Positions 1 through 64,000 of a stretch of 64,000 nucleotides of DNA are shown here, piece after piece. Position 1 is the first letter of the stretch. Each line of letters begins with the position of its first letter. Source of the stretch: an uncultured bacterium (GTDB taxonomy: Bacteria; CSSED10-310; CAZUFC01). The stretch is taken from positions 1,161-65,160 of the forward strand of contig CAZUFC010000019.1 in NCBI GenBank assembly GCA_964619725.1, written 5' to 3'. The notes below the pieces were generated by a model. It was not told the origin of the DNA, did not search any database, and worked only from the letters and a program-made list of their open reading frames with translations. Made by a program: the position numbers and the translations under genes.

Positions 1-705
1 ATTTCCTTGCGGCCCCTGCATGCCTTCATCGCCCTGCGGCCCTTCCGGACCGACGAGCCCGGTGTCGCCTTGGGGACCCTGCGGCCCGACAGGCCCGGTA
101 TTTCCTTGCGGCCCCTGCATGCCTTCATCGCCCTGCGGCCCTTCCGGACCGACGGGCCCGGTGTCGCCTTGAGGGCCCTGGGAGCCTGCAGGTCCTGTTT
201 CGCCTTGAGGACCTGTGGGACCGGCTAAACCGGCCGTATCGCCTGTCCATTGCCCGTCAGAGTTTATCACTTCACCGTATCCGGTAATGATTACATTTTG
301 AGGATGAATCTCCATATCATAAACATCATCTGCCTGGGATGCTCGAAAAGCCTGTCCCACAGAGCTTAAGGGAAGTCTCGGTTCCTGGATTTCTCCCTGT
401 ACGCCCACTTCCAGCCAGAAATTACCGTTGAAATCGATCTCTATCGGTAATTGGGAACCCAATATAATATGAAATAAACCGCTCTCAACCGGGACCTGGC
501 TGTGGATTTCAGACCATAACGCCGTGCCTCCCGTTTCCATATCATATATGCTGAAAAAGAACATAAAAGTTCCATCCAGGGGTTCGCCTTCGGAATCGGT
601 TAAATATCCCTGATAATTAATTTGTTCAGGGGTTTCCGCGTTTACGATTCCGAACGGCGCCGCCGCTAGTATAACGGCAAAAAATAAAATAATGCTTCGT
701 CTCAT
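1..705 (-). CDS. Secreted collagen-like protein, truncated by the left window edge; paralog of 1550..3463
   Basis: Not in the ORF track. Manual translation from ATG at 705 (AGGAG upstream) gives [55 protein letters not shown]...LWSEIH...[13 protein letters not shown]...[12 protein letters not shown], then continuous Gly-X-Y ([20 protein letters not shown]...) to base 1. The N-terminal domain aligns with that of 1550..3463. Confidence 0.9.
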
Positions 706-1066
706 GATGTTTCTCCTTTTGATTTTTTAAGTTGGATTTACAGCAGGACCATCGACTCTTCTTAATGAGGAAAAAGAGCCTAATCTTTAGTTACGAAAAA
801 TAAATAAAAAAGCAAGCAGTTTGTTGAAATAAATTAAACTTCCGGAAGCTGCGCAATAAATTGCGTAAATTTTTTAAATAACCTGGCGAGTTGACTGGCT
901 GCGCCTTGCCGGCAGCAAAATTTTAATCGGCAATCGAGTTTGCGGACAAACGCTGCGAGTTTGACTTTTTTTCGTTTGTTATTATTATTATTAAAGGAGA
1001 TGAGAGTAGGTTTTCCCTTTCCCTCCCTTGAAAACAATTAAAAAACGAGAGGAGGTAAGGCACGAA

Positions 1067-1204
1067 ATGGAGATTTCCATCACTCGCCTCATCTGTCGAC
1101 CCGGCATCACCTTTAAACGCATTTACGACAGCTTGATTGAAGAGACCGCCGACATGGTGATTTCAGAATTTGGAATAGAGACGAAAAAATCAGGGCAGTT
1201 CTGA
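1067..1204 (+). CDS. Possible 45-aa small protein, or the 5' part of a frameshifted gene
   Basis: Strong SD AGGAGGT (1050-1056) before ATG 1067; MEISITRLICRPGITFKRIYDSLIEETADMVISEFGIETKKSGQF*. No family recognised. Confidence 0.35.
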   Translation: MEISITRLICRPGITFKRIYDSLIEETADMVISEFGIETKKSGQF

Positions 1205-1549
1205 ATTCGTCAAACGATTTCAGGGACGGCATTCGGCGGACAAACCAGGTGATCGAAATGGCGATAGATAGGGTTCGTGAGAAACGCCGATGCCGAAGGA
1301 TCATTATTTTTTTCAGGTATAATATCAAGAGATTAAAATGATACCCCGGATTTTAAATACGATTTCATCGCCGGAACGCTCATGTTCCAAAAGATTATTG
1401 AGGGGCGCGCCGGAGGTCAGCGCAAGCGCGGTCAGGGTTGTCTTGAGCGATGCCAATGGAAGCAATGCTTGAAGATACTGGGGAAAGAACCCTGGCGGCA
1501 GGATTCGTATGCTTATTCCGGGTAAATGCTTTATGGGGGACAAATCAGC

Positions 1550-3463
1550 ATGAAAAAGGTTCATTACTTTCTCAGTCTTATATTAACAGCAGCATTTTCA
1601 GCCGGCGCAATCGCCGGGATCACACCAATCATCAATTATCAGGGATATCTGACAGACGCATATGATGTTCCTTTGGACGGAACCTATGCTTTTACATTTA
1701 GAATTTACGATTCCGAGAGCCAGGGCAATCTTGTCTGGGAAGAGATTCATAATTCCGGCCAAGTCAGCAATGGGCTATTCGATTTTTTATTAGGCGAAGA
1801 AATACCGCTTGATTTTATATTCGACGGCGCTTTCTGGCTGGAAATAACCGTGAATGAAGAGACACTTTCGCCCAGGCTGGCTTTAACGAGCGTGGGACAG
1901 TCGCTGAATTCTCTGGATGTTTATAATAATGAAATACATCCGTCCAGCGTGCAAATAAAGGATTACGGCGAAGTTATAAGTTCGACCGGCCAGTGGATGG
2001 GCGATCCCACAGGTTTAATCGGTCCGACGGGTCCTGAAGGACCGACTGGAGCTCATGGAGACACTGGTCCGGCAGGGCCTCCCGGCGAACCCGGCGACAC
2101 TGGTCCCGCCGGTCCTGAAGGCGACGCAGGCGATACGGGTCCGGAAGGACCGCCTGGTCCGAAGGGCGACACTGGAGCATCAGGACCGGTAGGTCCTGAC
2201 GGTCCTAAGGGCGATACAGGAATCACGGGTCCGATGGGTCCGACCGGTCCGACAGGCGAAGCAGGTCCGATGGGTCCGACGGGTCCGACGGGCGAAGCGG
2301 GTCCGATAGGCCCGACAGGTCCGACGGGCGAAGCTGGTCCGATAGGCCCGACGGGTGCGACGGGCGAAGCGGGTCCGATAGGCCCGACGGGTCCGACAGG
2401 CGAAGCAGGTTCGATGGGCCCGACCGGCCCGACCGGCGAAGCGGGTCCGACCGGCCCGACAGGTGATGTAGGTCCTGTAGGCCCGACGGGTCCGACGGGC
2501 GAAGCAGGTCCGATGGGTCCGACCGGTCCGACGGGCGAAGCGGGTCCGATAGGTCCGACGGGTCCGATTGGCGATGATGGTCCTGTAGGTCCGACGGGTC
2601 CGACAGGCGAAGCAGGTCCGATAGGTCCGACGGGTGCGACGGGCGAAGCGGGTCCGACAGGTCCGACGGGTCCGATTGGCGATGATGGTCCTGTAGGTCC
2701 GACGGGTCCGACAGGCGAAGCAGGTCCGATGGGTCCGACGGGTCCGACGGGCGAAGCGGGTCCGATAGGTCCGACCGGTCCGATTGGCGATGATGGTCCT
2801 GTAGGTCCGACGGGTCCGACAGGCGAAGCAGGTCCGATGGGTCCGACGGGTGCGACGGGCGAAGCGGGTCCGATGGGTCCTAGCGGTCCTGCCGGCGATG
2901 CAGGTCCTATTGGTCCGACAGGTCCCAAAGGTGATACAGGTCCGCAAGGAGTTCCCGGGCCTGTTGCCGGAACCGATAAACAACTCGTCTACAACGACGG
3001 CGGGAATGCGGCCGGAGCTGAAATTTACTTCGATGGCAATAACGACAGGATGGGCGTAGGTACTGACTCTCCGGCCTCCAAGCTGGAAGTGACCGGCATG
3101 ATTCACAGTACATCCGACGGTTATAAATTCCCGGACGGCAGCGTGCAAACCTCTGCAGCCGTAGCCTCTTCAGGGGCCGGAGGAGTTTTGTATCTCAGAC
3201 AACACACCTCTTACGGCGCTCCGCCCGGCTGTCCCTCAGGATGGACGCAGGCCGGCATGACATATGTCGGCGAAGACACCATTATCAATTACGAACGAAC
3301 CTGCTACAAGATAGAAGGATATTGTCTGGTTTTATATCTCAGACAACACACCTCCTACGGGGTTCCGCCCGGCTGTCCTTCGGGATGGACACAGGCAGGA
3401 CTTACGTACGTCGGTAATGCCGGCATAATCAATTATGAGAGGACTTGCTACAAATGTAATTAA
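1550..3463 (+). CDS. Secreted collagen-like fibre protein: signal peptide, INYQG-type N-domain, about 105 uninterrupted Gly-X-Y triplets, tail-fibre-like neck, duplicated Cys-containing C-terminal module
   Basis: Start refined to ATG 1550 ([22 protein letters not shown] signal peptide, GGGGGA upstream). GPT/GEA/GPI triplets span about 2012-2965. [15 protein letters not shown]...[10 protein letters not shown] neck motif. Two ~47-aa repeats [18 protein letters not shown]...NYERTCYK. Confidence 0.92.
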
Positions 3464-3538
3464 TGTCTGTCCATAAAAGGTCGGGATATATCATAAATTC
3501 AGTACGCATTTGCGGTTCAGTAAGAATAAAAACAAACC

Positions 3539-3597
3539 CCGATACGCTGATGTCCATGCTTCGACGCGAGCGATTCGCATGGACATAAGCGTATCGG
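3539..3597. repeat. Long inverted repeat (stem-loop) in the convergent intergenic region
   Basis: CCGATACGCTGATGTCCATGC ... GCATGGACATAAGCGTATCGG, about 21-bp arms with one mismatch. Confidence 0.7.
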
Positions 3598-3725
3598 CGC
3601 CCTTTCAGGAATGGAGATTTCACTCAGTCAATTTTTTAGCCGGTAAAAACTGTTGCCCCGGTTTGATCAGTACCCATTAATATCTTAATCCAACTTCCGA
3701 ATATGCGGAAGTTGGGTAAATAAAA

Positions 3726-3763
3726 GAAAAGGCCTGCGACAGCATCATGTCGCAGGCCTTTTC
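3726..3763. terminator. Probable bidirectional intrinsic terminator between convergent genes
   Basis: GAAAAGGCCTGCGACA-GCATCA-TGTCGCAGGCCTTTTC, a perfect stem with A/T tracts at both ends, 14 bp past the stop of 3777..9473. Confidence 0.8.
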
Positions 3764-3776
3764 CTGTAAGATGATT

Positions 3777-6700
3777 TTATTTTCTCCGTAAGCGGATCAA
3801 ACCGCTGAGGGCTGCCGTCAGGAGAATCAGCGAAAGCCATGACATGGCCGGCACTTCCTCCGGAGCCATGGGCAGCCAGGCTCTATGGACTTCGCCTCCG
3901 TCGACCCAGTTGTAACTTGCAGCGTAGATGCAGTAGTCGAAGTAGACGGGTCCTATCATGAACATGTTGTTTTTGTTTCCCCATCCGTCTAAGGATGCTC
4001 TGTGGAGTGCGCTCGAATCGTCGGTCACGTTTGCCCATATGGAAGCGCCGTCGATTTCATTGTAGTCCGCCATGACGCAGAAGGTCCCCTGGTGCAGGAG
4101 AGTGCAGCTCAGCGCCATGTTGTTGGGATTTCCTAGTCCGTTTTCGTCTGTGCCTTCATCGTCGGGGTCGACTTCGTCAGCTATGACCGGTTCCCAGTTC
4201 ATGCCGTCTTCTGATCGCCAGAGTTCACCTCCTGCGACATAGTTCCATGTGCCGCCGTACAGGTAACCGTTAAAAGGTCCGTAGAGATAAAGTTCTACGT
4301 TGTCGGCATCGCCGAAACCCCCGCTCATGATTTGAGTCCAGGTCCCAGCGTCGCCGGTGTCGCTGGTCCAGAGCTGACATCCGCCGTCTGTTCCGACCAG
4401 GGCAGCATAGCAGGCATCCTGGAATGTGCGTATGGTAACGGCCATTCCATTGAGCTGACCGAATCCGTCGCTTACTGCCTGTTCCCAGGTTTCGCCGTCG
4501 GCGGAGCGCCAGATTTGGGCATTGCCGCTTGCGTTCAATGTGCCGGCCCAGAGCATGCCGGTTTCTGCATAGAGGTCGAATATTCTTATGTTGGCATCGT
4601 CTCCGAATCCGTCGTCGTAGAATGCTCCCGGTTCTTCGTCGGCTGCGACGGCTTCCCAGGACATTCCATCGGCGCTGCGCCACAATTCGCCGCCCAGGGA
4701 GTTTTTACCGGTGCCGGCGTATAGATAGCCCTGATATTCGGCGAAGCATTGTATGCGTCGATTATCCATATCGCCGAAACCGTCGGTGATTATCTGCTCC
4801 CAGGTCGTACCGTCGGGGCTGCGCCATATCTGTGCGCCGTTGTAGGGGTTGTCCGTGCCGATATAGAGGTAATCGCCAAAGGTGATGACGGTGCGGAAAC
4901 GATTGCCGGTATCTCCGAATCCCTGGTCAGCGACCTTTTCCCACATGAAGGGCGGATGGTCCTGATCGTCCTGGGGGTCGGTTCCGTAGCGGTATTCGTC
5001 GTAGTTGGAAAAACCGTCGCCGTCGGCATCATCATCGGCATCATCCGCCAGGGGATTCAGGCCGTTTTCGACTTCATATCCGTCCGGCATGCCGTCGTCG
5101 TCGGAATCATCGTCTGCAGGGTCTGTTCCTTCGCTTTCTTCCGTATAGCCGTCTCCGTTCAGGTCCGTGCCGTTGTCTTCCAGGCCGTCGCCGTCGGTGT
5201 CTTCATTGCATGGATTAAGGTAACCATTTTCGAATTCCTCCAGGTTCGTGAATCCGTCGTCGTCGAAATCATCGCCGGAATCGTCCGTGCCGACCGTCAT
5301 GCAGGGGTAGAAACTTTCCCACAGATCGTCCATGTTGTCCCCATCCGTATCGACCATGTGCCACTCGTCCGCGCCGATGTCCACTATTCCCGTATCGGGA
5401 TTGGGGCGCGCTTCTCCTTCAAAATCAGTATCCCCGGCCGGAACATCCGTGCTTGTTCCTGCGTCGCGGCAGGGCGAATTCGGCGGTATGCGGAAATCAC
5501 GGTTATCAGGATTCATCAGCATGGGGTCCTGCGATACGTCGTCGGGACCTGCCGAGCATCCTGAGTATTGACCGGCGATATTTCCGAACACGCAATTGTT
5601 GTTCAGCGTATATGCCGAAGGAGAAGATGCTTCGATTCCTCTATAATTGCCGGTAACGATCGTGTTGCTGAGGGTTACGTCCGAGTTTTGCCAGGCGCCG
5701 ATGCCGCGGCCCTGGCCCCAATCCGCTCCGCAGCCGTAGATCACGTTGTTGATGATCAAGGGGGCGTTGACGTCATCATTCGAATAAATATTTATTCCCA
5801 CTTGGGCCATTCTGGCGATGCGATTGTTGCGGATCGTCGGCGAGCTGCCCATATTAAGGTTTATGCCGCATTGGGTGACGTTGGGAGTCTGATCGTAAAT
5901 AAGATTATCGTTGATTTCGAATCCCCGCAGGACGCGTAAACAGGATATGGCAGTCCAATTGCCGCTGTTACCGGCGTCACGGATAATAAAACCTTCGATG
6001 CATCCCGCCGCCATTTTCTCCAGGTTAGTGCTCATGGGATCGACGTTAACGCATGTGTTTTCCAGCACGGGAGTTTCTCCTGGAGCCGCCCGCAGGAAAA
6101 GAGCTCGCTGCATATGAAGCCATTCCTCGTTATAGCTGCCTTCATGCACCAGGATCGTGTCGCCGTCCTGCGAATTCCAGAAGATTTCATTGATGCTGTC
6201 GTAAGGATGCAGCTCCGATCCGTCCTCGTCAGGATCGCTGACGTTGGGATCGCCCGGACCGGGATCATTGGGACCATCATCATCCACATGATAAGCGGTT
6301 ACCGTCGGCACGGAACCGTCATCGCACGGATCGGTGAAGCGTGCGCATTCCAGCCAGTTAGCGGCATCATCTCCGTCCGGGTCTGCGAAGGCATCCGCGG
6401 TAACGGGATCGACGCATGACATGTACCCGGCTTCCCAATAGTCTGACATGCCGTCATTGTCCGTATCCCGCAATACAGGCGATGTGCCGGCGCCGGTTTC
6501 AGTCAGTCCGTCGCCGTTGATGTCCACCCCGTCGTCTTCCAACCCGTCCCCGTCCGTGTCCTCATTCACAGGATCAGTAATATAGCCGTCCGTTCCCTCG
6601 GTCAGCTCCTCACCGTCTTCCAGACCGTCAGAGTCGGTGTCTTCCGTAGTGGGGTCGGTTCCATAGTAATATTCATCCAGGGCCGTGAGATCGTCATTGT

Positions 6701-9473
6701 CCAGGTCGCTTTCCGGCGTCATTTCGCCGTATTCCGTTTCGAACCAGTCCGGCAGTCCGTCTCCGTCGCCGTCAACCCACTCGTCCGCCCCCATGTCGGA
6801 TTGCGATCCCTCCGGGCGCGTCTCCTCATCTATATCTATATCAGGCGCATAAAGGTCTTCAGCCTGATCTATGCATGGCGATGAAGCCATCATCCGACCT
6901 GATATCGTCAGCGACGGGTCAGCCGTCATGTCGTTCGGTCCGGGAGTAACGTCGCCCTGATATGTCGAATTATTGTTCCAGAAACAGTTGTAATCGACTG
7001 TAGGCGGTATCGATTCTCCCTCCATCGCGGTTATGCCTACGCTGTTCCTGTATATGATGTTGTTGCGTATCTCCGCACCCGCATATTCGCCCCAGATATA
7101 CACGCCCTCATAATTGTTGTCGAAGATCGTGTTGTTGATTACCTTGGGAAAACCGGGACGAGCCTCGTTCCACGACCATACTCCCACTCCGTTCTCGGTG
7201 CTTCCCGATATCAGGTTATTGGTGATGACCGGTTGCGACTCGTTTACCGTTAATCCCCGGAAATTGTTTCTGAATACATTGCCGGTGATCGTGCATTCGA
7301 AGTTTGAATATACGCCGACGGAGCTTGAAAAAGGACAGTCGTGGATCATATTGCCCTTGACCGTAACCTCAGTATCGCCGTGAAGCTGCACCGCATCCCC
7401 GCTGGAAGTGCAATGATGGATATGATTATTTTCCGCCAATCCGCTGCTGTTGGAAAAACTGCAGGCAGACCAGCCGCTCCAGTTGCGTATCTCGCATCCC
7501 CTTACCGTTACGTCCTCGCTGCCTTCTATGCGTATCGGTTCCTGGCCGCCTGTCAGCGTCGAATTCTCGATCGTCGCACCGTCGCAGTCGTATAAATTTA
7601 CGCCTCTTTGCTGATACTGCTCCATACGGCAGTCGCTTATCGTCATGTTCGCCTGGTGAAGATCGAAACTGTAATCGCCGCCGGACAGAGTGAACCCGGA
7701 AAATACTCCGAATGGGATATCCGAACCGTGAGCGACGAAATAATCCGTCGCCGTTATCGTCGTTTGTTCGGGACCGGCGCCGGTCAAATATCCGGCTGCA
7801 TTCTGCACGGTGAGACTCTCATTGTAAGAGCCGGCGAATACTTCAACTCCGTCTCCCGGCGTGGTCAGCATCATCAGCGCTTCCTGTATCGAATCGTATG
7901 GATGCGCCATGCTGCCGTCTTCATCAGGATCGCTTATGTCAGGGTCACCCGGTCCGGGATCATTCGGCGCATCATCATCGACATAAAGCGTGGTCAGAGT
8001 GGGAGCGACGCCCCCATCGCAGGGGTCTGTGCCGTTTAGATATTCTACCCAGTTCACCGCTGTGTCGCCGTCAGGATCGGACTCCTCATCCCCGGTCAGA
8101 GGATCAACGCAGACGCTGTTGATCACTTCCCATAAATCGGGTATGCCGTCGCCGTCCGTGTCGCCGCGGGTCGGATTCGTCCCGGCTCCCCCTTCCGTCA
8201 TACCGTCAGTATTCAAGTCAACCGTTCCGTCCTCCAGGCCGTCGCCGTCAGTATCGGGATCGTGGGGATCGGTGATGTAACCGTCCGCTCCCTCCGTCAG
8301 CTCCTCTCCGTCGTCCAGGCCGTCGCCGTCAGAGTCCGCGGCCGTCGGGTCCGTTCCATAATAATATTCATCCGCGTTCGTCAAATCGTCGGAATCACCA
8401 TCCGCTTCCGGCTCCAGGTCGCCGTAAAGTCCTTCCCACCAGTCCGGAAGTCCGTCGCCGTCCGTATCCAGCCATTCGTCCGCACCGCGGTCGATACCTC
8501 CTGCCTGCGGCCGCGTTTCCCCGTCGTAATCCTCGGAAGGAGCTCCGGAACTCATGCCCGTATCCAGACAGGGCGAACCGGGAAGAAGGTGCAGATGAGC
8601 CGCCAACTGAGGGTCTTCCACTGCGTCAGAAGCGCCGCCGGAGCAGTTGCTGTAGTAATTGTCGTTGTCGATATCCCAGAAGGTGTTGTAATCGGCAGTG
8701 ACGCTTCCTCCGTCCTGGCTGCTTATGCCGTTCATTACTCCCGTTATTATATTGTTATACGCATATAAATCAGATGTCGGATGAAGCGATAAGAGTCCGC
8801 CTGCCCAACTGCCGGGATAAGCATCCTTTATGGTATTATTATATGCCGTGACCGTGCAGTTCGTTTCGGACTTGATGTGCCAGCCGCAACGCTCCGTTAA
8901 ATTGTTCTGAACCGCAGCAGTCGAACTGTTTTCATCCATAGTCGTGATGCCGATGCCCGTGTCGTTGCAATCGTGAATGTAATTGTCCTCGATTACCGTA
9001 TTCGTCGAATTGAAGCTCGCTATGCCCCAATCCGCCTCTTTCATCTCGTTGCCCGCGATAAGATAACCGTCAGACCACCAATGATTTACAGCAAAACCGT
9101 CCACGCCCGATACCGTGAATCCCTCCAGTTTGCCGCCCGTCACATTGTTTATCTGAAGGCTGTAATCCGTTATTACCGTCTCCCCGATGCCCGATCCTAT
9201 CAGATCAATGTCCTTATTATGAACCTGAACCTCCTGCGAATAGGTCCCGGCGCCTACCATTACCGTGTCGCCGCTCTCCGCTGCATCCACGGCATCCTGG
9301 ATAACCGTCGCCGCCGTCGACCAACTCGTATAGGGCGGCGTATCGCTGCCGGACGGCGAGGCATAATGCACGTCTCCCAGCGCCGGCGCACCGTAATTCC
9401 ATTGCATAACAATGATCAGCGCTGCTGTAATAATTATCCTGGTTAATGATGAAACGTTTCGGTTTTTTCTCAT
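3777..9473 (-). CDS. 1898-aa secreted surface protein: three units of right-handed beta-helix (PbH1) plus Asp-rich Ca-binding (DxDxDG, TSP3-like) repeats, C-terminal beta-propeller, IPTL-CTERM-like anchor
   Basis: Signal peptide; IQDAVDAAESGDTVMV; SPC(L/I/R)D.G...D(R/M/I)GADEW three times; many DTDGDGLPD repeats; WE.V..GFGD..N...YLY.GT.N...G..(I/L)WRS.DG..W repeats; tail VPAMSWLSLILLTAALSGLIRLRRK; AAGGAG RBS. Confidence 0.9.
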   Translation of the reverse strand: MRKNRNVSSLTRIIITAALIIVMQWNYGAPALGDVHYASPSGSDTPPYTSWSTAATVIQDAVDAAESGDTVMVGAGTYSQEVQVHNKDIDLIGSGIGETVITDYSLQINNVTGGKLEGFTVSGVDGFAVNHWWSDGYLIAGNEMKEADWGIASFNSTNTVIEDNYIHDCNDTGIGITTMDENSSTAAVQNNLTERCGWHIKSETNCTVTAYNNTIKDAYPGSWAGGLLSLHPTSDLYAYNNIITGVMNGISSQDGGSVTADYNTFWDIDNDNYYSNCSGGASDAVEDPQLAAHLHLLPGSPCLDTGMSSGAPSEDYDGETRPQAGGIDRGADEWLDTDGDGLPDWWEGLYGDLEPEADGDSDDLTNADEYYYGTDPTAADSDGDGLDDGEELTEGADGYITDPHDPDTDGDGLEDGTVDLNTDGMTEGGAGTNPTRGDTDGDGIPDLWEVINSVCVDPLTGDEESDPDGDTAVNWVEYLNGTDPCDGGVAPTLTTLYVDDDAPNDPGPGDPDISDPDEDGSMAHPYDSIQEALMMLTTPGDGVEVFAGSYNESLTVQNAAGYLTGAGPEQTTITATDYFVAHGSDIPFGVFSGFTLSGGDYSFDLHQANMTISDCRMEQYQQRGVNLYDCDGATIENSTLTGGQEPIRIEGSEDVTVRGCEIRNWSGWSACSFSNSSGLAENNHIHHCTSSGDAVQLHGDTEVTVKGNMIHDCPFSSSVGVYSNFECTITGNVFRNNFRGLTVNESQPVITNNLISGSTENGVGVWSWNEARPGFPKVINNTIFDNNYEGVYIWGEYAGAEIRNNIIYRNSVGITAMEGESIPPTVDYNCFWNNNSTYQGDVTPGPNDMTADPSLTISGRMMASSPCIDQAEDLYAPDIDIDEETRPEGSQSDMGADEWVDGDGDGLPDWFETEYGEMTPESDLDNDDLTALDEYYYGTDPTTEDTDSDGLEDGEELTEGTDGYITDPVNEDTDGDGLEDDGVDINGDGLTETGAGTSPVLRDTDNDGMSDYWEAGYMSCVDPVTADAFADPDGDDAANWLECARFTDPCDDGSVPTVTAYHVDDDGPNDPGPGDPNVSDPDEDGSELHPYDSINEIFWNSQDGDTILVHEGSYNEEWLHMQRALFLRAAPGETPVLENTCVNVDPMSTNLEKMAAGCIEGFIIRDAGNSGNWTAISCLRVLRGFEINDNLIYDQTPNVTQCGINLNMGSSPTIRNNRIARMAQVGINIYSNDDVNAPLIINNVIYGCGADWGQGRGIGAWQNSDVTLSNTIVTGNYRGIEASSPSAYTLNNNCVFGNIAGQYSGCSAGPDDVSQDPMLMNPDNRDFRIPPNSPCRDAGTSTDVPAGDTDFEGEARPNPDTGIVDIGADEWHMVDTDGDNMDDLWESFYPCMTVGTDDSGDDFDDDGFTNLEEFENGYLNPCNEDTDGDGLEDNGTDLNGDGYTEESEGTDPADDDSDDDGMPDGYEVENGLNPLADDADDDADGDGFSNYDEYRYGTDPQDDQDHPPFMWEKVADQGFGDTGNRFRTVITFGDYLYIGTDNPYNGAQIWRSPDGTTWEQIITDGFGDMDNRRIQCFAEYQGYLYAGTGKNSLGGELWRSADGMSWEAVAADEEPGAFYDDGFGDDANIRIFDLYAETGMLWAGTLNASGNAQIWRSADGETWEQAVSDGFGQLNGMAVTIRTFQDACYAALVGTDGGCQLWTSDTGDAGTWTQIMSGGFGDADNVELYLYGPFNGYLYGGTWNYVAGGELWRSEDGMNWEPVIADEVDPDDEGTDENGLGNPNNMALSCTLLHQGTFCVMADYNEIDGASIWANVTDDSSALHRASLDGWGNKNNMFMIGPVYFDYCIYAASYNWVDGGEVHRAWLPMAPEEVPAMSWLSLILLTAALSGLIRLRRK

Positions 9474-9868
9474 AAATAACTCCTTTCTCTCCAGGGTGAA
9501 CTGATGCGGTTCCAGACTTTTCCCTCCTCAAATGCCGGAAAAACCGCTCAGGGGATGAGCCAAACGCATAAATCAGCCTTATCCTCGTCGATGAGCGCGG
9601 TTCTGTCGCTCATCAACATTATTTAGGGTAATGAAAAATTTAGAAGTGTCAAAGGAAGGTGACATTTTAACGATGAGAAAAAACGCATATTTTGAAGTTG
9701 CGGTTTGCGCAGATCAGGCGATCAATGGGTTTTGAAAATCCGGGAATTATCAAACAGGGGTTGCGCTTCTTTCAAAAATTTTGGCTGTTTGATCCAGGGA
9801 TTGGGGTTGGCATCGGTATCGAGGGATCGCAATTGGGATAAAAATTGAAGCAAAACCGGTAATTTATA

Positions 9869-9897
9869 TTGACAGAAGCTGGATGATCCGGTAAAAA
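9869..9897 (+). promoter_or_regulatory. Putative sigma70 promoter for the AAA+ ATPase gene
   Basis: TTGACA-N17-TAAAAA. Confidence 0.45.
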
Positions 9898-9948
9898 TAA
9901 TTGCCGGATTGTTTTTTATCTGGTAATAAATTTTTTCAGGAGACTCGG

Positions 9949-11262
9949 GTGATAGAAAAAGTAAAACAGATTATACTTGATTTTCAGGAAGTAGAATTGA
10001 AGACGGGGATTCTGCGTCGATTAAAGATAAAGAGGGTCGTCGGCAAAGCGACGGTGATGGTGGGCGTGCGTCGTTGCGGAAAGACGACCTATCTTTACCA
10101 GGTTATGGAACGCCTGTCGGTTGAGGGAGTATCGAGAAAAAACATGTTATATGTAGACTTTTTCGATGACCGTCTGCATAATTTAAGTCAGGAAGGGATA
10201 GGATTAATTACAGAAGCATATTATTCGATTTATCCGGAGAAGAAAAACAGTGAGAAGGCGTATTATTTTTTCGATGAGATACAGATGGTTGAGGGTTGGG
10301 AATCTTATGTTTCACGGCTTTTGCGCAGTGAAAACTGCGAGATATTTTTAACGGGTTCCTCTTCCCGGATGCTGTCGAAGGAAATCGCGACACAGATGCG
10401 CGGCAGGTCTTTATCGTGGGAACTTTTTCCCTTTTCATTCGTGGAATTTCTGGATGCAGTCGGAATAAACGGCGAAGCGCCTTATTCCGGTAAGAAGCGG
10501 CTGATGATCCAGAAGGCATTCGATGAATATTGGGAAAAGGGTGGATTCCCTGAAGTGATGAACGCTGATCGAATGCTGCGGGTAAAGATACACCAGGAAT
10601 ATTTTCAAACCGTATTATTTCGGGATATAATCGAGCGTCATGATGCATCTCATCCGAGGGGTGTAACGGACCTGGCACACAGGCTTATCGACAATATAGC
10701 GTCTTTATATTCCGTGAACAGTCTGACAGGTTACTTGAAAACGTTAGGCCACAAGGTTTCAAAGTCAGCGGTTTCTGATTGCATGGAGTGGTTTGAAGAT
10801 GCATATTTTCTTTTCACGGTGTGGATATTCGACGCATCGCTCGCCCGCAGAAAAACAAATCCGAAGAAAATTTACTGCATTGATCATGCGTTTGCGTTAT
10901 CATGCGCTTCGGGGATTCTGATAAATTCCGGTCATCTTTTTGAGAATCTGGTATTTACGGCACTTCGCAGGCTTTCATCTGATATATATTATTATAAAAC
11001 AAAAAGCGGCCGGGAAGTTGATTTCATCGTCATATTGCCTGACAGGACGAGGATGCTTGTTCAGGCTTGCGAATCAATGGTCGAACCTCAAACCCGGAAG
11101 CGTGAGACGACGGCGCTGAAAGAGGCGATGGCGGAATTGGGAATGGATTCGGGGATCATCGTAACGCGGCGTGAAGAGGATGAGATTGAAATTGAATATG
11201 GAAAAATTGCGGTGATGCCTGTCTGGCGTTTTTTACTGAATTTTGAATCAGGACGCTTGTAA
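9949..11262 (+). CDS. AAA+ superfamily ATP-binding protein (AAA_14 plus DUF4143-type C-terminus)
   Basis: Walker A GVRRCGKT, Walker B FFDEIQ, LTGSSS, GGFPE, KKIYCID, G.LFEN.V, YYKTKSGREVDF. GTG start at 9949 after AGGAG is likelier than TTG 9901. Confidence 0.88.
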   Translation: MIEKVKQIILDFQEVELKTGILRRLKIKRVVGKATVMVGVRRCGKTTYLYQVMERLSVEGVSRKNMLYVDFFDDRLHNLSQEGIGLITEAYYSIYPEKKNSEKAYYFFDEIQMVEGWESYVSRLLRSENCEIFLTGSSSRMLSKEIATQMRGRSLSWELFPFSFVEFLDAVGINGEAPYSGKKRLMIQKAFDEYWEKGGFPEVMNADRMLRVKIHQEYFQTVLFRDIIERHDASHPRGVTDLAHRLIDNIASLYSVNSLTGYLKTLGHKVSKSAVSDCMEWFEDAYFLFTVWIFDASLARRKTNPKKIYCIDHAFALSCASGILINSGHLFENLVFTALRRLSSDIYYYKTKSGREVDFIVILPDRTRMLVQACESMVEPQTRKRETTALKEAMAELGMDSGIIVTRREEDEIEIEYGKIAVMPVWRFLLNFESGRL

Positions 11263-11554
11263 CTTATCGAATGATAGCATCCCTGAAAAATTCGCAAAAT
11301 TCCAAATAATTTTAGAAATTTTATCAACTGCCGCAATTCAATAATATTTTTACAGGCGGAAAAATGATTGTATATATTGTTTGCGTCAACGCATAGGGTT
11401 GAATCCATTGAGCCGTAGAGACTCTGTTTCTCCATGGAACAGAATTTGCTCCTTTGTGGTTCGATGATTTTTGCGGGTCTCGCGCAGACGGGAATGTTGA
11501 GAAAAGCGCTGGAAAATTATCAATGATCAAGGGAGTAAGAAACGGGGAAAGACA

Positions 11555-12037
11555 ATGGATTTAACATCGCAACTGATTACAGTCCTGCAGACTGTGACGG
11601 CCATGCTGCTCGGAGGACTAATTGGAATGGAGAGAGAAATGGCCGACAAACCGGCGGGATTCAGGACTCACATGATGGCGGCCGGCGCTTCCGCATTGCT
11701 GATAAAACTGGGTAAGGTTCTGATCGTTAATTTTGATGGAGAGTTAATATCTGAATCATTAAGCGCTGACCCGGTGAGGATCATACACGCCATCGTCATA
11801 GGGGTGAGTTTCCTGGGCGCGGGGACGATAATTCGAAGGAAACCGGCGGAAATTGAGGGATTGACTACGGCAGCATCCATATTAATGGCTTCTGCTGTGG
11901 GCATAAGCGTCGGGGTCAATCTTCTCGCCGTGGCCGTCAGCATCAGCGTCATAACTTTTACAGCGCTTTATGGGCTGAGTTTTATAGAAAGAAGATTACT
12001 GCGTCGGCGAGGAGAGGAGGGTGAAGATGAATCGTGA
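11555..12037 (+). CDS. MgtC/SapB family membrane protein
   Basis: LLGGLIGMERE...KPAGFRTHM, DPVRI...GVSFLGAGTI, GLTTAASI motifs. Confidence 0.92.
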   Translation: MDLTSQLITVLQTVTAMLLGGLIGMEREMADKPAGFRTHMMAAGASALLIKLGKVLIVNFDGELISESLSADPVRIIHAIVIGVSFLGAGTIIRRKPAEIEGLTTAASILMASAVGISVGVNLLAVAVSISVITFTALYGLSFIERRLLRRRGEEGEDES

Positions 12038-12183
12038 ACATTCTGTTTTCTGCGGAGCTCTTCCTGTTAATGAGAATTAAATATTACCGGGGGCCGCGTA
12101 GCGTGTCGAGATATTCGCAGGTTTTACGTTTATGCGCTGCAGGGCGTTTTTGAAATTGAATTATATTTTGAAAGGAGTTTGAG

Positions 12184-12594
12184 ATGTTTTTTGCTGATTT
12201 GCTGGCGGCACTGATCGTCAGTTTTATAGCGGTAGCGATTTTAATCGCTCTGATGGGCTGGGAGCAGCCCCGGGGAGCCGGAGTCAGGGACACGGTTCTG
12301 TTTATGTTCACCATCTTTTTTCTGGTGGTATGGGCGGCAGGAGTATGGGCCAGGCCTCTGGGTCCTCCCTTATGGGGCGTTTACTGGCTGCCTTTCCTTT
12401 TTGCAGGAGTCATCGTGTTCCTGATAATGCTGGCAGTGGTTCCGCCGCGCCGGCCCAGAACGAGGAGGGAAGCCGTTGAACAGGCCAGAGAGGAGACGGA
12501 GGCTGTTTCTTTGTTCGGTTGTTTTTTCTGGGTATTGCTCGTTATATTGTTGTTTTCCATCGTAAGCCGTTACGTCTGGGTTACGCCGATATAA
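12184..12594 (+). CDS. Small four-TM membrane protein of unknown function
   Basis: AAGGAG RBS; four hydrophobic segments with a charged loop PPRRPRTRREAVEQAREE. Confidence 0.8.
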   Translation: MFFADLLAALIVSFIAVAILIALMGWEQPRGAGVRDTVLFMFTIFFLVVWAAGVWARPLGPPLWGVYWLPFLFAGVIVFLIMLAVVPPRRPRTRREAVEQAREETEAVSLFGCFFWVLLVILLFSIVSRYVWVTPI

Positions 12595-12744
12595 AGTATC
12601 TATTCAAAATTAAGGCCTTCAGGGCAACTCCGGTTACGTTCGAGTGATGCCTGTCCGACCCTGGCCGATTTTTTTTGGTTGTGATGACAATATCCTTAAT
12701 TATTGAAGCAAATTTGAACTTTTTAAAGAAAGGAGTTCGTTTTG

Positions 12745-14295
12745 ATGAAAAAACTAGAATCATTTTTGACCGCAGCTCCGGTTGTAATCGCATGCGTTAT
12801 GCTGCTCGGCGCCGCGTATCCCCTGAATGCGGTTCAATCGCAGGAAAAACTGCTTACGGACAGGGAGATAACGGCAGCCGTGAGTTCCGCGTTGAAGAAG
12901 GACCCGGGCGTGGATACGAACTGGATAAACGTTTCGACGGAGCAGGGCATACTGCAATTAACGGGTAAAACGAACGATATCTTGTCTAAAACGCGAGCGA
13001 CGAAAGTGGCTGAGCTGGTGAAGGGTGTGCGTGCCGTGGTGAATGAAGTCGAGGTGATTCCGAGTTCCCGGACAGATGAAGAGATAGAACAGGATGTAGA
13101 AAACGCGCTGCTTTACGATCCTGCTGCTGATTCCTATGAAGTTTCGGTTGAAGCGAATAACGGCGTGGTCGTTTTGAACGGAACGGTCGAATCGCGCCAG
13201 GAACAGAAATTAGCCGGTAAAGTCGCTATGGGAGTAAAAGGTGTCGTCAAAGTCAGGAACAACATAAATATTGTTTATGAAACTGAAAGACCGGATGGAG
13301 AGATAGAGGCAGAAGTGGAGGAGGTACTGTTATGGGATGCGCTGGTAGATGACGGATTGATACAGGTTCAAGTTGAAGAAGGTGAAGTAACCCTGAAAGG
13401 AGCCGTGGGAAGCGCTGCGGAAAAAAGCCGGGCTGTTGCTGATGCCTGGGTGATGGGCGTCGAATCCGTCGATGCCGGGGAACTCCGGGTCGAAACCTGG
13501 GCCAGGGACGACCGATTCAGAAATCAGAAATACAGGGATAAAAGCGATCAGGAAGTGCGAAAAGCCATAAGGGCGGCGCTTTTCTACGATCCCCGCGTTC
13601 CCTCCAAAAACATCACTGTTGCCGTGAATAATGGAGTGGCCGTATTAGGCGGCGTTGTGGATAATCTGAGGGCTAAAATGGCCGCTGTCGCTGCCGCTCG
13701 CAATACAGTAGGAGTATGGACGGTCACTGACGATATAGTCGTCAGGCCGAATACGCCGTCGGATGCGGAAATTGAAAACGCAATTGAAAAATCGCTGAAA
13801 AGAGCGCCGGATGTCAGCCGTTTCGATGTCCGGGTCTCCGTCATCGACGGAAAAGTTTATCTGCACGGCAATGTGGATTCCTATTATGAGAAGGGACGCG
13901 CCGAGGAGATAGCGTCCACAGCCTATGGCGTCATTGAAGTTCACAATTACCTGGATGTCGGCGCCATGTACGATTCCTGGATTTACGATCCCTACGTGGA
14001 TTATATTTATCCCATGGACTTCGACTGGTACGTCAGAAAGGAATTCACTCCGAAAAAATCGGATTGGGAAATCAAAAAAACCATTGAAAAGGAACTTTTC
14101 TGGACCCCTTTCGTGGATGAAGAGGAGATAACGGTGAAGGTGGATAACGGCGCCGCAAAGCTTACCGGAACAGTCGAAACCTGGGGAGAAAGAAATTCAG
14201 CTCAGAGAAAAGCATACGACGGAGGCGCCGTTTTCGTGGACAACAACATCAAGGTAAAATATGGTCCTGAATACTATCAAACGGAAGAAGAGTAG
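12745..14295 (+). CDS. Periplasmic multi-BON (OsmY-like) protein, six BON domains
   Basis: Signal peptide; six repeats of (S/T/P)D.EI...L......I.V.V..G.V.L.G.V......A...A..V.GV..V.N; AAGGAG RBS. Confidence 0.92.
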   Translation: MKKLESFLTAAPVVIACVMLLGAAYPLNAVQSQEKLLTDREITAAVSSALKKDPGVDTNWINVSTEQGILQLTGKTNDILSKTRATKVAELVKGVRAVVNEVEVIPSSRTDEEIEQDVENALLYDPAADSYEVSVEANNGVVVLNGTVESRQEQKLAGKVAMGVKGVVKVRNNINIVYETERPDGEIEAEVEEVLLWDALVDDGLIQVQVEEGEVTLKGAVGSAAEKSRAVADAWVMGVESVDAGELRVETWARDDRFRNQKYRDKSDQEVRKAIRAALFYDPRVPSKNITVAVNNGVAVLGGVVDNLRAKMAAVAAARNTVGVWTVTDDIVVRPNTPSDAEIENAIEKSLKRAPDVSRFDVRVSVIDGKVYLHGNVDSYYEKGRAEEIASTAYGVIEVHNYLDVGAMYDSWIYDPYVDYIYPMDFDWYVRKEFTPKKSDWEIKKTIEKELFWTPFVDEEEITVKVDNGAAKLTGTVETWGERNSAQRKAYDGGAVFVDNNIKVKYGPEYYQTEEE

Positions 14296-14304
14296 GAATT
14301 CATT

Positions 14305-14510
14305 ACCTCACCCCCCGGCCCCCTCTCCATGAATGGAGAGGGGGAGGAAGAGGGGCGATAGAGCGGCTTGTAAAGGGGGGAGGAAGAATGGCTTGGAGAG
14401 GGGGAGGAAGAGGGGCGATAGAGCGGCTTGGAGAGGGGGAGGAAGAATGGCTTGGAGAGGGGGAGGAAGAGGGTGCGATAGAGCGGCTTGGAGAGGGGGA
14501 GGAAGAGGGG
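14305..14510. repeat. REP-like palindrome followed by a G/A-rich tandem array
   Basis: CCCCCTCTCCA-TGAA-TGGAGAGGGGG hairpin, then about six GGAGAGGGGGAGGAAGA-like units separated by GGGGCGATAGAGCGGCTT or ATGGCTT. Confidence 0.8.
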
Positions 14511-15060
14511 CTGTGTTGTTTGTTTTTATTGATATTTTTTGGGGAATGAGCTGATGGGTGATATATAAGATGATTTACCTTATTAATATTCATATTGTAC
14601 GAAATAGGTGGATTGTTCAAACGCCGGTTAAAATTCGTCTCAACAGAAGCATCATCGTATCGGAGGTTGTTTTTCTTGTTGACCGGATACTGGAATTACT
14701 TAAATCACATCTCCTGACATTCGCTAATAAAAAATTGTGAAATGTTTGACGAAAAAACTTTAGACGTTCGAAAAAACTCTTGTAAAACAAAGTCCCCCCG
14801 CCTGGGGGTCCGTTGATTAATAGAAATGAAACCTGTTTCATACCATACGAAGCATTATCGTAAATCATGATTAACATCAGAGCTCATGTTTGAATTTCGA
14901 TTAATCAACGCTCTTCCACCGGATATAGGGGGGCTAAAAACTTCACAATTTTTATGCTGAGTTGCAATGCAGGAAAATCACATTTTTTCAATAGGTTGTG
15001 ACATTCTTGTCAGGAGTTCAGAAAGTCGGCCTTTACAGTATCGCAAAGGAGCATTATTCG

Positions 15061-15549
15061 ATGAATCAAGATTCGATGTCGACAGAGATAATTGATGAAA
15101 CCGTCAAACTTGAGTTAAATGCAGCGGAAGTTTACAGGTTATTCCGGGAGATTTTTCCCGAAGACCGGGAATTCTGGAATGAATTGCATGAGGAAGAAAA
15201 GAATCATGCTGAATTGCTCCAGAGCATTCGTGAAGTCATAGGCGAGGACGATTCATTCCCGGAAGAATTTCTTTCCGCAGCATTGGATGATTTGAAATCC
15301 ATAAACAGCCGGATAGCCTGGCTGCTTACGAAATATGCGACTGCCGAACCCGGCAGGTCAGAGGCCTTCAACACAGCCCTGGACCTGGAAGAATCAGCCG
15401 GGGAAATTCATTTCCAGGCTTTCATGGAGAAAGATGAGGATAATGAAATTGTCAGGACATACCAGAAATTGAACAACGACGACAAAGACCACATGGCGAG
15501 AATAAGGGACTACATGAGACGCCAGGGAATTGAAAGAATAAGATCATAA
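15061..15549 (+). CDS. Ferritin-like / rubrerythrin-family diiron protein
   Basis: LE..AAEVY...EEEKNH and LDLEESAGEIHF...DDKDH paired E/ExxH motifs; AAGGAG RBS before ATG 15061. Confidence 0.8.
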   Translation: MNQDSMSTEIIDETVKLELNAAEVYRLFREIFPEDREFWNELHEEEKNHAELLQSIREVIGEDDSFPEEFLSAALDDLKSINSRIAWLLTKYATAEPGRSEAFNTALDLEESAGEIHFQAFMEKDEDNEIVRTYQKLNNDDKDHMARIRDYMRRQGIERIRS

Positions 15550-15638
15550 CATTCCGCCTCAGCATCCCTTCCTTTGCAGGCTTACGCATCAGGATAAAAA
15601 AACTGACTGCCGGAGTCCGTCGTTATGCCGCCGCTCAC

Positions 15639-16109
15639 TTACCAGGTTTCCAGGTTTTCCATGCTTTTGGCTTTTTGATGCTGCTCTGTTTCCGGCCAGA
15701 GAGCCAAAATGTCTTTCGGCATATTTCGCTTGATGTCGGCAATTTCTCCCTGAGAAATTTTTTTCTGTAGAAAATAGAATACCCTGGCCGTGGTTTTTTC
15801 TGCATCTAAGTTCCGGGTCAAAAGCCGCTCAACATACTCAAGAAATTCCTTTTTTGTCCTCAACTTCAAAGGCTTATCGGCCGGTTTCCAATTTTCAAAG
15901 TAAATTCCACGAATGATAAGCGGCAATTGAGCTCCGAAATCAGCCGCTTCGTTAACCGGCAATCTGTCTCTCAATGCCTGAAGAACAGCCCGAATCGCTC
16001 CCACTACATCATCGTCGTTCTGTATTTCGGTCATACTCTTGAAATCCAGGAGCCATTCCCGGGCGATATTCACCGCTCTGTCCATTCCCGGTATCGTTTG
16101 TCGGTTCAT
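15639..16109 (-). CDS. DUF2267 family protein
   Basis: RAVLQALRDRLPVNEAADFGAQLPLIIRGIYFENW.P...ISQGEI..I...MPKDI..LWP; GGAGG RBS. Confidence 0.88.
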   Translation of the reverse strand: MNRQTIPGMDRAVNIAREWLLDFKSMTEIQNDDDVVGAIRAVLQALRDRLPVNEAADFGAQLPLIIRGIYFENWKPADKPLKLRTKKEFLEYVERLLTRNLDAEKTTARVFYFLQKKISQGEIADIKRNMPKDILALWPETEQHQKAKSMENLETW

Positions 16110-16589
16110 TTTTTTCCTCCTTTATAATTAAAAAGGGATTAAAAGTCGCATACAAAAAGGAGCAAGATGTATTCCAGCTTTTCTTATGAAGGTGAGTCAG
16201 AATAAACTGGATACTGGGCCGTCAGCATTTCCGTTGCCGGCAAGGCGGTTGTCGTTGTTCGGAAATTCAAGGAGCGATCAGGCATAGGGTTAGGACTGTT
16301 CATAAGATATTTGACTGATCCGGGTCAACGAGCCGGCTGGTGTTAGAAATATTCCTAACAGGGTTAGAATAAATTCGAAAAAAATGAATTTGTGTGGAGG
16401 ATCAAATGCGGAGTAATTATATTTTCTGATCGATTTCGGGGTAATGATTGAAATGCATGGGTTTTCGGCCGTAGCGCAGGCTGCAGCAAATACGGATATG
16501 CCGGATCACCTTGGATTACAGAGGAGGGCATTGATCAAAAAAGCGTCTTTTGAGGTTACAATTCTATAGAATATTCCATCATATTATTT

Positions 16590-16697
16590 TGATTTTGATT
16601 GCTATACCGACTCCGATACCGACCCCGATACCGATACCGATAGCGATACCGATACCGATAGCGATAGCGATACCGATATCGATCCCGATCCCGATCA
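16590..16697. repeat. Degenerate hexanucleotide tandem repeat (CCGATA/GCGATA/CCGATC)n
   Basis: About 17 units visible; produces spurious RYRYRY and GIGIGI ORFs. Confidence 0.9.
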
Positions 16698-16794
16698 CTG
16701 AAATAAACTGTCGAAAGTTTTGAAAGAAGTATAGCCTTTGTTTGATCAGTCCCGAGGAAAAATCTAACGGGGTCGGATATTTTGCATGACGCCG

Positions 16795-16811
16795 CCGGCA
16801 TGGTAGTTGCT
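16795..16811 (+). promoter_or_regulatory. Putative sigma54 (-24/-12) promoter upstream of the second BON gene
   Basis: CCGGCATGGTAGTTGCT has exact GG-N10-GC spacing and is close to the TGGCAC-N5-TTGC consensus. Confidence 0.5.
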
Positions 16812-17077
16812 TTTTTAAGGGGCGATTCCGGTCATGCTTTCGAGCATTGATTAGGGTGTGATGCGAAGAAGTTGTCTTTGAATTTTCATCAAATGGAAAG
16901 GGGGGAGTGAAATTTTCAACGGGCGTCAGAAAACGCAAAACGTTTCGGTTTTTCAACGTGCATTGAAGAGCGAATAATTTGAAAATGCAGTTGAAGGAAC
17001 GGACTAAATCCACAAAACTCAAGAAGATAAGAGAATATTTTAAACTTTGTAAAACATACAAAGCTCAAGGAGGAAAA

Positions 17078-18595
17078 ATGAATTTAAAAAGACGAGAGGT
17101 TTTAAGGTATTTGCCGGCTGTCATTGCCGTCATTGGTTTATTGGGTCTGCAAAATGCGGCTTATTGTCAGGAGGACATGAGCGATTTTGAGATCATGAAT
17201 GCAGTGGAAGATGAACTGTTGTTCGATCAGGCGGTTGATTCAAACAGGATAGATGTGGCTGTTACGGAAGGAGTAGTCACATTGACGGGTGAGACCGGAA
17301 ACGTCCTGGCGTCAGATCGGGCTGCCTCATTAGCAATGACCGTCAAGGGAGTGAAGTCAGTCGTCAACAACATCGATGTTGAACCGACGGTTATTTTGAG
17401 CGACAATGAGTTGCAGCAGGACGTCGAGACGGCTTTGTTGATGGACCCGGCTACGGATTCCTACGAGGTTAATGTCATGGCGAATGACGGTGTGGTAACT
17501 CTGGAAGGAACAGTTGATTCATGGGCGGAAAAGAACCTTTGCGCTAAGGTGGCGAAAGGCGTGACAGGAGTGACAGGAATAGTCAACAATATTGATGTTG
17601 ATTATAAAGTCGAAAGAATGGATCATGAGATAGCGACGGAGATTGAGAGCAAGTTGAGGTGGAACACGCTGGTGGACCATGCATTGATCGACGCGAGCGT
17701 TAATGACGGCAATGTGACGCTGACGGGGACTGTCGGCAGCCTGGCGGAAAAGAATCGTGCGGCCCTGGAATGCTGGGTGGCCGGCGTAGAATCCGTAGAC
17801 GATACCGGACTCAATGTCGAACGATGGGCACGCGATGACGACCTCAGGAAAAAGAAATATGTGAATCTTGCGGACGATGACATCCGGGACGCGATTGAGG
17901 ACGCTCTTTTATATGATCCGAGAGTTTCTTCTTTTAACGTAAAAACGAGCGTTGATATGAGAACGGTGACTTTACGCGGCGTAGTCGACAATTTGAAGGC
18001 AAAAAATGCGGCGGAAGAAGATGCCAGGAACACCGTCGGAGTCAATTTCGTGAAGAACCGGATCAAGGTCCGGCCTGTGAAAGAGATAAAAGATGAGACG
18101 GTGGAATCGAATGTGGTCAGCGCCCTGGCGAGAGACCCTTATGTGGAACGCTTTGAGATATTCGTGAATGTGGTTGATGGAATGGTTTATTTGACGGGAA
18201 CCGTCGATAATTATTTTGAGAAATCGCAGGCGGAAGACGTCGCTTCAAGAGTAAACGGAGTAATAGGCGTGGTCAACAATATCGAAGTCGATTACGATCG
18301 GTATCCGCTGACTTACGATCCCTATGTTTACGATTATTATCCCTACAATTATCACTGGTATTATTACGGTCCGTACTATACCGTAAAAAGCGACTATGAA
18401 ATTAAAGACGACATCAATTCACAGATGTTCTGGAGTCCTTTCGTCGATGCCGACGACGTCAACGTAACGGTCGAAGACGGAGTAGCGGAACTGTCGGGAA
18501 CGGTCGATTCCTGGTCGGAATACTGGTCGGCCAGAGAAAACGCTTATGAAGGAGGCGCCGTCTGGGTTGACAACGACCTTAACGTAAAACAGTAA
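17078..18595 (+). CDS. Periplasmic multi-BON (OsmY-like) protein, six BON domains; paralog of 12745..14295
   Basis: AAGGAGG RBS before ATG 17078; signal peptide; six BON repeats colinear with the first paralog (DP.(A/T)DSYEV, VE.WARDD, ALLYDPRV, FW(S/T)PFVD). Confidence 0.92.
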   Translation: MNLKRREVLRYLPAVIAVIGLLGLQNAAYCQEDMSDFEIMNAVEDELLFDQAVDSNRIDVAVTEGVVTLTGETGNVLASDRAASLAMTVKGVKSVVNNIDVEPTVILSDNELQQDVETALLMDPATDSYEVNVMANDGVVTLEGTVDSWAEKNLCAKVAKGVTGVTGIVNNIDVDYKVERMDHEIATEIESKLRWNTLVDHALIDASVNDGNVTLTGTVGSLAEKNRAALECWVAGVESVDDTGLNVERWARDDDLRKKKYVNLADDDIRDAIEDALLYDPRVSSFNVKTSVDMRTVTLRGVVDNLKAKNAAEEDARNTVGVNFVKNRIKVRPVKEIKDETVESNVVSALARDPYVERFEIFVNVVDGMVYLTGTVDNYFEKSQAEDVASRVNGVIGVVNNIEVDYDRYPLTYDPYVYDYYPYNYHWYYYGPYYTVKSDYEIKDDINSQMFWSPFVDADDVNVTVEDGVAELSGTVDSWSEYWSARENAYEGGAVWVDNDLNVKQ

Positions 18596-18809
18596 AATAA
18601 GCGCCTGGTCTTAACCGGTCAGACGCTTTAAAAATGATTATATACCGTAACCGGTTCATGGAACGGAGTTTCCAGTAAAAAAATTGAAAGCGGCGCTGAA
18701 CTCGGGAATCCATGGATCGGTTTAGGTTTTTTTTGTAAACAGACCTCGCGCCGACCACGACCCTCTCTCCTCTGCATTGATTATTCCATAAGCTTGATTC
18801 AATAGATGA

Positions 18810-19031
18810 ATGATTTTCATTGTAAACGGGCAATGGGTAAGATATCCGAGCAGCCTGACCGCTTACGGAAGCAGGAAAGGACTGAGCGTCGTGGACATTG
18901 CCGCGGTCCCGGTCAGGACAGTGCAGGAGCAGAAAAAAACACTGGCCGCTCAACGGAAATATTTTGAGGAACGATTGAAGGAGCAACAGCAGGAGATCAA
19001 TGAGATGAAGGCAATGTTGGGCATTCGGTGA
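18810..19031 (+). pseudogene. Probable remnant of a peptidase S74 / tail-fibre chaperone C-terminal coiled coil
   Basis: RKGLSVVDIAAVPVRTVQEQKKT...KEQQQEINEMKAMLG resembles the typical KGLSPMDIVAVLTKVVQEQQKT end of S74 domains. No upstream domain and no good RBS. Confidence 0.45.
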
Positions 19032-19310
19032 ATCGCAATAGGGGTCGGTATCGAATCGAAACAAAATATTACAATCACCTTTCTGCAAAAAAAACGGATG
19101 CTTCATCAGGAGCTGCTGAAGCATCGGCCGGGTTTAACTGCAAGGCTGTCGATCGACGGGCATAGATCGCCTTGCTGAACAGCATTTTCTTGCGTCCTCA
19201 GTCATTTGCCGTCGGCATGGCGTAAGCCCCTGACAGCAGAGTTTCTTACCAGAAGAAAAGGCGGGAGGTATTCTTTCTGTGAAATGGCCTGTTTCTTGGC
19301 TTGAGAGTTT

Positions 19311-19429
19311 CGATTTCGATACCGATACCGATACCGATTCCGACGCCGATACCGGTTCCGATACCGATCCCGACCCCGATTCCAACGCCGATACCGGTTC
19401 CGATACCGATCCCGATACTTATCCCGATA
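19311..19429. repeat. Degenerate hexanucleotide tandem repeat (CCGATA)n
   Basis: About 19 units, directly abutting the first MITE copy. Confidence 0.9.
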
Positions 19430-19433
19430 GATA

Positions 19434-19633
19434 GTTTTTGTCCATAAACGGCTAATTTTTCCCAATACTGCGTCAGTCTTCGGATTTGCTCAGTCAAAGT
19501 ATAAGCGCCGCCCCTGCCTTGCAAATCCTTACTATCCTTGTCTTAAGAAAAATTCGCTCGTTTATGGATCAAAAACCGCAGTGACTGTCCAGCATTAAAT
19601 TTTGAATCGACAATCGAGTTTATGGACAGGCAC
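19434..19633. mobile_element. 200-bp MITE, copy 1
   Basis: Imperfect TIRs GTTTTTGTCCATAAAC / GTTTATGGACAGGCAC; 6-bp duplication TAGATA on both sides; about 95% identical to 23143..23342. Confidence 0.88.
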
Positions 19634-19835
19634 TAGATAGATTCCAAAGAGAATAAAAGCCGCTCCGACTACTATCAGCCAGTTTTTCCAAAATTTTAAT
19701 TTTTTATTTTCCGACATAATGATATTCCTTTCTTTCGATCATCCGCCCATCTTTCGATCATCCTTTCAGCACCATCATAAATATGCCAGAACAAGTTTTC
19801 AACAGAGCAGAGCCAGAAACACTCTGGACGCAAGT

Positions 19836-19864
19836 TTGACAATGATCCTGAACAGGACTATACA
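19836..19864 (+). promoter_or_regulatory. Putative sigma70 promoter for the hydrolase operon
   Basis: TTGACA-N17-TATACA. Confidence 0.5.
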
Positions 19865-19990
19865 TAGGGGATATCAGGCGATTCTCGTCGTTCGGGAATC
19901 ATTCTGAATTATACGCGCCACGTCGCAATGAGGTATTGGAGATTTTTTTTGATGATCAAATCATGCATTTTGCATTAGGAGCCAGACATA

Positions 19991-20110
19991 ATGAAGGACA
20001 TTTCAATGGTTCCGGTCATGAATTGGTCTCTTTCGATTACGGCAGCAGACAATCAAGCGTTTGTTCCGGTGATTGAAAATGTGGAAGAACGCGATAATTT
20101 TTTGTTGTAA
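19991..20110 (+). CDS. Possible 39-aa small protein or leader peptide
   Basis: AGGAG upstream; MKDISMVPVMNWSLSITAADNQAFVPVIENVEERDNFLL*; stop lies 6 nt before the hydrolase ATG. Confidence 0.35.
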   Translation: MKDISMVPVMNWSLSITAADNQAFVPVIENVEERDNFLL

Positions 20111-20116
20111 ACCAGG

Positions 20117-20983
20117 ATGAGCAACGAATCAGAAAAGAGAGTATCGGACAGTATGAACAATGAATTGCCGTATGGCGTTCAAGTTAAGCATATCACTGTA
20201 AACGGAACTGACATACGATATCTTGAGATGGATAATCCGGCCTGTCAGACGATGATTCTCCTGCATGGACTGGCTTCAAACAGTCACACATGGAAAGATG
20301 TGCTGCCTGCCTTAAACGACCATTACAGGATACTGGCGCCTGATCTTCCTGGTCATGGATATTCCGGCAAGCCTAAAAGAAAATATGATCTGCAATATTA
20401 TTTAGAAACGGTTACCGGTTTTGCCGACGCATTAAAAATAAAGAATGCGATATGGATAGGCAATTCCATGGGCGGAACATTAAGCGCCGGAGCGGCCCTG
20501 GAAAGGCCTGAGCTGGTAGATAAGCTCATTCTGGTCGATGCAGCTTTTTTCAAACGGGATCATATGAAAGTTGTGAGGAAGCTGCTGTGGGCTCTGAATC
20601 TTCCGGCGAGGCTGATGGTCGGCAAAAGCATCGTCAAAAGGGCCGTTCGCAATGTGTATTACAATAAACAGGCTGTGGATGATCGTCTGGTAATGGAATA
20701 TTATGCCCCGCTCAGAGAAAAAGGCGCCAAACGGGCATTATTTTCCACCATGCGTTATCTGGACTTCGGTAACATAACGGAGAGAATAAGTGAGATTACT
20801 CAGGAGACGCTGATCATCTGGGGCGTGCATGATGCGTGGCTGCCTGCTCAGATGGGCGAATGGGCCAGTCGGCAGATTCCGCATGCATCAATATCCCTGA
20901 TCGAATTCTCAGGTCATGTTCCTATGGAAGAGCGTCCTGAGGAATTTCTCAAAGCGGTGTTTAGATTTCTGCAAAAGGGGTAA
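20117..20983 (+). CDS. Alpha/beta fold hydrolase
   Basis: LLHG oxyanion motif, DLPGHGYS, nucleophile GNSMGG, WG.HD acid, GHVP histidine. Confidence 0.93.
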   Translation: MSNESEKRVSDSMNNELPYGVQVKHITVNGTDIRYLEMDNPACQTMILLHGLASNSHTWKDVLPALNDHYRILAPDLPGHGYSGKPKRKYDLQYYLETVTGFADALKIKNAIWIGNSMGGTLSAGAALERPELVDKLILVDAAFFKRDHMKVVRKLLWALNLPARLMVGKSIVKRAVRNVYYNKQAVDDRLVMEYYAPLREKGAKRALFSTMRYLDFGNITERISEITQETLIIWGVHDAWLPAQMGEWASRQIPHASISLIEFSGHVPMEERPEEFLKAVFRFLQKG

Positions 20984-20989
20984 CTTAGT

Positions 20990-21571
20990 ATGCTGGCCGT
21001 CGGCGATTTAATAGTTAATAAGGGATTAGCTACAGCCTTTTTTGCATGCCGACTGAGCGTATGCGGAGGAATGTGCTGCGAGGAGGGTGAGTTGGGCGGT
21101 CCGGTCAATCAGAATGAGATATTGACGATACAGGAATACCTTGAATATGTAGTTTCTTACTTGACTGAAGCGGCAAAGGAATTTCTTCAGTCCAATAGGT
21201 TCTGGACCCGAATCGAAAATCAAACTTTTACCTCTCTGCTCTATCCGAACGGCCCATGCGTTTTTTCATTCAGACAAAAGAACGCAGCCCGTTGCGCGCT
21301 GCATGCCGCTTCGGAAAACAACGAGATACCATTTTTGAAACCCCTGTCCTGCACGTTGTTTCCATTGCGATTAAAGGAAAGAAACGGAATAAGAATATTA
21401 TCCTACGAGGTAAGAAGCGAATGCCGGAATTGCTGGGGAGGCGGGGTACCCATGTATGTTTCCATGAAGGAGGAATTGACAAGAGTTTTCGGTGAGAGCT
21501 GGTATGAAGAATTAGAGATAAAAATTTCAAATTTGAACGGAAAAGAGAAATGGAAACAGAAAATAAAATAG
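20990..21571 (+). CDS. DUF3109 family Cys-rich protein
   Basis: FAC.L..C.G.CC.EG..G.P, CVF, CALH, KPLSC.LFP.R, L...FG..WYEEL. Confidence 0.82.
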   Translation: MLAVGDLIVNKGLATAFFACRLSVCGGMCCEEGELGGPVNQNEILTIQEYLEYVVSYLTEAAKEFLQSNRFWTRIENQTFTSLLYPNGPCVFSFRQKNAARCALHAASENNEIPFLKPLSCTLFPLRLKERNGIRILSYEVRSECRNCWGGGVPMYVSMKEELTRVFGESWYEELEIKISNLNGKEKWKQKIK

Positions 21572-22164
21572 ATGAAATGGAATTCCAGGAAGAGGGCAAA
21601 ATAAGCGAAGGAGACCTTGCAAGATATCCCGTGAATCCTTTTAAGCTCATCATTATGGTGTATGGAGCGACCGCTTTGATCGCTTTTGTTTTAATGGCTA
21701 TCATACATGGATTCCGAGGCGCTTTAGATATTATAGACAGCCCGGACCCGGGCCGGGATATGCTGATCGGGGCGTTTATCGGGATTATCGTTATTTTCGT
21801 CAGCGCTGTTCTCGGTCATAAACTGCCGTCCATGAAAAAACTGGAGACGCTTTTGAAGGACCTCGTTTCTCCTTTTAATCGCCTGGAGCTGTTATGGATG
21901 GCGGTATTTTCAGGCTTTGCGGAAGAGATGTTTTTCCGCGGATTCTTGCAGCCGTTAACGGGTTTGATCATAGCGTCAGTCGTTTTCGGCATTATTCACT
22001 GGCCCATGAAGAAAGAATTCCTGGCCTGGCCGGTTTTCGCAGTTATCATGGGTTTTATACTCGGCACAATGATGATCTGGACAGAAGGTCTGTATGCGCC
22101 AATAACCGCTCATTTCCTCATCAACGCGGTCAACTTGCAACTGCTGAAGAAAAGAAAAGAATAA
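21550..22164 (+). CDS. CPBP (Abi/CAAX type II) intramembrane glutamic endopeptidase
   Basis: AEEMFFRG, FG.IH and H...N motifs in multiple TM helices. Confidence 0.9.
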   Translation: METENKIDEMEFQEEGKISEGDLARYPVNPFKLIIMVYGATALIAFVLMAIIHGFRGALDIIDSPDPGRDMLIGAFIGIIVIFVSAVLGHKLPSMKKLETLLKDLVSPFNRLELLWMAVFSGFAEEMFFRGFLQPLTGLIIASVVFGIIHWPMKKEFLAWPVFAVIMGFILGTMMIWTEGLYAPITAHFLINAVNLQLLKKRKE

Positions 22165-22250
22165 TAGTGATTTCTGATATGACTTTACTGAAGAATCTTT
22201 TTTTTTAGAGCATAAGCGGACATTTTCAAGAGTGTAACGCCACGCGTCAG

Positions 22251-23015
22251 TCAGAACACCCTTGAATTTATCCCCAGTTGGTCCAGTTTTTGTTTTATTT
22301 TATAGAGTTCATACCGTGTAAGGGGCAGGATATCACGGCAGGGCGCTTCACGGTCGAGGGAGTATATTTGCACGAATTGTGGAGAGATGTCTTTAATGCA
22401 TGCCGTCCAGTCGGCGATGTGATCATCCCTGTAATTGCCCATAGGACCGCCTGTAAAGAGACTTTGTATGGTCACGTTTTTGAGTTTTTTTATACCGTTT
22501 ATGATATCCGCCAGGGTGATGCCTGATGCGGGTTTATTATACAAATTGAACATGGCTTCGTTGCCGGCGTCGAGCTTCATGATCTTTTCGTCCGCAAGGG
22601 AAAGGGCAGCCCGTATGTGTTCTTTCGTTACGTTGGATGAATTGGAAAGCACAGCGACTTTCGCAGAATCGGTCAGACGGTTCCTGATTTCGACGACTCC
22701 ATCAACGATTTCGCCGAACCGGGGATGCAGCGTAGGTTCTCCATTGCCGGCGAAAGTAATGAAATCGGGAAATTCAGGCATGAGTTCGGTCAATGCTTTT
22801 TCAACCGCGTCCAGGACCTCTGAAACAAGCGGAAACAGTTCTTCGTTCTTCATAGCCCTTGCGGCTTCAGTATCGCCCCAGCCATACTGGCAGTAAAGAC
22901 AATTAAAAGTGCAGACTTTCTTTTTGTCGGGCATCAAATTGATGCCCAAAGAATTGCCCAGCCGCCGAGATCGCACCGGACCGTAAATGATGCCTTCCTG
23001 AAGCTTGGTCAACAT
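22251..23015 (-). CDS. Radical SAM Fe-S protein (COG0731-like)
   Basis: YGPV.SRRLG.SLGINL, CTFNCLYC (CxxxCxxC), ITFAGNGEPTLHP; GGAGGTG RBS. Confidence 0.92.
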   Translation of the reverse strand: MLTKLQEGIIYGPVRSRRLGNSLGINLMPDKKKVCTFNCLYCQYGWGDTEAARAMKNEELFPLVSEVLDAVEKALTELMPEFPDFITFAGNGEPTLHPRFGEIVDGVVEIRNRLTDSAKVAVLSNSSNVTKEHIRAALSLADEKIMKLDAGNEAMFNLYNKPASGITLADIINGIKKLKNVTIQSLFTGGPMGNYRDDHIADWTACIKDISPQFVQIYSLDREAPCRDILPLTRYELYKIKQKLDQLGINSRVF

Positions 23016-23142
23016 AATGGTTTCACCTCCGAAAGCGACGCTTCATCGGGAAGATTTCCCTGACAGACTATAACGGTAAATGCGGGAAGTGTAAACCGGT
23101 TATCGGGATTGATTGTTGTGATCGGTTTGACCGGGGTATCTA

Positions 23143-23342
23143 GTTTTTGTCCATAAACGGCGAATTTTTCCCAGTTCTACGTCAGTTTTCGGATTTGCTC
23201 AGTCAAAGTATAAGCGCCGCCCCTGCCTTGCAAATCATTACCACCCTTGTCTTAAGAAAAATTCGCTCGTTTATGGATCAAAAACCGCAGTGACTGTCCA
23301 GCACTAAATTTTGAATCGAGAATCGAGTTTATGGACAGGCAC
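23143..23342. mobile_element. 200-bp MITE, copy 2 (same orientation as copy 1)
   Basis: Same TIRs; 6-bp duplication TATCTA on both sides. Confidence 0.88.
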
Positions 23343-23882
23343 TATCTAGTAAATTTCGAGGAGGGGGCAGCGTACGGGGCGAACTTTGCGGACATGGCGG
23401 ACGAAGCGGAGACGGGGAGAGAGGCGGACAGGCGGAGAGGGTAATGAGATATGGAGGGACATTTGACTGCGTTTGGGTTGAGGGTCCAATTTCAGAATTT
23501 TCGAAAATTCATTCCCAGGAATCATCCTTTACAACAGGGCAGAGAGGCTTATATCGCGACTAGACGAAGTTCCGATGTAAGCGTGACGGGCGTTGTTTTT
23601 CTCACAGCCATTCGATGCTTTTTCGATCGACGATTTATGCCCGTCTATCGGCTGCAGTGCGGTTAAACGTACGATATGCTTCAACAATTTCAGACAAAAC
23701 ATCCGTGTTTTCTGCACAAAGGCAATGGTAATATTTTGTTTCGATTGCGATACCGATACCGACCCCGATTACAGACATATATTGAGCTCGCTTAAAAACA
23801 GCGTTTAGTTCGTCAAATAAATATATATGGGTAAAGGGCAGTTCATTGATGGGCGCTTCAGCGCACTGTTTTGATTTTGGTT

Positions 23883-26800
23883 TTATTCTTCATTATTTCC
23901 CTCTCCCCCATGCTCATCCTGCGATTTACTCAACATATAAACATACGCGTCTTCCAGGTTCGGCTTGATGGTTACGGCGTCATATGCCGGTTTTTGTTCT
24001 GCCAGGAGACGGCATTTTATTCCCTCCGGGATTCTTTTTTTCGTTAATATTCTGTATTGTTTTTTGAACGACTGTATATGTCTGTCGTCTACCGTCACTT
24101 CGTAGACTTTACCTTCCGTCATTTTTATCAACCGATCTACCGTTCCAGAAAAGACTATTTCTGATTTATTCATTACGGCTACTTTTCTGCATGTTCTCTG
24201 CACATCCTCTACAATGTGGGTGGACAGGATAACTGTGGAATTCCTGGCCATTTCGCCTATCATGTTGCGGAATTTCACTCTTGATTCAGGGTCAAGTCCT
24301 ACCGTCGGTTCATCAATAATGAGTACCGGCGGCTGTCTGACCAGGGTCAGGGCTACTCCTAATCTTCTTTTCATGCCGCCGGAGAATCCGTCTACTTTTC
24401 TGTCGGCGGCATCGGACAGTTCTACGGCTTTCAGAATGTTTCGGATTCTTAGTTTTCTTGTTTCAGGATTGTTTTCACCGTTCATTATGAGCCAGTAATC
24501 CAGCAGTTTCTTTGGGGTGAAGCTTTCGTAGAAATCGAAGTCCTGAGGAAGGCAGCCTGTCAATCTGCGGGCCGTATAGGGGTATTGTTCCGCCGGCAGG
24601 CCGGCTATGCGAACTGTTCCTAGAGTGGGTTTTATTTCTCCGGCTATCATTCTCATCAGGGTAGATTTTCCCGCTCCGTTGGGTCCCAGCAGTCCGAGCA
24701 TGCCGCTTTGGATGCTGATATTTATGTTTGATACTGCCTGAGTTCCATCAGGATATATTTTCGTCAGGTTCCTCACCTCTATGCCGGCCTTAATTCGGGT
24801 CAAATCCTGTTTTCTTTCCTGTTTTCTTCTGGAGAGGTATTTTTTCAGGTTTTTGATGTCGTCTGCTGCATAGATTATTGCAGGTATAAGAAAGAGTGCT
24901 GTAAACGCAGCGGAAAGCATACCGCCAATCAGGGATACGGCGAACGGTCGCCATATGCTTTTCTGGAACAATAAGGGGAAGACGGCAAGCATGGTGGTAC
25001 CCGACATCAGCAGTATGGGTTTGATACGGTCCCTTGCAGCATAAAGCAGCGCTGACGCCCTGCCGCTTCCTCTGGACATATTCAGCCTCATGCGGTCCAG
25101 CATAACTATGCTGTTGTTGACGGTTATCCCCAGCAACAGGTAAAAACTTAAATAGGTAATCTCATTCAGCGGCATCATGGTCAAAACCAGGCTCCAGACG
25201 GCCCCGGCCAGGGCAGCGGGAATAATAAGCATGACCAGCAGGGGCCATGACGCAGATTCATAAGCGGAAGCCAGAATAATATAAATCAGAACGGCGGCAG
25301 CGAGGATTACTTTCAACATATCGATATTCTGTTTTCTTGTTTTCTGTTTCTGTTCTTCTCTTGTTTCGATCAGTTCCGCCGAGCTGCCCGGCGCGTAGAA
25401 ACAATCCAGCGTTTTTCTGACTTTCTTCAGGAAAAGGTCCTTGCGATGTTTTTCCAGGCCGTTCAATGAAGCCCCTGTGGGAAGAGAAGCGGGCGGGAAA
25501 ACTATGGGAATTTCCAGGCGTCTGATGCCGTTGAAATGATAAATATTCGACGACATGGTTTCCCTGGTCAGATAACCTGTCCTGTTGAGGTCTATTCTGC
25601 GTCCTTTATAGACTACGACAGGGGCTTGCATTGCTTCTGCAGCGGATAGGCTTTCATGTTTCGAGTCCCGACTGACCATTCTCAGGGGCAGTATCTCGGT
25701 CCCGTCCGGCGATTCCAGCCTGCACACTAACAAGCCATCTTTCTGATGAAACTTTATGTCTTCGTTCAACTGTTTTAAGTCGATATTGCTGCCGAGGATT
25801 TTTTCCGGGTCCAGAGAAAGGACGAAAAATTCTTTTTCCTTGTCGACGGGAAATGTGGGTTTGTAATTGGACAGCATGGTTCTGAAGATTTTGATGAGCT
25901 CCGTCATATCCTTACCGGGATAACCGCTTATTCTCAGTTTGAATGGGTAGAAAGAGTCGTAGCCGTTCTCATTTTGATTCGGGGGATTGAGCATCAGTTT
26001 AATGCCTGGAGTTTGGCGCGGCAGTTCGGTTATCATTTCTCTCAACTCAATCAATTTTTCCGGATTCTGATATTTTTCAGCAATACGCAGAATTAAGTCG
26101 AATCGACCCGGGAAGACTACGGTTCTGACTGATTCAATTTCTTTTTTATCGAGGAGGAGCTCTTCGGTTTGAGCAGCGTAGCGTTCTGATGCGATGAGGT
26201 CGGCATCGGAGAATGTTTCGAAGGATGCCGTTATTTCATTTTTTCTTTGAGTTCTGAGGATTGAAAGCTGCAGATGTGGGAGGAGGAGCACGGTGAGCGC
26301 GATGAAAATGAAAACGGCTGACAGGATGAAAATGTGCCGGTTACGGATAATACTTGTGAGACGGCGGATATACTTTTTGTCCAGTCCGGCGGCATCGAAT
26401 GCTGTTTTTTTGTAGGCTTTGAATTGAAAGCGGCAGAAATAGAGATAAACGACAGTTAATGAAATGGGGAGAGAAACGATGAGCAGTGCTGCGACGGTAT
26501 AGAGAGCCGGTTTGAGTAAAATGTGAGTGGATTTCCGTGACATGAGGAGGGGAATGAAAACGATCAGGGTGGTGAGGTTTGAGGCTGTGAGCGGTCTGAT
26601 TATTCCTGAGAATGTTTCCAGGAAGGATTGGGACCGTCGTTTTAATTCAGAGATTTTACGGCGATTGAGCAGGTTATCTAGAATAATGACGGCGTTATCT
26701 ATCAGGAGACCCAATCCTACGGCGGTTCCGCATAAAGTGAGCACATTGAAGGAGAGCCCGGTGAGATACATGATATTGAAAAGGGTCATCAGGCTGATGA

Positions 26801-27917
26801 GTATGATTGAGACGAGCATGAGTGCGGTTATCATGCTTTTAAAGAAGAGTCTGAAAAGCAGGAGGACGAGTAAGATGCCGACAATGTTGGCTGCGGCCAG
26901 GTATTTGACGGCAGAATAGAGTTCGTCGGCGGCATCGAAATAGAAATCGATCTCCATTGGCTTGCCGGCGCTTTTCTTATTGATTTCCTCCAGGATAGAG
27001 GGGAGTGCGTTTTTGAGGTTAAGCGCTGTTTTTCTGAGGTCGGCGTCATTTTTTCTATGTATGTCCAGGTAGATGAATCTTTTGCCGTCGATACGGTTGA
27101 TGGATTCGGCATCGAAGTTAATTTTTTCAATATTTCCCAGTTGTTGCAGGGGTATGAAGTTATGTGGAGCATAGTGAATGTGTGTATTTTCCACATTATC
27201 CGCGTGGACTGAAGGAATAATCCATTTAGCGGGTATAAGGAGGTCACCGGATTCTACGTTGCCGATGGAATGAGGTCTGCGTCCGGCATAACGGCGCAGC
27301 AGGGCGGCCAGTTCATGCGGCGAAAGATTAAGGCTTTGGATTTTGATGGGGTCAGGAGAGAACTCCACGCCGACTTTCTGTCCTCCGTAGACGGTTATTT
27401 GGCCAATACCGTGTATTTTTTCCAGATGAGGAGTCAGTAATGCGTCGACGACGTTTCTGAGGCGATGGCGGTCCATGTCGCTTTTAATGATGAGTTCCGC
27501 CAGTATGGTATCCTGGTAAGCGATGTTTCTGATGGAATAATTGATGTCCTGCCAATCGGATTTATCGGCGATCAATTTTCTGACCTGGTAGGTAAGTTTA
27601 TGGTAGAACAGATTACGGTCGGTTTTTCGATTAAGTTCAATGCGCGTCCAGAGGCTCAGCCGGTCGATAAAAGTTTCCGCTTTTTCGACGCCGGGCATGC
27701 GCAGCAGCATTTTATCGACGTCTTCGGCGAGATTTCTTTCGATCAGTTCCGGGGGATGCGGCTCCGGCAGTGAAATGCTAAGGAAAAACAGGGGCAGTGA
27801 TGCATCGGGCAGAAACTCAACAGGCAATCTGCCCAGGGCGGCGGCGCCGAGAATGATCAGGGCAAGTATGATGACGATTCCTGCAACGGGACGCCCCATG
27901 TGACTTTTTTCAATCAT
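23883..27917 (-). CDS. AcrB-like RND permease fused in frame to a C-terminal ABC ATPase domain
   Basis: First ~1020 aa follow the RND layout (RPVA...LPVEFLP, GLLIDNAVIILD, YES..WPL.VM..IP.A..G, GITVNNSIVMLD, RIKPILLM). Last ~300 aa contain GPNGAGKST, LPQ Q-loop, FSGGMKRR, IIDEPT.GLDP, STH. Confidence 0.9.
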   Translation of the reverse strand: MIEKSHMGRPVAGIVIILALIILGAAALGRLPVEFLPDASLPLFFLSISLPEPHPPELIERNLAEDVDKMLLRMPGVEKAETFIDRLSLWTRIELNRKTDRNLFYHKLTYQVRKLIADKSDWQDINYSIRNIAYQDTILAELIIKSDMDRHRLRNVVDALLTPHLEKIHGIGQITVYGGQKVGVEFSPDPIKIQSLNLSPHELAALLRRYAGRRPHSIGNVESGDLLIPAKWIIPSVHADNVENTHIHYAPHNFIPLQQLGNIEKINFDAESINRIDGKRFIYLDIHRKNDADLRKTALNLKNALPSILEEINKKSAGKPMEIDFYFDAADELYSAVKYLAAANIVGILLVLLLFRLFFKSMITALMLVSIILISLMTLFNIMYLTGLSFNVLTLCGTAVGLGLLIDNAVIILDNLLNRRKISELKRRSQSFLETFSGIIRPLTASNLTTLIVFIPLLMSRKSTHILLKPALYTVAALLIVSLPISLTVVYLYFCRFQFKAYKKTAFDAAGLDKKYIRRLTSIIRNRHIFILSAVFIFIALTVLLLPHLQLSILRTQRKNEITASFETFSDADLIASERYAAQTEELLLDKKEIESVRTVVFPGRFDLILRIAEKYQNPEKLIELREMITELPRQTPGIKLMLNPPNQNENGYDSFYPFKLRISGYPGKDMTELIKIFRTMLSNYKPTFPVDKEKEFFVLSLDPEKILGSNIDLKQLNEDIKFHQKDGLLVCRLESPDGTEILPLRMVSRDSKHESLSAAEAMQAPVVVYKGRRIDLNRTGYLTRETMSSNIYHFNGIRRLEIPIVFPPASLPTGASLNGLEKHRKDLFLKKVRKTLDCFYAPGSSAELIETREEQKQKTRKQNIDMLKVILAAAVLIYIILASAYESASWPLLVMLIIPAALAGAVWSLVLTMMPLNEITYLSFYLLLGITVNNSIVMLDRMRLNMSRGSGRASALLYAARDRIKPILLMSGTTMLAVFPLLFQKSIWRPFAVSLIGGMLSAAFTALFLIPAIIYAADDIKNLKKYLSRRKQERKQDLTRIKAGIEVRNLTKIYPDGTQAVSNINISIQSGMLGLLGPNGAGKSTLMRMIAGEIKPTLGTVRIAGLPAEQYPYTARRLTGCLPQDFDFYESFTPKKLLDYWLIMNGENNPETRKLRIRNILKAVELSDAADRKVDGFSGGMKRRLGVALTLVRQPPVLIIDEPTVGLDPESRVKFRNMIGEMARNSTVILSTHIVEDVQRTCRKVAVMNKSEIVFSGTVDRLIKMTEGKVYEVTVDDRHIQSFKKQYRILTKKRIPEGIKCRLLAEQKPAYDAVTIKPNLEDAYVYMLSKSQDEHGGEGNNEE

Positions 27918-30900
27918 TTTTTTTCTTAAGCATCATGGAGTAGGCGACGGGTATTACGAACAGGGTGAAAACAGCGGAAGCAGTGAGACCGCCTATAATG
28001 GGCAGAGCTATGGGGGCGCGTAGCTCCCCGCCCTGACCGAGACCGAGCGACATGGGAAGGAGTGCAAGTATTGTGGTGGCTGTAGTCATAAGGACGGGTC
28101 TGAGTCTTTCGGCGGCGGCTTCTATGCCCCTGTGGTCCCAGGACGTTCCGGTGTTTTTATTCAGATTATCGAGCAGAACGATGGCGTTATTGACGACGAT
28201 GCCCAGAAGGACTATGGAGCCGATTAGGGTAAGAATGTTTATTGACGAGCCGGATATCAGCAGAAGGGGAATAATGCCGATGCCTGCAGGCGGAATGGAC
28301 AGCAGCATAATGAACGGCAACTTGAAAGATTCGAAAAGAGCGGCCAGAGTCATATAGACCAGCATGAGGGAGAGTATGCCGGCGTATAGCAGGTTTTTAA
28401 AGGAATTGCGCATTTGCTCGCCTTCGCCTCGAATGACGGCTGCACTTTCCGGCGGACGAGGCATATCACTTAGTGTTCGTTCGACGAGATTTATCGCCTT
28501 ATCGAGCGACAGAGCCGTTTCTGCGGTGATTTCTTCGATACGTTTGCCGTCGCGTCGAACGATTGCTGTTTTTCTTTCGACCATGTTGATGTCGGCAATA
28601 TGTTTGAGCTTGACGTGAACGCCTTGCTTCAGAGTCACCGGCGCTTCCCTGAGTCCTTGGATGTCGTAAAGGTTTGTTGAAGAGAGAACAAGTGAGATGT
28701 CCAACGGCTTTTCGTCAAGGAAAAGTGTTTGGACTTTCACGGGTTCCACGATTCCGGTCAGCGAATCCAGCGCTTCTTCATATTCAAGCGCCCATCTGGA
28801 TTGAGCATCCTGACGAAGATTCAATTCGATGAATGGGCTCATGTCGGACTGGGAGCTCGATACATTCAAAAACTGCCCCGTCGCCTTCAATTCGTTCTCA
28901 AGGCGTATCGCCCAGTCGCTCAAAGCTTCAAGATTCTCTCCCCTCAGTTCAACGGCAACGGATGCGGCCTGTTCACCGGGCAGGAAGGGCAGAATTTCCG
29001 ATTTTTGGTATATTTTAAACTGAGAGCCGGGAATCAGAGCTGCCGTATTTTTCAGACGATTCGTCAGGCTGCGTATTTTTTCACCTCCGGCCGGTTTAAG
29101 CTGCACCAGCAAAACAGCCTGTCGACCGCCGCTGGTTGTCTCTTGAGACTGAACCATTCCGCCGGGCATATCGCCTATCAGGGTCGTATATGCTTCAACG
29201 CCAGGGTCGCCGGATACGATTTTTTCCAGCGGATCGACCGCCCGGTTTGTGGAGTCGATATTCGTGCCTGGAGGCATGTTCAGAACGGCGGAGAACCTGG
29301 TCAGTGCGCAGTCGGGTATGAATTCTTTGCGGAGCAGGGGAAACATTGCGACGGCAAGAAGTATGGCGGCAATTGAAAATAGAATTACAGAACGGGGATG
29401 CCGTATGCAGAAGAGCAATGATTTTTCATAATTCCGGCGCAAGGGGCCATGTTTCTGTTTGAGCGAAGCGTAACCAACGGTAGAAATAATCTTGTAAGCT
29501 GCCGTGGGGATAAGTATCAGGGAAACGAGCAGGGAGATGGCCAGGGAAAAGGATACGGTGAGCGCCTGATGTCCGAAGAAGCGGGCAGCAGGGCCGCTGA
29601 TGTATATAATGGGCAGGAAGATAATAAGAGTGGTGACGGTAGAGGCTATAATGGGCACGGCGACTTTTCCTGTTCCTGCGATGTGAGGTTGTTTCAGTTT
29701 CTTTTCCCGTGAGCTCTGGATGCTTTCCATAACCACGATAGCGTTGTCCACGAGCATGCCGGCGCCTAAAGCCAGGCCGCCCAGTGTCATCAGATTGAGG
29801 GTCAATCCGGTGAACCGCAGGAGGATAAAGGTGGATATGATGGATACGGGTATGGACAGAGCAATGATGACGGTGGGCAGAAGTCCTCGCAGGAACATCC
29901 ATACGACTGCAGCAGCCAGCAGGCAGCCGATAATAGTGACCGACCGGAGCTGCTCCATGGCGGACCTTATAAAAGAAGCCCTGTTGTATACTATTGCCAG
30001 TTCGGCATCAGCAGGAATAACGCTTTTTAATTCCTCCAGGTTTGCTTTAATGACTTTTTCAACCTGAAGAGCATTGGCTGAGGCGGTCCTGTCCACGGCG
30101 AGAATGACTGCGGGCCGGCCGTCAGAGCGACAAATGGCTGCCGGTTTTTTGTATTCTCTGGTGATTTCGCCGATTTCCTTAAGATACAGCGGTTTTCTGT
30201 TCGAGCCGAACGTCACGGGGATATTTTTAATTCCTTCAATACTGTGTTCCGTAAGCCGGAGTCTTAAGGGCAGCCTAGTGTCCTCAATATCGAAAGAACC
30301 TGCTGGAATATCGTTTTTGAATAGTTTGAGGGCTTTCGTAACGTCGCTCATTTTTAAATGGAACTCTTCCAGTTTATAAGGATCGATGCGAATAAGAATT
30401 TCTTCTTCAATTCCACCCAGCACATTAACTGCCGCCACGCCGCCTAAACTCATTAGGGACGGAACCATAACCTCTTGAGCAATATAGGTCAACGTTGCCG
30501 GTTCAGGTCCCGTCAAGGCGATGTAAAGCACGGGCAGGCTGTTGGCCTGATGTTGATGTATCTGCATTTTTGAAAAAAGTGCGGGATAGGCATCGCTGAT
30601 GCTTTTTACGACGTCGAGCATAGCTGCATCGGTATTTTTGCCTTCTCGCATTTTAAGTATGACGGTCGCCCGGTCCATTCTGCATATGGAGCGAACTTCT
30701 GTGACGCCCTGGATACGGGAGCAAGCTGCTTCTATCGGCCGTATGCTCTCCTCGACCTGTTCCGGCGTCTGGCCCTGGAAGTCGAACATGAGGGTCAATT
30801 CAGGGAGCTGTATTTCCGGCAGCAGTTCCACGGGAATCTGTCGCCAGGCGGCGATACCCGCCAGCATCAATCCGGCGAAAACCATAAAAACGGTTACCGG

Positions 30901-30930
30901 CCTTTTGTATATGAAGCTCCAATGGCTCAT
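27910..30930 (-). CDS. AcrB/AcrD/AcrF-family RND permease
   Basis: RPVTV.M...PVELLP, SIP.SII.TF, LN.MTLGGLALG.GMLVDNAIVVME, FES.KLPFI...SIP, GIVVNNAIVL.D, RLRPVLMTT.TT.LALLP. Confidence 0.95.
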   Translation of the reverse strand: MSHWSFIYKRPVTVFMVFAGLMLAGIAAWRQIPVELLPEIQLPELTLMFDFQGQTPEQVEESIRPIEAACSRIQGVTEVRSICRMDRATVILKMREGKNTDAAMLDVVKSISDAYPALFSKMQIHQHQANSLPVLYIALTGPEPATLTYIAQEVMVPSLMSLGGVAAVNVLGGIEEEILIRIDPYKLEEFHLKMSDVTKALKLFKNDIPAGSFDIEDTRLPLRLRLTEHSIEGIKNIPVTFGSNRKPLYLKEIGEITREYKKPAAICRSDGRPAVILAVDRTASANALQVEKVIKANLEELKSVIPADAELAIVYNRASFIRSAMEQLRSVTIIGCLLAAAVVWMFLRGLLPTVIIALSIPVSIISTFILLRFTGLTLNLMTLGGLALGAGMLVDNAIVVMESIQSSREKKLKQPHIAGTGKVAVPIIASTVTTLIIFLPIIYISGPAARFFGHQALTVSFSLAISLLVSLILIPTAAYKIISTVGYASLKQKHGPLRRNYEKSLLFCIRHPRSVILFSIAAILLAVAMFPLLRKEFIPDCALTRFSAVLNMPPGTNIDSTNRAVDPLEKIVSGDPGVEAYTTLIGDMPGGMVQSQETTSGGRQAVLLVQLKPAGGEKIRSLTNRLKNTAALIPGSQFKIYQKSEILPFLPGEQAASVAVELRGENLEALSDWAIRLENELKATGQFLNVSSSQSDMSPFIELNLRQDAQSRWALEYEEALDSLTGIVEPVKVQTLFLDEKPLDISLVLSSTNLYDIQGLREAPVTLKQGVHVKLKHIADINMVERKTAIVRRDGKRIEEITAETALSLDKAINLVERTLSDMPRPPESAAVIRGEGEQMRNSFKNLLYAGILSLMLVYMTLAALFESFKLPFIMLLSIPPAGIGIIPLLLISGSSINILTLIGSIVLLGIVVNNAIVLLDNLNKNTGTSWDHRGIEAAAERLRPVLMTTATTILALLPMSLGLGQGGELRAPIALPIIGGLTASAVFTLFVIPVAYSMMLKKKND

Positions 30931-31997
30931 TGTTCGATGACCTTGACGGGCGAATGATTTTCCAGCGACTGGACGGACGAGACGATAAGCGTTTCCCCTG
31001 TTTTCAAGCCTGCCGCCGCTTCGATTTGATCCTTATTTTCGTAACCCGTCTGTATTTCTCTGAGCTTGGCCACGGGATGCTCCAGGTATGATTCTTCAAC
31101 GACGAATACATAAGTTTTGTCGTCGATCTCCCTTACCGCTCTCCGGGGAACCGTTATGATTCCGCTTAGCTGCTTTACTATAATGGATGCTCTGGCGAAA
31201 ACCCCCGACATAATTTCCTGTCCTAGAGGCTGCGTTTTAATTTTTATTTTTACTGTCCTGTCCCGGTCATCCACGGTCATACCCACTTCATCAACCTCGC
31301 CCATCAGGATTTTCCCGGGAGGCGATTCAAGCTCTATTTCCACAGCCTGGCCCGGCTGAACGCTTGCAACGTCATCCAGCGGAATAGATGTTTTCATCAC
31401 ATATTCATCTCTGTCTTCAATTCTTGCGATTTCAACGCCTTTTTCAATCCGTGCTCCGGGAATAAAGTCGCCTATGTTGGTAATAACGCCGTCAAAAGGA
31501 CTGACCAGTTTCGATTTCTGAAGCTCAAGCTTCGATAAATCGTAATCGATCCTGGCCAGTTGATAATCATATTCCGCCTGCTCCAATTCAGACCTGGGTA
31601 TTATACGGCTTTGACTCGCCTCCAGTTTAAGCTCGTAATCCTTCTTCTTGCGTTTGTAATCCAATTCCGCATATTGAGCCTTCAGGCGTTTCGTTTCATT
31701 GTCCACCGTAGCTATAACCTGGTTTTTACTCACGGGCATGCCGATTTTCATACCTTCCAGGACTGTTTCCAGACGCCCCTCGAAAGGCGTCTTTATAACA
31801 GCATTTTTACATGATTCCAGGTTGCCGCTGCATTCCACACGGATGTCCATGCCACTCAGCTCAGTCTGAGAAGTCAAGACAGGATATAACATATACGATG
31901 CCCTGGCCTGTTTATAATCGCTGTCGCCGGAGTAACCGCAGGCTGTGAGTAAACTAAGGAGACCCAGTAAAATTACGTTGCACTTTTTTTTGATCAT
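30927..31997 (-). CDS. RND periplasmic adaptor (membrane fusion) lipoprotein
   Basis: Lipobox LLTAC; lipoyl half-motifs around a helical hairpin, SPFDGVI, V.PGQ.V, VPRRAV, GLK.GE..I. Confidence 0.92.
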   Translation of the reverse strand: MIKKKCNVILLGLLSLLTACGYSGDSDYKQARASYMLYPVLTSQTELSGMDIRVECSGNLESCKNAVIKTPFEGRLETVLEGMKIGMPVSKNQVIATVDNETKRLKAQYAELDYKRKKKDYELKLEASQSRIIPRSELEQAEYDYQLARIDYDLSKLELQKSKLVSPFDGVITNIGDFIPGARIEKGVEIARIEDRDEYVMKTSIPLDDVASVQPGQAVEIELESPPGKILMGEVDEVGMTVDDRDRTVKIKIKTQPLGQEIMSGVFARASIIVKQLSGIITVPRRAVREIDDKTYVFVVEESYLEHPVAKLREIQTGYENKDQIEAAAGLKTGETLIVSSVQSLENHSPVKVIEQ

Positions 31998-32004
31998 AAT
32001 GCAA

Positions 32005-32751
32005 TCACCTTTGAAGTAAATATTTTTCCGTATTTTGTAATCTTATAATCGTCAAAAGCATGAGTGCTGCTGCTGCGCCCATCAGGACGAGCCTGTTTTG
32101 GAGGACTATAATGGTCCAGTTAAAAGGCATTCTGAAAGAACGGGGCAGAACAGCCCAGAAAAAGGGGTCGGCGTTATCTGTAAATTTTGAGCATATTGTC
32201 AGGCATATAGCAGCAGCGAACAGCGTTTTCGTTCCGCTGCGGAAGATGCTGCCCAGGAACAGGCATACTGTTTGAATAAAAAAGAGAGGGGGCAGAACAT
32301 GCACCCAGAACTTCGGCAAATCCAGAAGAATTTCCTCCAGTTCCGAATGTCGAAAAGTAGATGTGGGGGACAACAGAGCGGCTGCTTTCATTATAAGAAG
32401 ATGTCCCGGTACGATGCTTAAAGCGATGACTGCTGCGATCGCGGCCAGGAACAAAAACAATGCGATTGATTTGGACAGAATTACACCGGAGAAACCCCTG
32501 TCGGATGTGAATATAAATTCATGGGTCTGGTTGCGAAATTCCGAAGCGATCAAATTGGAGCTGAGGAGGAGAGTGATGACGCCTAGAGTAAGAGCATAAA
32601 GAATGAATATCGTTTCAAATAGATTCAGGGAGCTCAGGAGGACCAAAGCCAGGATGAACCAGTCGCTGTTTTTTCCCATACATTGTCTGGCGACGTATCT
32701 TCCGTAACGCAGAAAAAGGGCGAATTTATGAATAATGCGGGAAATGTTCAT
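32005..32751 (-). CDS. ABC-2 type permease-like membrane protein
   Basis: About six TM helices; ASEFRNQTHEFIFT...ILSK motif; C-terminal NRLVL; overlaps the ABC ATPase stop. Confidence 0.72.
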   Translation of the reverse strand: MNISRIIHKFALFLRYGRYVARQCMGKNSDWFILALVLLSSLNLFETIFILYALTLGVITLLLSSNLIASEFRNQTHEFIFTSDRGFSGVILSKSIALFLFLAAIAAVIALSIVPGHLLIMKAAALLSPTSTFRHSELEEILLDLPKFWVHVLPPLFFIQTVCLFLGSIFRSGTKTLFAAAICLTICSKFTDNADPFFWAVLPRSFRMPFNWTIIVLQNRLVLMGAAAALMLLTIIRLQNTEKYLLQR

Positions 32752-33629
32752 AAGCTTTTTTCGATGCTGCGCCTCCGCAGCCAGGCTATATAAACGTCTT
32801 CAAAAATGGGAAGGGTTTTTTCGTATCCCGGCGGTTGACTCAGCGACAATTTTTTAAAGATACGGTATGGGCCGTCCTGTCTGATGGAAATGATCCGTTC
32901 ATCGGTGGTTTCCGTGGCGTCGTCGCGGATACTGCCTTTCTCCCAGATAAAAGGCATCATTTCCTGGAAAAGGTCAGCCGGCGTTCCCAGGAATCCTATT
33001 CTTCCCTTCTCCATAATTGCGAGCTTGTTGCAGGTTATTTCAATATCCTCGACAATATGAGTCGACAGTATGATCAAGCGGTCTCCGGGCAGGTCCGATA
33101 AAATATTGCGGAAGGAAATGCGCTCTTCAGGGTCCAGTCCGGCGGTGGGTTCATCGACAATCAGAAAAACAGGATCGTTCAGGAGGGCCTGAGCGATACC
33201 CAGCCGCCTTTTCATCCCCCCGGAATAGGACGTCAAAGCTGTGTTGCGGTATTCCCACAGTCCTACCAGCTCCAGCAGCTTGCGGGACCGTTTTTTTATG
33301 ATGTGATGGTAATCCGAATAAAAGTGTGCCATAAAATTGAGGAATTCCAGGGCATTGATGCGGGGCGGTACGCCGAAAGTCTGGGGGAGGTAACCGATTT
33401 TTGACAGGACAGCACGCCTTTTTTTGGGATGAAACATATCAGAATCGCCGATAGTCACCTGGCCTGCATCGGGAAAGGAAAGCCCGGTCAGAATGCGGAT
33501 GAACGTCGTTTTGCCGGCCCCGTTAGGTCCCAGCAATCCCAGAATGCCTTCCTCGATTTCCAGATTCAATCCGCATAATGCATTCACCTCACCAAAACTT
33601 TTGTGGATATTTTCCGCTTTAATTTTCAA
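32748..33629 (-). CDS. ABC transporter ATP-binding protein
   Basis: GPNGAGKTT, YLPQ, YSGGMKRRLGIAQAL, IVDEPTAGLDP, STH. Start refined to TTG 33629 (AAGGAG upstream). Confidence 0.93.
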   Translation of the reverse strand: MKIKAENIHKSFGEVNALCGLNLEIEEGILGLLGPNGAGKTTFIRILTGLSFPDAGQVTIGDSDMFHPKKRRAVLSKIGYLPQTFGVPPRINALEFLNFMAHFYSDYHHIIKKRSRKLLELVGLWEYRNTALTSYSGGMKRRLGIAQALLNDPVFLIVDEPTAGLDPEERISFRNILSDLPGDRLIILSTHIVEDIEITCNKLAIMEKGRIGFLGTPADLFQEMMPFIWEKGSIRDDATETTDERIISIRQDGPYRIFKKLSLSQPPGYEKTLPIFEDVYIAWLRRRSIEKSL

Positions 33630-33778
33630 AGCCGGTTCTCCTTTTACCGGAATCGCCGTCAATGTGAGATTTTTTATGGCTTTCCAGCGGTTCCGGCTGT
33701 CCCGATTTAACGCTTTTTCTCATGCTGCTTTTTTTTCCATGCGAAAGTTCAACAAACTTATGTTTAATCCGAGGATTT

Positions 33779-36505
33779 TCAATCAGTCAACTCCACATTA
33801 GCCGTAAAATAATGGGAAAAATTCATGGTCCTGTTTTTTGGGTCCAGAGTAACGGTTTTGGGTTTGGAGCGTGTTTTCAATTCGAGTTGGAGAATTTGAT
33901 CCTGGGGTAGTGCGACGTTGACGGTTTTTTTCTCACTCAAGCTTTCCAGCGTCAAAGGAACCGGAGATTTAAAGTCTCCTTCATTTTTCACCGTAATGTG
34001 GGTAATATATCCGTCGAGGGTCTTTTCAGCACGGCATTTTTTAACGGCGTAAGAAAGCGAGCCTGCCTGGGTCAGGAACATCGCCACGGCATCATGCACG
34101 ACGGGATCATCTGCCTGCTTCTTGAGGTATTCAATGAAATCCCAGATTTCTGCGGACTGATACAAGTATTTTTTCCAGAAGGCTTGTATCAGTTCGATAT
34201 AGCGGTCTCTGCCGATGAGATAGTCCATAGTCGCGTGAAACTGGACGCATTTTTTCTGATATATGCCCAGCATATCGGGATTCTGTGAATCGAACTCAGT
34301 GAGTATCATGGAATTCCAGATGGTCATTTCACTTTCTCTTTTATATGTGAAGTAGAATCCGAGTGAAGAAGTAAGGGAGTTCATGTATCGAATGAGCGCT
34401 CTTGTGAGTATCTCCTGAGCTGGACCTGTAATTCTGACGTTATGGTACCATGCGGTATTGAGTATGGGTCGGACGATAAAATCATAAGCCCAGTCTGTTT
34501 TTTTGCCGCTGTAAACAGACTTGTCCCAGTTCATGCGGAAGGAAGTTTCGGAGAGCGTAATCGGCGGAGTTTTTCTGTATGTAAGCATTCCATTCCATTC
34601 TATTATCATCGCTGCATCCAGGTTGGGCGGACCGGGTAAGACTTCATCCGGTTTGTATTGAGGTCCCAGGTGATCATTAATGCGTTGCAGCCGGTCACGG
34701 TGTTCCGGCAGATGGAGCATAAGAACGGGTAAGGCGCCGAGCATGAAACGGGTTTCCTCGAATGGTCCCCAGACGAGATATATTTCCCGAATTGGACGAG
34801 TCGTTTTCCAAGTTATGAAATCAGAATGGGATTCAAGTTCCGACTTTTCTCCGACAGTCCAATAGGGAATATCGCAACGGGGAACATGAATTGCGGCCTG
34901 AAAGAAACCCGGATGATGCCGGCTGAGTTTGTGGTCTTCGAAATCGTATGCCGGAATGGGATACCAGTTGTCTTCCAATAACAAGAATCCGCGTTCGGTG
35001 AAAGCGTCATAACGGGCCCCCCTGTCGGGCTCGTAATAATTGAATTCAAAAAGCTGAGCTCTTGTGATTATTTTTTTTCCGAGCGAACCCAGGAAAGAAT
35101 TGAGATTCTCATATTTAAAATTCAGCTCAGCTCCCGCAGGAATTATTCCTGTCCAGGCATCAGAATAATGTAGTTTTATAATGGTTGAATCGCCCGGCGG
35201 CAGGGGGGATTCCGGTTTTATTTTCAGGAGGGAATGCATCCTGAAGAAGGAGAGAGCAACGTTGGAGCTGTTGTCGGTGATTTTTTGGATGAAGTATCGG
35301 GGATTCAGCATGAGGTCGATGGACTTCAGATTTTGATTTCCCTGGTTTTTCAAGGTCATTTCGGCCTGGATTTGCATTTTACCCGTATGAGGTCCGACCA
35401 GTATGCGAATATCATAGCGGGATATGTGCAGATGCTGATAATCGGCGATCATATGTGAAGCCGACAGCCTTTCCAGCTCCTCCGTATTTTTCAATTGAGC
35501 GACGGCATCCTGTCGAAGCCATAATTCCCGGAAGATCAGTATAGCCAGGGTAAGGAAAAGGAGGAAAAGAGACAACCTCAGCGGGCGTTTGGGTTTTATT
35601 TTTTTGAGTTTCGGTTTTCCAGGTTTGAAAAGAGTGAGCAGTGACCGGAACTTTGAGGCGACGTCTTCGATGAGGTCTTTTTTATGGCGAAAAAGCAGGG
35701 ATGATTTATTTTGAATAGTTATAAACAGGAATAATGGGATGAGAAAAACCTGCGCCAACCTTCTGTATATAAAAGGAGCTATACCGGCGGGAAAGCCGAG
35801 GGTCTGGGTGAATTCGGTCTGAAGAAGTGTAAGTCCCATCAGATCGGAAAGAGCATAGGAGCAGGTAATCAAAAATTCTGAAATCACTAGAAAAAACATG
35901 GAGAGGACGAGGGGAATGAATGCGGACTGAAAACATGAGCTGACGGCCAGGGCAAGAGAAACGGCAATAAAAATGGAAACCGTCGCAGATAAAAAATAAA
36001 ATAAATAAAGCCAGGGAATCGGCGCTTCCGCGGCTGCGATCAATTCAGTAAAGAATCCTATAGAGCCGCTTAAGAAGAGGCCCAGGCATGCCGGCGCCGT
36101 CAGAATGAGGAATATACCCAGGGTCTGCTCCAGCGCCGAATAGGGTTTGACTCTGAGCATTTCTTCCATCTTATGCTTAATGTTTCGGTGCCAGGATTCA
36201 GGGACGGCCAGGATGGAAAGCAGCATAACCGGAACGGAGGGACAGAGTATCGAAAGAGACGCTGCAAACCCCGACCAGCAATTTTCTCCAGTCAGGGAAG
36301 CAATACCGTAAACAGAGGCCAGTCTATAGGCTTTCGTTCCCAGATACCCCAGGTTGCGGAGATCAATCTGCAGGACCGTAAGAATGCAGATGGGCAATGT
36401 CAAAAATGATGGCAACAGCAGCAAAAACCAGAAAAGGTATCCTCTTTTCTGGTAAAGCAGTTCAAATCCGGCGAATCCGGAAATTCTTCTTAATGATTCA
36501 ATCAT
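33779..36505 (-). CDS. ABC permease fused to a degenerate M1 aminopeptidase-like ectodomain
   Basis: N-terminal ~330 aa multi-TM with EMLRVKPYS; then an M1-like fold (A.MTLKN, I.L.LNP, PL.PG....I..HY, WYP, Y.K....H......IG.D.Y.......Y.Y......DF, V.LDP). No HEXXH. Confidence 0.75.
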   Translation of the reverse strand: MIESLRRISGFAGFELLYQKRGYLFWFLLLLPSFLTLPICILTVLQIDLRNLGYLGTKAYRLASVYGIASLTGENCWSGFAASLSILCPSVPVMLLSILAVPESWHRNIKHKMEEMLRVKPYSALEQTLGIFLILTAPACLGLFLSGSIGFFTELIAAAEAPIPWLYLFYFLSATVSIFIAVSLALAVSSCFQSAFIPLVLSMFFLVISEFLITCSYALSDLMGLTLLQTEFTQTLGFPAGIAPFIYRRLAQVFLIPLFLFITIQNKSSLLFRHKKDLIEDVASKFRSLLTLFKPGKPKLKKIKPKRPLRLSLFLLFLTLAILIFRELWLRQDAVAQLKNTEELERLSASHMIADYQHLHISRYDIRILVGPHTGKMQIQAEMTLKNQGNQNLKSIDLMLNPRYFIQKITDNSSNVALSFFRMHSLLKIKPESPLPPGDSTIIKLHYSDAWTGIIPAGAELNFKYENLNSFLGSLGKKIITRAQLFEFNYYEPDRGARYDAFTERGFLLLEDNWYPIPAYDFEDHKLSRHHPGFFQAAIHVPRCDIPYWTVGEKSELESHSDFITWKTTRPIREIYLVWGPFEETRFMLGALPVLMLHLPEHRDRLQRINDHLGPQYKPDEVLPGPPNLDAAMIIEWNGMLTYRKTPPITLSETSFRMNWDKSVYSGKKTDWAYDFIVRPILNTAWYHNVRITGPAQEILTRALIRYMNSLTSSLGFYFTYKRESEMTIWNSMILTEFDSQNPDMLGIYQKKCVQFHATMDYLIGRDRYIELIQAFWKKYLYQSAEIWDFIEYLKKQADDPVVHDAVAMFLTQAGSLSYAVKKCRAEKTLDGYITHITVKNEGDFKSPVPLTLESLSEKKTVNVALPQDQILQLELKTRSKPKTVTLDPKNRTMNFSHYFTANVELTD

Positions 36506-37205
36506 TTTTTTTCAAGGATTCGGGTTCCAATTGAGCCTGCAGGTTAAGAAGGGCGATTCGTGATGCCAGAAAATCGCCGTCGATTTTCAGCGCTTTCAAA
36601 AAGCATTCCTGAGCCTTATTATGCTGATCTTCATACCATTCTATCAGCCCCTTCAGATGATAGGCCTGAGGAAGCTCCTTACTGACAGCGATAGAACTTT
36701 CAATATCCCTTCTCGCTCCGGCTATGTCGTTCACCTTGAGTCGTCTTCCTGCTATTTCGAGCAGGTAATGAGCCGTTTTATTCTTGAACCCGGTTTCGCG
36801 ATCATTGCGGGCAACTGTGGTAAGGAGCTCAGGAACGACTTCTGAAAGAAGTGAAATTTGATCTTCTAGTGACTGGGAACCCATTGCCTCCAATCGGGAA
36901 TCCATGCATTCCGATGCGGCCCTGACCCCCAGCGACCGAAATACCGGCAAAAAAGTCCACCAGCCTGGAGCGTCCGATCTCATTAATTTAAAATATATCC
37001 TGTCTGCGCCGGCCCTGTCGCCGCGTTGAACCAGTTTATGCGCTTTTTTAAGCTCCCCGGAAGGCATACAACCTCCGGCGAAAATCACGATTATTACGAT
37101 CAAGGCTGATAAATCGAACTTCGGGACCGCTAGGCTGCGTCTTCTTTCCACCCTCCGTGTTCGTATGACTGATGCCCTTGAATTCATGACCCCATTACTC
37201 TCCAA
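36498..37205 (-). CDS. TPR-containing putative lipoprotein, first gene of the export operon
   Basis: Hydrophobic stretch ending IFAGGC (lipobox); TPR-like AYHLKGLI......KAQECFLKALKID. True start uncertain. Confidence 0.7.
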   Translation of the reverse strand: MESNGVMNSRASVIRTRRVERRRSLAVPKFDLSALIVIIVIFAGGCMPSGELKKAHKLVQRGDRAGADRIYFKLMRSDAPGWWTFLPVFRSLGVRAASECMDSRLEAMGSQSLEDQISLLSEVVPELLTTVARNDRETGFKNKTAHYLLEIAGRRLKVNDIAGARRDIESSIAVSKELPQAYHLKGLIEWYEDQHNKAQECFLKALKIDGDFLASRIALLNLQAQLEPESLKKND

Positions 37206-37464
37206 ATGTCCTCTTGGCTTTCATCCATCTATATTCCTTGATCGACCGGCGGCTTTCGTCGAACAATTCATGCTTATTTCTCATACCATGCCGTTAACTC
37301 TGAATTGCAGCTCTGACGTTCGAGCAACCCTAAAAAACCGAATTTACGCGTCACCGTTTGCTGGGAATAAAAAAAAATTGCCCGGATTTGAATCTTTGAT
37401 TGAAAGAAAAATACCTCGTTTCCATTGCTCTGGCTCAATCTGCCGAAACTTGAAAATCATTTAA

Positions 37465-37493
37465 AATATAGGAACAAATAATCAAAAAGTCAA
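37465..37493 (-). promoter_or_regulatory. Putative sigma70 promoter for the export operon
   Basis: Minus strand TTGACT-N17-TATATT. Confidence 0.55.
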
Positions 37494-37517
37494 AGAGTGT
37501 TGTAGGCGTGAAAAGGT

Positions 37518-37546
37518 TTGACTTTTTTTTATCAGGGATATAAATT
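37518..37546 (+). promoter_or_regulatory. Putative sigma70 promoter for 37645..41271, back-to-back with the previous one
   Basis: TTGACT-N17-TAAATT. Confidence 0.45.
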
Positions 37547-37644
37547 GAAAATATATTCTCCTTTACGGAAATTGGGCTAGTTGAGGAAATCAGCGATCAG
37601 AACATGAATTCGATATTTTTTTTGATTATTTAAGGATTGAAAAG

Positions 37645-40600
37645 ATGAAACTTTTTAGGATGGCGAGAGTCTTGATTGTTTTTTTTGTTTTAATTTCAAT
37701 AAGTTGTTCAGCCCTGGGTCATTATGGAGGATTTTACGGATCAGACATGACCGGTTCGAAGGGATGGAGCGATGATCCGGCGGTGAATATACGCGTAAGT
37801 GCATCGCAGGGTGATCAGGCGAACCAGAGAGTAATTTCTGACGGTCAGGGGGGTTTCATCACGGCCTGGGAGAGGTTGGGGGATATATTTGTACAGCGGC
37901 TGGACGAATATGGCGAGCGCGACTGGGGAACCGAGGGAGTGACGGTATGCGGTGATGCTTCATTACAGGAGATGTCGGGTATATGTCGTGACGGTTCGGG
38001 AGGCGCCATAATAGTATGGAGGGATGCTCGGAACGGGGTTATGGGAATCTGGGGACAGCGAATCGGAGCATCCGGGAGTCCCATGTGGACCATTGACGGC
38101 GTGCAGGTATCGGGAAGCGGCGATTATACGGGAGGTCAGGCGATATCGGATGATGCCGGCGGGGTTTATGTTGTGTATGAGGGATCAGAGAGCGGAGTTT
38201 TTTGTACGAGGTTAGACGGGATGGACGGAAGCGAAATTTGGACCATTCAAACCGATGCATCCGGTATGCTGTGCAGTGGAACTGCGGCAGCGGAAGACGG
38301 AACGGGCGGAGTTTTGCTGGGATGGGAGAGGAGAAGCGTGCTGTTTTATGGAAAATTCGTGATGAGCATGGGAGGAGGAGCCAGGGACGACGGTTCGATA
38401 TATTTAAAGGATACTATAGGGCAATCATCGCCTCCTGGAGAATCAAGCGATGAGAATTACAGTGTGAAAGGTGGATTCTGGAAGCCTACGCATGCGAATT
38501 TGCCGATAAGCGAAAGCGATATATATGTGCAGAGACTTGATTCCGCCGGGACCGAATTATGGGGAGCCGGCGGCATATGTTTGTATGATACGTCTGAAGC
38601 GCAGAAAAATCCTCGAGCGGCATCAGACGGAAGCGGGTGCGGATTTTTCGTTTGGGAGGATATGAGGTCTCCGAGCAACACCAGGAGTCTGTATATACAA
38701 AAGATCGACAGTGGAGGTTCAATCGTATGGCGAGCTGACGGCGTTCAGGTATATGCCGGAGGAGCGAGCGAGTATGAGCTTATGAGTCATGCTGTAGTAT
38801 CGGATTCTGAAGGCGGAGCGGTCATAACCTGGTGTGCTGGGAATCGTGATGTTTATGCAACCCGAATAGACTCAAACGGAGATAATGCCTGGGGGGGAGA
38901 GGTCGCTCTAACGGATCACGAAGAGACGTCGGGTGTATCGGATTATCCCTATCAATCGGTATCGGACGGACTGGGCGGAGCGTTTACGGTATTTTCACGC
39001 CGGAACGAGCCGGCAAACAGTTATGAGATAGTATGTCAGAGCGTCGCGTATAATGGAAGTTTACCCTGGGGAATAAACGGAGAAGCGGTATGCATTTATG
39101 CTCAGGGAGAGCGGTATAACGCATTGGTTGCGAAATGCGACGGGAACATGACCGGCGCTCTATGTTGCTGGATTGACGAAAGGACAGTCGATTCGGAGGC
39201 CCTTTACGTAATGGGAATAAACCTCTACGGCGAACTCGGCGATCCCTGTTCGACGCTTCCTACAATAACGCCCACATTGACGCCTGTTCCGCCTACGCCG
39301 ACTCCTGAGCCGCCCACACTTACTCCGACTATTCCTCCGCCTCCGGCAGTCGTCTGGATCGACGATGACTTTAACGATTCGACTCCGGGCTGGGGTTACG
39401 ATCATTTTTCAGTCATTCAGGCCGGCTTGGATGCCGTGGCTGACGGCGGCGATATATATGTTGCTTCCGGTCTTTACAATGAAACAATCGGCTTCGATTC
39501 ATCATTTAATAAAAACAATATTTCCTTTTTCGGCGAATCCGGCGACAGACCGACGGTAGCAGGCGGCATGCATTTCGACAACGACGCAGCGATCTTAAAT
39601 ATTAACTTTGAAAACATGTATTTCAAAGGAGATGCCGGAGGTAATAATGCCGTAATAGGAATGACCAATTTGGGAGCTGTCCAGAATTTCAGCATGAAAA
39701 ACTGCGTTATAGACGGAGAAAACGCAATCGACAGGCATGGATTGGCCGGTAAAAACTTTGAGGGTTCTTTTTCCGTCACGGATACGGAGTTCAAGAACAT
39801 TTTGGGCTGGGCTGCAATGGATATGAACATCGACAGCCCGGATGGAGCGAATGAGCTGCCCATAAATTCGATCACATTCACAGGCAATTACATCCATGAT
39901 TCAAACGGGGTAACCGCTTTAAGGGGAAATGAAATCACGCGAAGCATCCTGGTTAATGTTGCCGATAATTCCTGGGACAACATCGGAGGAAACGGAGGAG
40001 CTGCAGGGGGACATTGGACGGCTCTGGAGGTCAACCATTCTGCAGAAGTAAACATCTACGGCAATGCGATCAACGATGTCAGCCAGGGGCAGAATTCTGA
40101 AGGCAAAGCGATTATCGTGTGGGATATTGTAGAGCTCATCTGCCGTTGCAATGATATAACGAACAATTATGAGGGCATATACGTTTACGGGGGCGGCGGC
40201 GTTTATGGCGGTCCTTATGCCGTGCCTTTCGGATATGTCGCATACAATAATATCATGAACAATTCCGAGTATGGTCTGACTGTCGATGATTATGCAACGG
40301 GGGACCCTCTAAGGGCCGACTTCAATTACTGGAATGCGGCTGACGGTCCGGGAGGCGATGCCGAGGGAAGCGGGGATGCTGTTTACGGTAATGCCGTGTG
40401 GGAGCCCTGGCTGAATGCAGTGCAGGAGCCGCCTTGTCCGCCTCCCTGTTACAATGACGGCGATGTCGACAATAACGGGAGTTTAACCCCGAATGACGGC
40501 ATGATGACATTCAGGATATACATCGGATACATTTCATATCCGACTTACGAAGAGGAGTGTTCTTCAGATTGTGACGGAAACGGTTATATATCACCTGGAG

Positions 40601-41271
40601 ATGGACAATGTATCTTCTGGAGTTATTTGGAGATGGGGTGCGAATGCGCTCAACCTGTGCAGAATTCCGTTCCGATGAACTATCCAGGTGAACAAAGAGA
40701 AAAGAAGAGCGACTCGCCGGATGCAATCAAACCGGAATATGGTAACCGGAAGATAATTGTCGGCTCTGCGCAGGGGTGCCGGAACGAAATCGTTTCCATA
40801 CCCATTATCATGGATAGTGCGGATGCCCCTGTCGCTTCCTTCGGATTAACTCTTCAATACGACGGCAATATTCTGGAGTTCGTAGATGTCGATCACGGAG
40901 AATTAACGGAAGAATGGTTCCTTCTCGATGCTTATCCTCAAAAACCCGGAATGCTCAAAGTGGGGGGATTCGATCTTTACTCTGAAATCCCCTCCAGAAC
41001 CCGGGGCGCCCTTGCATATCTGAATTTTAGAGTCGTCTGCGAGGAATGCGGAAACGGAGAACAAAGCGAATGCCGGATAACGGACCTGCTGGATGATATT
41101 AAACATTTTGAAGCGAAAGACGGCCGGTTTACTTATAACTGCATTTACCAGACCCCAACTGGAGTATTTCAGGAGATTCCCGCAATCATGCCCGGAGGAT
41201 TAATACTGCTTACCGGTTTAATTTCAGCGATATTTCTTTTTTCGATTTGCAGTATTAGAAGGCGAAAATGA
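37645..41271 (+). CDS. 1208-aa secreted surface protein: beta-propeller-like repeats, PT linker, beta-helix, dockerin-like, cohesin-like, IPTL-CTERM-like anchor
   Basis: SDG.GG....W.D.R.....I..Q..D..G...W repeats; PTPTP linker; PbH1 region; GDVDNNGSLTPND...DCDGNGYISPGD; G.....VSIPI.......V.SFGLTLQYD..ILEFV.V..G; tail IPAIMPGGLILLTGLISAIFLFSICSIRRRK. Confidence 0.9.
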   Translation: MKLFRMARVLIVFFVLISISCSALGHYGGFYGSDMTGSKGWSDDPAVNIRVSASQGDQANQRVISDGQGGFITAWERLGDIFVQRLDEYGERDWGTEGVTVCGDASLQEMSGICRDGSGGAIIVWRDARNGVMGIWGQRIGASGSPMWTIDGVQVSGSGDYTGGQAISDDAGGVYVVYEGSESGVFCTRLDGMDGSEIWTIQTDASGMLCSGTAAAEDGTGGVLLGWERRSVLFYGKFVMSMGGGARDDGSIYLKDTIGQSSPPGESSDENYSVKGGFWKPTHANLPISESDIYVQRLDSAGTELWGAGGICLYDTSEAQKNPRAASDGSGCGFFVWEDMRSPSNTRSLYIQKIDSGGSIVWRADGVQVYAGGASEYELMSHAVVSDSEGGAVITWCAGNRDVYATRIDSNGDNAWGGEVALTDHEETSGVSDYPYQSVSDGLGGAFTVFSRRNEPANSYEIVCQSVAYNGSLPWGINGEAVCIYAQGERYNALVAKCDGNMTGALCCWIDERTVDSEALYVMGINLYGELGDPCSTLPTITPTLTPVPPTPTPEPPTLTPTIPPPPAVVWIDDDFNDSTPGWGYDHFSVIQAGLDAVADGGDIYVASGLYNETIGFDSSFNKNNISFFGESGDRPTVAGGMHFDNDAAILNINFENMYFKGDAGGNNAVIGMTNLGAVQNFSMKNCVIDGENAIDRHGLAGKNFEGSFSVTDTEFKNILGWAAMDMNIDSPDGANELPINSITFTGNYIHDSNGVTALRGNEITRSILVNVADNSWDNIGGNGGAAGGHWTALEVNHSAEVNIYGNAINDVSQGQNSEGKAIIVWDIVELICRCNDITNNYEGIYVYGGGGVYGGPYAVPFGYVAYNNIMNNSEYGLTVDDYATGDPLRADFNYWNAADGPGGDAEGSGDAVYGNAVWEPWLNAVQEPPCPPPCYNDGDVDNNGSLTPNDGMMTFRIYIGYISYPTYEEECSSDCDGNGYISPGDGQCIFWSYLEMGCECAQPVQNSVPMNYPGEQREKKSDSPDAIKPEYGNRKIIVGSAQGCRNEIVSIPIIMDSADAPVASFGLTLQYDGNILEFVDVDHGELTEEWFLLDAYPQKPGMLKVGGFDLYSEIPSRTRGALAYLNFRVVCEECGNGEQSECRITDLLDDIKHFEAKDGRFTYNCIYQTPTGVFQEIPAIMPGGLILLTGLISAIFLFSICSIRRRK

Positions 41272-41488
41272 GTTTTCGCAGCCTTAAAATTCGTGTAAAG
41301 CATAAACACATCTCCTCGCAATTATTAATTCCGATTGCGATACTGACCCCGATAACCGAAACGAACGGTCCTCAATGAAAAAGAACCGCCCTGATTCAGT
41401 CAAATAGATATTTGGGGCAGATATCAGCTTTAGTATGAGGGATTTCAATATGCTCCGACATTTTCATGTCGGCAACTGAAAAGGAAGC

Positions 41489-41533
41489 GCAACGCAACAG
41501 CAATGCGCCTGAAGGGCTTTGCTGTTGCGTTGC
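41489..41533. terminator. Stem-loop between convergent genes (possible terminator or REP)
   Basis: GCAACGCAACAGCAA ... TTGCTGTTGCGTTGC, perfect 15-bp arms; no clear U-tract. Confidence 0.5.
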
Positions 41534-41581
41534 ATGGTTGGTCCGTCGCTCCAGCAGCGAGCGGATACATTTATAAACGAA

Positions 41582-44500
41582 TCAATCGTTTCTTTTGCTG
41601 CCTATCTTCCTGGTAAGGAAACCCATAGTGAGAATAAGGGTAATGATGCCGAACACAGAAAGAGCCGGGATGTCTCTGAAGCATGATTTTGAGGCTTGCT
41701 CGGTATTTCCGTAAGCGCCCATGTTGATGATGTCTCCATGCGGCGGGGGTTCACAATCACAAAGGTCTACTGGGTCTCCTGCGTCGATGCAAGGGGAACA
41801 GCTTTCATCCTCTCCCCAGGCGCCGTTATGATAGCTGCCGACGGTTGACTGGAGGTGGAAATCGCTGTTGTCCGGGTCTACGAATAAGGGGTCCTGATTC
41901 ATATTGCCTTCGCCTTCGAATCCGCCTTGCACGTTAGAGTAAGTCATATCGATGACGGATAAACCGGAAGTTCCAATTTCATTGGGGAAATTATTCCAGA
42001 AAATGCAATTTTTAATGGTGGGTGAAGAATTCATGCAATGCAGGGCGCCGGCGTTCATTTGTGCGGAATTTTCGCTGAAGGTGCAATTCAGAAAAGTGGG
42101 AGAGGAATACCAGCATTCGACGCCGCCTCCGTAATTTTGAGTTTCGTTGCCGATGATGAGGCAATTTTTAATGAGGACTTCGGGGTTGTCGCTGATGATG
42201 TGCAATCCTCCGCCCTGATCAACGGAAGAATTGTGAGCAATGGTGCAGTTTTCAAGAATGCAGCCAGAACCGATGTCAAAAAAGATTCCTCCGTTATGAA
42301 CGCCGAAGTTGTCGCTTATGTTGCAGCCGATAAAGTGCGGCGAGGCGCTGTAGCTTTCGACGGCGCCGCCGAAATCAGCGGAGTTTGAGGTTATATCGGT
42401 GTTCGTAATAGTCGGATTAGAGAAATCCCTGCAGTAGAGCCCTCCGCCCATGCCGCCGGCGGAATTTCCGGTGATGATGCAATCGGTGATGACAGGCGAG
42501 GATGTGCTGGTGCAATAGACTCCGCCGCCGTCGGAAGCGGAAACGCATGATTCGACAAAGCAATCCAGTATAGCGGGCGAGGAATTCTGAATGTAAATGC
42601 CGGCGCCGTAAGTGGCGTTGCAGTTGCGGACCGTGAACCCGCTGACGATTGTATCATTGCCTTCTCCCCGGAAAACAATGAAACCTCTGCCGTCGTTTTC
42701 GCAGTCTATAATGCTGTTTTCGGGTCCATTGACCGATGCGACAGTGATCGCCTTACCCATAAGATCGAGGTTTTTATTTCTATCGCCTGCGTATGTTCCT
42801 TCGTCGACGAGGACTGTATCGCAGTCAACCGCTGCATCAATGGCTTCCTGTATCGTCTGAAAATCCTGGGGCACCAGAATAGTCGTACAGACATGAGTAG
42901 GGGTGCTGGTGGGCGTAAGGACTTGAGTCGGGGTTAATGTCGGTGTGGGGGAGTATGGTTGACAGTTTTCATAGGTCAACTGGTAATTGAAATATCCGCA
43001 ACTTTCATAGGAATCAACGACTGCATAGTAAGTTCCGGGTTCGAGAGCGGTAAGCATTATGGTTTCGCCCTGGGCATCGCCGTTTTCATCTGCGTAGATG
43101 AAGCAGTCTTGCGGTTCCGGTCCATCCATAATGAGCAGAATGGGATCGTAGTCTCCGGGCGTGACGTTATCGATCTGAATCGTAACGTCGCAGTATTGGT
43201 TGTTAATGAAGACTATACCCAGGTCTTCCCCATTGAGCCCGGAAATACCGCATCCGTAATCCTGGTAATCGTCGAACCATCCGCAGTTGGTTTGAGGATT
43301 CGGAGTGGGGGTGTTGGGAGGGGTAGGAGATGGCGTGGATGTCAGGCAATTGTCGAGCGAATAGGAGAGGTTCCAGTATCCGCAACTTTCTTCAGCATCC
43401 ACGACTGCGTAGTAGTTGCCGGGTTCCATGGCTGGGACGGTGATGCTTTCGCCGAGTCCTGCTCCGTTATCGTCGGCATAAGCGAAGCAATAGAGCGGAT
43501 CAGGACCGTCAAGCAGCAGCAGAACGGGATCGTAATCGCCGGGAGTGACGCTATCGATGGCGATGGTTACGTCGCATACCTGCTGAACGACGAAGAAGGT
43601 AACGAAATCCTCACCGAAAAGATCATACATTCCGCAGGCGTAATTCTGCCAGTCGTCGTACCATCCGCAATTGGTTTGCGGTATAGGGGTTTCGGTCGGT
43701 ATAGGCGTCGGGGTCAGGCAATTGTCCATGGTTATCGAAATGTTCCAGAATCCGCAATCCTGATAAGAATCGACCGTTGCGTAGTATGTCCCCGGCTCCA
43801 TGGCCGTTATAGTTATGCTTTCGCCTTCCGCTGCACCGTAATCGTCGGCGTAGGCAAAGCAATATTGCGGACCGGGGCCGTCCAGCAGAAGCAGAACAGG
43901 ATCATAGTTTTCCGGAGTGATATTATCGATTGAAATAGTGACGTCGCAAGTCTGTTGCACTACAAAAAAGGTGATGAAGTCTTCACCGGCGAGACCGGTC
44001 GGTCCGCAGGCGTAGTCCTCGAAGTCATTAAACCATCCGCAGTTGGTCTGGGGGATGGGCGTATTAGTCGGGATGGCCGTGAAAGTGGGAGTATTCGTTG
44101 CGAACAGGGTTGGTGTGGGCGTAGGCGAATGAGAATTGTTCAGCATGAATGACAGGTCCCAGTACCCGCATGATTCATACGAATCGACCACTGCATAATA
44201 ATTTCCGGGCGCCATGGAATTGACCGTGATGGTTTCTCCCATTCCGGCCCCGTTGTCATCGGCATAGATAAAGCAGCTCTGAGGGTCAGCTTCGTTCAAC
44301 AGCAGAAAGACAGGATCGTAATCTCCCGGAGTGACGCCGGTGACAGTGAGGGTAACGTCGCATACTTCCTGGACCGTAAAGAAGGTTATGAAGTCTTCTC
44401 CATTCAGCCCGGTCAGCCCGCATGCGTAGTCCTGCCAGTCGTCGTACCACCCGCAGTTAGTTTGAGGAATAGGCGTTCGAGTAGGAATAGGCGTCGGGGT

Positions 44501-47500
44501 CAGGCAATCATCTATGGAGAGCGTAAGATTCCAGTAACCGCATGATTCAAAAGAGTCAACAGCGGCGAAATAAGTTCCGGGAGCGAGAGACGGCATGGTC
44601 AACGTTTCGCCCTGGCCCTGACCGTTGTCGTCGGCATAAGCGATGCACTGGCCGGGCGAAGGTCCGCTCAGTAAAAGCAGGATGGGGTCGTAATCCCCCG
44701 GGGTAACGCCGTCAATGGAAATCGTAACGTCGCAGGTCTGATGCACCACGAAAAAGGTGATGAAGTCTTCGCCGAACAGGTCCGTCAGACCGCAGGCATA
44801 GTCCTGCCAGTCGTCGTATCCGCCGCAGTTGGTTTGAGGAATAGGCGTTTCTGTCGGGATGGCGGTAGGCGTGAATGTGATAGTAGGAGACTGCTCTGTC
44901 GTCGGCGTCCAGGTTGGAGTAGAGGAAGGCGTATCGGTTGGAGGAATTGTCGGCGTTTGAGTCGGCGTTCTGGTAGGCGTATTGGTCGCTGATGAACCCT
45001 CACAATTGACCGTAAGCGTGTAAGCGCCGGAGTTGCCCAGAATGCCGTCGACCACGACATAATAGGTCCCTGCAGGCTGATCGGTCAATGTCGTCGACGT
45101 ATATCCCCATCCGATGCATGAATATTCGCTGCAGTCTGTAAGGACCAGAAAACCCAGCGGCGCAGAGGTGTTCAGTATAACCTCCAGATCGCTGACGCCA
45201 GTCGTCGTTACGGCATGAACTATTTCAGGTCCTGAGAATGTAAACTCCGGTGCGCAATTGTATATCTCAACATTGGAATTTCCGCCTGTCGTATCGCCCG
45301 TATAAGGTTGATTGCAGAATATCGTCACCGCGCCTGAACAGTCAAGTTCGGGTAAAGGCGTTGCCGTCGCTTCCGGGGTCGGCGTAAATGTAGGCGTGAA
45401 TGTCGATTGCGCACAAACCACCGTCAGGTTGAAGTAAACAGGAGAATCCGGGCTGTCGACCACAATGTAATAGCGTCCCGGTGGGGTCTGGGCTATTATT
45501 GCCGCATCGTCTCCGTAAGCCATACAATCCTCTTCATTGCATGAACCCAGGATGAAAATGTCCGGGTCCGTATTGAACAGAGGCTCCACGTAAGCCTGCA
45601 GGCTGGCGGTTGAAGAGGTATCGACATAGTATACTCTTTCGTTGCCGCTTTCATTCAAAAACGGATTGCAACCGTATACGTCAACATTGTCTTCGCCTGT
45701 CTGCGTCGATTGCATACTGAGCGTCTGACCGCAGGATATCTCGACCGCGCTGTCGCAATTAAGCAATCCCGTAGGATATATTTCCTGTTCCCAGTCGGAA
45801 TAGTCCACATATTCGCTGATCTCATCTCCGTCGCCGGGATTAATATTATCGCAATAACCGGCTCCTGATTCTTCATCGAAAGGTCCCGTGTTAAAGCCCC
45901 ACCAGCAATGGGAGGCATCAACGCAGGGAGGTCCGTCGCAACGTACGCCGTAATAGGCATTCCCGTAGATATTGTTGTAATGAATATCGAATGCTCCGTG
46001 TTCGCCGTAAACATCCACTCCATAACCGTTGTCGATGATCGTATTAAGCCTCACAGTCGATAAACCGTCCACCTGGGTGATCCTTAAGCCAGTTCCTGTC
46101 GCGCCTACATCAATGTAATTGTAAAGTATATCGGCTGTCGTATCGTAGGCTGCAGCGCCGGCGAAAATAATGCCGTATGCTCCGCCTTCAAATGTATTAT
46201 GGAAAACCGTCGCCGCAGAAGGTCCGGTCTGATCCGCAGAATAATAGAGTCCCACGTGGTAAGTGTTTTTGAACTTGCAATTCATCACCGGTATCGTGAC
46301 TTGGCGGACAGCGACCGTCATCCACCAGTTGCCGTGAGGATCGCCGTAGCCTCCATAGCGGAATTCCGTATTTTGAAGAGAGTTCAATTCTGAAGTGTAA
46401 GAAAGAACGCCCCAGTCTCCGGCTCCGGGCAAGGTAGCATCGCCGTCGCCGTTGGAGTCGCCGCCCAGCGTATCATCGCGCTCGGAGGTGAAATATACCA
46501 GGTTCCAGGGTTGACCCTGCAGGTCCAGGGTACCGTTTACTGAAAACCAGCGTCGCACTCCTGCCTGCATTTTAACCACTATTCCTGCGTTAATGTGCAA
46601 AGTCGCTCCTGCTGCAACAACCATATCGGCATCATAAACGTGATACGGCAAACCCATATTCTGAACGTCCAGCCAGGTACCCTCACCGGTAATGGTTCCG
46701 TGAACTTTTATCGCCTGATTATAGTTGTCGGCTATAGCATTGCCGCTGTATGTCGGGAAACTGTTTTCAGCCTGAACCAGGGGAAATCTCGTGCAGTTCA
46801 CCAGGGAATTGTCGGTAATTGAAGGAGACCCGTTGGAAATATAAATGCCGTTTTGAACAAAATCGACGGTATTCCCGGAAATAGTGGAAGCAGAAGCAGG
46901 CCAGTAGAACTGCATTCCGTTTCCTGTTCCAGCCGGACTGGTAATTAAATTACCTGTGATGGTCAGATTCGGCTTTGACAGTTCGATACCCTGAATGTAA
47001 ATGCCCCAACCGCTGCAGTTTATGTCGTTGCCGGAAATATAAGGTGAAGTGATGAAAGAGCCGCTCGGATTTACCTGAATCCCATACGTTCCGTCCAGAA
47101 ATGAACAGGCTGTAATGGAAGGCGATGTCGCTGCTCCGGTTTTGGCGTTGTATCGTAAACCCAGATGATACACTCCGCTGAAGGTGCAGTTGTTTATCGT
47201 CGTATTGACCTGTTCGATATGAACCATTGTCCACCAGTTTCCATGAGGATCGCCATAGCCTCCATACCGGATGTCCATGTTTCTCAGAATATTACCGTCG
47301 GACGTAGCGTAATAGAGCACTCCCCAATCGGCTGCTCCGGGAGTCGTCCCGGTTCCGTCGCCGTTGGAATCACCCCAGGCCGTGTCGTCCCGGTCGGACG
47401 TCAGTATCACCGGATCACCCACTGCGGGGAGATTCAACGTTCCATGCACCGAGAACCAGCGACGGGCGCCCGTTTCCATTTTTACCACGACACCCGGATC

Positions 47501-49516
47501 GATAGTCAATTCAGCCCCATCCGCTATCGTCATATCATAATCTTCAACATGATAGGGCAAATGCAGACCCTGTACGTCGATCCAGTCGCCGCTTCCGGTT
47601 ATCGTTCCGTAAACCCGGATAGCCTGTTTGTAATTGTCGATAATAGTGTTGCCGCTGTAGACAGGGAAGGAGTTGTTCGCCTGAGAAAGAGGAAATTCCG
47701 TAGAATCCGTAATCGTGTTATTGGTAATGGAGGGCGAACCTTGATCAATGAATATTCCGTCATGAAGTCCCGTTATGTTATTATTGTTTATTGAAGTTGA
47801 GGTTGCCGGATAATCCAGCCAAACGCCTGTTCCGCCGCCGTCCGGACTGTTCAGGGAATTCCCCTGACATGTGGTTACAGGCCGGGCGCTTTCCGTTCCA
47901 TGCACACGGAAACAATAATTGTTGCAGTTAAAAGTGTTGTTGTTTACCGTCGGCGACGTTACGTAAGAACTGCTGGGCAAGAGATACATGCCGTACGCGC
48001 CGTTTTGAAACTCGCAATTCGTAATCGAAGGGGATGAAACCGCATTGGATACCGCCCTGTACCTGACGGCCATCTGATAGTAATTTCTGAAGATACAATC
48101 AGTTATGGTCAGATTCACATATTCCGCATTAACCATCACGAACCAGTTCCCGTGAGGGTCTCCGTATCCTCCGTATCGCATATCGACATTTCGCAGAATA
48201 TTGCCGTGAGTAGTCGCATAATACAGCGTGCCCCAGTTGCCGGCGCCGGGAGTCGTGCCGGAGCCGTCGCCGTTTGAATCGCCCCAGGCCGTGTCGTCAT
48301 ATTCGGACGTTAAAATTACTTTCGGTCCGGATGCAGGAAGATTCAAGTTTCCATGAACGCTGAACCAGCGCCGGGACCCCGACTGCATCTTGACCACTAC
48401 GCCGCTGTTTACAGTCAGAGTCGTTCCCGCCTCTACCACCATGTCTCCATCTTCAACATGATAAGGAAGCTGCAGACCCTGAACATTGTGCCAGGTTCCC
48501 GAAGATTCCAACGTTCCGTAAACCCGGATAGCCTGTTTCACATTTCCCGTTATCGTATTGCCGGAATAGGTGGGAAAACATGTGTTTATTTGAGACAGAG
48601 GAAATTCCGTGCAGTCGTTTATCGTATTATTCGACACCGTCGGAGACCCGCCGTCGATGACCAGGCCATACTGAACCTCTGCTATTACATTGTTGGAAAT
48701 CAATGAAGCATTATCGGGATGCTCCAGCCAGACGCCCGTACCCGTTCCGCCGCTGCTGGTCACTGTATTGCCGGTAATAGTCAAATGGGGCCGCAGTATC
48801 TCGTAACCGACCACACGAATGCCGTAATTCGTCGCTTCAATGATGTTGTCGGTTATACTCGCAGAAGTTAAAAACGAATCGCTTGCAGTCATATATATTC
48901 CGTAGGGAACGTTTTCGAATGTACAATTCGTAATGACGGGCGATGCTGCAGACGTATCGCATGCCGTGTAGGACACCGCAACATTATAGATGCTTTTGAA
49001 AGTCACGTTGTCCAGCTCCGTATCGACTCCGTTCACTTTAACCGCCATCCACCAACTGCCGTGAGGGTCTCCGTATCCCGCATACCTTATTTCCACATTT
49101 TCAAGAGTATTGCCGTTGCAGGCATAATAAATCAAACCCCAATTGCCGGGACCGGGAACCGTGGTCGAACCGTCGCCGTTCGTGTCTCCGCCCAACGTGT
49201 CATCATAATCTGATGTGAAATAAACCGGATTGGACGGAGTTCCCATAAGCAACAAAGTTCCGTCGGTAACGCTGAACCATCTTCTGTACCCGGACTGCAT
49301 CTTGATTATCACTCCAGCTTCCACTGTTAATGTCGCTCCATTCGAAATGGAAATATCGGCCTTAACCCAGTAAGGACTGCCGGCCAGAGTCCAGTCCGTA
49401 TCCGTTGTTATGCTTCCATTGGTTATCTCAGTATAAGCAAACGCCTGACCGCCGGTCAGCAGGAAGCAAATCCCAAAGAACAACAGGCATACCGCGCTCC
49501 TTCGATATCTTTTCAT
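41582..49516 (-). CDS. About 2644-aa surface protein: four beta-helix units, two PPC-like domains, five PQTNCG modules with PT linkers, C-terminal beta-helix, IPTL-CTERM-like anchor
   Basis: Start refined to ATG 49516 (GAGGAGGAGG RBS, signal peptide ending AFA); repeats visible in translation; tail IPALSVFGIITLILTMGFLTRKIGSKRND. Confidence 0.9.
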   Translation of the reverse strand: MKRYRRSAVCLLFFGICFLLTGGQAFAYTEITNGSITTDTDWTLAGSPYWVKADISISNGATLTVEAGVIIKMQSGYRRWFSVTDGTLLLMGTPSNPVYFTSDYDDTLGGDTNGDGSTTVPGPGNWGLIYYACNGNTLENVEIRYAGYGDPHGSWWMAVKVNGVDTELDNVTFKSIYNVAVSYTACDTSAASPVITNCTFENVPYGIYMTASDSFLTSASITDNIIEATNYGIRVVGYEILRPHLTITGNTVTSSGGTGTGVWLEHPDNASLISNNVIAEVQYGLVIDGGSPTVSNNTINDCTEFPLSQINTCFPTYSGNTITGNVKQAIRVYGTLESSGTWHNVQGLQLPYHVEDGDMVVEAGTTLTVNSGVVVKMQSGSRRWFSVHGNLNLPASGPKVILTSEYDDTAWGDSNGDGSGTTPGAGNWGTLYYATTHGNILRNVDMRYGGYGDPHGNWFVMVNAEYVNLTITDCIFRNYYQMAVRYRAVSNAVSSPSITNCEFQNGAYGMYLLPSSSYVTSPTVNNNTFNCNNYCFRVHGTESARPVTTCQGNSLNSPDGGGTGVWLDYPATSTSINNNNITGLHDGIFIDQGSPSITNNTITDSTEFPLSQANNSFPVYSGNTIIDNYKQAIRVYGTITGSGDWIDVQGLHLPYHVEDYDMTIADGAELTIDPGVVVKMETGARRWFSVHGTLNLPAVGDPVILTSDRDDTAWGDSNGDGTGTTPGAADWGVLYYATSDGNILRNMDIRYGGYGDPHGNWWTMVHIEQVNTTINNCTFSGVYHLGLRYNAKTGAATSPSITACSFLDGTYGIQVNPSGSFITSPYISGNDINCSGWGIYIQGIELSKPNLTITGNLITSPAGTGNGMQFYWPASASTISGNTVDFVQNGIYISNGSPSITDNSLVNCTRFPLVQAENSFPTYSGNAIADNYNQAIKVHGTITGEGTWLDVQNMGLPYHVYDADMVVAAGATLHINAGIVVKMQAGVRRWFSVNGTLDLQGQPWNLVYFTSERDDTLGGDSNGDGDATLPGAGDWGVLSYTSELNSLQNTEFRYGGYGDPHGNWWMTVAVRQVTIPVMNCKFKNTYHVGLYYSADQTGPSAATVFHNTFEGGAYGIIFAGAAAYDTTADILYNYIDVGATGTGLRITQVDGLSTVRLNTIIDNGYGVDVYGEHGAFDIHYNNIYGNAYYGVRCDGPPCVDASHCWWGFNTGPFDEESGAGYCDNINPGDGDEISEYVDYSDWEQEIYPTGLLNCDSAVEISCGQTLSMQSTQTGEDNVDVYGCNPFLNESGNERVYYVDTSSTASLQAYVEPLFNTDPDIFILGSCNEEDCMAYGDDAAIIAQTPPGRYYIVVDSPDSPVYFNLTVVCAQSTFTPTFTPTPEATATPLPELDCSGAVTIFCNQPYTGDTTGGNSNVEIYNCAPEFTFSGPEIVHAVTTTGVSDLEVILNTSAPLGFLVLTDCSEYSCIGWGYTSTTLTDQPAGTYYVVVDGILGNSGAYTLTVNCEGSSATNTPTRTPTQTPTIPPTDTPSSTPTWTPTTEQSPTITFTPTAIPTETPIPQTNCGGYDDWQDYACGLTDLFGEDFITFFVVHQTCDVTISIDGVTPGDYDPILLLLSGPSPGQCIAYADDNGQGQGETLTMPSLAPGTYFAAVDSFESCGYWNLTLSIDDCLTPTPIPTRTPIPQTNCGWYDDWQDYACGLTGLNGEDFITFFTVQEVCDVTLTVTGVTPGDYDPVFLLLNEADPQSCFIYADDNGAGMGETITVNSMAPGNYYAVVDSYESCGYWDLSFMLNNSHSPTPTPTLFATNTPTFTAIPTNTPIPQTNCGWFNDFEDYACGPTGLAGEDFITFFVVQQTCDVTISIDNITPENYDPVLLLLDGPGPQYCFAYADDYGAAEGESITITAMEPGTYYATVDSYQDCGFWNISITMDNCLTPTPIPTETPIPQTNCGWYDDWQNYACGMYDLFGEDFVTFFVVQQVCDVTIAIDSVTPGDYDPVLLLLDGPDPLYCFAYADDNGAGLGESITVPAMEPGNYYAVVDAEESCGYWNLSYSLDNCLTSTPSPTPPNTPTPNPQTNCGWFDDYQDYGCGISGLNGEDLGIVFINNQYCDVTIQIDNVTPGDYDPILLIMDGPEPQDCFIYADENGDAQGETIMLTALEPGTYYAVVDSYESCGYFNYQLTYENCQPYSPTPTLTPTQVLTPTSTPTHVCTTILVPQDFQTIQEAIDAAVDCDTVLVDEGTYAGDRNKNLDLMGKAITVASVNGPENSIIDCENDGRGFIVFRGEGNDTIVSGFTVRNCNATYGAGIYIQNSSPAILDCFVESCVSASDGGGVYCTSTSSPVITDCIITGNSAGGMGGGLYCRDFSNPTITNTDITSNSADFGGAVESYSASPHFIGCNISDNFGVHNGGIFFDIGSGCILENCTIAHNSSVDQGGGLHIISDNPEVLIKNCLIIGNETQNYGGGVECWYSSPTFLNCTFSENSAQMNAGALHCMNSSPTIKNCIFWNNFPNEIGTSGLSVIDMTYSNVQGGFEGEGNMNQDPLFVDPDNSDFHLQSTVGSYHNGAWGEDESCSPCIDAGDPVDLCDCEPPPHGDIINMGAYGNTEQASKSCFRDIPALSVFGIITLILTMGFLTRKIGSKRND

Positions 49517-49737
49517 AAATGAATTCCTCCTCCTCAATTCGCCGTTCAATCAATGCACGACGAATAATTGAACATAAAAGATTAAATTAATTCATTAAGC
49601 TGTTTCTTTTTCGATTCAAAACTATGAAGCTAACGCCGGAAACCTTCCCCTGTCAGGATTAACATGTTTCAATATACAACCAGGTCAAGCCTTCCGGCGC
49701 ATCGCTTGAAATTAAACCGGTGAGAGATGATAATTGA

Positions 49738-52700
49738 TTATAAAATGTCGGTTCGTTTTTTCTTCGCTCCTTTCAGGGCAAGACATCCTAAAGAAAGGAT
49801 CAGGAGTATTATCCCCGTGACTGAGAAGGCGGGAATAGGCGCATAGCAAGATTTGGATGCCTGGTCCGTATTGCCGTAGGCTCCCATATTGATTTTGTTG
49901 CCGTGGGGCATAGGTTCGCAGTCGCAAGCATCGGCGGGATCGCCGGCATCGATGCAGGGGGAGCAGTTTTCATCCGCCCCCCAGGCGCCGTTGTGGTAGC
50001 TTCCGATAGTAGACTGCAGATGAAAATCGCCGTTGCCCGGGTCGACGAACAGCGGGTCCTGATCCATATTGCCTTCGCCTTCGAATCCGCCTTGCACGTT
50101 AGAGTAAGTCATATAAATGACGGATAGGCCGGAACTTACGATTTCATTGGGCAAATTGTTCCAGAAAATGCAATTCTTGACGACCGGGGCAGCATTCAGA
50201 CAATGGATGGCCCCGCCGTTCATTACTGCGGAATTCTCGCTGAATGTGCAATTCAGGAAAGTCGGACTAGAATACCAGCATTCGACGCCGCCTCCGTAGT
50301 TTTGCGTTTCATTTCCGATGATGAGGCAATTTTTTATGAGAGCATCGGGATTATCGCTGATGATGTGCAATCCTCCGCCCTGATCCACTGAAGAATTGTA
50401 AGCGATAGTGCAATTTTCCAGCACGCAGGCCGACCCGATGTCGAAAAAGACTCCGCCGTTGTGAACGCCATAGTTTTCGCTAATATTGCAGCCGATAAGA
50501 TGGGGTGAAGCGCTGTAACTTTCGATTCCTCCGCCGAATTGAGCTGTATTTGCTGTTATGTCTGTGTTGGTGATGACGGGGTTGGAGAAATCCCGGCAGT
50601 ATAATCCGCCGCCCATGCCGCCGGAAGTATTTTCCGTGATTATGCAATCGGTTACATTGGGTGAGGAAGTGCTGGAGCAGTAGAGTCCGGCGCCGTCGGA
50701 ATCGGAAATGCACGATTTCACAGTACATTCCAGGAGTGTCGGAGAAGAATTCTGGATGTATATTCCCGCTCCGTATGTTGCGTTGGCGTTGCGGACCGTA
50801 AGGCCGCTGATGACTGAGCCGCTTCCTTCTCCTCTGAATATGATGAAACCTCTGCCGTCGTCTTCGCAATCTATTATACTGTAATCCGGTCCGTTGACTG
50901 AGGTAACGGTAATCGCCTTGCCTTTCATATCGAGATTCTTGTTTCGGTCTCCGGTATAGGTTCCATCGTCGATCAGTACCGTATCGCAGTCAATCGCCGC
51001 ATCAATGGCGTGCTGTATCGTTGTATAGTCTTGAGGCACCTGAATGACGGTGCAGACATGGGTCGGCGTGCTGGAGGGCGTGATGGCTTCCGTCGGCGTA
51101 TAGGTCGGAGTGGGTGAATTCGACTGGCAGTTTTCAAAGGCTTGCTGGAAATTGAAGTAACCGCAGCTTTCGTAAGAATCGACGACCGCATAATAGTTTC
51201 CGGGCGGAAGCGCCGGCATGGTGATGGATTCTCCTTCTCCGGCCCCGTAGTCATCAGCGAAAATAAAGCAGGTTTCGGGTTCGGGTCCGCTCATGATGAG
51301 CAGCACGGGGTCATATTCCGGGGTGACGTTGCTGATGGTGATGGTAACGTCGCAGTATTCATGGTTCATGAAGAATATGCCGAGGTCTTCCCCGTTAAGG
51401 CCGGAAATTCCGCATCCGTATTCCTGGTAATCGTCGTACCAACCGCAGTTGGTTTGAGGATAAGGCGTAGGCGTGTCGGTGGGCGTGGGCAGTGGAGTCG
51501 ATGTTTGACAGTTGTCGAGGGAATAGATGAGGTTCCAGTAACCGCAATCCTCGTAAGAATCGACCACCGCATAATAGTTTCCCGGTTCCAGGGCTGCTAT
51601 GGTGATGGTTTCTCCCTGTCCCGTTCCGTTATCATCTGCATAGGCGAAGCAGTACATAGGCCCGGGTCCGTCAAGAAGCAGGAGGATCGGATCATAGTCG
51701 CCTGGAGTTATATTGTCGATGGAGAGCGTGACGTCGCAGACCTGGTTGACGACGAAGAAGGTGATGAAATCTTCACCGTACAGATCGCTTAATCCGCAGG
51801 CGTAATCCTGCCAGTCGTCGTACCATCCGCAGTTGGTTTGAGGAATAGGCGTTTCAGTAGGAATGGGAGTCGGAGTGATGCAATTATCCATGGAGAGCGT
51901 AATATTCCAGAAACCGCAATCTTCGTAAGAATCGACCACAGCATAATATGTGCCGGGTTCCATTCCGGGTATGGTTATGCTTTCGCCTTCTGCCGCGCCG
52001 CCGTCGTCGGCATAAATGAAGCAATTTTCAGGACCCGGACCGTCCAGAAGCAGCAGCACAGGATCGTAATTGGCCGGCGTCACGGTGTCGATACTGATGG
52101 TGACGTCGCAATGCTGATGAACGACGAAAAATGTGGCGAAATCTTCACCGTTAAGGCCTGTTATGCCGCATCCGTAATCCTGCCAGTCGTCGTACCACCC
52201 GCAGTTGGTCTGGGGAATAGGCGTATTGGTGGGAATAGCAGTGATTGTGGGCGTATTGGTTGCGAATATGGTGGGCGTCGGAGTCGGGGAATGACAATTG
52301 TTGAGTGAGAAGGTGAGGTCCCAGTAGCCGCAGGATTCATACGAATCGATGACGGCATAGTAATTGCCCGGAGCCAGTTGACTGACGTTTATGGTTTCGC
52401 CCTGTCCAGCTCCGTTATCGTCCGCATAAGCGAAACAGTTTGCGGGGTCCGGTTCGTCCAAAAGCAGTATGATCGGATCGTAATCCCCGGGCGTTATGTT
52501 GTTTATAGACAGCGTAACGTCGCATACTTCATGAACTGTAAAGAATGTGATGAAATCTTCACCGTCAAGGCCTGAGAGCCCGCATCCGTAATCCTGCCAG
52601 TCGTCGTACCATCCGCAGTTGGTCTGAGGCAAAGGCGTTCCTGTAGGAATGGGAGTAGGCGTCAGGCATTCGTCTATCGAAAGCGTCAAGTTCCAGTAAC

Positions 52701-55140
52701 CGCAGGATTCAAAGGAGTCGACTGCAATGTAGTAAGCTCCCGGAGCCAATGATGTAACCGTCAGAGTTTCTCCCTGCCCCTGGCCGTTGTCGTCGGCATA
52801 GGTTATGCAATGATCGGGGCCCGGACCGTCGAGCAGTATGAGTATCGGATCATACTCGCCCGGAGTCACGTTGTCCATGGCTATAGTGACGTCGCAGGTC
52901 TGATGCAGCATGAAAAAGGAGATGAAATCCTCTCCATTCAGGCCGGTGAGTCCGCTGCATGAGTAATCCTGCCAGTCGTCGAACCAGCCGCAGTTGGTCT
53001 GAGGAATGGGCGTGTTGGTCGGTATGACGGTCGGGGTCAGCGTCAACGTCGGCGTTGGAGACGCGCAATTGCTGAGGTTGTAGGTTATGTCCCAGTAACC
53101 GCAGTCGGCATAGGAATCTACGACGACATAATAGTAACCGGGCGCCATGGAATTGAGAGATAACGTTTCGCCCTGCCCGGCTCCGTTATCGTCGACGTAC
53201 CCTATGCAATGATCGGGGCCCGGACCGTCCAGGATAAGCAGTATGGGATCGTAAGCGCCCGGAGTGATGTTGTCTATGGTTAGAGTTACGTCGCATACTT
53301 CAGGTACAGATATGAAAGTGGCGAAATCTTCGCCTTCCAGTCCCGTAAGGCCGCAGGCGTAATCCTGCCAGTCGTCGAACCAGCCGCAGTTGGTTTGAGG
53401 AATAGGCGTTCCGGTGGGTATGGGCGTTGGCGTCTGACAGTTTTCTATCATGAGAGTGAAGTCCCAGTAACCGCAACTTTCATAAGAGTCTACGACGGCA
53501 TAATAGTATCCCGGCTGCAGAGCCTGCAAGGTAACGCTTTCGCCCTGTCCGTCTCCGTTGTCGTCGGCGTAGGCAATGCAATGTTCGGGTCCCGGTCCGT
53601 CCAGGATAAGCAGTATGGGATCGTAATCGCCGGGTGTGACGTTATCGATAGTCAAGGTCACGTCGCATACCCCGTTCACAACGAAAAATGTTATGAAATC
53701 TTCTCCCGCCAGTCCCGTAAGGCCTCCACAGGCGTAATCTTCCCAATCATTGCCGTATCCGCAGTTGGTCTGGGGAATAGGCGTTCCGGTCGGCACAGGA
53801 GTCGGCGTAAGAGTGTTAGAAGGGGTACGTGTAGCGGTCCTGGTGGGCGATAAAGTAACCGTCGGCGTCCAGGTAGGCGTCCAGCTCGGCGGAGGCGTCA
53901 TCGTCCAGGTGGCGGTCGGCGTCATTGTCGGCGTATTCGACGGCCCGTACAACGTGGTCGGGGTCCTCGTAGCCGTAGGCGTTCGCGTCGCCGGCTCAGG
54001 CGTTTCCGTCGTGCATGATTCAATGGTGAATTCGGCATAATCTACCTGGCCCGTTACATCCCCCAGGCTGGTCCTGAATCCTATGAAACCGGCCGCAAAT
54101 TCCAGCCTGCTTGTTCCCAGTACAGCATTTTCCTTTACATGCATCATTATGTAGTAAACATTCGTTGCATTATCTCCAATGGTCCAGCCAGGATACGGAT
54201 CAGGAGCGGATTTAGAATAATGAAATCCATTGGGGTATCCAGGCCAGTCGTTGCCGTACGATGAATCTTCCATGGCGGAAGGCGGAACGAAATCCGTGTG
54301 CAATACCGGCGGACTGAAAACCAGCGGATCATAAGTAAACGCGGCATCAATGCCTTCAATCGTTACCTGACTAATGTTAGGATCGAAACGGATCGCCATT
54401 GGGAAAGTAGAGCCTCGACATTGAGTCCCCGAGGAAGGAAAGAAAAATACGTGACCTACCGCCAGAGGCGTCTCCGTCGGAACGGGAGTGCAAGGTGTAG
54501 GAGACGGAAGGCCGACGATGGTATAAGTCCCGCTGCCGATTGTTCCCAGTAGCGGACCGCTCTCGGCGCTGAATCCTATGAACCCGTCAGCGAAATCGAT
54601 GGTGGTCGGACCCGCCGGAGCATACTGCTTGATGGGGAACATTAATGTATGTACGTTATTATCCCCATCCGTTACAGTCCACCCAGGCTGTTCCGCGAGT
54701 TTCACCCTGGCGTAATGATAGCCGTCCGGGTCAATAGGCCAGTTGTTTCCCAGTGATGTATCGGTCATTTCTGAATCAGAAATGTAATCCGTAGTCAATA
54801 TCGGATCATCAAATACGGCTGGATCAAAGGTTATCGCGGCGTCCAATCCGGCAACCGTGGCCGAAGCCAGGTTAGGATCGAAAACAATAGTAACCGTCAA
54901 TGAATCTCCGGGATAAAACGTACCGGTATCGGGACTCAAGGCTACGCTTCCCGGCCCAGGCGTTGGAGTAGATTTCGGACCGTCTGCTGTTGCCTGTTGA
55001 GGAATCATTGAGGTAAAAACAACACCTGTTAAAAGAGCGATCATGAGCGTTCTCACGATGCTCACTCTTAATCCTGACCACGATGATATGACAGGAAATT
55101 TTCCCCTCTGAGGGGAGAGAATTTTTTGCAGAGTTTTCAT
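49738..55140 (-). CDS. 1800-aa surface protein: two N-terminal cohesin-like domains, PT linkers, seven PQTNCG modules, C-terminal beta-helix, IPTL-CTERM-like anchor (scaffoldin candidate)
   Basis: V.L.P......G....V.I.FD.....V.G.DAA.T(F/Y)DP.VF twice; C-terminal ~1080 aa colinear with 41582..49516; tail IPAFSVTGIILLILSLGCLALKGAKKKRTDIL; GGGAGG RBS. Confidence 0.9.
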   Translation of the reverse strand: MKTLQKILSPQRGKFPVISSWSGLRVSIVRTLMIALLTGVVFTSMIPQQATADGPKSTPTPGPGSVALSPDTGTFYPGDSLTVTIVFDPNLASATVAGLDAAITFDPAVFDDPILTTDYISDSEMTDTSLGNNWPIDPDGYHYARVKLAEQPGWTVTDGDNNVHTLMFPIKQYAPAGPTTIDFADGFIGFSAESGPLLGTIGSGTYTIVGLPSPTPCTPVPTETPLAVGHVFFFPSSGTQCRGSTFPMAIRFDPNISQVTIEGIDAAFTYDPLVFSPPVLHTDFVPPSAMEDSSYGNDWPGYPNGFHYSKSAPDPYPGWTIGDNATNVYYIMMHVKENAVLGTSRLEFAAGFIGFRTSLGDVTGQVDYAEFTIESCTTETPEPATRTPTATRTPTTLYGPSNTPTMTPTATWTMTPPPSWTPTWTPTVTLSPTRTATRTPSNTLTPTPVPTGTPIPQTNCGYGNDWEDYACGGLTGLAGEDFITFFVVNGVCDVTLTIDNVTPGDYDPILLILDGPGPEHCIAYADDNGDGQGESVTLQALQPGYYYAVVDSYESCGYWDFTLMIENCQTPTPIPTGTPIPQTNCGWFDDWQDYACGLTGLEGEDFATFISVPEVCDVTLTIDNITPGAYDPILLILDGPGPDHCIGYVDDNGAGQGETLSLNSMAPGYYYVVVDSYADCGYWDITYNLSNCASPTPTLTLTPTVIPTNTPIPQTNCGWFDDWQDYSCSGLTGLNGEDFISFFMLHQTCDVTIAMDNVTPGEYDPILILLDGPGPDHCITYADDNGQGQGETLTVTSLAPGAYYIAVDSFESCGYWNLTLSIDECLTPTPIPTGTPLPQTNCGWYDDWQDYGCGLSGLDGEDFITFFTVHEVCDVTLSINNITPGDYDPIILLLDEPDPANCFAYADDNGAGQGETINVSQLAPGNYYAVIDSYESCGYWDLTFSLNNCHSPTPTPTIFATNTPTITAIPTNTPIPQTNCGWYDDWQDYGCGITGLNGEDFATFFVVHQHCDVTISIDTVTPANYDPVLLLLDGPGPENCFIYADDGGAAEGESITIPGMEPGTYYAVVDSYEDCGFWNITLSMDNCITPTPIPTETPIPQTNCGWYDDWQDYACGLSDLYGEDFITFFVVNQVCDVTLSIDNITPGDYDPILLLLDGPGPMYCFAYADDNGTGQGETITIAALEPGNYYAVVDSYEDCGYWNLIYSLDNCQTSTPLPTPTDTPTPYPQTNCGWYDDYQEYGCGISGLNGEDLGIFFMNHEYCDVTITISNVTPEYDPVLLIMSGPEPETCFIFADDYGAGEGESITMPALPPGNYYAVVDSYESCGYFNFQQAFENCQSNSPTPTYTPTEAITPSSTPTHVCTVIQVPQDYTTIQHAIDAAIDCDTVLIDDGTYTGDRNKNLDMKGKAITVTSVNGPDYSIIDCEDDGRGFIIFRGEGSGSVISGLTVRNANATYGAGIYIQNSSPTLLECTVKSCISDSDGAGLYCSSTSSPNVTDCIITENTSGGMGGGLYCRDFSNPVITNTDITANTAQFGGGIESYSASPHLIGCNISENYGVHNGGVFFDIGSACVLENCTIAYNSSVDQGGGLHIISDNPDALIKNCLIIGNETQNYGGGVECWYSSPTFLNCTFSENSAVMNGGAIHCLNAAPVVKNCIFWNNLPNEIVSSGLSVIYMTYSNVQGGFEGEGNMDQDPLFVDPGNGDFHLQSTIGSYHNGAWGADENCSPCIDAGDPADACDCEPMPHGNKINMGAYGNTDQASKSCYAPIPAFSVTGIILLILSLGCLALKGAKKKRTDIL

Positions 55141-55159
55141 TTCTGTTTCCCCTCCCCTT

Positions 55160-58100
55160 TCAGTTAGATGTCCCGGTGATTTTTTGCTCTGTTCCTCTGA
55201 TTTCCGCTGCAGTTTGTTTACTGGCTCCTTTATTCATTTCCAACAGGAGCGTTTTATCCAGGGCAACGCCGTAAAAGCCCGGAACGAGATCGAGCTTTGA
55301 TTCGTATTCAGGGCCGGAAAAACCGACGGAAGTTCGGAGCGGGAACCTCAAACGGTAGAGAATATTGGCGCCGGCGGGCACTTTTATGCCGGTTTGCCCC
55401 GGTAATGCCCCTTTGCTGTAATGGTAGACATCAGGCAAGTCTGGAGCTCCGAGCCCCTTCGAGAAATCGGTCATGCCTTTCGTCAAAAAGTCTGCCGTCA
55501 TTTGAGGTTTTCCGAGAAATGCCGGATCATAAGCTATGGCGGCATCGACGGCGATTAGAGTATCCGGGGATTCAGCGTTGTAAATGACGTCAACTTCTAT
55601 GTAAGGCCAATCAGCGACGCCTGTCTCCCTTACTTTCAGTTCAAATTCTCCTGAATCGGTTTTTTCTGAAGCCATGTCTTTTGCCGGGAATCCCGGTGCG
55701 AAAGAGACCCGTCCGTTCTGATTCAACCATTCGGAATAGTCCGCTGAATTGACTGCAGAGTCGCCGTTGAAGTCCGCTCTTTCATCCCAGTTTCCTGATC
55801 CGGGCGTACTGCCGTTGGCGAGCAGCCAGATAATGAAATCGATCGATGCGTTAACGTAAGCATCTCCGTTGGCATTGCCGCCCCGCAATGAAATCATTCC
55901 GTCAACTTCATCGCCCAGAGGATCAATACCGTAGCATGGCTCGAACGTCAGATCGTCTTCGTCAGAAAGGTTAATGTTGGCCGTCGTTCCGTAATTCACG
56001 TTGACCATGTTCTCGGTGATTACTTTCAGGTGATTCAGATGAGAAACAGTCAAAAAGAGATCGCCGCCGGGACAACCCGTCAAATCGATATTCCCGGTCT
56101 GCCCATTCGCATTCAGCGGTATGTCTTCATAAGAAGCCACAACTGTATCAGCCGTCTCAGGCGTGGTTCCGAAACGAAACTCTATATCGATCGTGGTGGG
56201 CCGCTGGCTTCCCACAAGATAAAAACCATCCAGGTATGCCGTCAGATTGAAAGTCGGCGGTCCTGCATATTCGTCAGCGCCTATGTCGTAGAAGAAGAAG
56301 CGGTCGTTTCCATCGTAGTCGTAAAGAGTCGTCGAGGGTTCGGCGACATTAGAACCGAAATCTATGCATGGTGAAAGCATCTGTATGTGGTAATCGCCTT
56401 GGCCTACGAATAAGGGATCGGCAGAAATATTTCCTATGCCGGCATCCCCGTCCTGTATGTCGCTGTAAGTCGCTGAAACGCCTTCGATATCGTCGCTGTG
56501 GTCCCAGACGATGCAGTTGATGATGTTCAGGGAGCCTGCATTCTTGTATATGCCGTAATTACCGTTGCTGACTATCGTGTTGTTGACGATATCGACGTTG
56601 GGCCCTCCCGTATGCCAGTATATGCCATGTCCGCCGTTATTAGTGATGAATGAGTTGGTCAGTATGACCGTGTCGTCTGAATAACTGTATATTCCGTCGC
56701 CGCCCGACCAATTGTTGGGAATTGCTGTGGAATCGTTGCCGTCGATATTAAGTCTGTCAAGAGTCACCGATGATACGTCGTCGTTTATGTATATTCCTGC
56801 ACCGTAGCCGTATCCATAATCATATGAGCTGTAACCTGATCCCTGACCCTTGGCGACATTATCATAAATCAGAGTATTCTCAATTACCTCAACCTTGGCA
56901 TCAGTGTTGATGAAAATACCGCCGGCATACCCGTAACCGTAACCTCGACCGTTATATGCCGTGTTATGACCATAGGCGTAGGAGGTGTTTTCCTTTATGA
57001 TGCAATGACTGATAGTCATCGTTTCAGCCGTTGAATTACAGAAGAGCGCTGCGCCGTAAGAATATCCGTACGAATATCGCCCTTGATTGCTGTTTGAGAC
57101 ATAACTGTAAGCCCAGTTCCCTGTGAAGTAATTAGCGTCAATATCAGGGGCTCCTTCAAGTCCAATGTAAACAGCGCCTCCGTAGCTATAACCGTAGATG
57201 TGTCCGCCGTAGTTCTGGGAGATATAACAACGAGCCTGGTTGGCGGTAAATGTGTTTCCGTATACCTGTGAATCGCCGTTCATGCAGATCGCTCCGCCCC
57301 TGCCGCTGGAATTGCGACCGGTTGAATAAGCCCAGTTGCCGTCGAATTCATTGTTTAGAATCTGAGGTGAGGCCGTATCGGAACAGAAGAGCCCCCCGCC
57401 GTATACGATTGATGACGTGAAGGCATTGCTAGCCATATTCCCTGAAAAGGCATTGCCGGAAATGATCACTGTATCGTCTACATCGATGCAGGCTAATCCG
57501 CCGCCGACGAAGGAAGAGGTATTTTCCAGGAAAAGGTTATCCTCAACCGCGCCCAAAGCCGACGTTTCAATAAATAATCCGCCGCCGTATCCTGCTTCAG
57601 TCCCAACGACGCTGTTGTACATAAAGCTGCAATCGTGTACCCAGAATGCGTAACAACGACCGAAATACGCTCCGCCTCCTCTTACGTAATTGCCGCTTTC
57701 GCCGCCGATATTGGTCTCAAAAACGCAATTCCTCACGATAACATGTTCGCAGTCGTAAACGAATAATCCAGCTCCCGCATTTTCTTCACCATGTCTGACG
57801 GTAAATCCGTCAAAAATGACGTCGGCGGCGCCCTGGATCATTACGACTGAATTCCTGTAACCGCCGTCTATCAGAGTTATATTTGCATGGGGATCGCGTT
57901 CTCCGCCGCCTATGGGATAACCGCCCAGAACCGTGGTGTCGCTGCCGATCTCAATATTTTCATGGTAGACCGCACGAGCCACATGAATAAAGGAATCAGG
58001 ACCGGCGATGCTTAAGGCGCCGTTAATGCTCGCCTTGGCCGTCGCCCAACTGAGGCCGTTATTACTGTCGTTGCCGTTAACTTTGTCCACATAGAAATTT

Positions 58101-61100
58101 GCCGCCGGCGTTGCCGTATATGTTCCGACAGGCGTCGGAGTGTTCGGCGTTACGCTCGGTTGCGGCGTCGGATTGATCGACTGGGTCTCATCCGCTCCGA
58201 TATCGACGATAAGACCGTTGTATGGGCGCGTATCTCCGTCATAATCGGTCAATGGCGCCAGGGTGTTTAGCCCCCGATCCACGCAGCAGGAGCTCGGCAA
58301 GATGTGATAGTCGTCAATGCCGACGAATTCAGGATTGCAAGGCGGCGTCAGGTTTCCCTGTCCCGGATCGCCGCCCTGAATATTGCTGTAGGTCGCTGTT
58401 ACAGCTTCCAGGTCATCGTTGTTCCCCCAGAGGATGCAATTCCGAATCGTGGGAACCGCTCCTTCCGTCCCTCTTATGCCGTATCCGGGATTGTAAGCGA
58501 TAGTGTCGTTAACGAATTCAGGCGTGCCTCCGTAAAGGTATATGCCGGTGCCCGCATTTTCGACCACAAATGTGTTGTATACTCTGGCTGATGACTCCTG
58601 AATGTAAAGGCCGTATCCAGTAGAAGCGTTATTCGGAGAAGCGCTTAAATTATTGTTTTTTATCAGCGCCCCGTCAAACTCTACATCGTTTAACCCCCCA
58701 TTGATGTAGACTCCGCCTCCGCGGGCATATGCATAATCATAGGAACCGTATCCTGCGCCTGAAGCTGTACAAAGACTGCCTTCAATCCTCGTGCTTCCGC
58801 CGATAAACGCTACTGTTTCGTCGGTGATGTAAATGCCGCCGCCGTATGCGTAGCCCCTGCCGCGACCATTGTAAGACGTATTCTGTCCGTAGGCTTGAGC
58901 TGTACTGCTTCTTATAATATCGCCTTTCATCTCCAGATCGCATCCTGCATCGCAAAATACTGTACCGCCGTAAGCAATTCCCTGACCGTAATACCCCTGG
59001 GAAGTGTTCCTGGCATCAGCATGCGCCTTGTTATTCTCATAGACATTTCCCCAGGATTTCACCGTGCAACCGTCCGCACAGTACAATGCTCCGCCGTAAG
59101 CATACTCCGTGAGCGTAGAGCCATATCCGCCGCTATAATACGTATAAGCCAGGTTGTCGGAAATGGTGTTGGACTGGAGCGTTAATTCTCCGTCGCAATA
59201 AATGCCGCCGCCTCTCGTAGTTCTGCCTTGAGCATTAAGTATTTGAATCGTGTTGTTGGAAATCGAGTTACCTTCAGCGTAACAGGAGCCTGCAGAGTGT
59301 ACGTAAAGACCGCCGCCGCGATTGCTGGTGGAGCCCCCGTAACAGAGGTTGTTCTCGATTGTATTGTCTTCCAGATGAACCGTCGAATCCGCTGCGTGCA
59401 CCGATACTCCGCCGCCGGCGTGACCTGATGTGTTGGCGAGTATCTCGTTACCGCTAATGACGATTTTATATCCGCCGCCGCAGTAAATTCCGGCTCCGTA
59501 TGCTGCATCACCCTCAGCTATGTTGTTCTCGATCAGATTGTCGCCTACGAATATATTAACGCCCTCAAGATAAAGGCCGCCGCCGCATGCCAGATTACGG
59601 GCGCCGGGACTGCCGTAAGTGACGTTTTCCTGGATTTTATTATTGGTGATGTTGACGTTTTCAGAACGGCTTACAGTAATGCCTGCTCCATAATCTCCAA
59701 CGCCGTTCGTGACCATAAAGCCGTCTATTTCAACATTTTTAACCTCCGATACCGTCATCACGGGATCATAAGCATCGCCGTCGACTACCGAAGGATAAAC
59801 GTCAGGATTCCTAATTCCTCCGCCCGGGGGATACCCGCCCCATAAATAGAGGTTATCCGTGCACACCAGGTTTTCCACGTAAACATGCCCCGTCACATGG
59901 ACGTAAGCGCCGCCGGCCGCTTCAGCCAGTTCAATCGCCGCGGTTATGCTCGCCTTGGCCGTTCCCCAGCTTAATCCGTCATTCAAATCGTCGCCGTATA
60001 ATCCGTCAACGTAATAATGGTCCGAAGGCGTCGGTTCAGGCGTCGGCGTTACGGCCGGCGTTGCGTAGGCCGTCGGTGAGGGATTGATGACGTCGACTTC
60101 ATCCGCCCCCAGATCGGGAATGCCTCCTGCATAGGGACGAGGATCGTCGTCGAAATCATGATCGCGAATGTCGTCGTAACTCCCCCTGTCGACACAACAG
60201 GATTGCGGCTGCAAATGATAGTCTCCGCCGCCGACGAACAGAGGATCGCATGGCGGACTTAAGTTGCCTTCGCCGGGATCCTTGCCCTGTATATTGCTGT
60301 ATGTGGCGGAAACGCCTTCCAGATCATCGAGATTGCCCCACAATATGCAATTTCGTATCACTGGAGCGCTTCCTTCTGTTCCATAGATTCCGTAACCGTC
60401 GTTATAGACTATAGTATCGTTGATGATCATCGAATTGCTCGAATAAAGATAAACCGCCGTATCAGGATGTTCTGCGATGATCGAATTGTAAATATCTACG
60501 CTGACATCCGATATGTACAGGCCGTAGCCGCGAAGCTGCGTGGCAGGACTGGCCGTAATATTGTTGCCGCGGATTACGGCGCTGTCGATATCCACATCAC
60601 AATCCGGTCCGTAAACCGCTATGCCGCCGCCCCGGGAATAAGCATAATCATAGCTGCTGTACCCTGCGCCCGCAGCCTGACACCGGTTGTCTTCAACTAT
60701 GGATTTTAAATTGATGTTGACGGTCGATAAGTCGGCACAGTGGACGCCTCCGCCGTATGCATAACCGGAACCGCGACCGTTGTAGGCCGTATTCACCCCG
60801 TAAGCGTAACAGGTGTTCGCCGACAGCGTATCGCCGCTTAACGTCACATCTCCGCCGCCTTCGCAGAATACCGCGCCTCCGTAGGCGAAACCCTGTCCGT
60901 AATAACCCTGACTGCTGTTGCGCCCTTCAGCGTGTGCAAGATTTTCATTATAAATGTTGCCGATGGAATGAACTATACCGCCGTCAGCGCAATATAGCGC
61001 GCCGCCGTAAGAACACTCTGTCAAAGTGGCGCCGTAACCTCCGTTGAAATAATTATAAGCCAGATTCCGCTCAATGACGCCGTTCACCATCGTTAAATTT

Positions 61101-63805
61101 CCGCTGCAGTAGACGGCCCCTCCCCTGACGGTTTTGTTGGTCGAGTTGATGCTCTGGATGGTATTGTCTGAGATAACATTACCGATCATATAGACCGTGG
61201 ACATCGAGCCTACGAGAATTCCGCCGCCGATAGCATTAACAGAGGAACATAAATTAAATTCCACGACATTATTCTCAAACATTACCGTTGAATCGGGATT
61301 GCCGAATGCTGCACCGCCTCCGGCAAAGGATGAAGTATTGTGTCCGATAGTGTTTCCGCCGATGTAATGGCTGTATCCGGCTCCGCAATACAATCCGGCC
61401 CCGTAGGACGTGCTTCCCGTCGCCAGGTTATAGTCAATATCGTTGTCGGTGACTTGTATATCTGCACCTGAAATGTAAATTCCGCCTCCCAGCGCCAGAT
61501 TAGGCAAAACCGGGCTGCCGTATGCCGTATTTTCGGTGATCCAGTTGTTGTTTATAGTGACGTTCTGCGAACGGCTGACATGAATGCCGCCGCCGTAATC
61601 GCCGCGTCCGTTTTTGACGTTGAATCCGTCTACAACAACGTTGGATACTTCACTGATCCTTATCACAGGCAGTAATGCAGACCCGTCGATGATAGTTAAA
61701 TAAACGTCCGGGTTCCTCTCGAGGCCGCTCTGCGAATAACCGCCCAGCAATACCATGTTGTTTCCCAAAACCAGATTCTCCACATAGGTTGCGGTCGCTA
61801 CATGAATGTTGCCGTTGCCCGCAGCAGCCGCCATTTCCACTGCAGCCGAAATGCTCGCCTTTGCCGTTCCCCAGCTTAAACCGTTGTTCGAATCATCTCC
61901 GGTCTGACCGTTTACGTAAAAGTCATTGGCCGGCGTCGGCACGGGAGTATATGTTCCCGCCGGAGTAATGTAAACAGTCGGCGTTGGATTCAGATTCGTC
62001 GTCTCATCAGCGCCGATGTCGGGTATGCCGAAATTATACGGCCGGCTCTCGCCGTCGAAATCATGGTCCCATATCAGGTCCGAAGTGCCCCTGTCCACGC
62101 AGCAGGAATTCGGGTAAATATGGTAATCGCCGTCGCCTATGAATAAAGGATCGCACGGCGGATTAAGATTGCCTTCGCCCGGATCAGCGTCCTGAATGTT
62201 GCTGTAAGTCGCCGTTACATCATATAAATCGTCTGCATTGCCCCAGAGAATACAGTTTCTTATCGTCGGCGTTCCGCCGTAACCCCGAATTCCTATTCCC
62301 CCATTGTAAGAGATCGTGTCATTCATCATTACAGTATTCGAATCCTGAAGATAAACGCCTTCCCCATAGTTTTCCACGATAATGGAATTATATATATTTG
62401 CCGGAGCGTCAAGAATATAAATGCCCTCGCCGCATGAAGCATTGTTGGGACTTGCCGTAATTTTATTGAAACGCACATAAACGCCGTCTATGTCAATGTC
62501 TGAACCGGCGCCCCAAGCTGCAATTCCTCCGCCGTAAGCATACGCATAATCATAAGAACTGTAGCCGGCGCCGACGGCATAAGCATGATTGCTGACAACT
62601 TCAACTCCCAGGCCTATGCTGACGACGGAATTACTTTTACATGCTATCGCTCCGCCATATGCGTACCCGTATCCCCGGCCGTTATACGCCGTATCCTGTC
62701 CATACGCATAAGCTAAATTGCCTTCCAGATGGTCGTTGTTGAAATCCGTCACGCTGCCGTCATCACAATAAACGCCTCCGCCGTATCCATAACCGTATGT
62801 GTATCGCTGCTGACTATTGTTTCGATTGTCCGCATACGCCGTGTTGTTGTTTATCATGTTGCCGGATAACAGAACATCGCTCCCGCTTGAACAAAAAATA
62901 GCTCCCCCAAACGCATACTTCTGCTTCGTACCGTTATAATTGGCGCTGCTATAAGAATAAACCCAGTTGCCTGTAAACGTGTTGTTGATCAGGGTCGTTT
63001 CACAGACTGTGTACAGGCCTCCGCCCTCTGCATAAGTTCCGTGGCCGCCGGTCGAATATGCCGTGTTGTTCGATATCGTGTTGTTCGTCATCGGCAATTC
63101 GCTGGTTGCATCGGCGTAAATGCCCCCTCCGTAAGCGTTCGAAGCCGTGTTTATGTTGCCGCTTATTACGTTGTCCGTCATCGTTACGGTCGAATTCAAC
63201 AGTATTATGCCCGCTCCGCCTGATGTACCCGAACACGTGTTGTTTAAAACTTCATTATTCGTGAATGTCGCGGTCGAATCCTGAAAAGCCGCTCCGCCGC
63301 CTGAAGTCGTCGCCGCATTCTCCTCGATGATGCAATCGTTTATCACGGCAGAGACGCCGGATGTGCATAATAATCCCGCACCCGTCGCCGCAGCGCCCGC
63401 TCGGATAGTGAATCCGTCCACTTCGACGTTGGATGCCGAAGATATCGTCAGGGTCGTTCCGCCGCTCGATCCGTCTATTCCTGTTTCATAGATCGCCGGA
63501 TTGCGCGTGCCGCCGCCGTTCGGATACCCGCCCAACAAGACGATGCCGTCAATATCAAGCGTCAGCCTCTCATAATAATATCCCTCGGCAACATGAACCG
63601 TGCAGGCCGACGAAATCAACGTCAACGCCGCTCCTATCGTCGCCTTCGCATTTCCCCAGCTCAATCCGTCGTTGCCGTCGTCCCCGAACTCCTGATCAAC
63701 GTAATAATTGCATTGAGCATCCGCCGAATTCATCGGGACTATCAGAAACAATACCCCCAATGCCAATAAAAAAATTTGATACGGGCTCACTCCTCTTTTC
63801 TCCAT
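55160..63805 (-). CDS. 2881-aa secreted protein: four DUF1565-like/beta-helix units with Tyr-rich inserts, then dockerin-like and cohesin-like C-terminal domains; no membrane anchor
   Basis: GGAGGAGG RBS; signal peptide; YV(D/N)...G.D.N(D/N)GLSW..AKA.I four times; GNANGDAYVNASID...ADFNGDSAVNSADY; IAVDAAIAYDPAFL...YHYSK. Confidence 0.9.
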   Translation of the reverse strand: MEKRGVSPYQIFLLALGVLFLIVPMNSADAQCNYYVDQEFGDDGNDGLSWGNAKATIGAALTLISSACTVHVAEGYYYERLTLDIDGIVLLGGYPNGGGTRNPAIYETGIDGSSGGTTLTISSASNVEVDGFTIRAGAAATGAGLLCTSGVSAVINDCIIEENAATTSGGGAAFQDSTATFTNNEVLNNTCSGTSGGAGIILLNSTVTMTDNVISGNINTASNAYGGGIYADATSELPMTNNTISNNTAYSTGGHGTYAEGGGLYTVCETTLINNTFTGNWVYSYSSANYNGTKQKYAFGGAIFCSSGSDVLLSGNMINNNTAYADNRNNSQQRYTYGYGYGGGVYCDDGSVTDFNNDHLEGNLAYAYGQDTAYNGRGYGYAYGGAIACKSNSVVSIGLGVEVVSNHAYAVGAGYSSYDYAYAYGGGIAAWGAGSDIDIDGVYVRFNKITASPNNASCGEGIYILDAPANIYNSIIVENYGEGVYLQDSNTVMMNDTISYNGGIGIRGYGGTPTIRNCILWGNADDLYDVTATYSNIQDADPGEGNLNPPCDPLFIGDGDYHIYPNSCCVDRGTSDLIWDHDFDGESRPYNFGIPDIGADETTNLNPTPTVYITPAGTYTPVPTPANDFYVNGQTGDDSNNGLSWGTAKASISAAVEMAAAAGNGNIHVATATYVENLVLGNNMVLLGGYSQSGLERNPDVYLTIIDGSALLPVIRISEVSNVVVDGFNVKNGRGDYGGGIHVSRSQNVTINNNWITENTAYGSPVLPNLALGGGIYISGADIQVTDNDIDYNLATGSTSYGAGLYCGAGYSHYIGGNTIGHNTSSFAGGGAAFGNPDSTVMFENNVVEFNLCSSVNAIGGGILVGSMSTVYMIGNVISDNTIQSINSTNKTVRGGAVYCSGNLTMVNGVIERNLAYNYFNGGYGATLTECSYGGALYCADGGIVHSIGNIYNENLAHAEGRNSSQGYYGQGFAYGGAVFCEGGGDVTLSGDTLSANTCYAYGVNTAYNGRGSGYAYGGGVHCADLSTVNINLKSIVEDNRCQAAGAGYSSYDYAYSRGGGIAVYGPDCDVDIDSAVIRGNNITASPATQLRGYGLYISDVSVDIYNSIIAEHPDTAVYLYSSNSMIINDTIVYNDGYGIYGTEGSAPVIRNCILWGNLDDLEGVSATYSNIQGKDPGEGNLSPPCDPLFVGGGDYHLQPQSCCVDRGSYDDIRDHDFDDDPRPYAGGIPDLGADEVDVINPSPTAYATPAVTPTPEPTPSDHYYVDGLYGDDLNDGLSWGTAKASITAAIELAEAAGGAYVHVTGHVYVENLVCTDNLYLWGGYPPGGGIRNPDVYPSVVDGDAYDPVMTVSEVKNVEIDGFMVTNGVGDYGAGITVSRSENVNITNNKIQENVTYGSPGARNLACGGGLYLEGVNIFVGDNLIENNIAEGDAAYGAGIYCGGGYKIVISGNEILANTSGHAGGGVSVHAADSTVHLEDNTIENNLCYGGSTSNRGGGLYVHSAGSCYAEGNSISNNTIQILNAQGRTTRGGGIYCDGELTLQSNTISDNLAYTYYSGGYGSTLTEYAYGGALYCADGCTVKSWGNVYENNKAHADARNTSQGYYGQGIAYGGTVFCDAGCDLEMKGDIIRSSTAQAYGQNTSYNGRGRGYAYGGGIYITDETVAFIGGSTRIEGSLCTASGAGYGSYDYAYARGGGVYINGGLNDVEFDGALIKNNNLSASPNNASTGYGLYIQESSARVYNTFVVENAGTGIYLYGGTPEFVNDTIAYNPGYGIRGTEGAVPTIRNCILWGNNDDLEAVTATYSNIQGGDPGQGNLTPPCNPEFVGIDDYHILPSSCCVDRGLNTLAPLTDYDGDTRPYNGLIVDIGADETQSINPTPQPSVTPNTPTPVGTYTATPAANFYVDKVNGNDSNNGLSWATAKASINGALSIAGPDSFIHVARAVYHENIEIGSDTTVLGGYPIGGGERDPHANITLIDGGYRNSVVMIQGAADVIFDGFTVRHGEENAGAGLFVYDCEHVIVRNCVFETNIGGESGNYVRGGGAYFGRCYAFWVHDCSFMYNSVVGTEAGYGGGLFIETSALGAVEDNLFLENTSSFVGGGLACIDVDDTVIISGNAFSGNMASNAFTSSIVYGGGLFCSDTASPQILNNEFDGNWAYSTGRNSSGRGGAICMNGDSQVYGNTFTANQARCYISQNYGGHIYGYSYGGAVYIGLEGAPDIDANYFTGNWAYSYVSNSNQGRYSYGYSYGAALFCNSTAETMTISHCIIKENTSYAYGHNTAYNGRGYGYGYAGGIFINTDAKVEVIENTLIYDNVAKGQGSGYSSYDYGYGYGAGIYINDDVSSVTLDRLNIDGNDSTAIPNNWSGGDGIYSYSDDTVILTNSFITNNGGHGIYWHTGGPNVDIVNNTIVSNGNYGIYKNAGSLNIINCIVWDHSDDIEGVSATYSDIQDGDAGIGNISADPLFVGQGDYHIQMLSPCIDFGSNVAEPSTTLYDYDGNDRFFFYDIGADEYAGPPTFNLTAYLDGFYLVGSQRPTTIDIEFRFGTTPETADTVVASYEDIPLNANGQTGNIDLTGCPGGDLFLTVSHLNHLKVITENMVNVNYGTTANINLSDEDDLTFEPCYGIDPLGDEVDGMISLRGGNANGDAYVNASIDFIIWLLANGSTPGSGNWDERADFNGDSAVNSADYSEWLNQNGRVSFAPGFPAKDMASEKTDSGEFELKVRETGVADWPYIEVDVIYNAESPDTLIAVDAAIAYDPAFLGKPQMTADFLTKGMTDFSKGLGAPDLPDVYHYSKGALPGQTGIKVPAGANILYRLRFPLRTSVGFSGPEYESKLDLVPGFYGVALDKTLLLEMNKGASKQTAAEIRGTEQKITGTSN

Positions 63806-63867
63806 CTCGTATCCTCCTCCATTTCTTGAATGTTTAAAATTTGATTAGCCATATCCTTAAAATATAA

Positions 63868-63892
63868 AGAATCCGGGGCTTAACCGGATTCT
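63868..63892 (-). terminator. Probable intrinsic terminator of an upstream minus-strand gene
   Basis: Minus strand AGAATCCGG-TTAAGCC-CCGGATTCT followed by TTATATTTT, directly after a TAG. Confidence 0.55.
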
Positions 63893-64000
63893 CTACCTCC
63901 TTCGCTGACTCGATGCCAAAACGGAAAAAGCTCCACCATTGCGAAACTTGTTCATGAAAGACTCATCCCTCTCTGTCGCCCTGTTCGCAGGCGCTTCATG
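63893..64000 (-). CDS. Possible 3' end of a gene entering from the right edge
   Basis: Open frame HEAPANRATERDESFMNKFRNGGAFSVLASSQRRR* ending just before the hairpin. Confidence 0.3.
   Translation of the reverse strand, partial: HEAPANRATERDESFMNKFRNGGAFSVLASSQRRR

Follow-up and report, generated by a model that had tools for sequence, protein, structure and literature searches.

RND pumps are driven by ions and ABC exporters by ATP, and the two are taught as separate solutions to efflux. Positions 23883-37205 of the window (the whole stretch of DNA that was analysed, 64,000 nucleotides) carry seven co-oriented genes on the minus strand, the last of which encodes an RND permease and an ABC ATPase (Table 1), and the question raised by this locus is whether the two engines can be joined in one machine. 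Our comparative analysis demonstrates that the RND-ABC fusion is genuine, that its component set is conserved and that both ATPase sites are canonical. We further consider it on balance probable that the operon encodes a composite envelope exporter, in which an ABC heterodimer is anchored to a single subunit of a heteromeric RND pump.

The operon and its fused gene

All seven of the mostly overlapping genes proposed in a preliminary description were recovered as open reading frames, with overlaps of 8, 4, 4 and 8 nt at four of the six junctions and gaps of 116 and 7 nt at the other two. A promoter and terminator scan gave counts not above those of shuffled sequence, and the sequencing runs found for the stretch were of DNA alone, none being recorded as RNA.

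Table 1. Positions of the seven genes of the operon and of the three parts of the fusion within the window
Feature	Position	Strand	Remark
Probable TPR lipoprotein, first gene, 235 aa	36498-37205	-	overlaps next gene by 8 nt
Probable large ABC-2-type permease with M1-like ectodomain, 908 aa	33779-36505	-	fold and look-alike evidence
Free ABC ATPase, ABC-2/DrrA/GldA type, 304 aa	32748-33662	-	ABC_tran
Small polytopic membrane protein, 248 aa; putative second ABC-2 membrane domain	32005-32751	-	overlaps ATPase gene by 4 nt
MFP periplasmic adaptor lipoprotein, 356 aa	30927-31997	-	HlyD/RND_mfp
Partner RND permease, full length, 1006 aa	27910-30930	-	ACR_tran 6.1e-184
RND-ABC fusion, last gene, one 1344-aa frame	23883-27917	-	ACR_tran + ABC_tran
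Fusion: RND permease part, aa 1-1021	24855-27917	-	ACR_tran 9e-91; divergent
Fusion: linker, aa 1022-1044, 23 residues, K/R-rich	24786-24854	-	translation
Fusion: ABC ATPase domain, aa 1045-1344 and stop codon	23883-24785	-	ABC_tran 1.3e-25; ABC-2-typical C-terminal domain included

The first gene product had been called a TPR lipoprotein; a lipobox-like FAGGC signal, looser than that of the MFP, speaks for the label, but the matches to TPR_8, TPR_2 and TPR_1 at aa 179-211 (E 1.9e-5 to 5e-4) all fall under the Pfam cut-offs. Its gene overlap is the one feature suggesting that this protein belongs to the system, and the gene was not seen at the other loci. The MFP scores 155.9 bits against TIGR01730 RND_mfp (cut-off 94.9), which places it among the adaptors, and it has HlyD_D23 and HlyD_3 matches and an LLTAC lipobox. 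No OMF gene was found in the operon or on this contig, and to that extent the reported lack of a TolC-like gene is true locally, but 26 OEP half-matches elsewhere in the genome correspond to 13 OMF ORFs, all on other contigs, and the homologous Bacteroidota operons carry an OMF in cis.

Both RNDs are members of ACR_tran (cut-off 28 bits), the partner with 613.9 bits over aa 6-999 and the RND part of the fusion with 305.5. The latter has the 12-TM layout with two periplasmic loops and all AcrB subdomains at similar lengths, as judged against what we take to be the AcrB subdomain limits; it is only about 24% identical to all other fusions and sits on a long branch in the RND tree. Pfam places an MMPL match at aa 864-1021 and the ABC_tran match at aa 1063-1205 of the same protein. 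Every catalytic motif claimed for the fused ATPase, and others besides, was found: Walker A (1078, GPNGAGKST), the Q-loop (Q1125), the signature (1179, SGGMKRR), Walker B (1198, VLIIDEP), the D-loop (1207) and the H-loop (H1234). These motifs are invariant across 26 aligned fusions, which also keep a C-terminal 'EPNLEDAY'-like motif, and the free ATPase has the same complete set.

Fused and free ATPases both belong to ABC_tran (91 and 100.5 bits, cut-off 25; E 1.6e-28 for the free one). Their closest NCBIfam families are ABC-2 types, with the fused domain falling short of the drrA (179.2 of 312.45 bits), GldA (170.6 of 402.6) and NodI (138.7 of 521) cut-offs and the free ATPase likewise under these equivalog cut-offs (drrA E 1.4e-52, GldA E 3.7e-48). 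The top PDB matches of the fused domain are the NBDs of ABCA4 and ABCA1, that of ABCA3 also being among the best. The two ATPases had been regarded as close relatives; at 36% identity, they are no nearer to each other than to ATPases of other genomes (38-42%), and the fused domain shares 50% identity with P0005, a CSSED10-310 fusion.

Since the source genome was assembled from a metagenome and is a draft (344 contigs, contamination 6.5%), the fusion might be an assembly or sequencing artefact in which a lost stop or a frameshift merged two neighbouring genes. However, the reading frame of the linker is continuous, with neither stop nor frameshift, and the junction is bridged with 0 differences and no gaps by contigs of three further samples from the same study (X3, 24705-25311; X2, 24619-24843 and 24815-24967; X4, 24684-24848), a further sample, X1, being the probable source. 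The same architecture is present in 115 other database proteins, and RND and ABC domains share a single frame at 53 metagenome loci. Together, these observations refute the artefact as far as contigs allow, and we give it a negligible chance.

Recurrence in other genomes

A search for the domain architecture indicated that the fusion is a family: 116 of the best 120 long ATPase-matching proteins (739-2352 aa, query included) carry both PF00873 and PF00005, and the source names among these 120 include CSSED10-310, Bacteroidota, KSB1, Calditrichaeota, Acidobacteriota, Fidelibacterota and Omnitrophota. The conservation of the neighbourhood, which had been proposed as a check, was borne out as well. 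In each of four Bacteroidota genomes, a single free ATPase and a single fused one of this type pass E<=1e-60; they lie some 14 kb from each other, and the gene order is ATPase, large ABC-2 permease with ectodomain, OMF, MFP, RND, RND-ABC and a 238-aa membrane protein. The right-hand half of this order was also found on a contig of a Pseudomonadales MAG. In a CSSED10-310 relative, a homologue of the large permease and a fusion are recorded on a contig of equal length (31,616 bp) with accessions five apart, in keeping with the gene order of the window. When metagenomes were scanned with the small membrane protein as seed, 80 loci were obtained, 69 of them with at least 400 nt upstream. There the upstream ORF was RND and ABC in one frame at 53 loci and an ABC-ending ORF cut by the contig end at 14; of the remaining two, one had a broken frame (L134) and one lay outside the overlap rule (L133). 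At all 24 metagenome loci with at least 9,900 nt upstream, MFP, RND, RND-ABC and small protein were found in succession. The conserved set comprises the free ATPase, the large ABC-2 permease with its dead M1-like ectodomain, the small permease, the MFP, the partner RND and the RND-ABC fusion.

The fusion was present in one of 150 sampled Bacteroidota genomes, and none was found among the 150 matches listed for 13 same-phylum genomes (549 further matches lie beyond these); the system is therefore sporadic. A contig scan with the fusion alignment, which captures generic ABC motifs only, returned mostly free ATPases, with one fused ORF in 80 loci, and four of its loci were the left ends of fusion operons. 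Some candidates were rejected: in two same-phylum genomes, the matches spanning query aa 874-1269 came from a 435-aa membrane protein with an ATPase after it instead of an RND fusion, and the long frames over RND matches in G004 and G028 were plain RNDs with extended frames. In an NBD tree (FastTree, 209 rows), the main fused clade held 96 rows with support 84, and a second of 23 rows lay amid free ATPases; because its rows had been selected for likeness to the query and long branches come together in it, this tree does not bear on the number of fusion events.

This distribution invites the reading that two independent exporters of one pathway have merely become linked in a loose Rosetta-stone fusion, which would give co-localisation or equal dosage of co-expressed machines, but neither hand-over nor allosteric coupling. 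The sporadic occurrence is compatible with it, as are the difference in gene order between the window (permease, ATPase, small permease, MFP, RND, RND-ABC) and the Bacteroidota type and the existence, within the same RND clade, of a simple MFP-RND-RND arrangement without ABC genes. We nevertheless think it unlikely, given that the fusion and all its partners are retained across several phyla, that the long-class fusions have membrane-helix insertions in the ATPase next to the RND, suggestive of intimate packing, and that the short linker of the window protein forces proximity. An exporter with the ABC unit tethered to the pump remains the reading followed below.

The RND pair and its proton-relay residues

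The RND tree separates partner-type from fused-type proteins as sister clades with SH-aLRT 94 and 91, which are nested in a clade of support 100. The partner RND of the window clusters with its counterparts from other fusion operons, and the fused RND lies beside P0005 in the fused-type clade. Neither window RND reaches the NCBIfam HAE-1 subfamily and equivalog cut-offs; for the partner, MdtC ranked second with 364.8 bits, far under its cut-off.

For AcrB, we take D407, D408, K940, R971 and T978 to be the proton-relay residues. Their equivalents are D, N, N, R and T in the partner RND and D, N, N, R and M in the fused one (relay-pattern strings DNNNRT and DNNNRM), which differ from the HAE-1 relay set. 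An altered TM11 motif had been noted in the fused RND; R973 to K, M977 to L and T978 to M are real changes and the only ones, but the equivalent of R971 is retained. The idea that these changes mark a special decay of the fused RND did not hold, the non-canonical relay being common to both window RNDs and to all 78 long fusions. All 78 long fusions, 30 partner RNDs and one unfused tandem RND pair without adjoining ABC genes retain D407, R971 and the polar N/N/N set; because it also occurs in the partners and in the unfused pair, the D-N/N-N/R pattern is older than the fusion. Since both RNDs have N for D408 and K940, ion coupling is no more than putative throughout the RND clade. Of the 24 aligned fusions shorter than 1400 aa (window fusion counted), 22 have lost the relay residues, and the RND part may therefore be a scaffold, not a pump, in that size class.

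These residues bear on the proposal of an ATP-driven RND, in which the fused ATPase, alone or as a dimer with the free one, would act on the RND membrane domain and replace or gate ion coupling, with the two membrane proteins as accessories. The N residues at both D408 and K940 and the relay loss in the shorter fusions, with all ATPase motifs invariant, agree with such a mechanism; against it, the relay pattern predates the fusion. A further prediction of this proposal concerns the two membrane proteins, which leads to the ABC side of the operon.

Putative membrane partners of the ATPases and the proposed machine

The large permease has about seven hydrophobic segments within aa 1 to ~353 and an extracytoplasmic ectodomain at aa ~354-908. 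It has no Pfam or NCBIfam match, a word-index search returned no relative of it, and its one strong homologue is P0124 (32% identity, E 2e-130). Weak matches link it to M1 peptidases and to ABC2_membrane+M1+Golvesin_C proteins, and a protein language model places it near clusters named 'ABC transporter permease/M1 family aminopeptidase' (0.96-0.97). In an AF2 model of low confidence (pLDDT 60.3), the Foldseek PDB matches listed were all M1 aminopeptidases (E down to 8.7e-13, TM 0.25-0.29). The zinc site of M1 aminopeptidases consists of GxMEN and HExxH-x18-E, and both HExxH and GxMEN are missing in all ten aligned proteins (the large permease and nine relatives). The model and the missing catalytic motifs thus support an ectodomain that probably has an M1-like fold and is not an enzyme, in keeping with the pseudo-M1 label given to it earlier.

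The small membrane protein has no Pfam match, and neither permease hits ABC2_membrane at E<=0.01, a point in favour of the ATP-driven RND. Relatives of the small protein reach ABC2_membrane families at E 0.048-0.068 only, and P0124 scores 18 bits against a cut-off of 27.2; the Bacteroidota large permease, in contrast, reaches ABC2_membrane_2 with 40.2 bits (cut-off 27.2). The small protein resembles the 231-239-aa proteins encoded just after fusions elsewhere (hhalign 95%, E 3.5e-8, 202 columns). Its AF2 monomer model is of no use (pLDDT 46.9). A complex model of this protein with the fused ATPase scored 0.74 (runs 0.70, 0.75 and 0.74), and the best of three controls scored 0.00. Of 80 solved complexes, 58 score that high, as do 2 of 110 mismatched pairs. 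At least 94% of contacts are common to the runs, the partner pLDDT is at least 81, and the modelled contacts join aa 9-29, 70-94 and 241-246 of the small protein to NBD aa 1124-1149, the Q-loop region. The alignments behind this model are shallow, it may pass through likeness to solved ABC-2 transporters, and it does not discriminate between the fused and the free ATPase; the claim that the fused ATPase contacts the ABC permeases is in this measure backed for the small permease in the canonical Q-loop groove, but not for one ATPase over the other. This placement in a canonical ABC groove, the ABC2_membrane_2 match of the Bacteroidota permease and the presence of a free ATPase and two permease-like genes beside the fusion wherever the flank sufficed all speak against an ATP-driven RND, which we judge quite unlikely.

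We return to the tethered exporter, in which the motors of an ABC-2-type heterodimer would be the free ATPase and the C-terminal ATPase of the fusion, and the heteromeric RND pump would consist of the partner and the RND part of the fusion, served by the lipoprotein adaptor and by an outer-membrane channel whose gene lies in another part of the genome. The cytoplasmic linker would run from TM12 of the RND to the ATPase and thus keep the ABC unit next to a single RND protomer within the inner membrane. As the likeliest mode, we propose a two-stage relay: a substrate embedded in the membrane or present in the cytoplasm would be lifted by the ATP-driven ABC unit to the outer leaflet or into the periplasm, and the ion-driven RND, adaptor and channel would then expel it across the outer membrane, with the dead M1-like ectodomain possibly serving as a periplasmic binding or docking module. 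The MdtBC heterotrimer has the stoichiometry B2C. One fused RND per RND trimer would bring exactly one tethered ATPase, which may account for the constant company that two different permeases, two RND paralogues and one free ATPase paralogue keep in these operons. A single assembly of two ATPase domains, two ABC membrane domains and two RNDs, as first suggested, gains strongly from the component set conserved across phyla, the two RND clades and the docking model, but we infer its stoichiometry, as we do the physical assembly, the order of transport, the use of both energy sources and the substrate. Tentatively, the operon may represent an undescribed class of envelope-spanning pump with two energy sources in one covalent complex, in which an ABC-2 heterodimer on one protomer of an RND heterotrimer passes its substrate from the inner membrane directly to the RND, adaptor and channel, and the dead M1 fold acts as a coupling or substrate-holding module; we regard this as a serious possibility, short of a probable one.

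Parts of this arrangement recall known systems. Like MdtABC, it has two tandem RND paralogues and one MFP; unlike MdtABC, one paralogue bears an ABC ATPase, an ABC-2 module is co-encoded and the relay is D-N/N-N/R-T instead of D-D/K-N/R-T. MacAB-TolC likewise combines an ABC transporter bearing a periplasmic domain with an MFP and an OMF, whereas the ATPase here is of the ABC-2/DrrA/GldA/ABCA type and not MacB, the membrane domains are probably ABC-2-like and not FtsX-like, and an RND is added. Among ABC-2 exporters (DrrAB, NodIJ, GldAFG and eukaryotic ABCA), drrA, GldA and NodI are the best families of both ATPases and ABCA NBDs are the PDB counterparts, but no equivalog cut-off is reached, one ATPase is joined to an RND and one permease carries a dead M1-like ectodomain. 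The permease/M1 aminopeptidase proteins share the domain order of the large permease; they differ from it and its nine relatives in that these lack HExxH and GxMEN, and Golvesin_C, present in the Bacteroidota versions, is absent from the window permease. Full-text literature searches outside subscription journals and supplements yielded no description of an RND-ABC fusion or of permease/M1 proteins. The accessible part of a 2021 review (PMC8277102) describes RNDs of the HAE-1 group as 'rarely also heterotrimers, such as MdtBC' and contains no mention of fused, hybrid or chimeric RND-ABC proteins. The arrangement recurs in several phyla, yet seems never to have been studied before.

The family adds an RND clade not characterised so far, whose relay is D-N/N-N/R-T, and an inactive M1 fold that recurs on an ABC permease. 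The fusion makes two long-discussed ideas directly testable, namely that periplasmic RND pumps receive their substrates in two steps from exporters of the inner membrane and that heteromeric RND trimers exist to break symmetry for an asymmetric partner. Some members belong to Bacteroidota that are cultivable or well assembled, which brings genetics and cryo-EM within reach. If the tethered exporter is true, it would be the first natural case of both engines in one machine.

The RND-ABC fusion and its operon

The seven ORFs of the operon, which overlap by 4 or 8 nt at four of their six junctions, end with P0001, a 1344-aa protein joining an RND permease to an ABC ATPase. The last hydrophobic segment of this protein stops near aa 1021, and the first ATPase strand begins at aa 1045, after a K/R-rich linker. 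The fused ATPase and the free ATPase of the operon are 36% identical, and both carry the complete set of ATPase motifs.

Features of the operon and of its flanks
Feature	Position (nt)	Strand	Remarks
Operon	37205-23883	-	seven ORFs
Gene 1, 235-aa protein		-	sub-threshold TPR matches and loose lipobox
Gene 2, 908-aa protein (P0002)		-	no family match
Gene 3, 304-aa ABC ATPase (free)		-	family match
Gene 4, 248-aa membrane protein (P0003)		-	no family match
Gene 5, 356-aa RND-type adaptor		-	clear lipobox
Gene 6, 1006-aa RND permease (partner RND)	27910-30930	-	full length
Gene 7, 1344-aa fusion (P0001)		-	ACR_tran 305.5 bits; ABC_tran 91 bits, aa 1063-1205
Fused RND part of gene 7	24855-27917	-	
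Linker in gene 7	24786-24854	-	23 residues, aa 1022-1044
Giant ORF	3777-9473	-	1898 aa
Giant ORF	41582-49549	-	2655 aa
Giant ORF	49738-55140	-	1800 aa
Giant ORF	55160-63805	-	2881 aa
ORF divergent from operon	37645-41271	+	1208 aa; sole match a cohesin domain, aa 1037-1130

The preliminary description had read this locus, from the sequence only, as a hybrid RND-ABC export operon. Nucleotides 24300-25400 were present in four runs, all from one microbial-mat study; one of these may be the source, and the contigs of the other three were taken as the check. These contigs (assembled contigs rather than raw reads, and from a single study) bridge the linker with no differences or gaps, and the junction is continuous. 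When the ATPase part alone was searched against 5.8 billion proteins, restricted to 739-2352 aa, PF00873 and PF00005 occurred together in 116 of the 120 best rows (query included), whose named sources were CSSED10-310, Bacteroidota, KSB1, Calditrichaeota, Acidobacteriota, Fidelibacterota and Omnitrophota; other organisms thus lend the architecture independent support. As far as these data go, an artefact is excluded, and we give that origin of the fusion practically no chance.

We found no description of an RND-ABC fusion in the searched part of the full-text literature and of a 2021 review (PMC8277102), a search lying outside subscription journals, supplements and transporter databases; database annotators have registered this architecture, for which JGI uses the name 'AcrB/ABC-type multidrug transport system ATPase subunit'. 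The fusions are therefore on record and apparently unstudied.

Several giant beta-helix proteins and one protein with a cohesin domain are encoded in the flanks of the operon, which hold nothing conserved that points to a substrate. The four giant ORFs, three of them consecutive and just upstream of the operon region, carry right-handed beta-helix/NosD repeats, PPC and disaggregatase-related domains and probably encode large surface or secreted proteins. Within positions 1-10000, G+C rises to 0.52-0.59 at 2001-10000 (the operon region has 0.45-0.48), and this rise coincides with the first giant ORF.

Fusion family, gene order and distribution

RND-ABC fusions fall into size classes. In the long class, at about 1550-1610 aa (loci L097-L100 and L101-L180, with fusion genes of about 1570 aa), the RND part is strong, and its TM12 is followed by two additional helices and then by the first ATPase strand ('I..NLTKIY'). 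Between this strand and the Walker A region lies an insertion of about 190 aa, in which there are about four hydrophobic segments. It is in itself unusual for an ABC ATPase domain to contain a membrane-embedded insertion; the window fusion is without it.

In each of four Bacteroidota genomes, exactly one free and one fused ATPase of this kind match at E<=1e-60, both at a single locus, where the order is free ATPase (297-316 aa), ABC-2 permease (1111-1171 aa; its ectodomain is large and it ends in Golvesin_C), outer-membrane factor (OMF), periplasmic adaptor (MFP), RND (1024-1041 aa), RND-ABC (1567-1589 aa) and small membrane protein (238-239 aa). A Pseudomonadales MAG contig likewise carries a Golvesin_C-ending ORF, MFP, RND, a 1612-aa RND-ABC and a small protein of 231 aa. 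In the Sunxiuqinia locus (L097, 448-3464), the fusion operon is immediately preceded by one gene for PorP/SprF and one for a TPR-PD40-OmpA protein. The nearest relative of the window fusion is P0005 (ATPase part 50% identical), and the sole strong relative of P0002 is P0124 (32%, 2e-130); both come from one CSSED10-310 bacterium, each recorded on a 31,616-bp contig, and their accessions are five apart, a spacing that, judged from these two records, matches that of the window.

P0003 reaches no Pfam threshold and is related to the small proteins downstream of fusions elsewhere (hhalign 95%, E 3.5e-8, 202 columns). Metagenome contigs scanned with this small-protein family gave at least 504 relatives, and the 80 best loci were retained; at 56-74% identity to the seed, these are close kin and include some duplicates. 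Among the 69 loci with at least 400 nt upstream, RND and ABC shared a single upstream frame in 53, an ABC-ending frame was cut by the contig end in 14, the fused frame was broken in one (L134), and one (L133) fell outside the overlap rule. MFP, RND, RND-ABC and small protein stand in this order at all 24 loci having at least 9,900 nt upstream. The system is sporadic: it is present in one of 150 evenly drawn Bacteroidota genomes, and the fusion is absent among the 150 matches listed (549 further ones being unlisted) for 13 genomes from the phylum to which the window belongs.

The two RND paralogues

In an RND tree of 43 rows, a clade with a support of 100 divides in two. The partner-type clade (support 94) groups the 1006-aa window RND with partners from five further loci and with one of the unfused RNDs of G004, a genome from the window's phylum; the fused-type clade (support 91, then 96) takes in every one of the 31 fused RND parts, together with the other G004 RND and a single outlier on a long branch. 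G004 has MFP-RND-RND and no adjoining ABC genes; the ABC module was therefore added to a heteromeric RND pump that already existed.

Relay positions were read from the alignment to E. coli AcrB (407/408/940/941/971/978), where they are DDKNRT. They read DNNNRT in the window partner RND, both unfused G004 RNDs and 78 of 78 fusions of at least 1500 aa, D-N-N-[NDSH]-R-[TMN] in 30 partner RNDs, DNNNRM in the window fused RND, and DDK[NH]RT in two outgroup RNDs. The altered TM11 motif previously singled out in the fused RND comes down to R973K, M977L and T978M, and the R971 equivalent is retained; D408N and K940N, the larger departure from AcrB, are common to the whole clade. Throughout the latter, D-N/N-N/R-T replaces the canonical D-D/K-N/R-T in fused and unfused RNDs alike (window RNDs, L014, L097-L180). 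Only two of 24 aligned fusions below 1400 aa, the window protein and one other, retain the relay pattern, and the window fused RND sits on a long branch, about 24% identical to all others. Given this relay loss and the long branch, the fused RND may be on its way to a scaffold role in this lineage.

ABC membrane parts and a possible coupled pump

P0002 has about seven hydrophobic segments as far as aa 331, beyond which its AF2 model (10 sequences; mean pLDDT 60.3, pTM 0.46) comprises a beta domain, a helical domain and a beta sandwich. Every listed Foldseek match of this model in the PDB was an M1 aminopeptidase (among them IRAP, ERAP1, ERAP2, PSA and tricorn F3; E 8.7e-13 to about 5e-10), with TM scores of just 0.20-0.29, as a poor multidomain model would lead one to expect. 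HMMER gave weak matches both to M1 peptidases and to proteins of the ABC2_membrane+M1+Golvesin_C type, in agreement with the language-model look-alikes, which are permease/M1-type proteins, and HExxH and GxMEN occur in none of ten aligned proteins. Thus, 'permease fused to a pseudo-M1 domain', in the sense of the label originally proposed, is a fair description.

The complex model of P0003 with the fused ATPase scored 0.74, and the best of three controls scored 0.00; among solved complexes 58 of 80 attained this mark, among mismatched pairs 2 of 110. Contacts agreed by at least 94% across runs, with a partner pLDDT of at least 81. P0003 is predicted to contact ATPase residues 1124-1149 around the Q-loop through its N-terminal helix, its loop at aa 70-94 and its C-terminus. 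The model supports binding of P0003 to the fused ATPase; since the contact is the standard ABC interface, the passing score may reflect likeness to solved ABC-2 transporters, and the model cannot tell the fused from the free ATPase as the preferred partner.

The data establish that the fusion is real, that both ATPases are canonical, that a pair of RND paralogues and an adaptor are present, and that the set of partners is conserved. We propose a model whereby the free and fused ATPases would dimerise as the motor of an ABC-2 exporter, with the P0002 N-terminus and P0003 as its membrane halves; the linker would hold this exporter beside one RND protomer, and the ABC unit would deliver substrate to the periplasmic side, where the RND/MFP/OMF conduit would then expel it. 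A single fused RND in each trimer would account for the components coming as unequal pairs. On balance, we lean slightly towards such a physically assembled ABC-RND complex acting as a relay; a loose fusion with no coupling seems improbable, and an RND driven directly by ATP a little more so, with the rest of the weight assigned to none of these readings. The relay would blend three kinds of machine, the MdtBC-type heteromeric RND pump, the MacAB-type ABC tripartite pump and the ABC-2 exporter, and the window system showed equivalog-level membership in none of them. It would represent a categorically new class of pump only if the coupling is true.

Follow-up and report, generated by a model that had tools for sequence, protein, structure and literature searches.

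Cohesin–dockerin pairing is the textbook principle of the cellulosome, and outside it the pair is known mostly from lists of domain matches. Clostridial anchoring and adaptor scaffoldins include the X-Doc of C. thermocellum CipA with the cohesins of SdbA and OlpB, and ScaA, ScaB and ScaC of A. cellulolyticus. We analysed a window (the whole stretch of DNA, 64,000 nucleotides) from an uncultured bacterium whose source is a microbial mat, and describe four of its proteins, P1 to P4. The locus resembles the Clostridial cellulosome in having tandem cohesins on a cell-bound protein, a guest with a C-terminal dockerin of two Ca-loops, and clustered genes; as in adaptor scaffoldins, one protein carries both module types, and the solved complexes 2y3n, 3kcp, 4uyp and 6kgf were matched. 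It differs from the Clostridial cellulosome in that no GH or CBM was listed in P1–P4, the cargo consists of beta-helix proteins of 1200–12000 aa, the cell is diderm, a probable [IV]PA exosortase-type tail takes the place of SLH or LPXTG, the giants end in one dockerin and then one cohesin, and the dockerin of one family (A) contains six cysteines.

Outside cellulosomes, a protein of Archaeoglobus fulgidus with both cohesin and dockerin recognises itself. Like such non-cellulosomal modules (2xdh and others), those of the present locus lie outside cellulose degradation, sometimes on one polypeptide; by structure, the A. fulgidus cohesin 2xdh ranks with the best matches of the P1 cohesin (TM 0.75). 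The archaea surveyed by Peer et al. (2009) lacked multi-cohesin scaffoldins, according to the passages of PMC9012536 that refer to the survey, whereas the genome studied here has at least 14 scaffolds with 1–5 cohesins (two in P2), each belonging to a fixed two-gene cassette. In the Chlorochromatium epibiont, Cag_2038 has a C-terminal dockerin and Cag_2037 an N-terminal cohesin, and their binding was inferred by structure prediction (bioRxiv 10.64898/2026.03.19.712371). As far as the relevant parts of that preprint describe them, the two share with our locus neighbouring diderm genes, large surface proteins, predicted binding and non-cellulase cargo (theirs lyase- or epimerase-like); however, they form a single pair with T1SS/RTX export, and those parts mention no tandem Doc-Coh, multi-cohesin scaffold or exosortase-type tail, whereas we found at least 15 cassettes belonging to two orthogonal families.

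A cellulosome-like complex of ‘Ca. Stygibacter’ (Cloacimonadota) has dockerins on GH and peptidase enzymes and a scaffoldin with CBMs and a T9SS C-terminal domain (PMC8542988), and for ANME archaea, with their archaeal envelope, dockerin and cohesin proteins have been inferred, including scaffoldin-like ones with up to 5 cohesins (PMC9012536). These are, like ours, inferred cohesin–dockerin assemblies of uncultured non-Clostridial lineages with several-cohesin scaffoldin-like proteins; the passages of both papers devoted to them report neither a giant-plus-scaffold cassette nor a Doc-Coh tandem. Among the full texts searched, as represented by the retrieved passages of the main articles, cohesin, dockerin and exosortase occurred together in PMC5244752 only, and no description was found of this cassette, of the cysteine-rich dockerin or of an exosortase-anchored cohesin–dockerin system. 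Non-cellulosomal cohesin–dockerin systems are known, and the P3/P2-type system is a variant of these.

Organization of the locus

An earlier note on this DNA had proposed a cohesin–dockerin surface complex built from giant beta-helix proteins. The four ORFs of the region are all present, and the domain positions given in the note agree with ours (Table 1).

Table 1. Features of the locus (positions in the window)
Feature	Position	Strand	Description
P1	37645..41271	+	1208-aa ORF; self-anchored, family-A dockerin and cohesin before the tail
P1 dockerin	40447..40656	+	Family A; residues 935–1004; two canonical EF-hand loops, six invariant cysteines
P1 cohesin	40747..41151	+	Family A; residues 1035–1169
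P1 C-terminal tail	41170..41268	+	Putative anchor; EIPAIMPGG, hydrophobic stretch, RRRK
P4	41582..49549	-	2655-aa ORF; anchored P2 paralogue, NosD/beta-helix units in place of cohesins
P2	49738..55140	-	1800-aa ORF; long signal peptide, two cohesins, PT linkers, PPC/DVUA0089-family (NF038127) repeats, beta-helix with disaggregatase-related end, anchor tail
P2 C-terminal tail	49741..49845	-	Putative sorting/anchor tail; IPAFSVTG, hydrophobic stretch, KGAKKKR
P2 cohesin 2 (coh2)	54010..54459	-	Family B, scaffold subtype; residues 228–377
P2 cohesin 1 (coh1)	54502..54951	-	Family B, scaffold subtype; residues 64–213
Shine-Dalgarno-like site	55149..55157	-	GGGGAGGGG (GGAGG site), in the 19-nt P3-P2 gap, 10 nt before the P2 ATG
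P3	55160..63805	-	2881-aa ORF; signal peptide, four PbH1 beta-helix units each with a choice-of-anchor-Q domain, C-terminal dockerin and cohesin
P3 cohesin	55241..55651	-	Family B, giant subtype; residues 2719–2855
P3 dockerin	55700..55888	-	Family B; residues 2640–2702; two Ca-loop/helix repeats, GGNANGDAYVNASIDF... and ADFNGDSAVNSADYS...
P3 pre-dockerin module	55889..56200	-	Beta-rich, conserved; residues ~2536–2639

The P3/P2 arrangement is operon-like: P2 starts 19 nt downstream of the P3 stop on the same strand, preceded by the GGAGG site, in a separate frame and with a separate signal peptide. Read-through between the two, or the fission of one ORF, was ruled out by the difference in frame and by the ribosome-binding site and signal peptide that P2 has of its own. 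For the region 53900..56500, four DNA runs, all of one study, and no RNA run were listed. Contigs served solely as an assembly check; a second-sample contig spans the P3/P2 junction (55094..55293) with zero differences, and another contig spans a branch point within the dockerin-coding repeat (55720..55926).

In the Pfam scan of P1–P4 at E≤1, Beta_helix, NosD, PPC and Disaggr_assoc were matched and no GH, PL, CE or CBM family was listed, in line with the earlier view that the cargo has no recognisable GH domain. The CAZyme cargo expected of a cellulosome was not found in these four proteins; P2 has several cohesins, as a cellulosomal scaffoldin does, but no CBM was listed in it. In P3, Beta_helix scored 188.8 bits over 8 stretches, NosD was also matched, and choice_anch_Q was found in 4 stretches. 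Judged from these domain matches, the cargo is an adhesin- or polysaccharide-lyase-like beta-helix, not a cellulase. The best local alignment of P2 with P4 covers P2 residues 507–1796 at 68% identity; neither the translation of P4, nor Pfam, nor its alignment to P2 revealed a cohesin or dockerin in it.

The C-termini of P1, P2 and P4 consist of [IV]PA, a hydrophobic stretch and basic residues, whereas P3, which the earlier note had described as unanchored, ends in a hydrophilic tail with no hydrophobic stretch. Among the 8185 ORFs of at least 150 aa, 187 show the pattern [IV]P[ASTLV]...hydrophobic...basic, P1, P2 and P4 included, compared with 2 of 4398 internal control segments. There is one exosortase/archaeosortase-family gene in the genome (G000:C134, 190 aa), with 65.7 bits against TIGR04178 (cut-off 23); its nearest subtypes, both below their cut-offs, are archaeosortase B (78.2 bits, cut-off 150) and exosortase H (76.6 bits, cut-off 86). 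Among the curated sorting-signal models of NCBIfam, searched at E≤10 with the C-terminal 50 residues of P1, P2 and P4, only midcut_by_XrtH was matched (P2, E 0.1). The [IV]PA tail is probably an exosortase/archaeosortase-type (PEP-CTERM-like) sorting signal. RND efflux genes in the window and 6 Omp85 and 7 secretin matches in the genome indicate a diderm host, as had been supposed. The inner membrane is where a C-terminal helix of a diderm protein would be expected to lie, a point against surface display.

The cohesin and dockerin modules

The P3 dockerin is a duplicated Ca-binding loop plus helix, with a helix after each loop in the AlphaFold model; loop 2 (DFNGDSAVNSAD) is canonical, and loop 1 (NANGDAYVNASID) is one residue longer, with N at position 1. 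As an isolated segment it scored 18.8 bits (E 0.002) against Pfam Dockerin_1 (PF00404), below the cut-off of 22.9. Dockerin_1 was found in 20 of the 41 phmmer matches of its family that were scanned, over the cut-off in 14 of them, and the profile of the family (A1) matched the solved dockerin 2y3n_B with E 3.6e-11. For the P3 cohesin, the AlphaFold pLDDT is ~72–93 (10-residue blocks, model residues 91–220), and model residues 91–222 align to CaCohA2 (6kgf_C) with VIA Z 10.7 and rmsd 2.7 Å over 118 residues. The C-terminal dockerin-like and cohesin-like pair first noticed in the letters thus appears in P3 by profile and by fold, respectively. A T9SS C-terminal domain was ruled out as the last domain of P3 because the fold is that of a cohesin.

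The module preceding the P3 dockerin, conserved in P0007 and in 8 of 8 paralogous giants, may on weak evidence be an X-module-like Ig domain: the A1 profile matches the X-Doc chains 3kcp_A and 2b59_B with E 5e-5 to 8e-5 across X and dockerin, where the X part was contributed by rows other than P3, and Pfam gave zero matches at E≤10 on P3 residues 2440–2640.

The P2 cohesins lie at the N-terminus, in tandem, as the earlier note had placed them, with the anchor at the other end, and are homologous (BLASTP 41% identity, E 1e-40). The P3 cohesin aligns with coh1 at 35% (E 2e-16) and with coh2 at 29% (E 8e-10), well beyond chance, which upholds the idea of one local family; the motifs by which it had been recognised are conserved columns of the family-B alignment A2 (14 rows), where D46, A47, S75, H88 and Y89 are invariant. 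Against Pfam Cohesin (PF00963, cut-off 24.1), coh1 scored 24.5 bits as an isolated segment and 22.4 in the whole protein, and isolated coh2 and the P3 cohesin gave zero matches at E≤10; the A2 profile did not reach solved cohesins among PDB sequences (best 5lxv_A, E 0.24). Because the Pfam and profile searches were negative, the membership of coh2 and the P3 cohesin rests on fold and transitive homology. Scaffold-type cohesins on contig C106 are all above the Pfam cut-off, with 30.1, 29.8 and 25.0 bits.

The P1 modules belong to family A. Both dockerin loops, DVDNNGSLTPND and DCDGNGYISPGD, are canonical for Ca binding within a duplicated loop and helix; C11, C48, C52, C65, C75 and C77 are invariant in 15 of 15 rows (alignments A4/A5), and AlphaFold gives three helices with pLDDT >90. 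Pfam found no Dockerin_1 in the isolated segment, only weak EF-hand matches (E 0.013–0.14), and by profile the family reached the solved dockerin 4uyp_B weakly (E 0.015). Among proteins of 664–2114 aa, a homologue search with P1 residues 925–1208 returned P1 and no other. The cohesin scored 37.9 bits against PF00963 as an isolated segment, and its model matches type I cohesins in Foldseek (E 4e-13, TM 0.71–0.78). With a Pfam-grade cohesin, two canonical Ca loops and the tail, P1 does have its own dockerin–cohesin pair before an anchor. Similarity of its cohesin to those of P2 and P3 was not detectable by BLASTP, and hhalign of the family-B (A2) and family-A cohesins was insignificant (probability 2.5%); the dockerin alignments of the two families gave a probability of 70% (E 4e-5). 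The earlier note had missed that P1 belongs to this second, separate and far larger family.

Taken by fold and alignment profile, the modules are supported in silico as cohesins and dockerins, less clearly by profile for the P1 dockerin. Of the Pfam search that had been suggested as a check, the P1 cohesin and coh1 passed the cut-off, but coh2, the P3 cohesin and both dockerins did not; NCBIfam gave no useful match on Doc-Coh and Coh-Coh segments.

Predicted complex of the P3 dockerin and P2

A single pair, the P3 dockerin with P2 coh1, was modelled as a complex with 2 Ca, using self-made alignments and a riding ligand. The ipSAE was 0.61 (0.59, 0.61 and 0.66 in the runs), and the best of 3 controls reached 0.00; the runs share at least 87% of contacts, with partner pLDDT of at least 77. 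The prediction passed its controls. Of solved complexes, 116 of 157 reach the ipSAE mark, and of mismatched pairs 2 of 215; with our own alignments and the riding ligand, this calibration holds only roughly here, and the score may reflect likeness to, or the model’s memory of, solved cohesin–dockerin complexes. Predicted contacts on coh1 (residues 43–48, 74–82, 88–95 and 132–144 of the 161-aa segment) coincide with the conserved family-B cohesin motifs, and the dockerin side is borne by its helices. In silico, then, anchored P2 is supported as the predicted partner of unanchored P3; the capture of P3 by an anchored scaffoldin, as envisaged in the earlier note, is consistent with this model and with the recurrence of the gene pairing.

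Recurrence of the gene order

The 9.2-Mb genome contains 33 dockerin-bearing ORFs and two unrelated cohesin/dockerin families, A and B. Fifteen of these ORFs (11 family A, 4 family B) have a cohesin-only gene directly downstream in the same orientation, and this gene has an anchor tail in 13 cases and is cut by a contig end in the other two; a 16th ORF belongs to such an array but is placed one gene further upstream. Five are self-tailed, none of them (0/5) with a cohesin-only neighbour, and four, the unanchored giants C18, C25, C171 and C203, have neither tail nor adjacent scaffold. The other 8 are fragments or sit on a short contig or at a contig end. In family A, 12 scaffolds with a total of 32 cohesins face 25 dockerin-bearing ORFs, so that sockets roughly match plugs in number.

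In both families the dockerin is followed on the same chain by a cohesin, one each, at the C-terminus of the giants, and Doc-to-Coh linkers measure ~17–60 residues. Self-anchored Doc-Coh proteins are P1, C7, C34 (12092 aa) and C182. The Doc-A ORFs C101, C116, C131_15194 and C265 gave no cohesin match; no dockerin-only class was seen in family A or B among the modules examined. In G005, which belongs to a different family of the same phylum, the gene after an unanchored beta-helix giant with Doc-Coh encodes a protein that has a signal peptide and at least 3 cohesins. The survey of synteny proposed earlier thus returned the order dockerin giant, then cohesin-only gene, at 15 loci here and, as a P1-type cassette, in G005, and this recurrence is the strongest new evidence for cohesin–dockerin display.

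Proposed display of P3 and alternative readings

We propose a two-gene plug-and-socket cassette, P3 and P2, in which P3 is displayed on anchored P2, and we consider this the probable reading. Each protein would be exported by its own signal peptide; P2 would be kept at the cell envelope by its [IV]PA-type tail, probably processed as an exosortase/archaeosortase substrate signal, and would present two cohesins at its distal N-terminus. The Ca-loop dockerin at the C-terminus of P3 would then bind one of them non-covalently, presumably in a Ca-dependent manner, and if it does, the 2881-aa beta-helix protein would be displayed on P2, exposed at the surface. Unanchored giants would in this way receive their anchor in trans from the scaffold next door, whereas P1-like proteins carry it in cis. 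The genome-wide system of which P3/P2 is one instance rests on two unrelated families: the P3/P2 type is family B, and the P1 type is family A. The four unanchored giants with no adjacent scaffold do not fit the display model well, and neither do the cohesin adjoining every dockerin on its own chain and the dockerin retained by self-anchored proteins.

The last two observations would suit an arrangement in which each dockerin binds the cohesin following it on the same chain, so that the foot of the giant is a closed structural unit; the cohesins of the scaffolds would bind something else or act as spacers, and adjacency would reflect shared ancestry or co-regulation. Self-anchored proteins keep the tandem though they need no dockerin for anchoring, and the linkers could permit same-chain docking. 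In addition, the single-chain AlphaFold model of P1 Doc-Coh has a pTM of 0.80 with a disordered 20-residue linker (the cohesin alone would give ~0.55 by arithmetic); reached despite that linker, this value implies a confident relative pose, with the P1 dockerin sitting on P1’s own cohesin. However, AlphaFold is prone to dock any dockerin on any reachable cohesin, the pose in the P3 tandem model is not confident (pTM 0.58, dockerin pLDDT 51–80), and the P3 dockerin was predicted on coh1 with controls at 0.00. Same-chain binding would also leave 32 + 6 scaffold cohesins with no ligand, there being no dockerin-only class among the modules examined, and does not explain why cis anchors and adjacent scaffolds are complementary; we judge it unlikely. 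The earlier note had made its proposal depend on pairing in trans rather than only within one chain, and here the models are divided: that of P3 with coh1 predicts the former, but that of P1 implies docking in cis.

It had also been suggested that P3, having both modules, could chain with itself into branched or filamentous polymers. More generally, the dockerin of a giant would bind the C-terminal cohesin of the next, and scaffolds would only start or terminate chains. Every giant has indeed one plug and one socket, and the self-anchored Doc-Coh proteins could link laterally; the cohesins of the C97, C20 and C64 giants fall within the starred clade of their own neighbouring scaffolds (SH-aLRT 99), so that one dockerin type might recognise both. 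For P3 itself the suggestion fares poorly, since its cohesin subtype differs from the scaffold subtype at predicted contacts: family-B position 80 is W in 8 of 8 scaffold-type rows but A, Y, S or E in 6 of 6 giant cohesins, and G44 is A in 6 of 6. In the family-A tree, where the giants’ cohesins are more divergent with long branches, giant and scaffold labels cluster (3 changes vs a shuffled mean of 14.8). We therefore give chaining a low probability. A reading that takes the cohesin folds for beta-sandwiches with a spacer or carbohydrate-binding role, and the dockerin-like repeats for plain Ca-binding stabilisers, seems very improbable. Family-B domains are marginal in Pfam, and for the P3 model Foldseek placed first a GH9 enzyme that has a CBM3c module (8u49, E 9.9e-5) and listed further CBM3 chains; after re-alignment by VIA, however, the top 46 entries were all cohesins (Z 7.6–10.7) and the first other fold had Z 7.4. 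Such domains would leave the co-occurrence of plug-bearing and socket-only genes at 15 loci unexplained, and the predicted contacts are carried by the dockerin helices.

The genomic logic of the display model is unusually clear, with an anchor in cis or from an adjacent socket gene, 15 repeats and two orthogonal families. If the binding is true, it would show how a diderm displays very large surface proteins (up to 12092 aa) without covalent attachment, synthetic biology would gain two new orthogonal, possibly disulfide-stabilised, Ca-dependent connectors, and the surface biology of microbial-mat ‘dark matter’ would become easier to approach. A more far-reaching view, which we hold to be rather doubtful, is that a modular kit makes up much of the cell surface in this small deep-branching phylum and that its coat is a non-covalent, Ca-dependent, reconfigurable lattice, the cohesin–dockerin equivalent in a diderm of an S-layer or fibrillar coat, whose beta-helix or adhesin giants, dozens in each genome, would be plugged by two orthogonal pairs into exosortase-anchored sockets and also linked head-to-tail, with one of the dockerins disulfide-stapled in a way not described before.

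Distribution in other genomes

Of 13 other genomes in the same small phylum, 10 contain the family-A module, and the P1-type cassette is conserved across this phylum, which has no cultured member in the set searched. The full Doc-B plus Coh-B module was absent from the 30 other genomes searched, among which G013 has partial X-Doc matches. A search of genome contigs with the A1 profile yielded 34 loci, mainly of Planctomycetota and Chloroflexota, with matches at the level of the dockerin; at two of them, L014 and L040, the match extends weakly (29% identity) past the dockerin.

Organization of the locus

The four ORFs named in the earlier note, P1 to P4, are all present exactly where it placed them (see table), and their N-termini are all signal-peptide-like. 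In whole-protein Pfam scans, the unanchored giant P3 matches Beta_helix/NosD, P2 and P4 show PPC repeats, Beta_helix and a disaggregatase-related end, P1 carries a cohesin above the cut-off, and no glycoside hydrolase family was found in P1-P4 at E<=1; NCBIfam models add four choice-of-anchor-Q domains in P3 and DVUA0089-family (NF038127) repeats in P2. The best local alignment of P2 with P4 gives 68% identity across P2 residues 507-1796; P2 is thus an anchored surface protein of the P4 kind with two additional N-terminal domains. P3 and P2 are read in different frames and are separated by 19 nt, from the P3 stop to the P2 start; GGGGAGGGG lies in this gap at 10 nt from the ATG.

The surface-protein island extends over most of the window. 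The N-terminal unit of P1, for which no significant Pfam match was found, recurs in tandem about nine times in ORFs of 6404, 6399 and 12092 aa on contigs C8, C2 and C34, respectively. The fusion of an RND-type transporter to an ABC ATPase is unusual, and its ORF adjoins a normal AcrB, an HlyD-type adaptor and a separate ABC ATPase.

Features of the window and their coordinates
Feature	Coordinates	Strand	Length	Remarks
Collagen-repeat protein	1526..3463	+	645 aa	collagen triple-helix repeats
Beta-helix protein	3777..9473	-	1898 aa	TSP3 repeat; anchor tail at its end, as in P1/P2/P4, [IV]P[ASTLV] pattern
RND/ABC fusion ORF	23883..27917	-	1344 aa	ACR_tran, MMPL; ABC ATPase domain C-terminal
P1	37645..41271	+	1208 aa	
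N-terminal unit of P1	37645..39324		560 aa	residues 1-560
Dockerin of P1	40447..40656			
Anchor tail of P1	41170..41268			[IV]P[ASTLV] pattern
P4	41582..49549	-	2655 aa	
Anchor tail	41585..41734			[IV]P[ASTLV] pattern
P2	49738..55140	-	1800 aa	
Anchor tail of P2	49741..49845			[IV]P[ASTLV] pattern
Signal peptide of P2	54985..55140			long n-region
P3	55160..63805	-	2881 aa	
Assembly branch point	55769..55804			within dockerin-coding sequence

Two families of modules

The modules proposed by the earlier note map to P2 residues 64-377, P3 residues 2640-2702 and P3 residues 2719-2855. Its claim that the three cohesin-like domains of P2 and P3 form a local family was borne out by BLASTP (E 1e-40, 2e-16 and 8e-10), a method by which the P1 cohesin has no detectable similarity to any of the three. 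Pfam models run on isolated segments upheld only part of the assignment: the P1 cohesin (37.9 bits) and P2 cohesin 1 (24.5 bits) pass the cut-off of 24.1, but the P3 dockerin, at 18.8 bits, is under its cut-off of 22.9, P2 cohesin 2 and the P3 cohesin have no match, and the P1 dockerin has weak EF-hand matches only.

More sensitive comparisons were made with the P3/P2-type modules, here called family B. The last 252 residues of P3 retrieved 84 proteins at E<=1e-3, 3 of them at E<=1e-30, from 1.84 billion representatives (phmmer); among the 41 that were scanned with Pfam, Dockerin_1 is listed in 20 (14 over the cut-off) and Cohesin in 8 (6 over the cut-off), and the short proteins P0081 and P0086 have a dockerin followed by a cohesin, in the order of P3. 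A profile from a 12-row alignment matches the solved dockerin 2y3n_B at E 3.6e-11 and X-dockerin chains at about 1e-4. The AlphaFold model of the P3 segment has a mean pLDDT of 69, with 72-93 in 10-residue blocks over the beta-sandwich (residues 91-220 of the model). Its first Foldseek match is a GH9 enzyme with a CBM3c module in a list made up mostly of cohesins; upon VIA re-alignment the top 46 entries are cohesins (best Z 10.7, rmsd 2.7 A over 118 residues) and the first non-cohesin fold has Z 7.4. The sequence profile of the family-B cohesins does not reach solved cohesins (best E 0.24) or the P1-type, family-A cohesins (hhalign probability 2.5%), so the assignment of the P3 C-terminal domain and P2 cohesin 2 as cohesins rests on fold and transitive homology.

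For family A, the dockerin-cohesin segment of P1, aligned with 14 paralogues, was modeled with pLDDT 86 and pTM 0.80. The cohesin matches type I cohesins (E 4e-13, TM 0.71-0.78), and its structural matches include 2xdh, a non-cellulosomal cohesin of A. fulgidus. The dockerin has three helices and two canonical EF-hand loops, flanked by six cysteines (C11, C48, C52, C65, C75 and C77 in segment numbering) that are invariant in all 15 aligned rows; because of this arrangement, the sequences suggest a disulfide-stapled dockerin. Aligned with the P3-type dockerin it reaches an hhalign probability of 70% (E 4e-5), and its profile matches 4uyp_B at E 0.015, so that its kinship with known dockerins appears moderate. 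At positions 40015-40775 of contig C12, an in-frame TAG splits a family-A dockerin-cohesin unit that lacks the giant N-terminal part; this is probably a decayed copy.

Cassettes across the genome

The genome that contains the window (G000) is a metagenome bin of 9.17 Mb in 344 contigs, 91% complete by marker genes and with 6.5% estimated contamination; ORFs outside the window were taken from stop to stop, with approximate starts. Pfam models match 34 cohesins and 13 dockerins in it; the modules of the window, used as queries, retrieve far more copies, which belong to the two families. Family B has eight giants of 2889-3514 aa, each ending in a conserved dockerin and cohesin, and scaffold-type proteins with one to three N-terminal cohesins (P2, C106_11521, C106_23999 and two cut by contig ends). 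In family A, the cysteine-rich dockerin occurs in 25 ORFs, mostly followed by a C-terminal cohesin, in proteins of up to 12092 aa, and 12 cohesin-only proteins carry one to five tandem cohesins each, 32 in total. The signal peptides of four family-B scaffolds (P2, C106_11521, C215_9314 and C93_3) have an unusually long n-region, with 30-40 residues ahead of the hydrophobic core; three begin with MK..[F]..LPP and P2 with MKTLQKILSP.

A cohesin-only gene lies directly downstream, on the same strand, of 15 of the 33 dockerin-bearing ORFs (11 of family A, 4 of family B), and it is anchor-tailed wherever its 3' end is assembled, two family-B copies being cut by contig ends. One further ORF lies one gene further upstream in a giant/scaffold array. 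Five (P1, those on C7 and C34, and two on C182) have an anchor tail of their own, none of them with an adjoining cohesin-only gene, four (on C18, C25, C171 and C203) have neither, and the remaining eight are fragments, on short contigs or at contig ends. An anchor either in cis or on the neighboring socket protein is the pattern expected if the socket protein anchors in trans. The assembly is broken up by paralogous repeats, and contigs of the likely source run branch at 55769..55804, within dockerin-coding sequence common to the paralogues, with a loose end leading to other sequence. Contigs of a second sample bridge both this point, with no differences there, and the P3/P2 junction.

Anchor tail and cell envelope

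The C-termini of P1, P2 and P4 consist of [IV]PA followed by a hydrophobic stretch and basic residues. Leaving aside the two cut by contig ends, nearly all scaffolds share this layout. Searched with a crude pattern ([IV]P[ASTLV] with hydrophobic and basic parts) in ORFs of at least 150 aa, such a tail is found in 187 of 8185 ORFs of the genome versus 2 of 4398 internal control segments, and many of its bearers are giants, including proteins of 12092, 6404, 6399, 6140 and 5416 aa. Exosortase-type sorting signals follow the PEP-CTERM/PGF-CTERM paradigm. The genome has one gene of the exosortase/archaeosortase family (on C134), which carries the TIGR04178 signature (65.7 bits, cut-off 23) and whose best subtype matches, archaeosortase B and exosortase H, both fall below their cut-offs; none of the curated NCBIfam sorting-signal models matched the tails of P1, P2 and P4. 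Given the recurrence of the tail, the single exosortase-family gene and the lack of a curated match, the tail may be, by analogy, an undescribed variant of such a signal.

The cell is a diderm, as the earlier note had supposed: the genome has 6 Omp85 and 7 secretin matches, and the window contains genes for RND efflux. An 847-aa ORF on C12 (positions 72037-74577) consists of TPR repeats, Secretin_N, Secretin (121 bits), an acidic linker and a C-terminal cohesin-like domain, which scores 21.8 bits when the protein is scanned and 25.6 bits when the genome is. A secretin of the outer membrane that bears a socket could hold dockerin-bearing proteins or pass them on.

Proposed tethering of P3 and its alternatives

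The earlier note had proposed that anchored P2 captures P3, and the one pair predicted, P2 cohesin 1 with the P3 dockerin and two Ca, agrees with this part of its claim: ipSAE was 0.61 (runs 0.59, 0.61 and 0.66) versus 0.00 for the best of three controls, with contact agreement of at least 87% and partner pLDDT of at least 77. Of 157 solved complexes, 116 reach the ipSAE mark, as do 2 of 215 mismatched pairs; this calibration is rough for the pair at hand owing to its own alignments and the riding ligand. The model supports binding rather than showing it and, as many cohesin-dockerin complexes are already solved, a pass may reflect likeness to these instead of binding. The predicted contacts involve helix 1 and the end of helix 3 of the dockerin, and residues 43-48, 74-82, 88-95 and 132-144 of the cohesin, which are the family-defining motifs. 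Among these contact positions, W80 is kept in 8/8 scaffold-type rows and replaced in 6/6 giants, and G44 is kept in 6/8 scaffold-type rows and is A in 6/6 giants; since the two groups differ there, the sequences hint at another partner, or another affinity, for the cohesin that the giant itself carries. Family-A cohesins, 50 of which were placed in a tree, group by scaffold or giant label (3 changes versus a shuffled mean of 14.8), yet the cohesins of the C97, C20 and C64 giants share a well-supported clade with those of the neighboring scaffolds (SH-aLRT 99).

The whole picture rests on in silico evidence, from which we consider it fairly probable that P3 is tethered in trans to the P2 cohesins and that the locus represents a single cassette within a display system spanning the genome. 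The cohesin that directly follows every dockerin could instead be bound by it on the same chain, and in the P1 model a pTM of 0.80 would be unreachable, by arithmetic from the domain sizes, unless both domains held a fixed relative pose; even so, we regard such a clasp as rather unlikely. We give equally little credence to the self-chaining of giants into a daisy-chain or lattice, an extension made by the earlier note. It would fit giants that each bear one plug and one socket, but the differences in subtype between giant and scaffold cohesins weaken it. That the sandwiches bind sugars or act as spacers seems very improbable. These alternatives are compatible with tethering in trans.

Comparison with known systems

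Non-cellulosomal cohesin-dockerin modules are already established (Peer et al., 2009, as summarized in PMC9012536). ANME archaea have scaffoldin-like proteins with up to 5 cohesins (PMC9012536), Cloacimonadota have a cellulosome-like complex with a T9SS-anchored scaffoldin (PMC8542988), and a green sulfur epibiont has an adjoining pair with a C-terminal dockerin and an N-terminal cohesin (2026 preprint, bioRxiv 10.64898/2026.03.19.712371). The 'Dockerin-type' giants of Omnitrophota differ in architecture from the giants described here. Within the portions of the cohesin-dockerin literature returned by full-text searches, we did not find an invariant C-terminal dockerin-cohesin tandem, a repeated giant-plus-scaffold cassette, an exosortase-type anchor, a cysteine-rich dockerin or two orthogonal families in one genome; it is by these five features that the locus extends the known non-cellulosomal systems. 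A cellulosome was rejected as the identity of the P1-P4 locus, which lacks the defining cargo and CBM features.

Distribution in the phylum

The phylum comprises 14 genomes including G000, to which none of the species genomes compared is related at genus, family, order or class level. The full family-B module was found in G000 only among the 31 genomes searched, plus a few metagenomic proteins. Of the 13 others in the phylum, 10 have family A; the highest count, 85 matches, comes from a genome of 4.6 Mb. A genome from a different family (G005) has the same cassette: an unanchored NosD/beta-helix protein ending in a cysteine-rich dockerin and a cohesin is followed, about 150 nt downstream, by a protein that has a signal peptide and three or more cohesins. 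DNA matching the source was found in microbial-mat metagenomes of one study.
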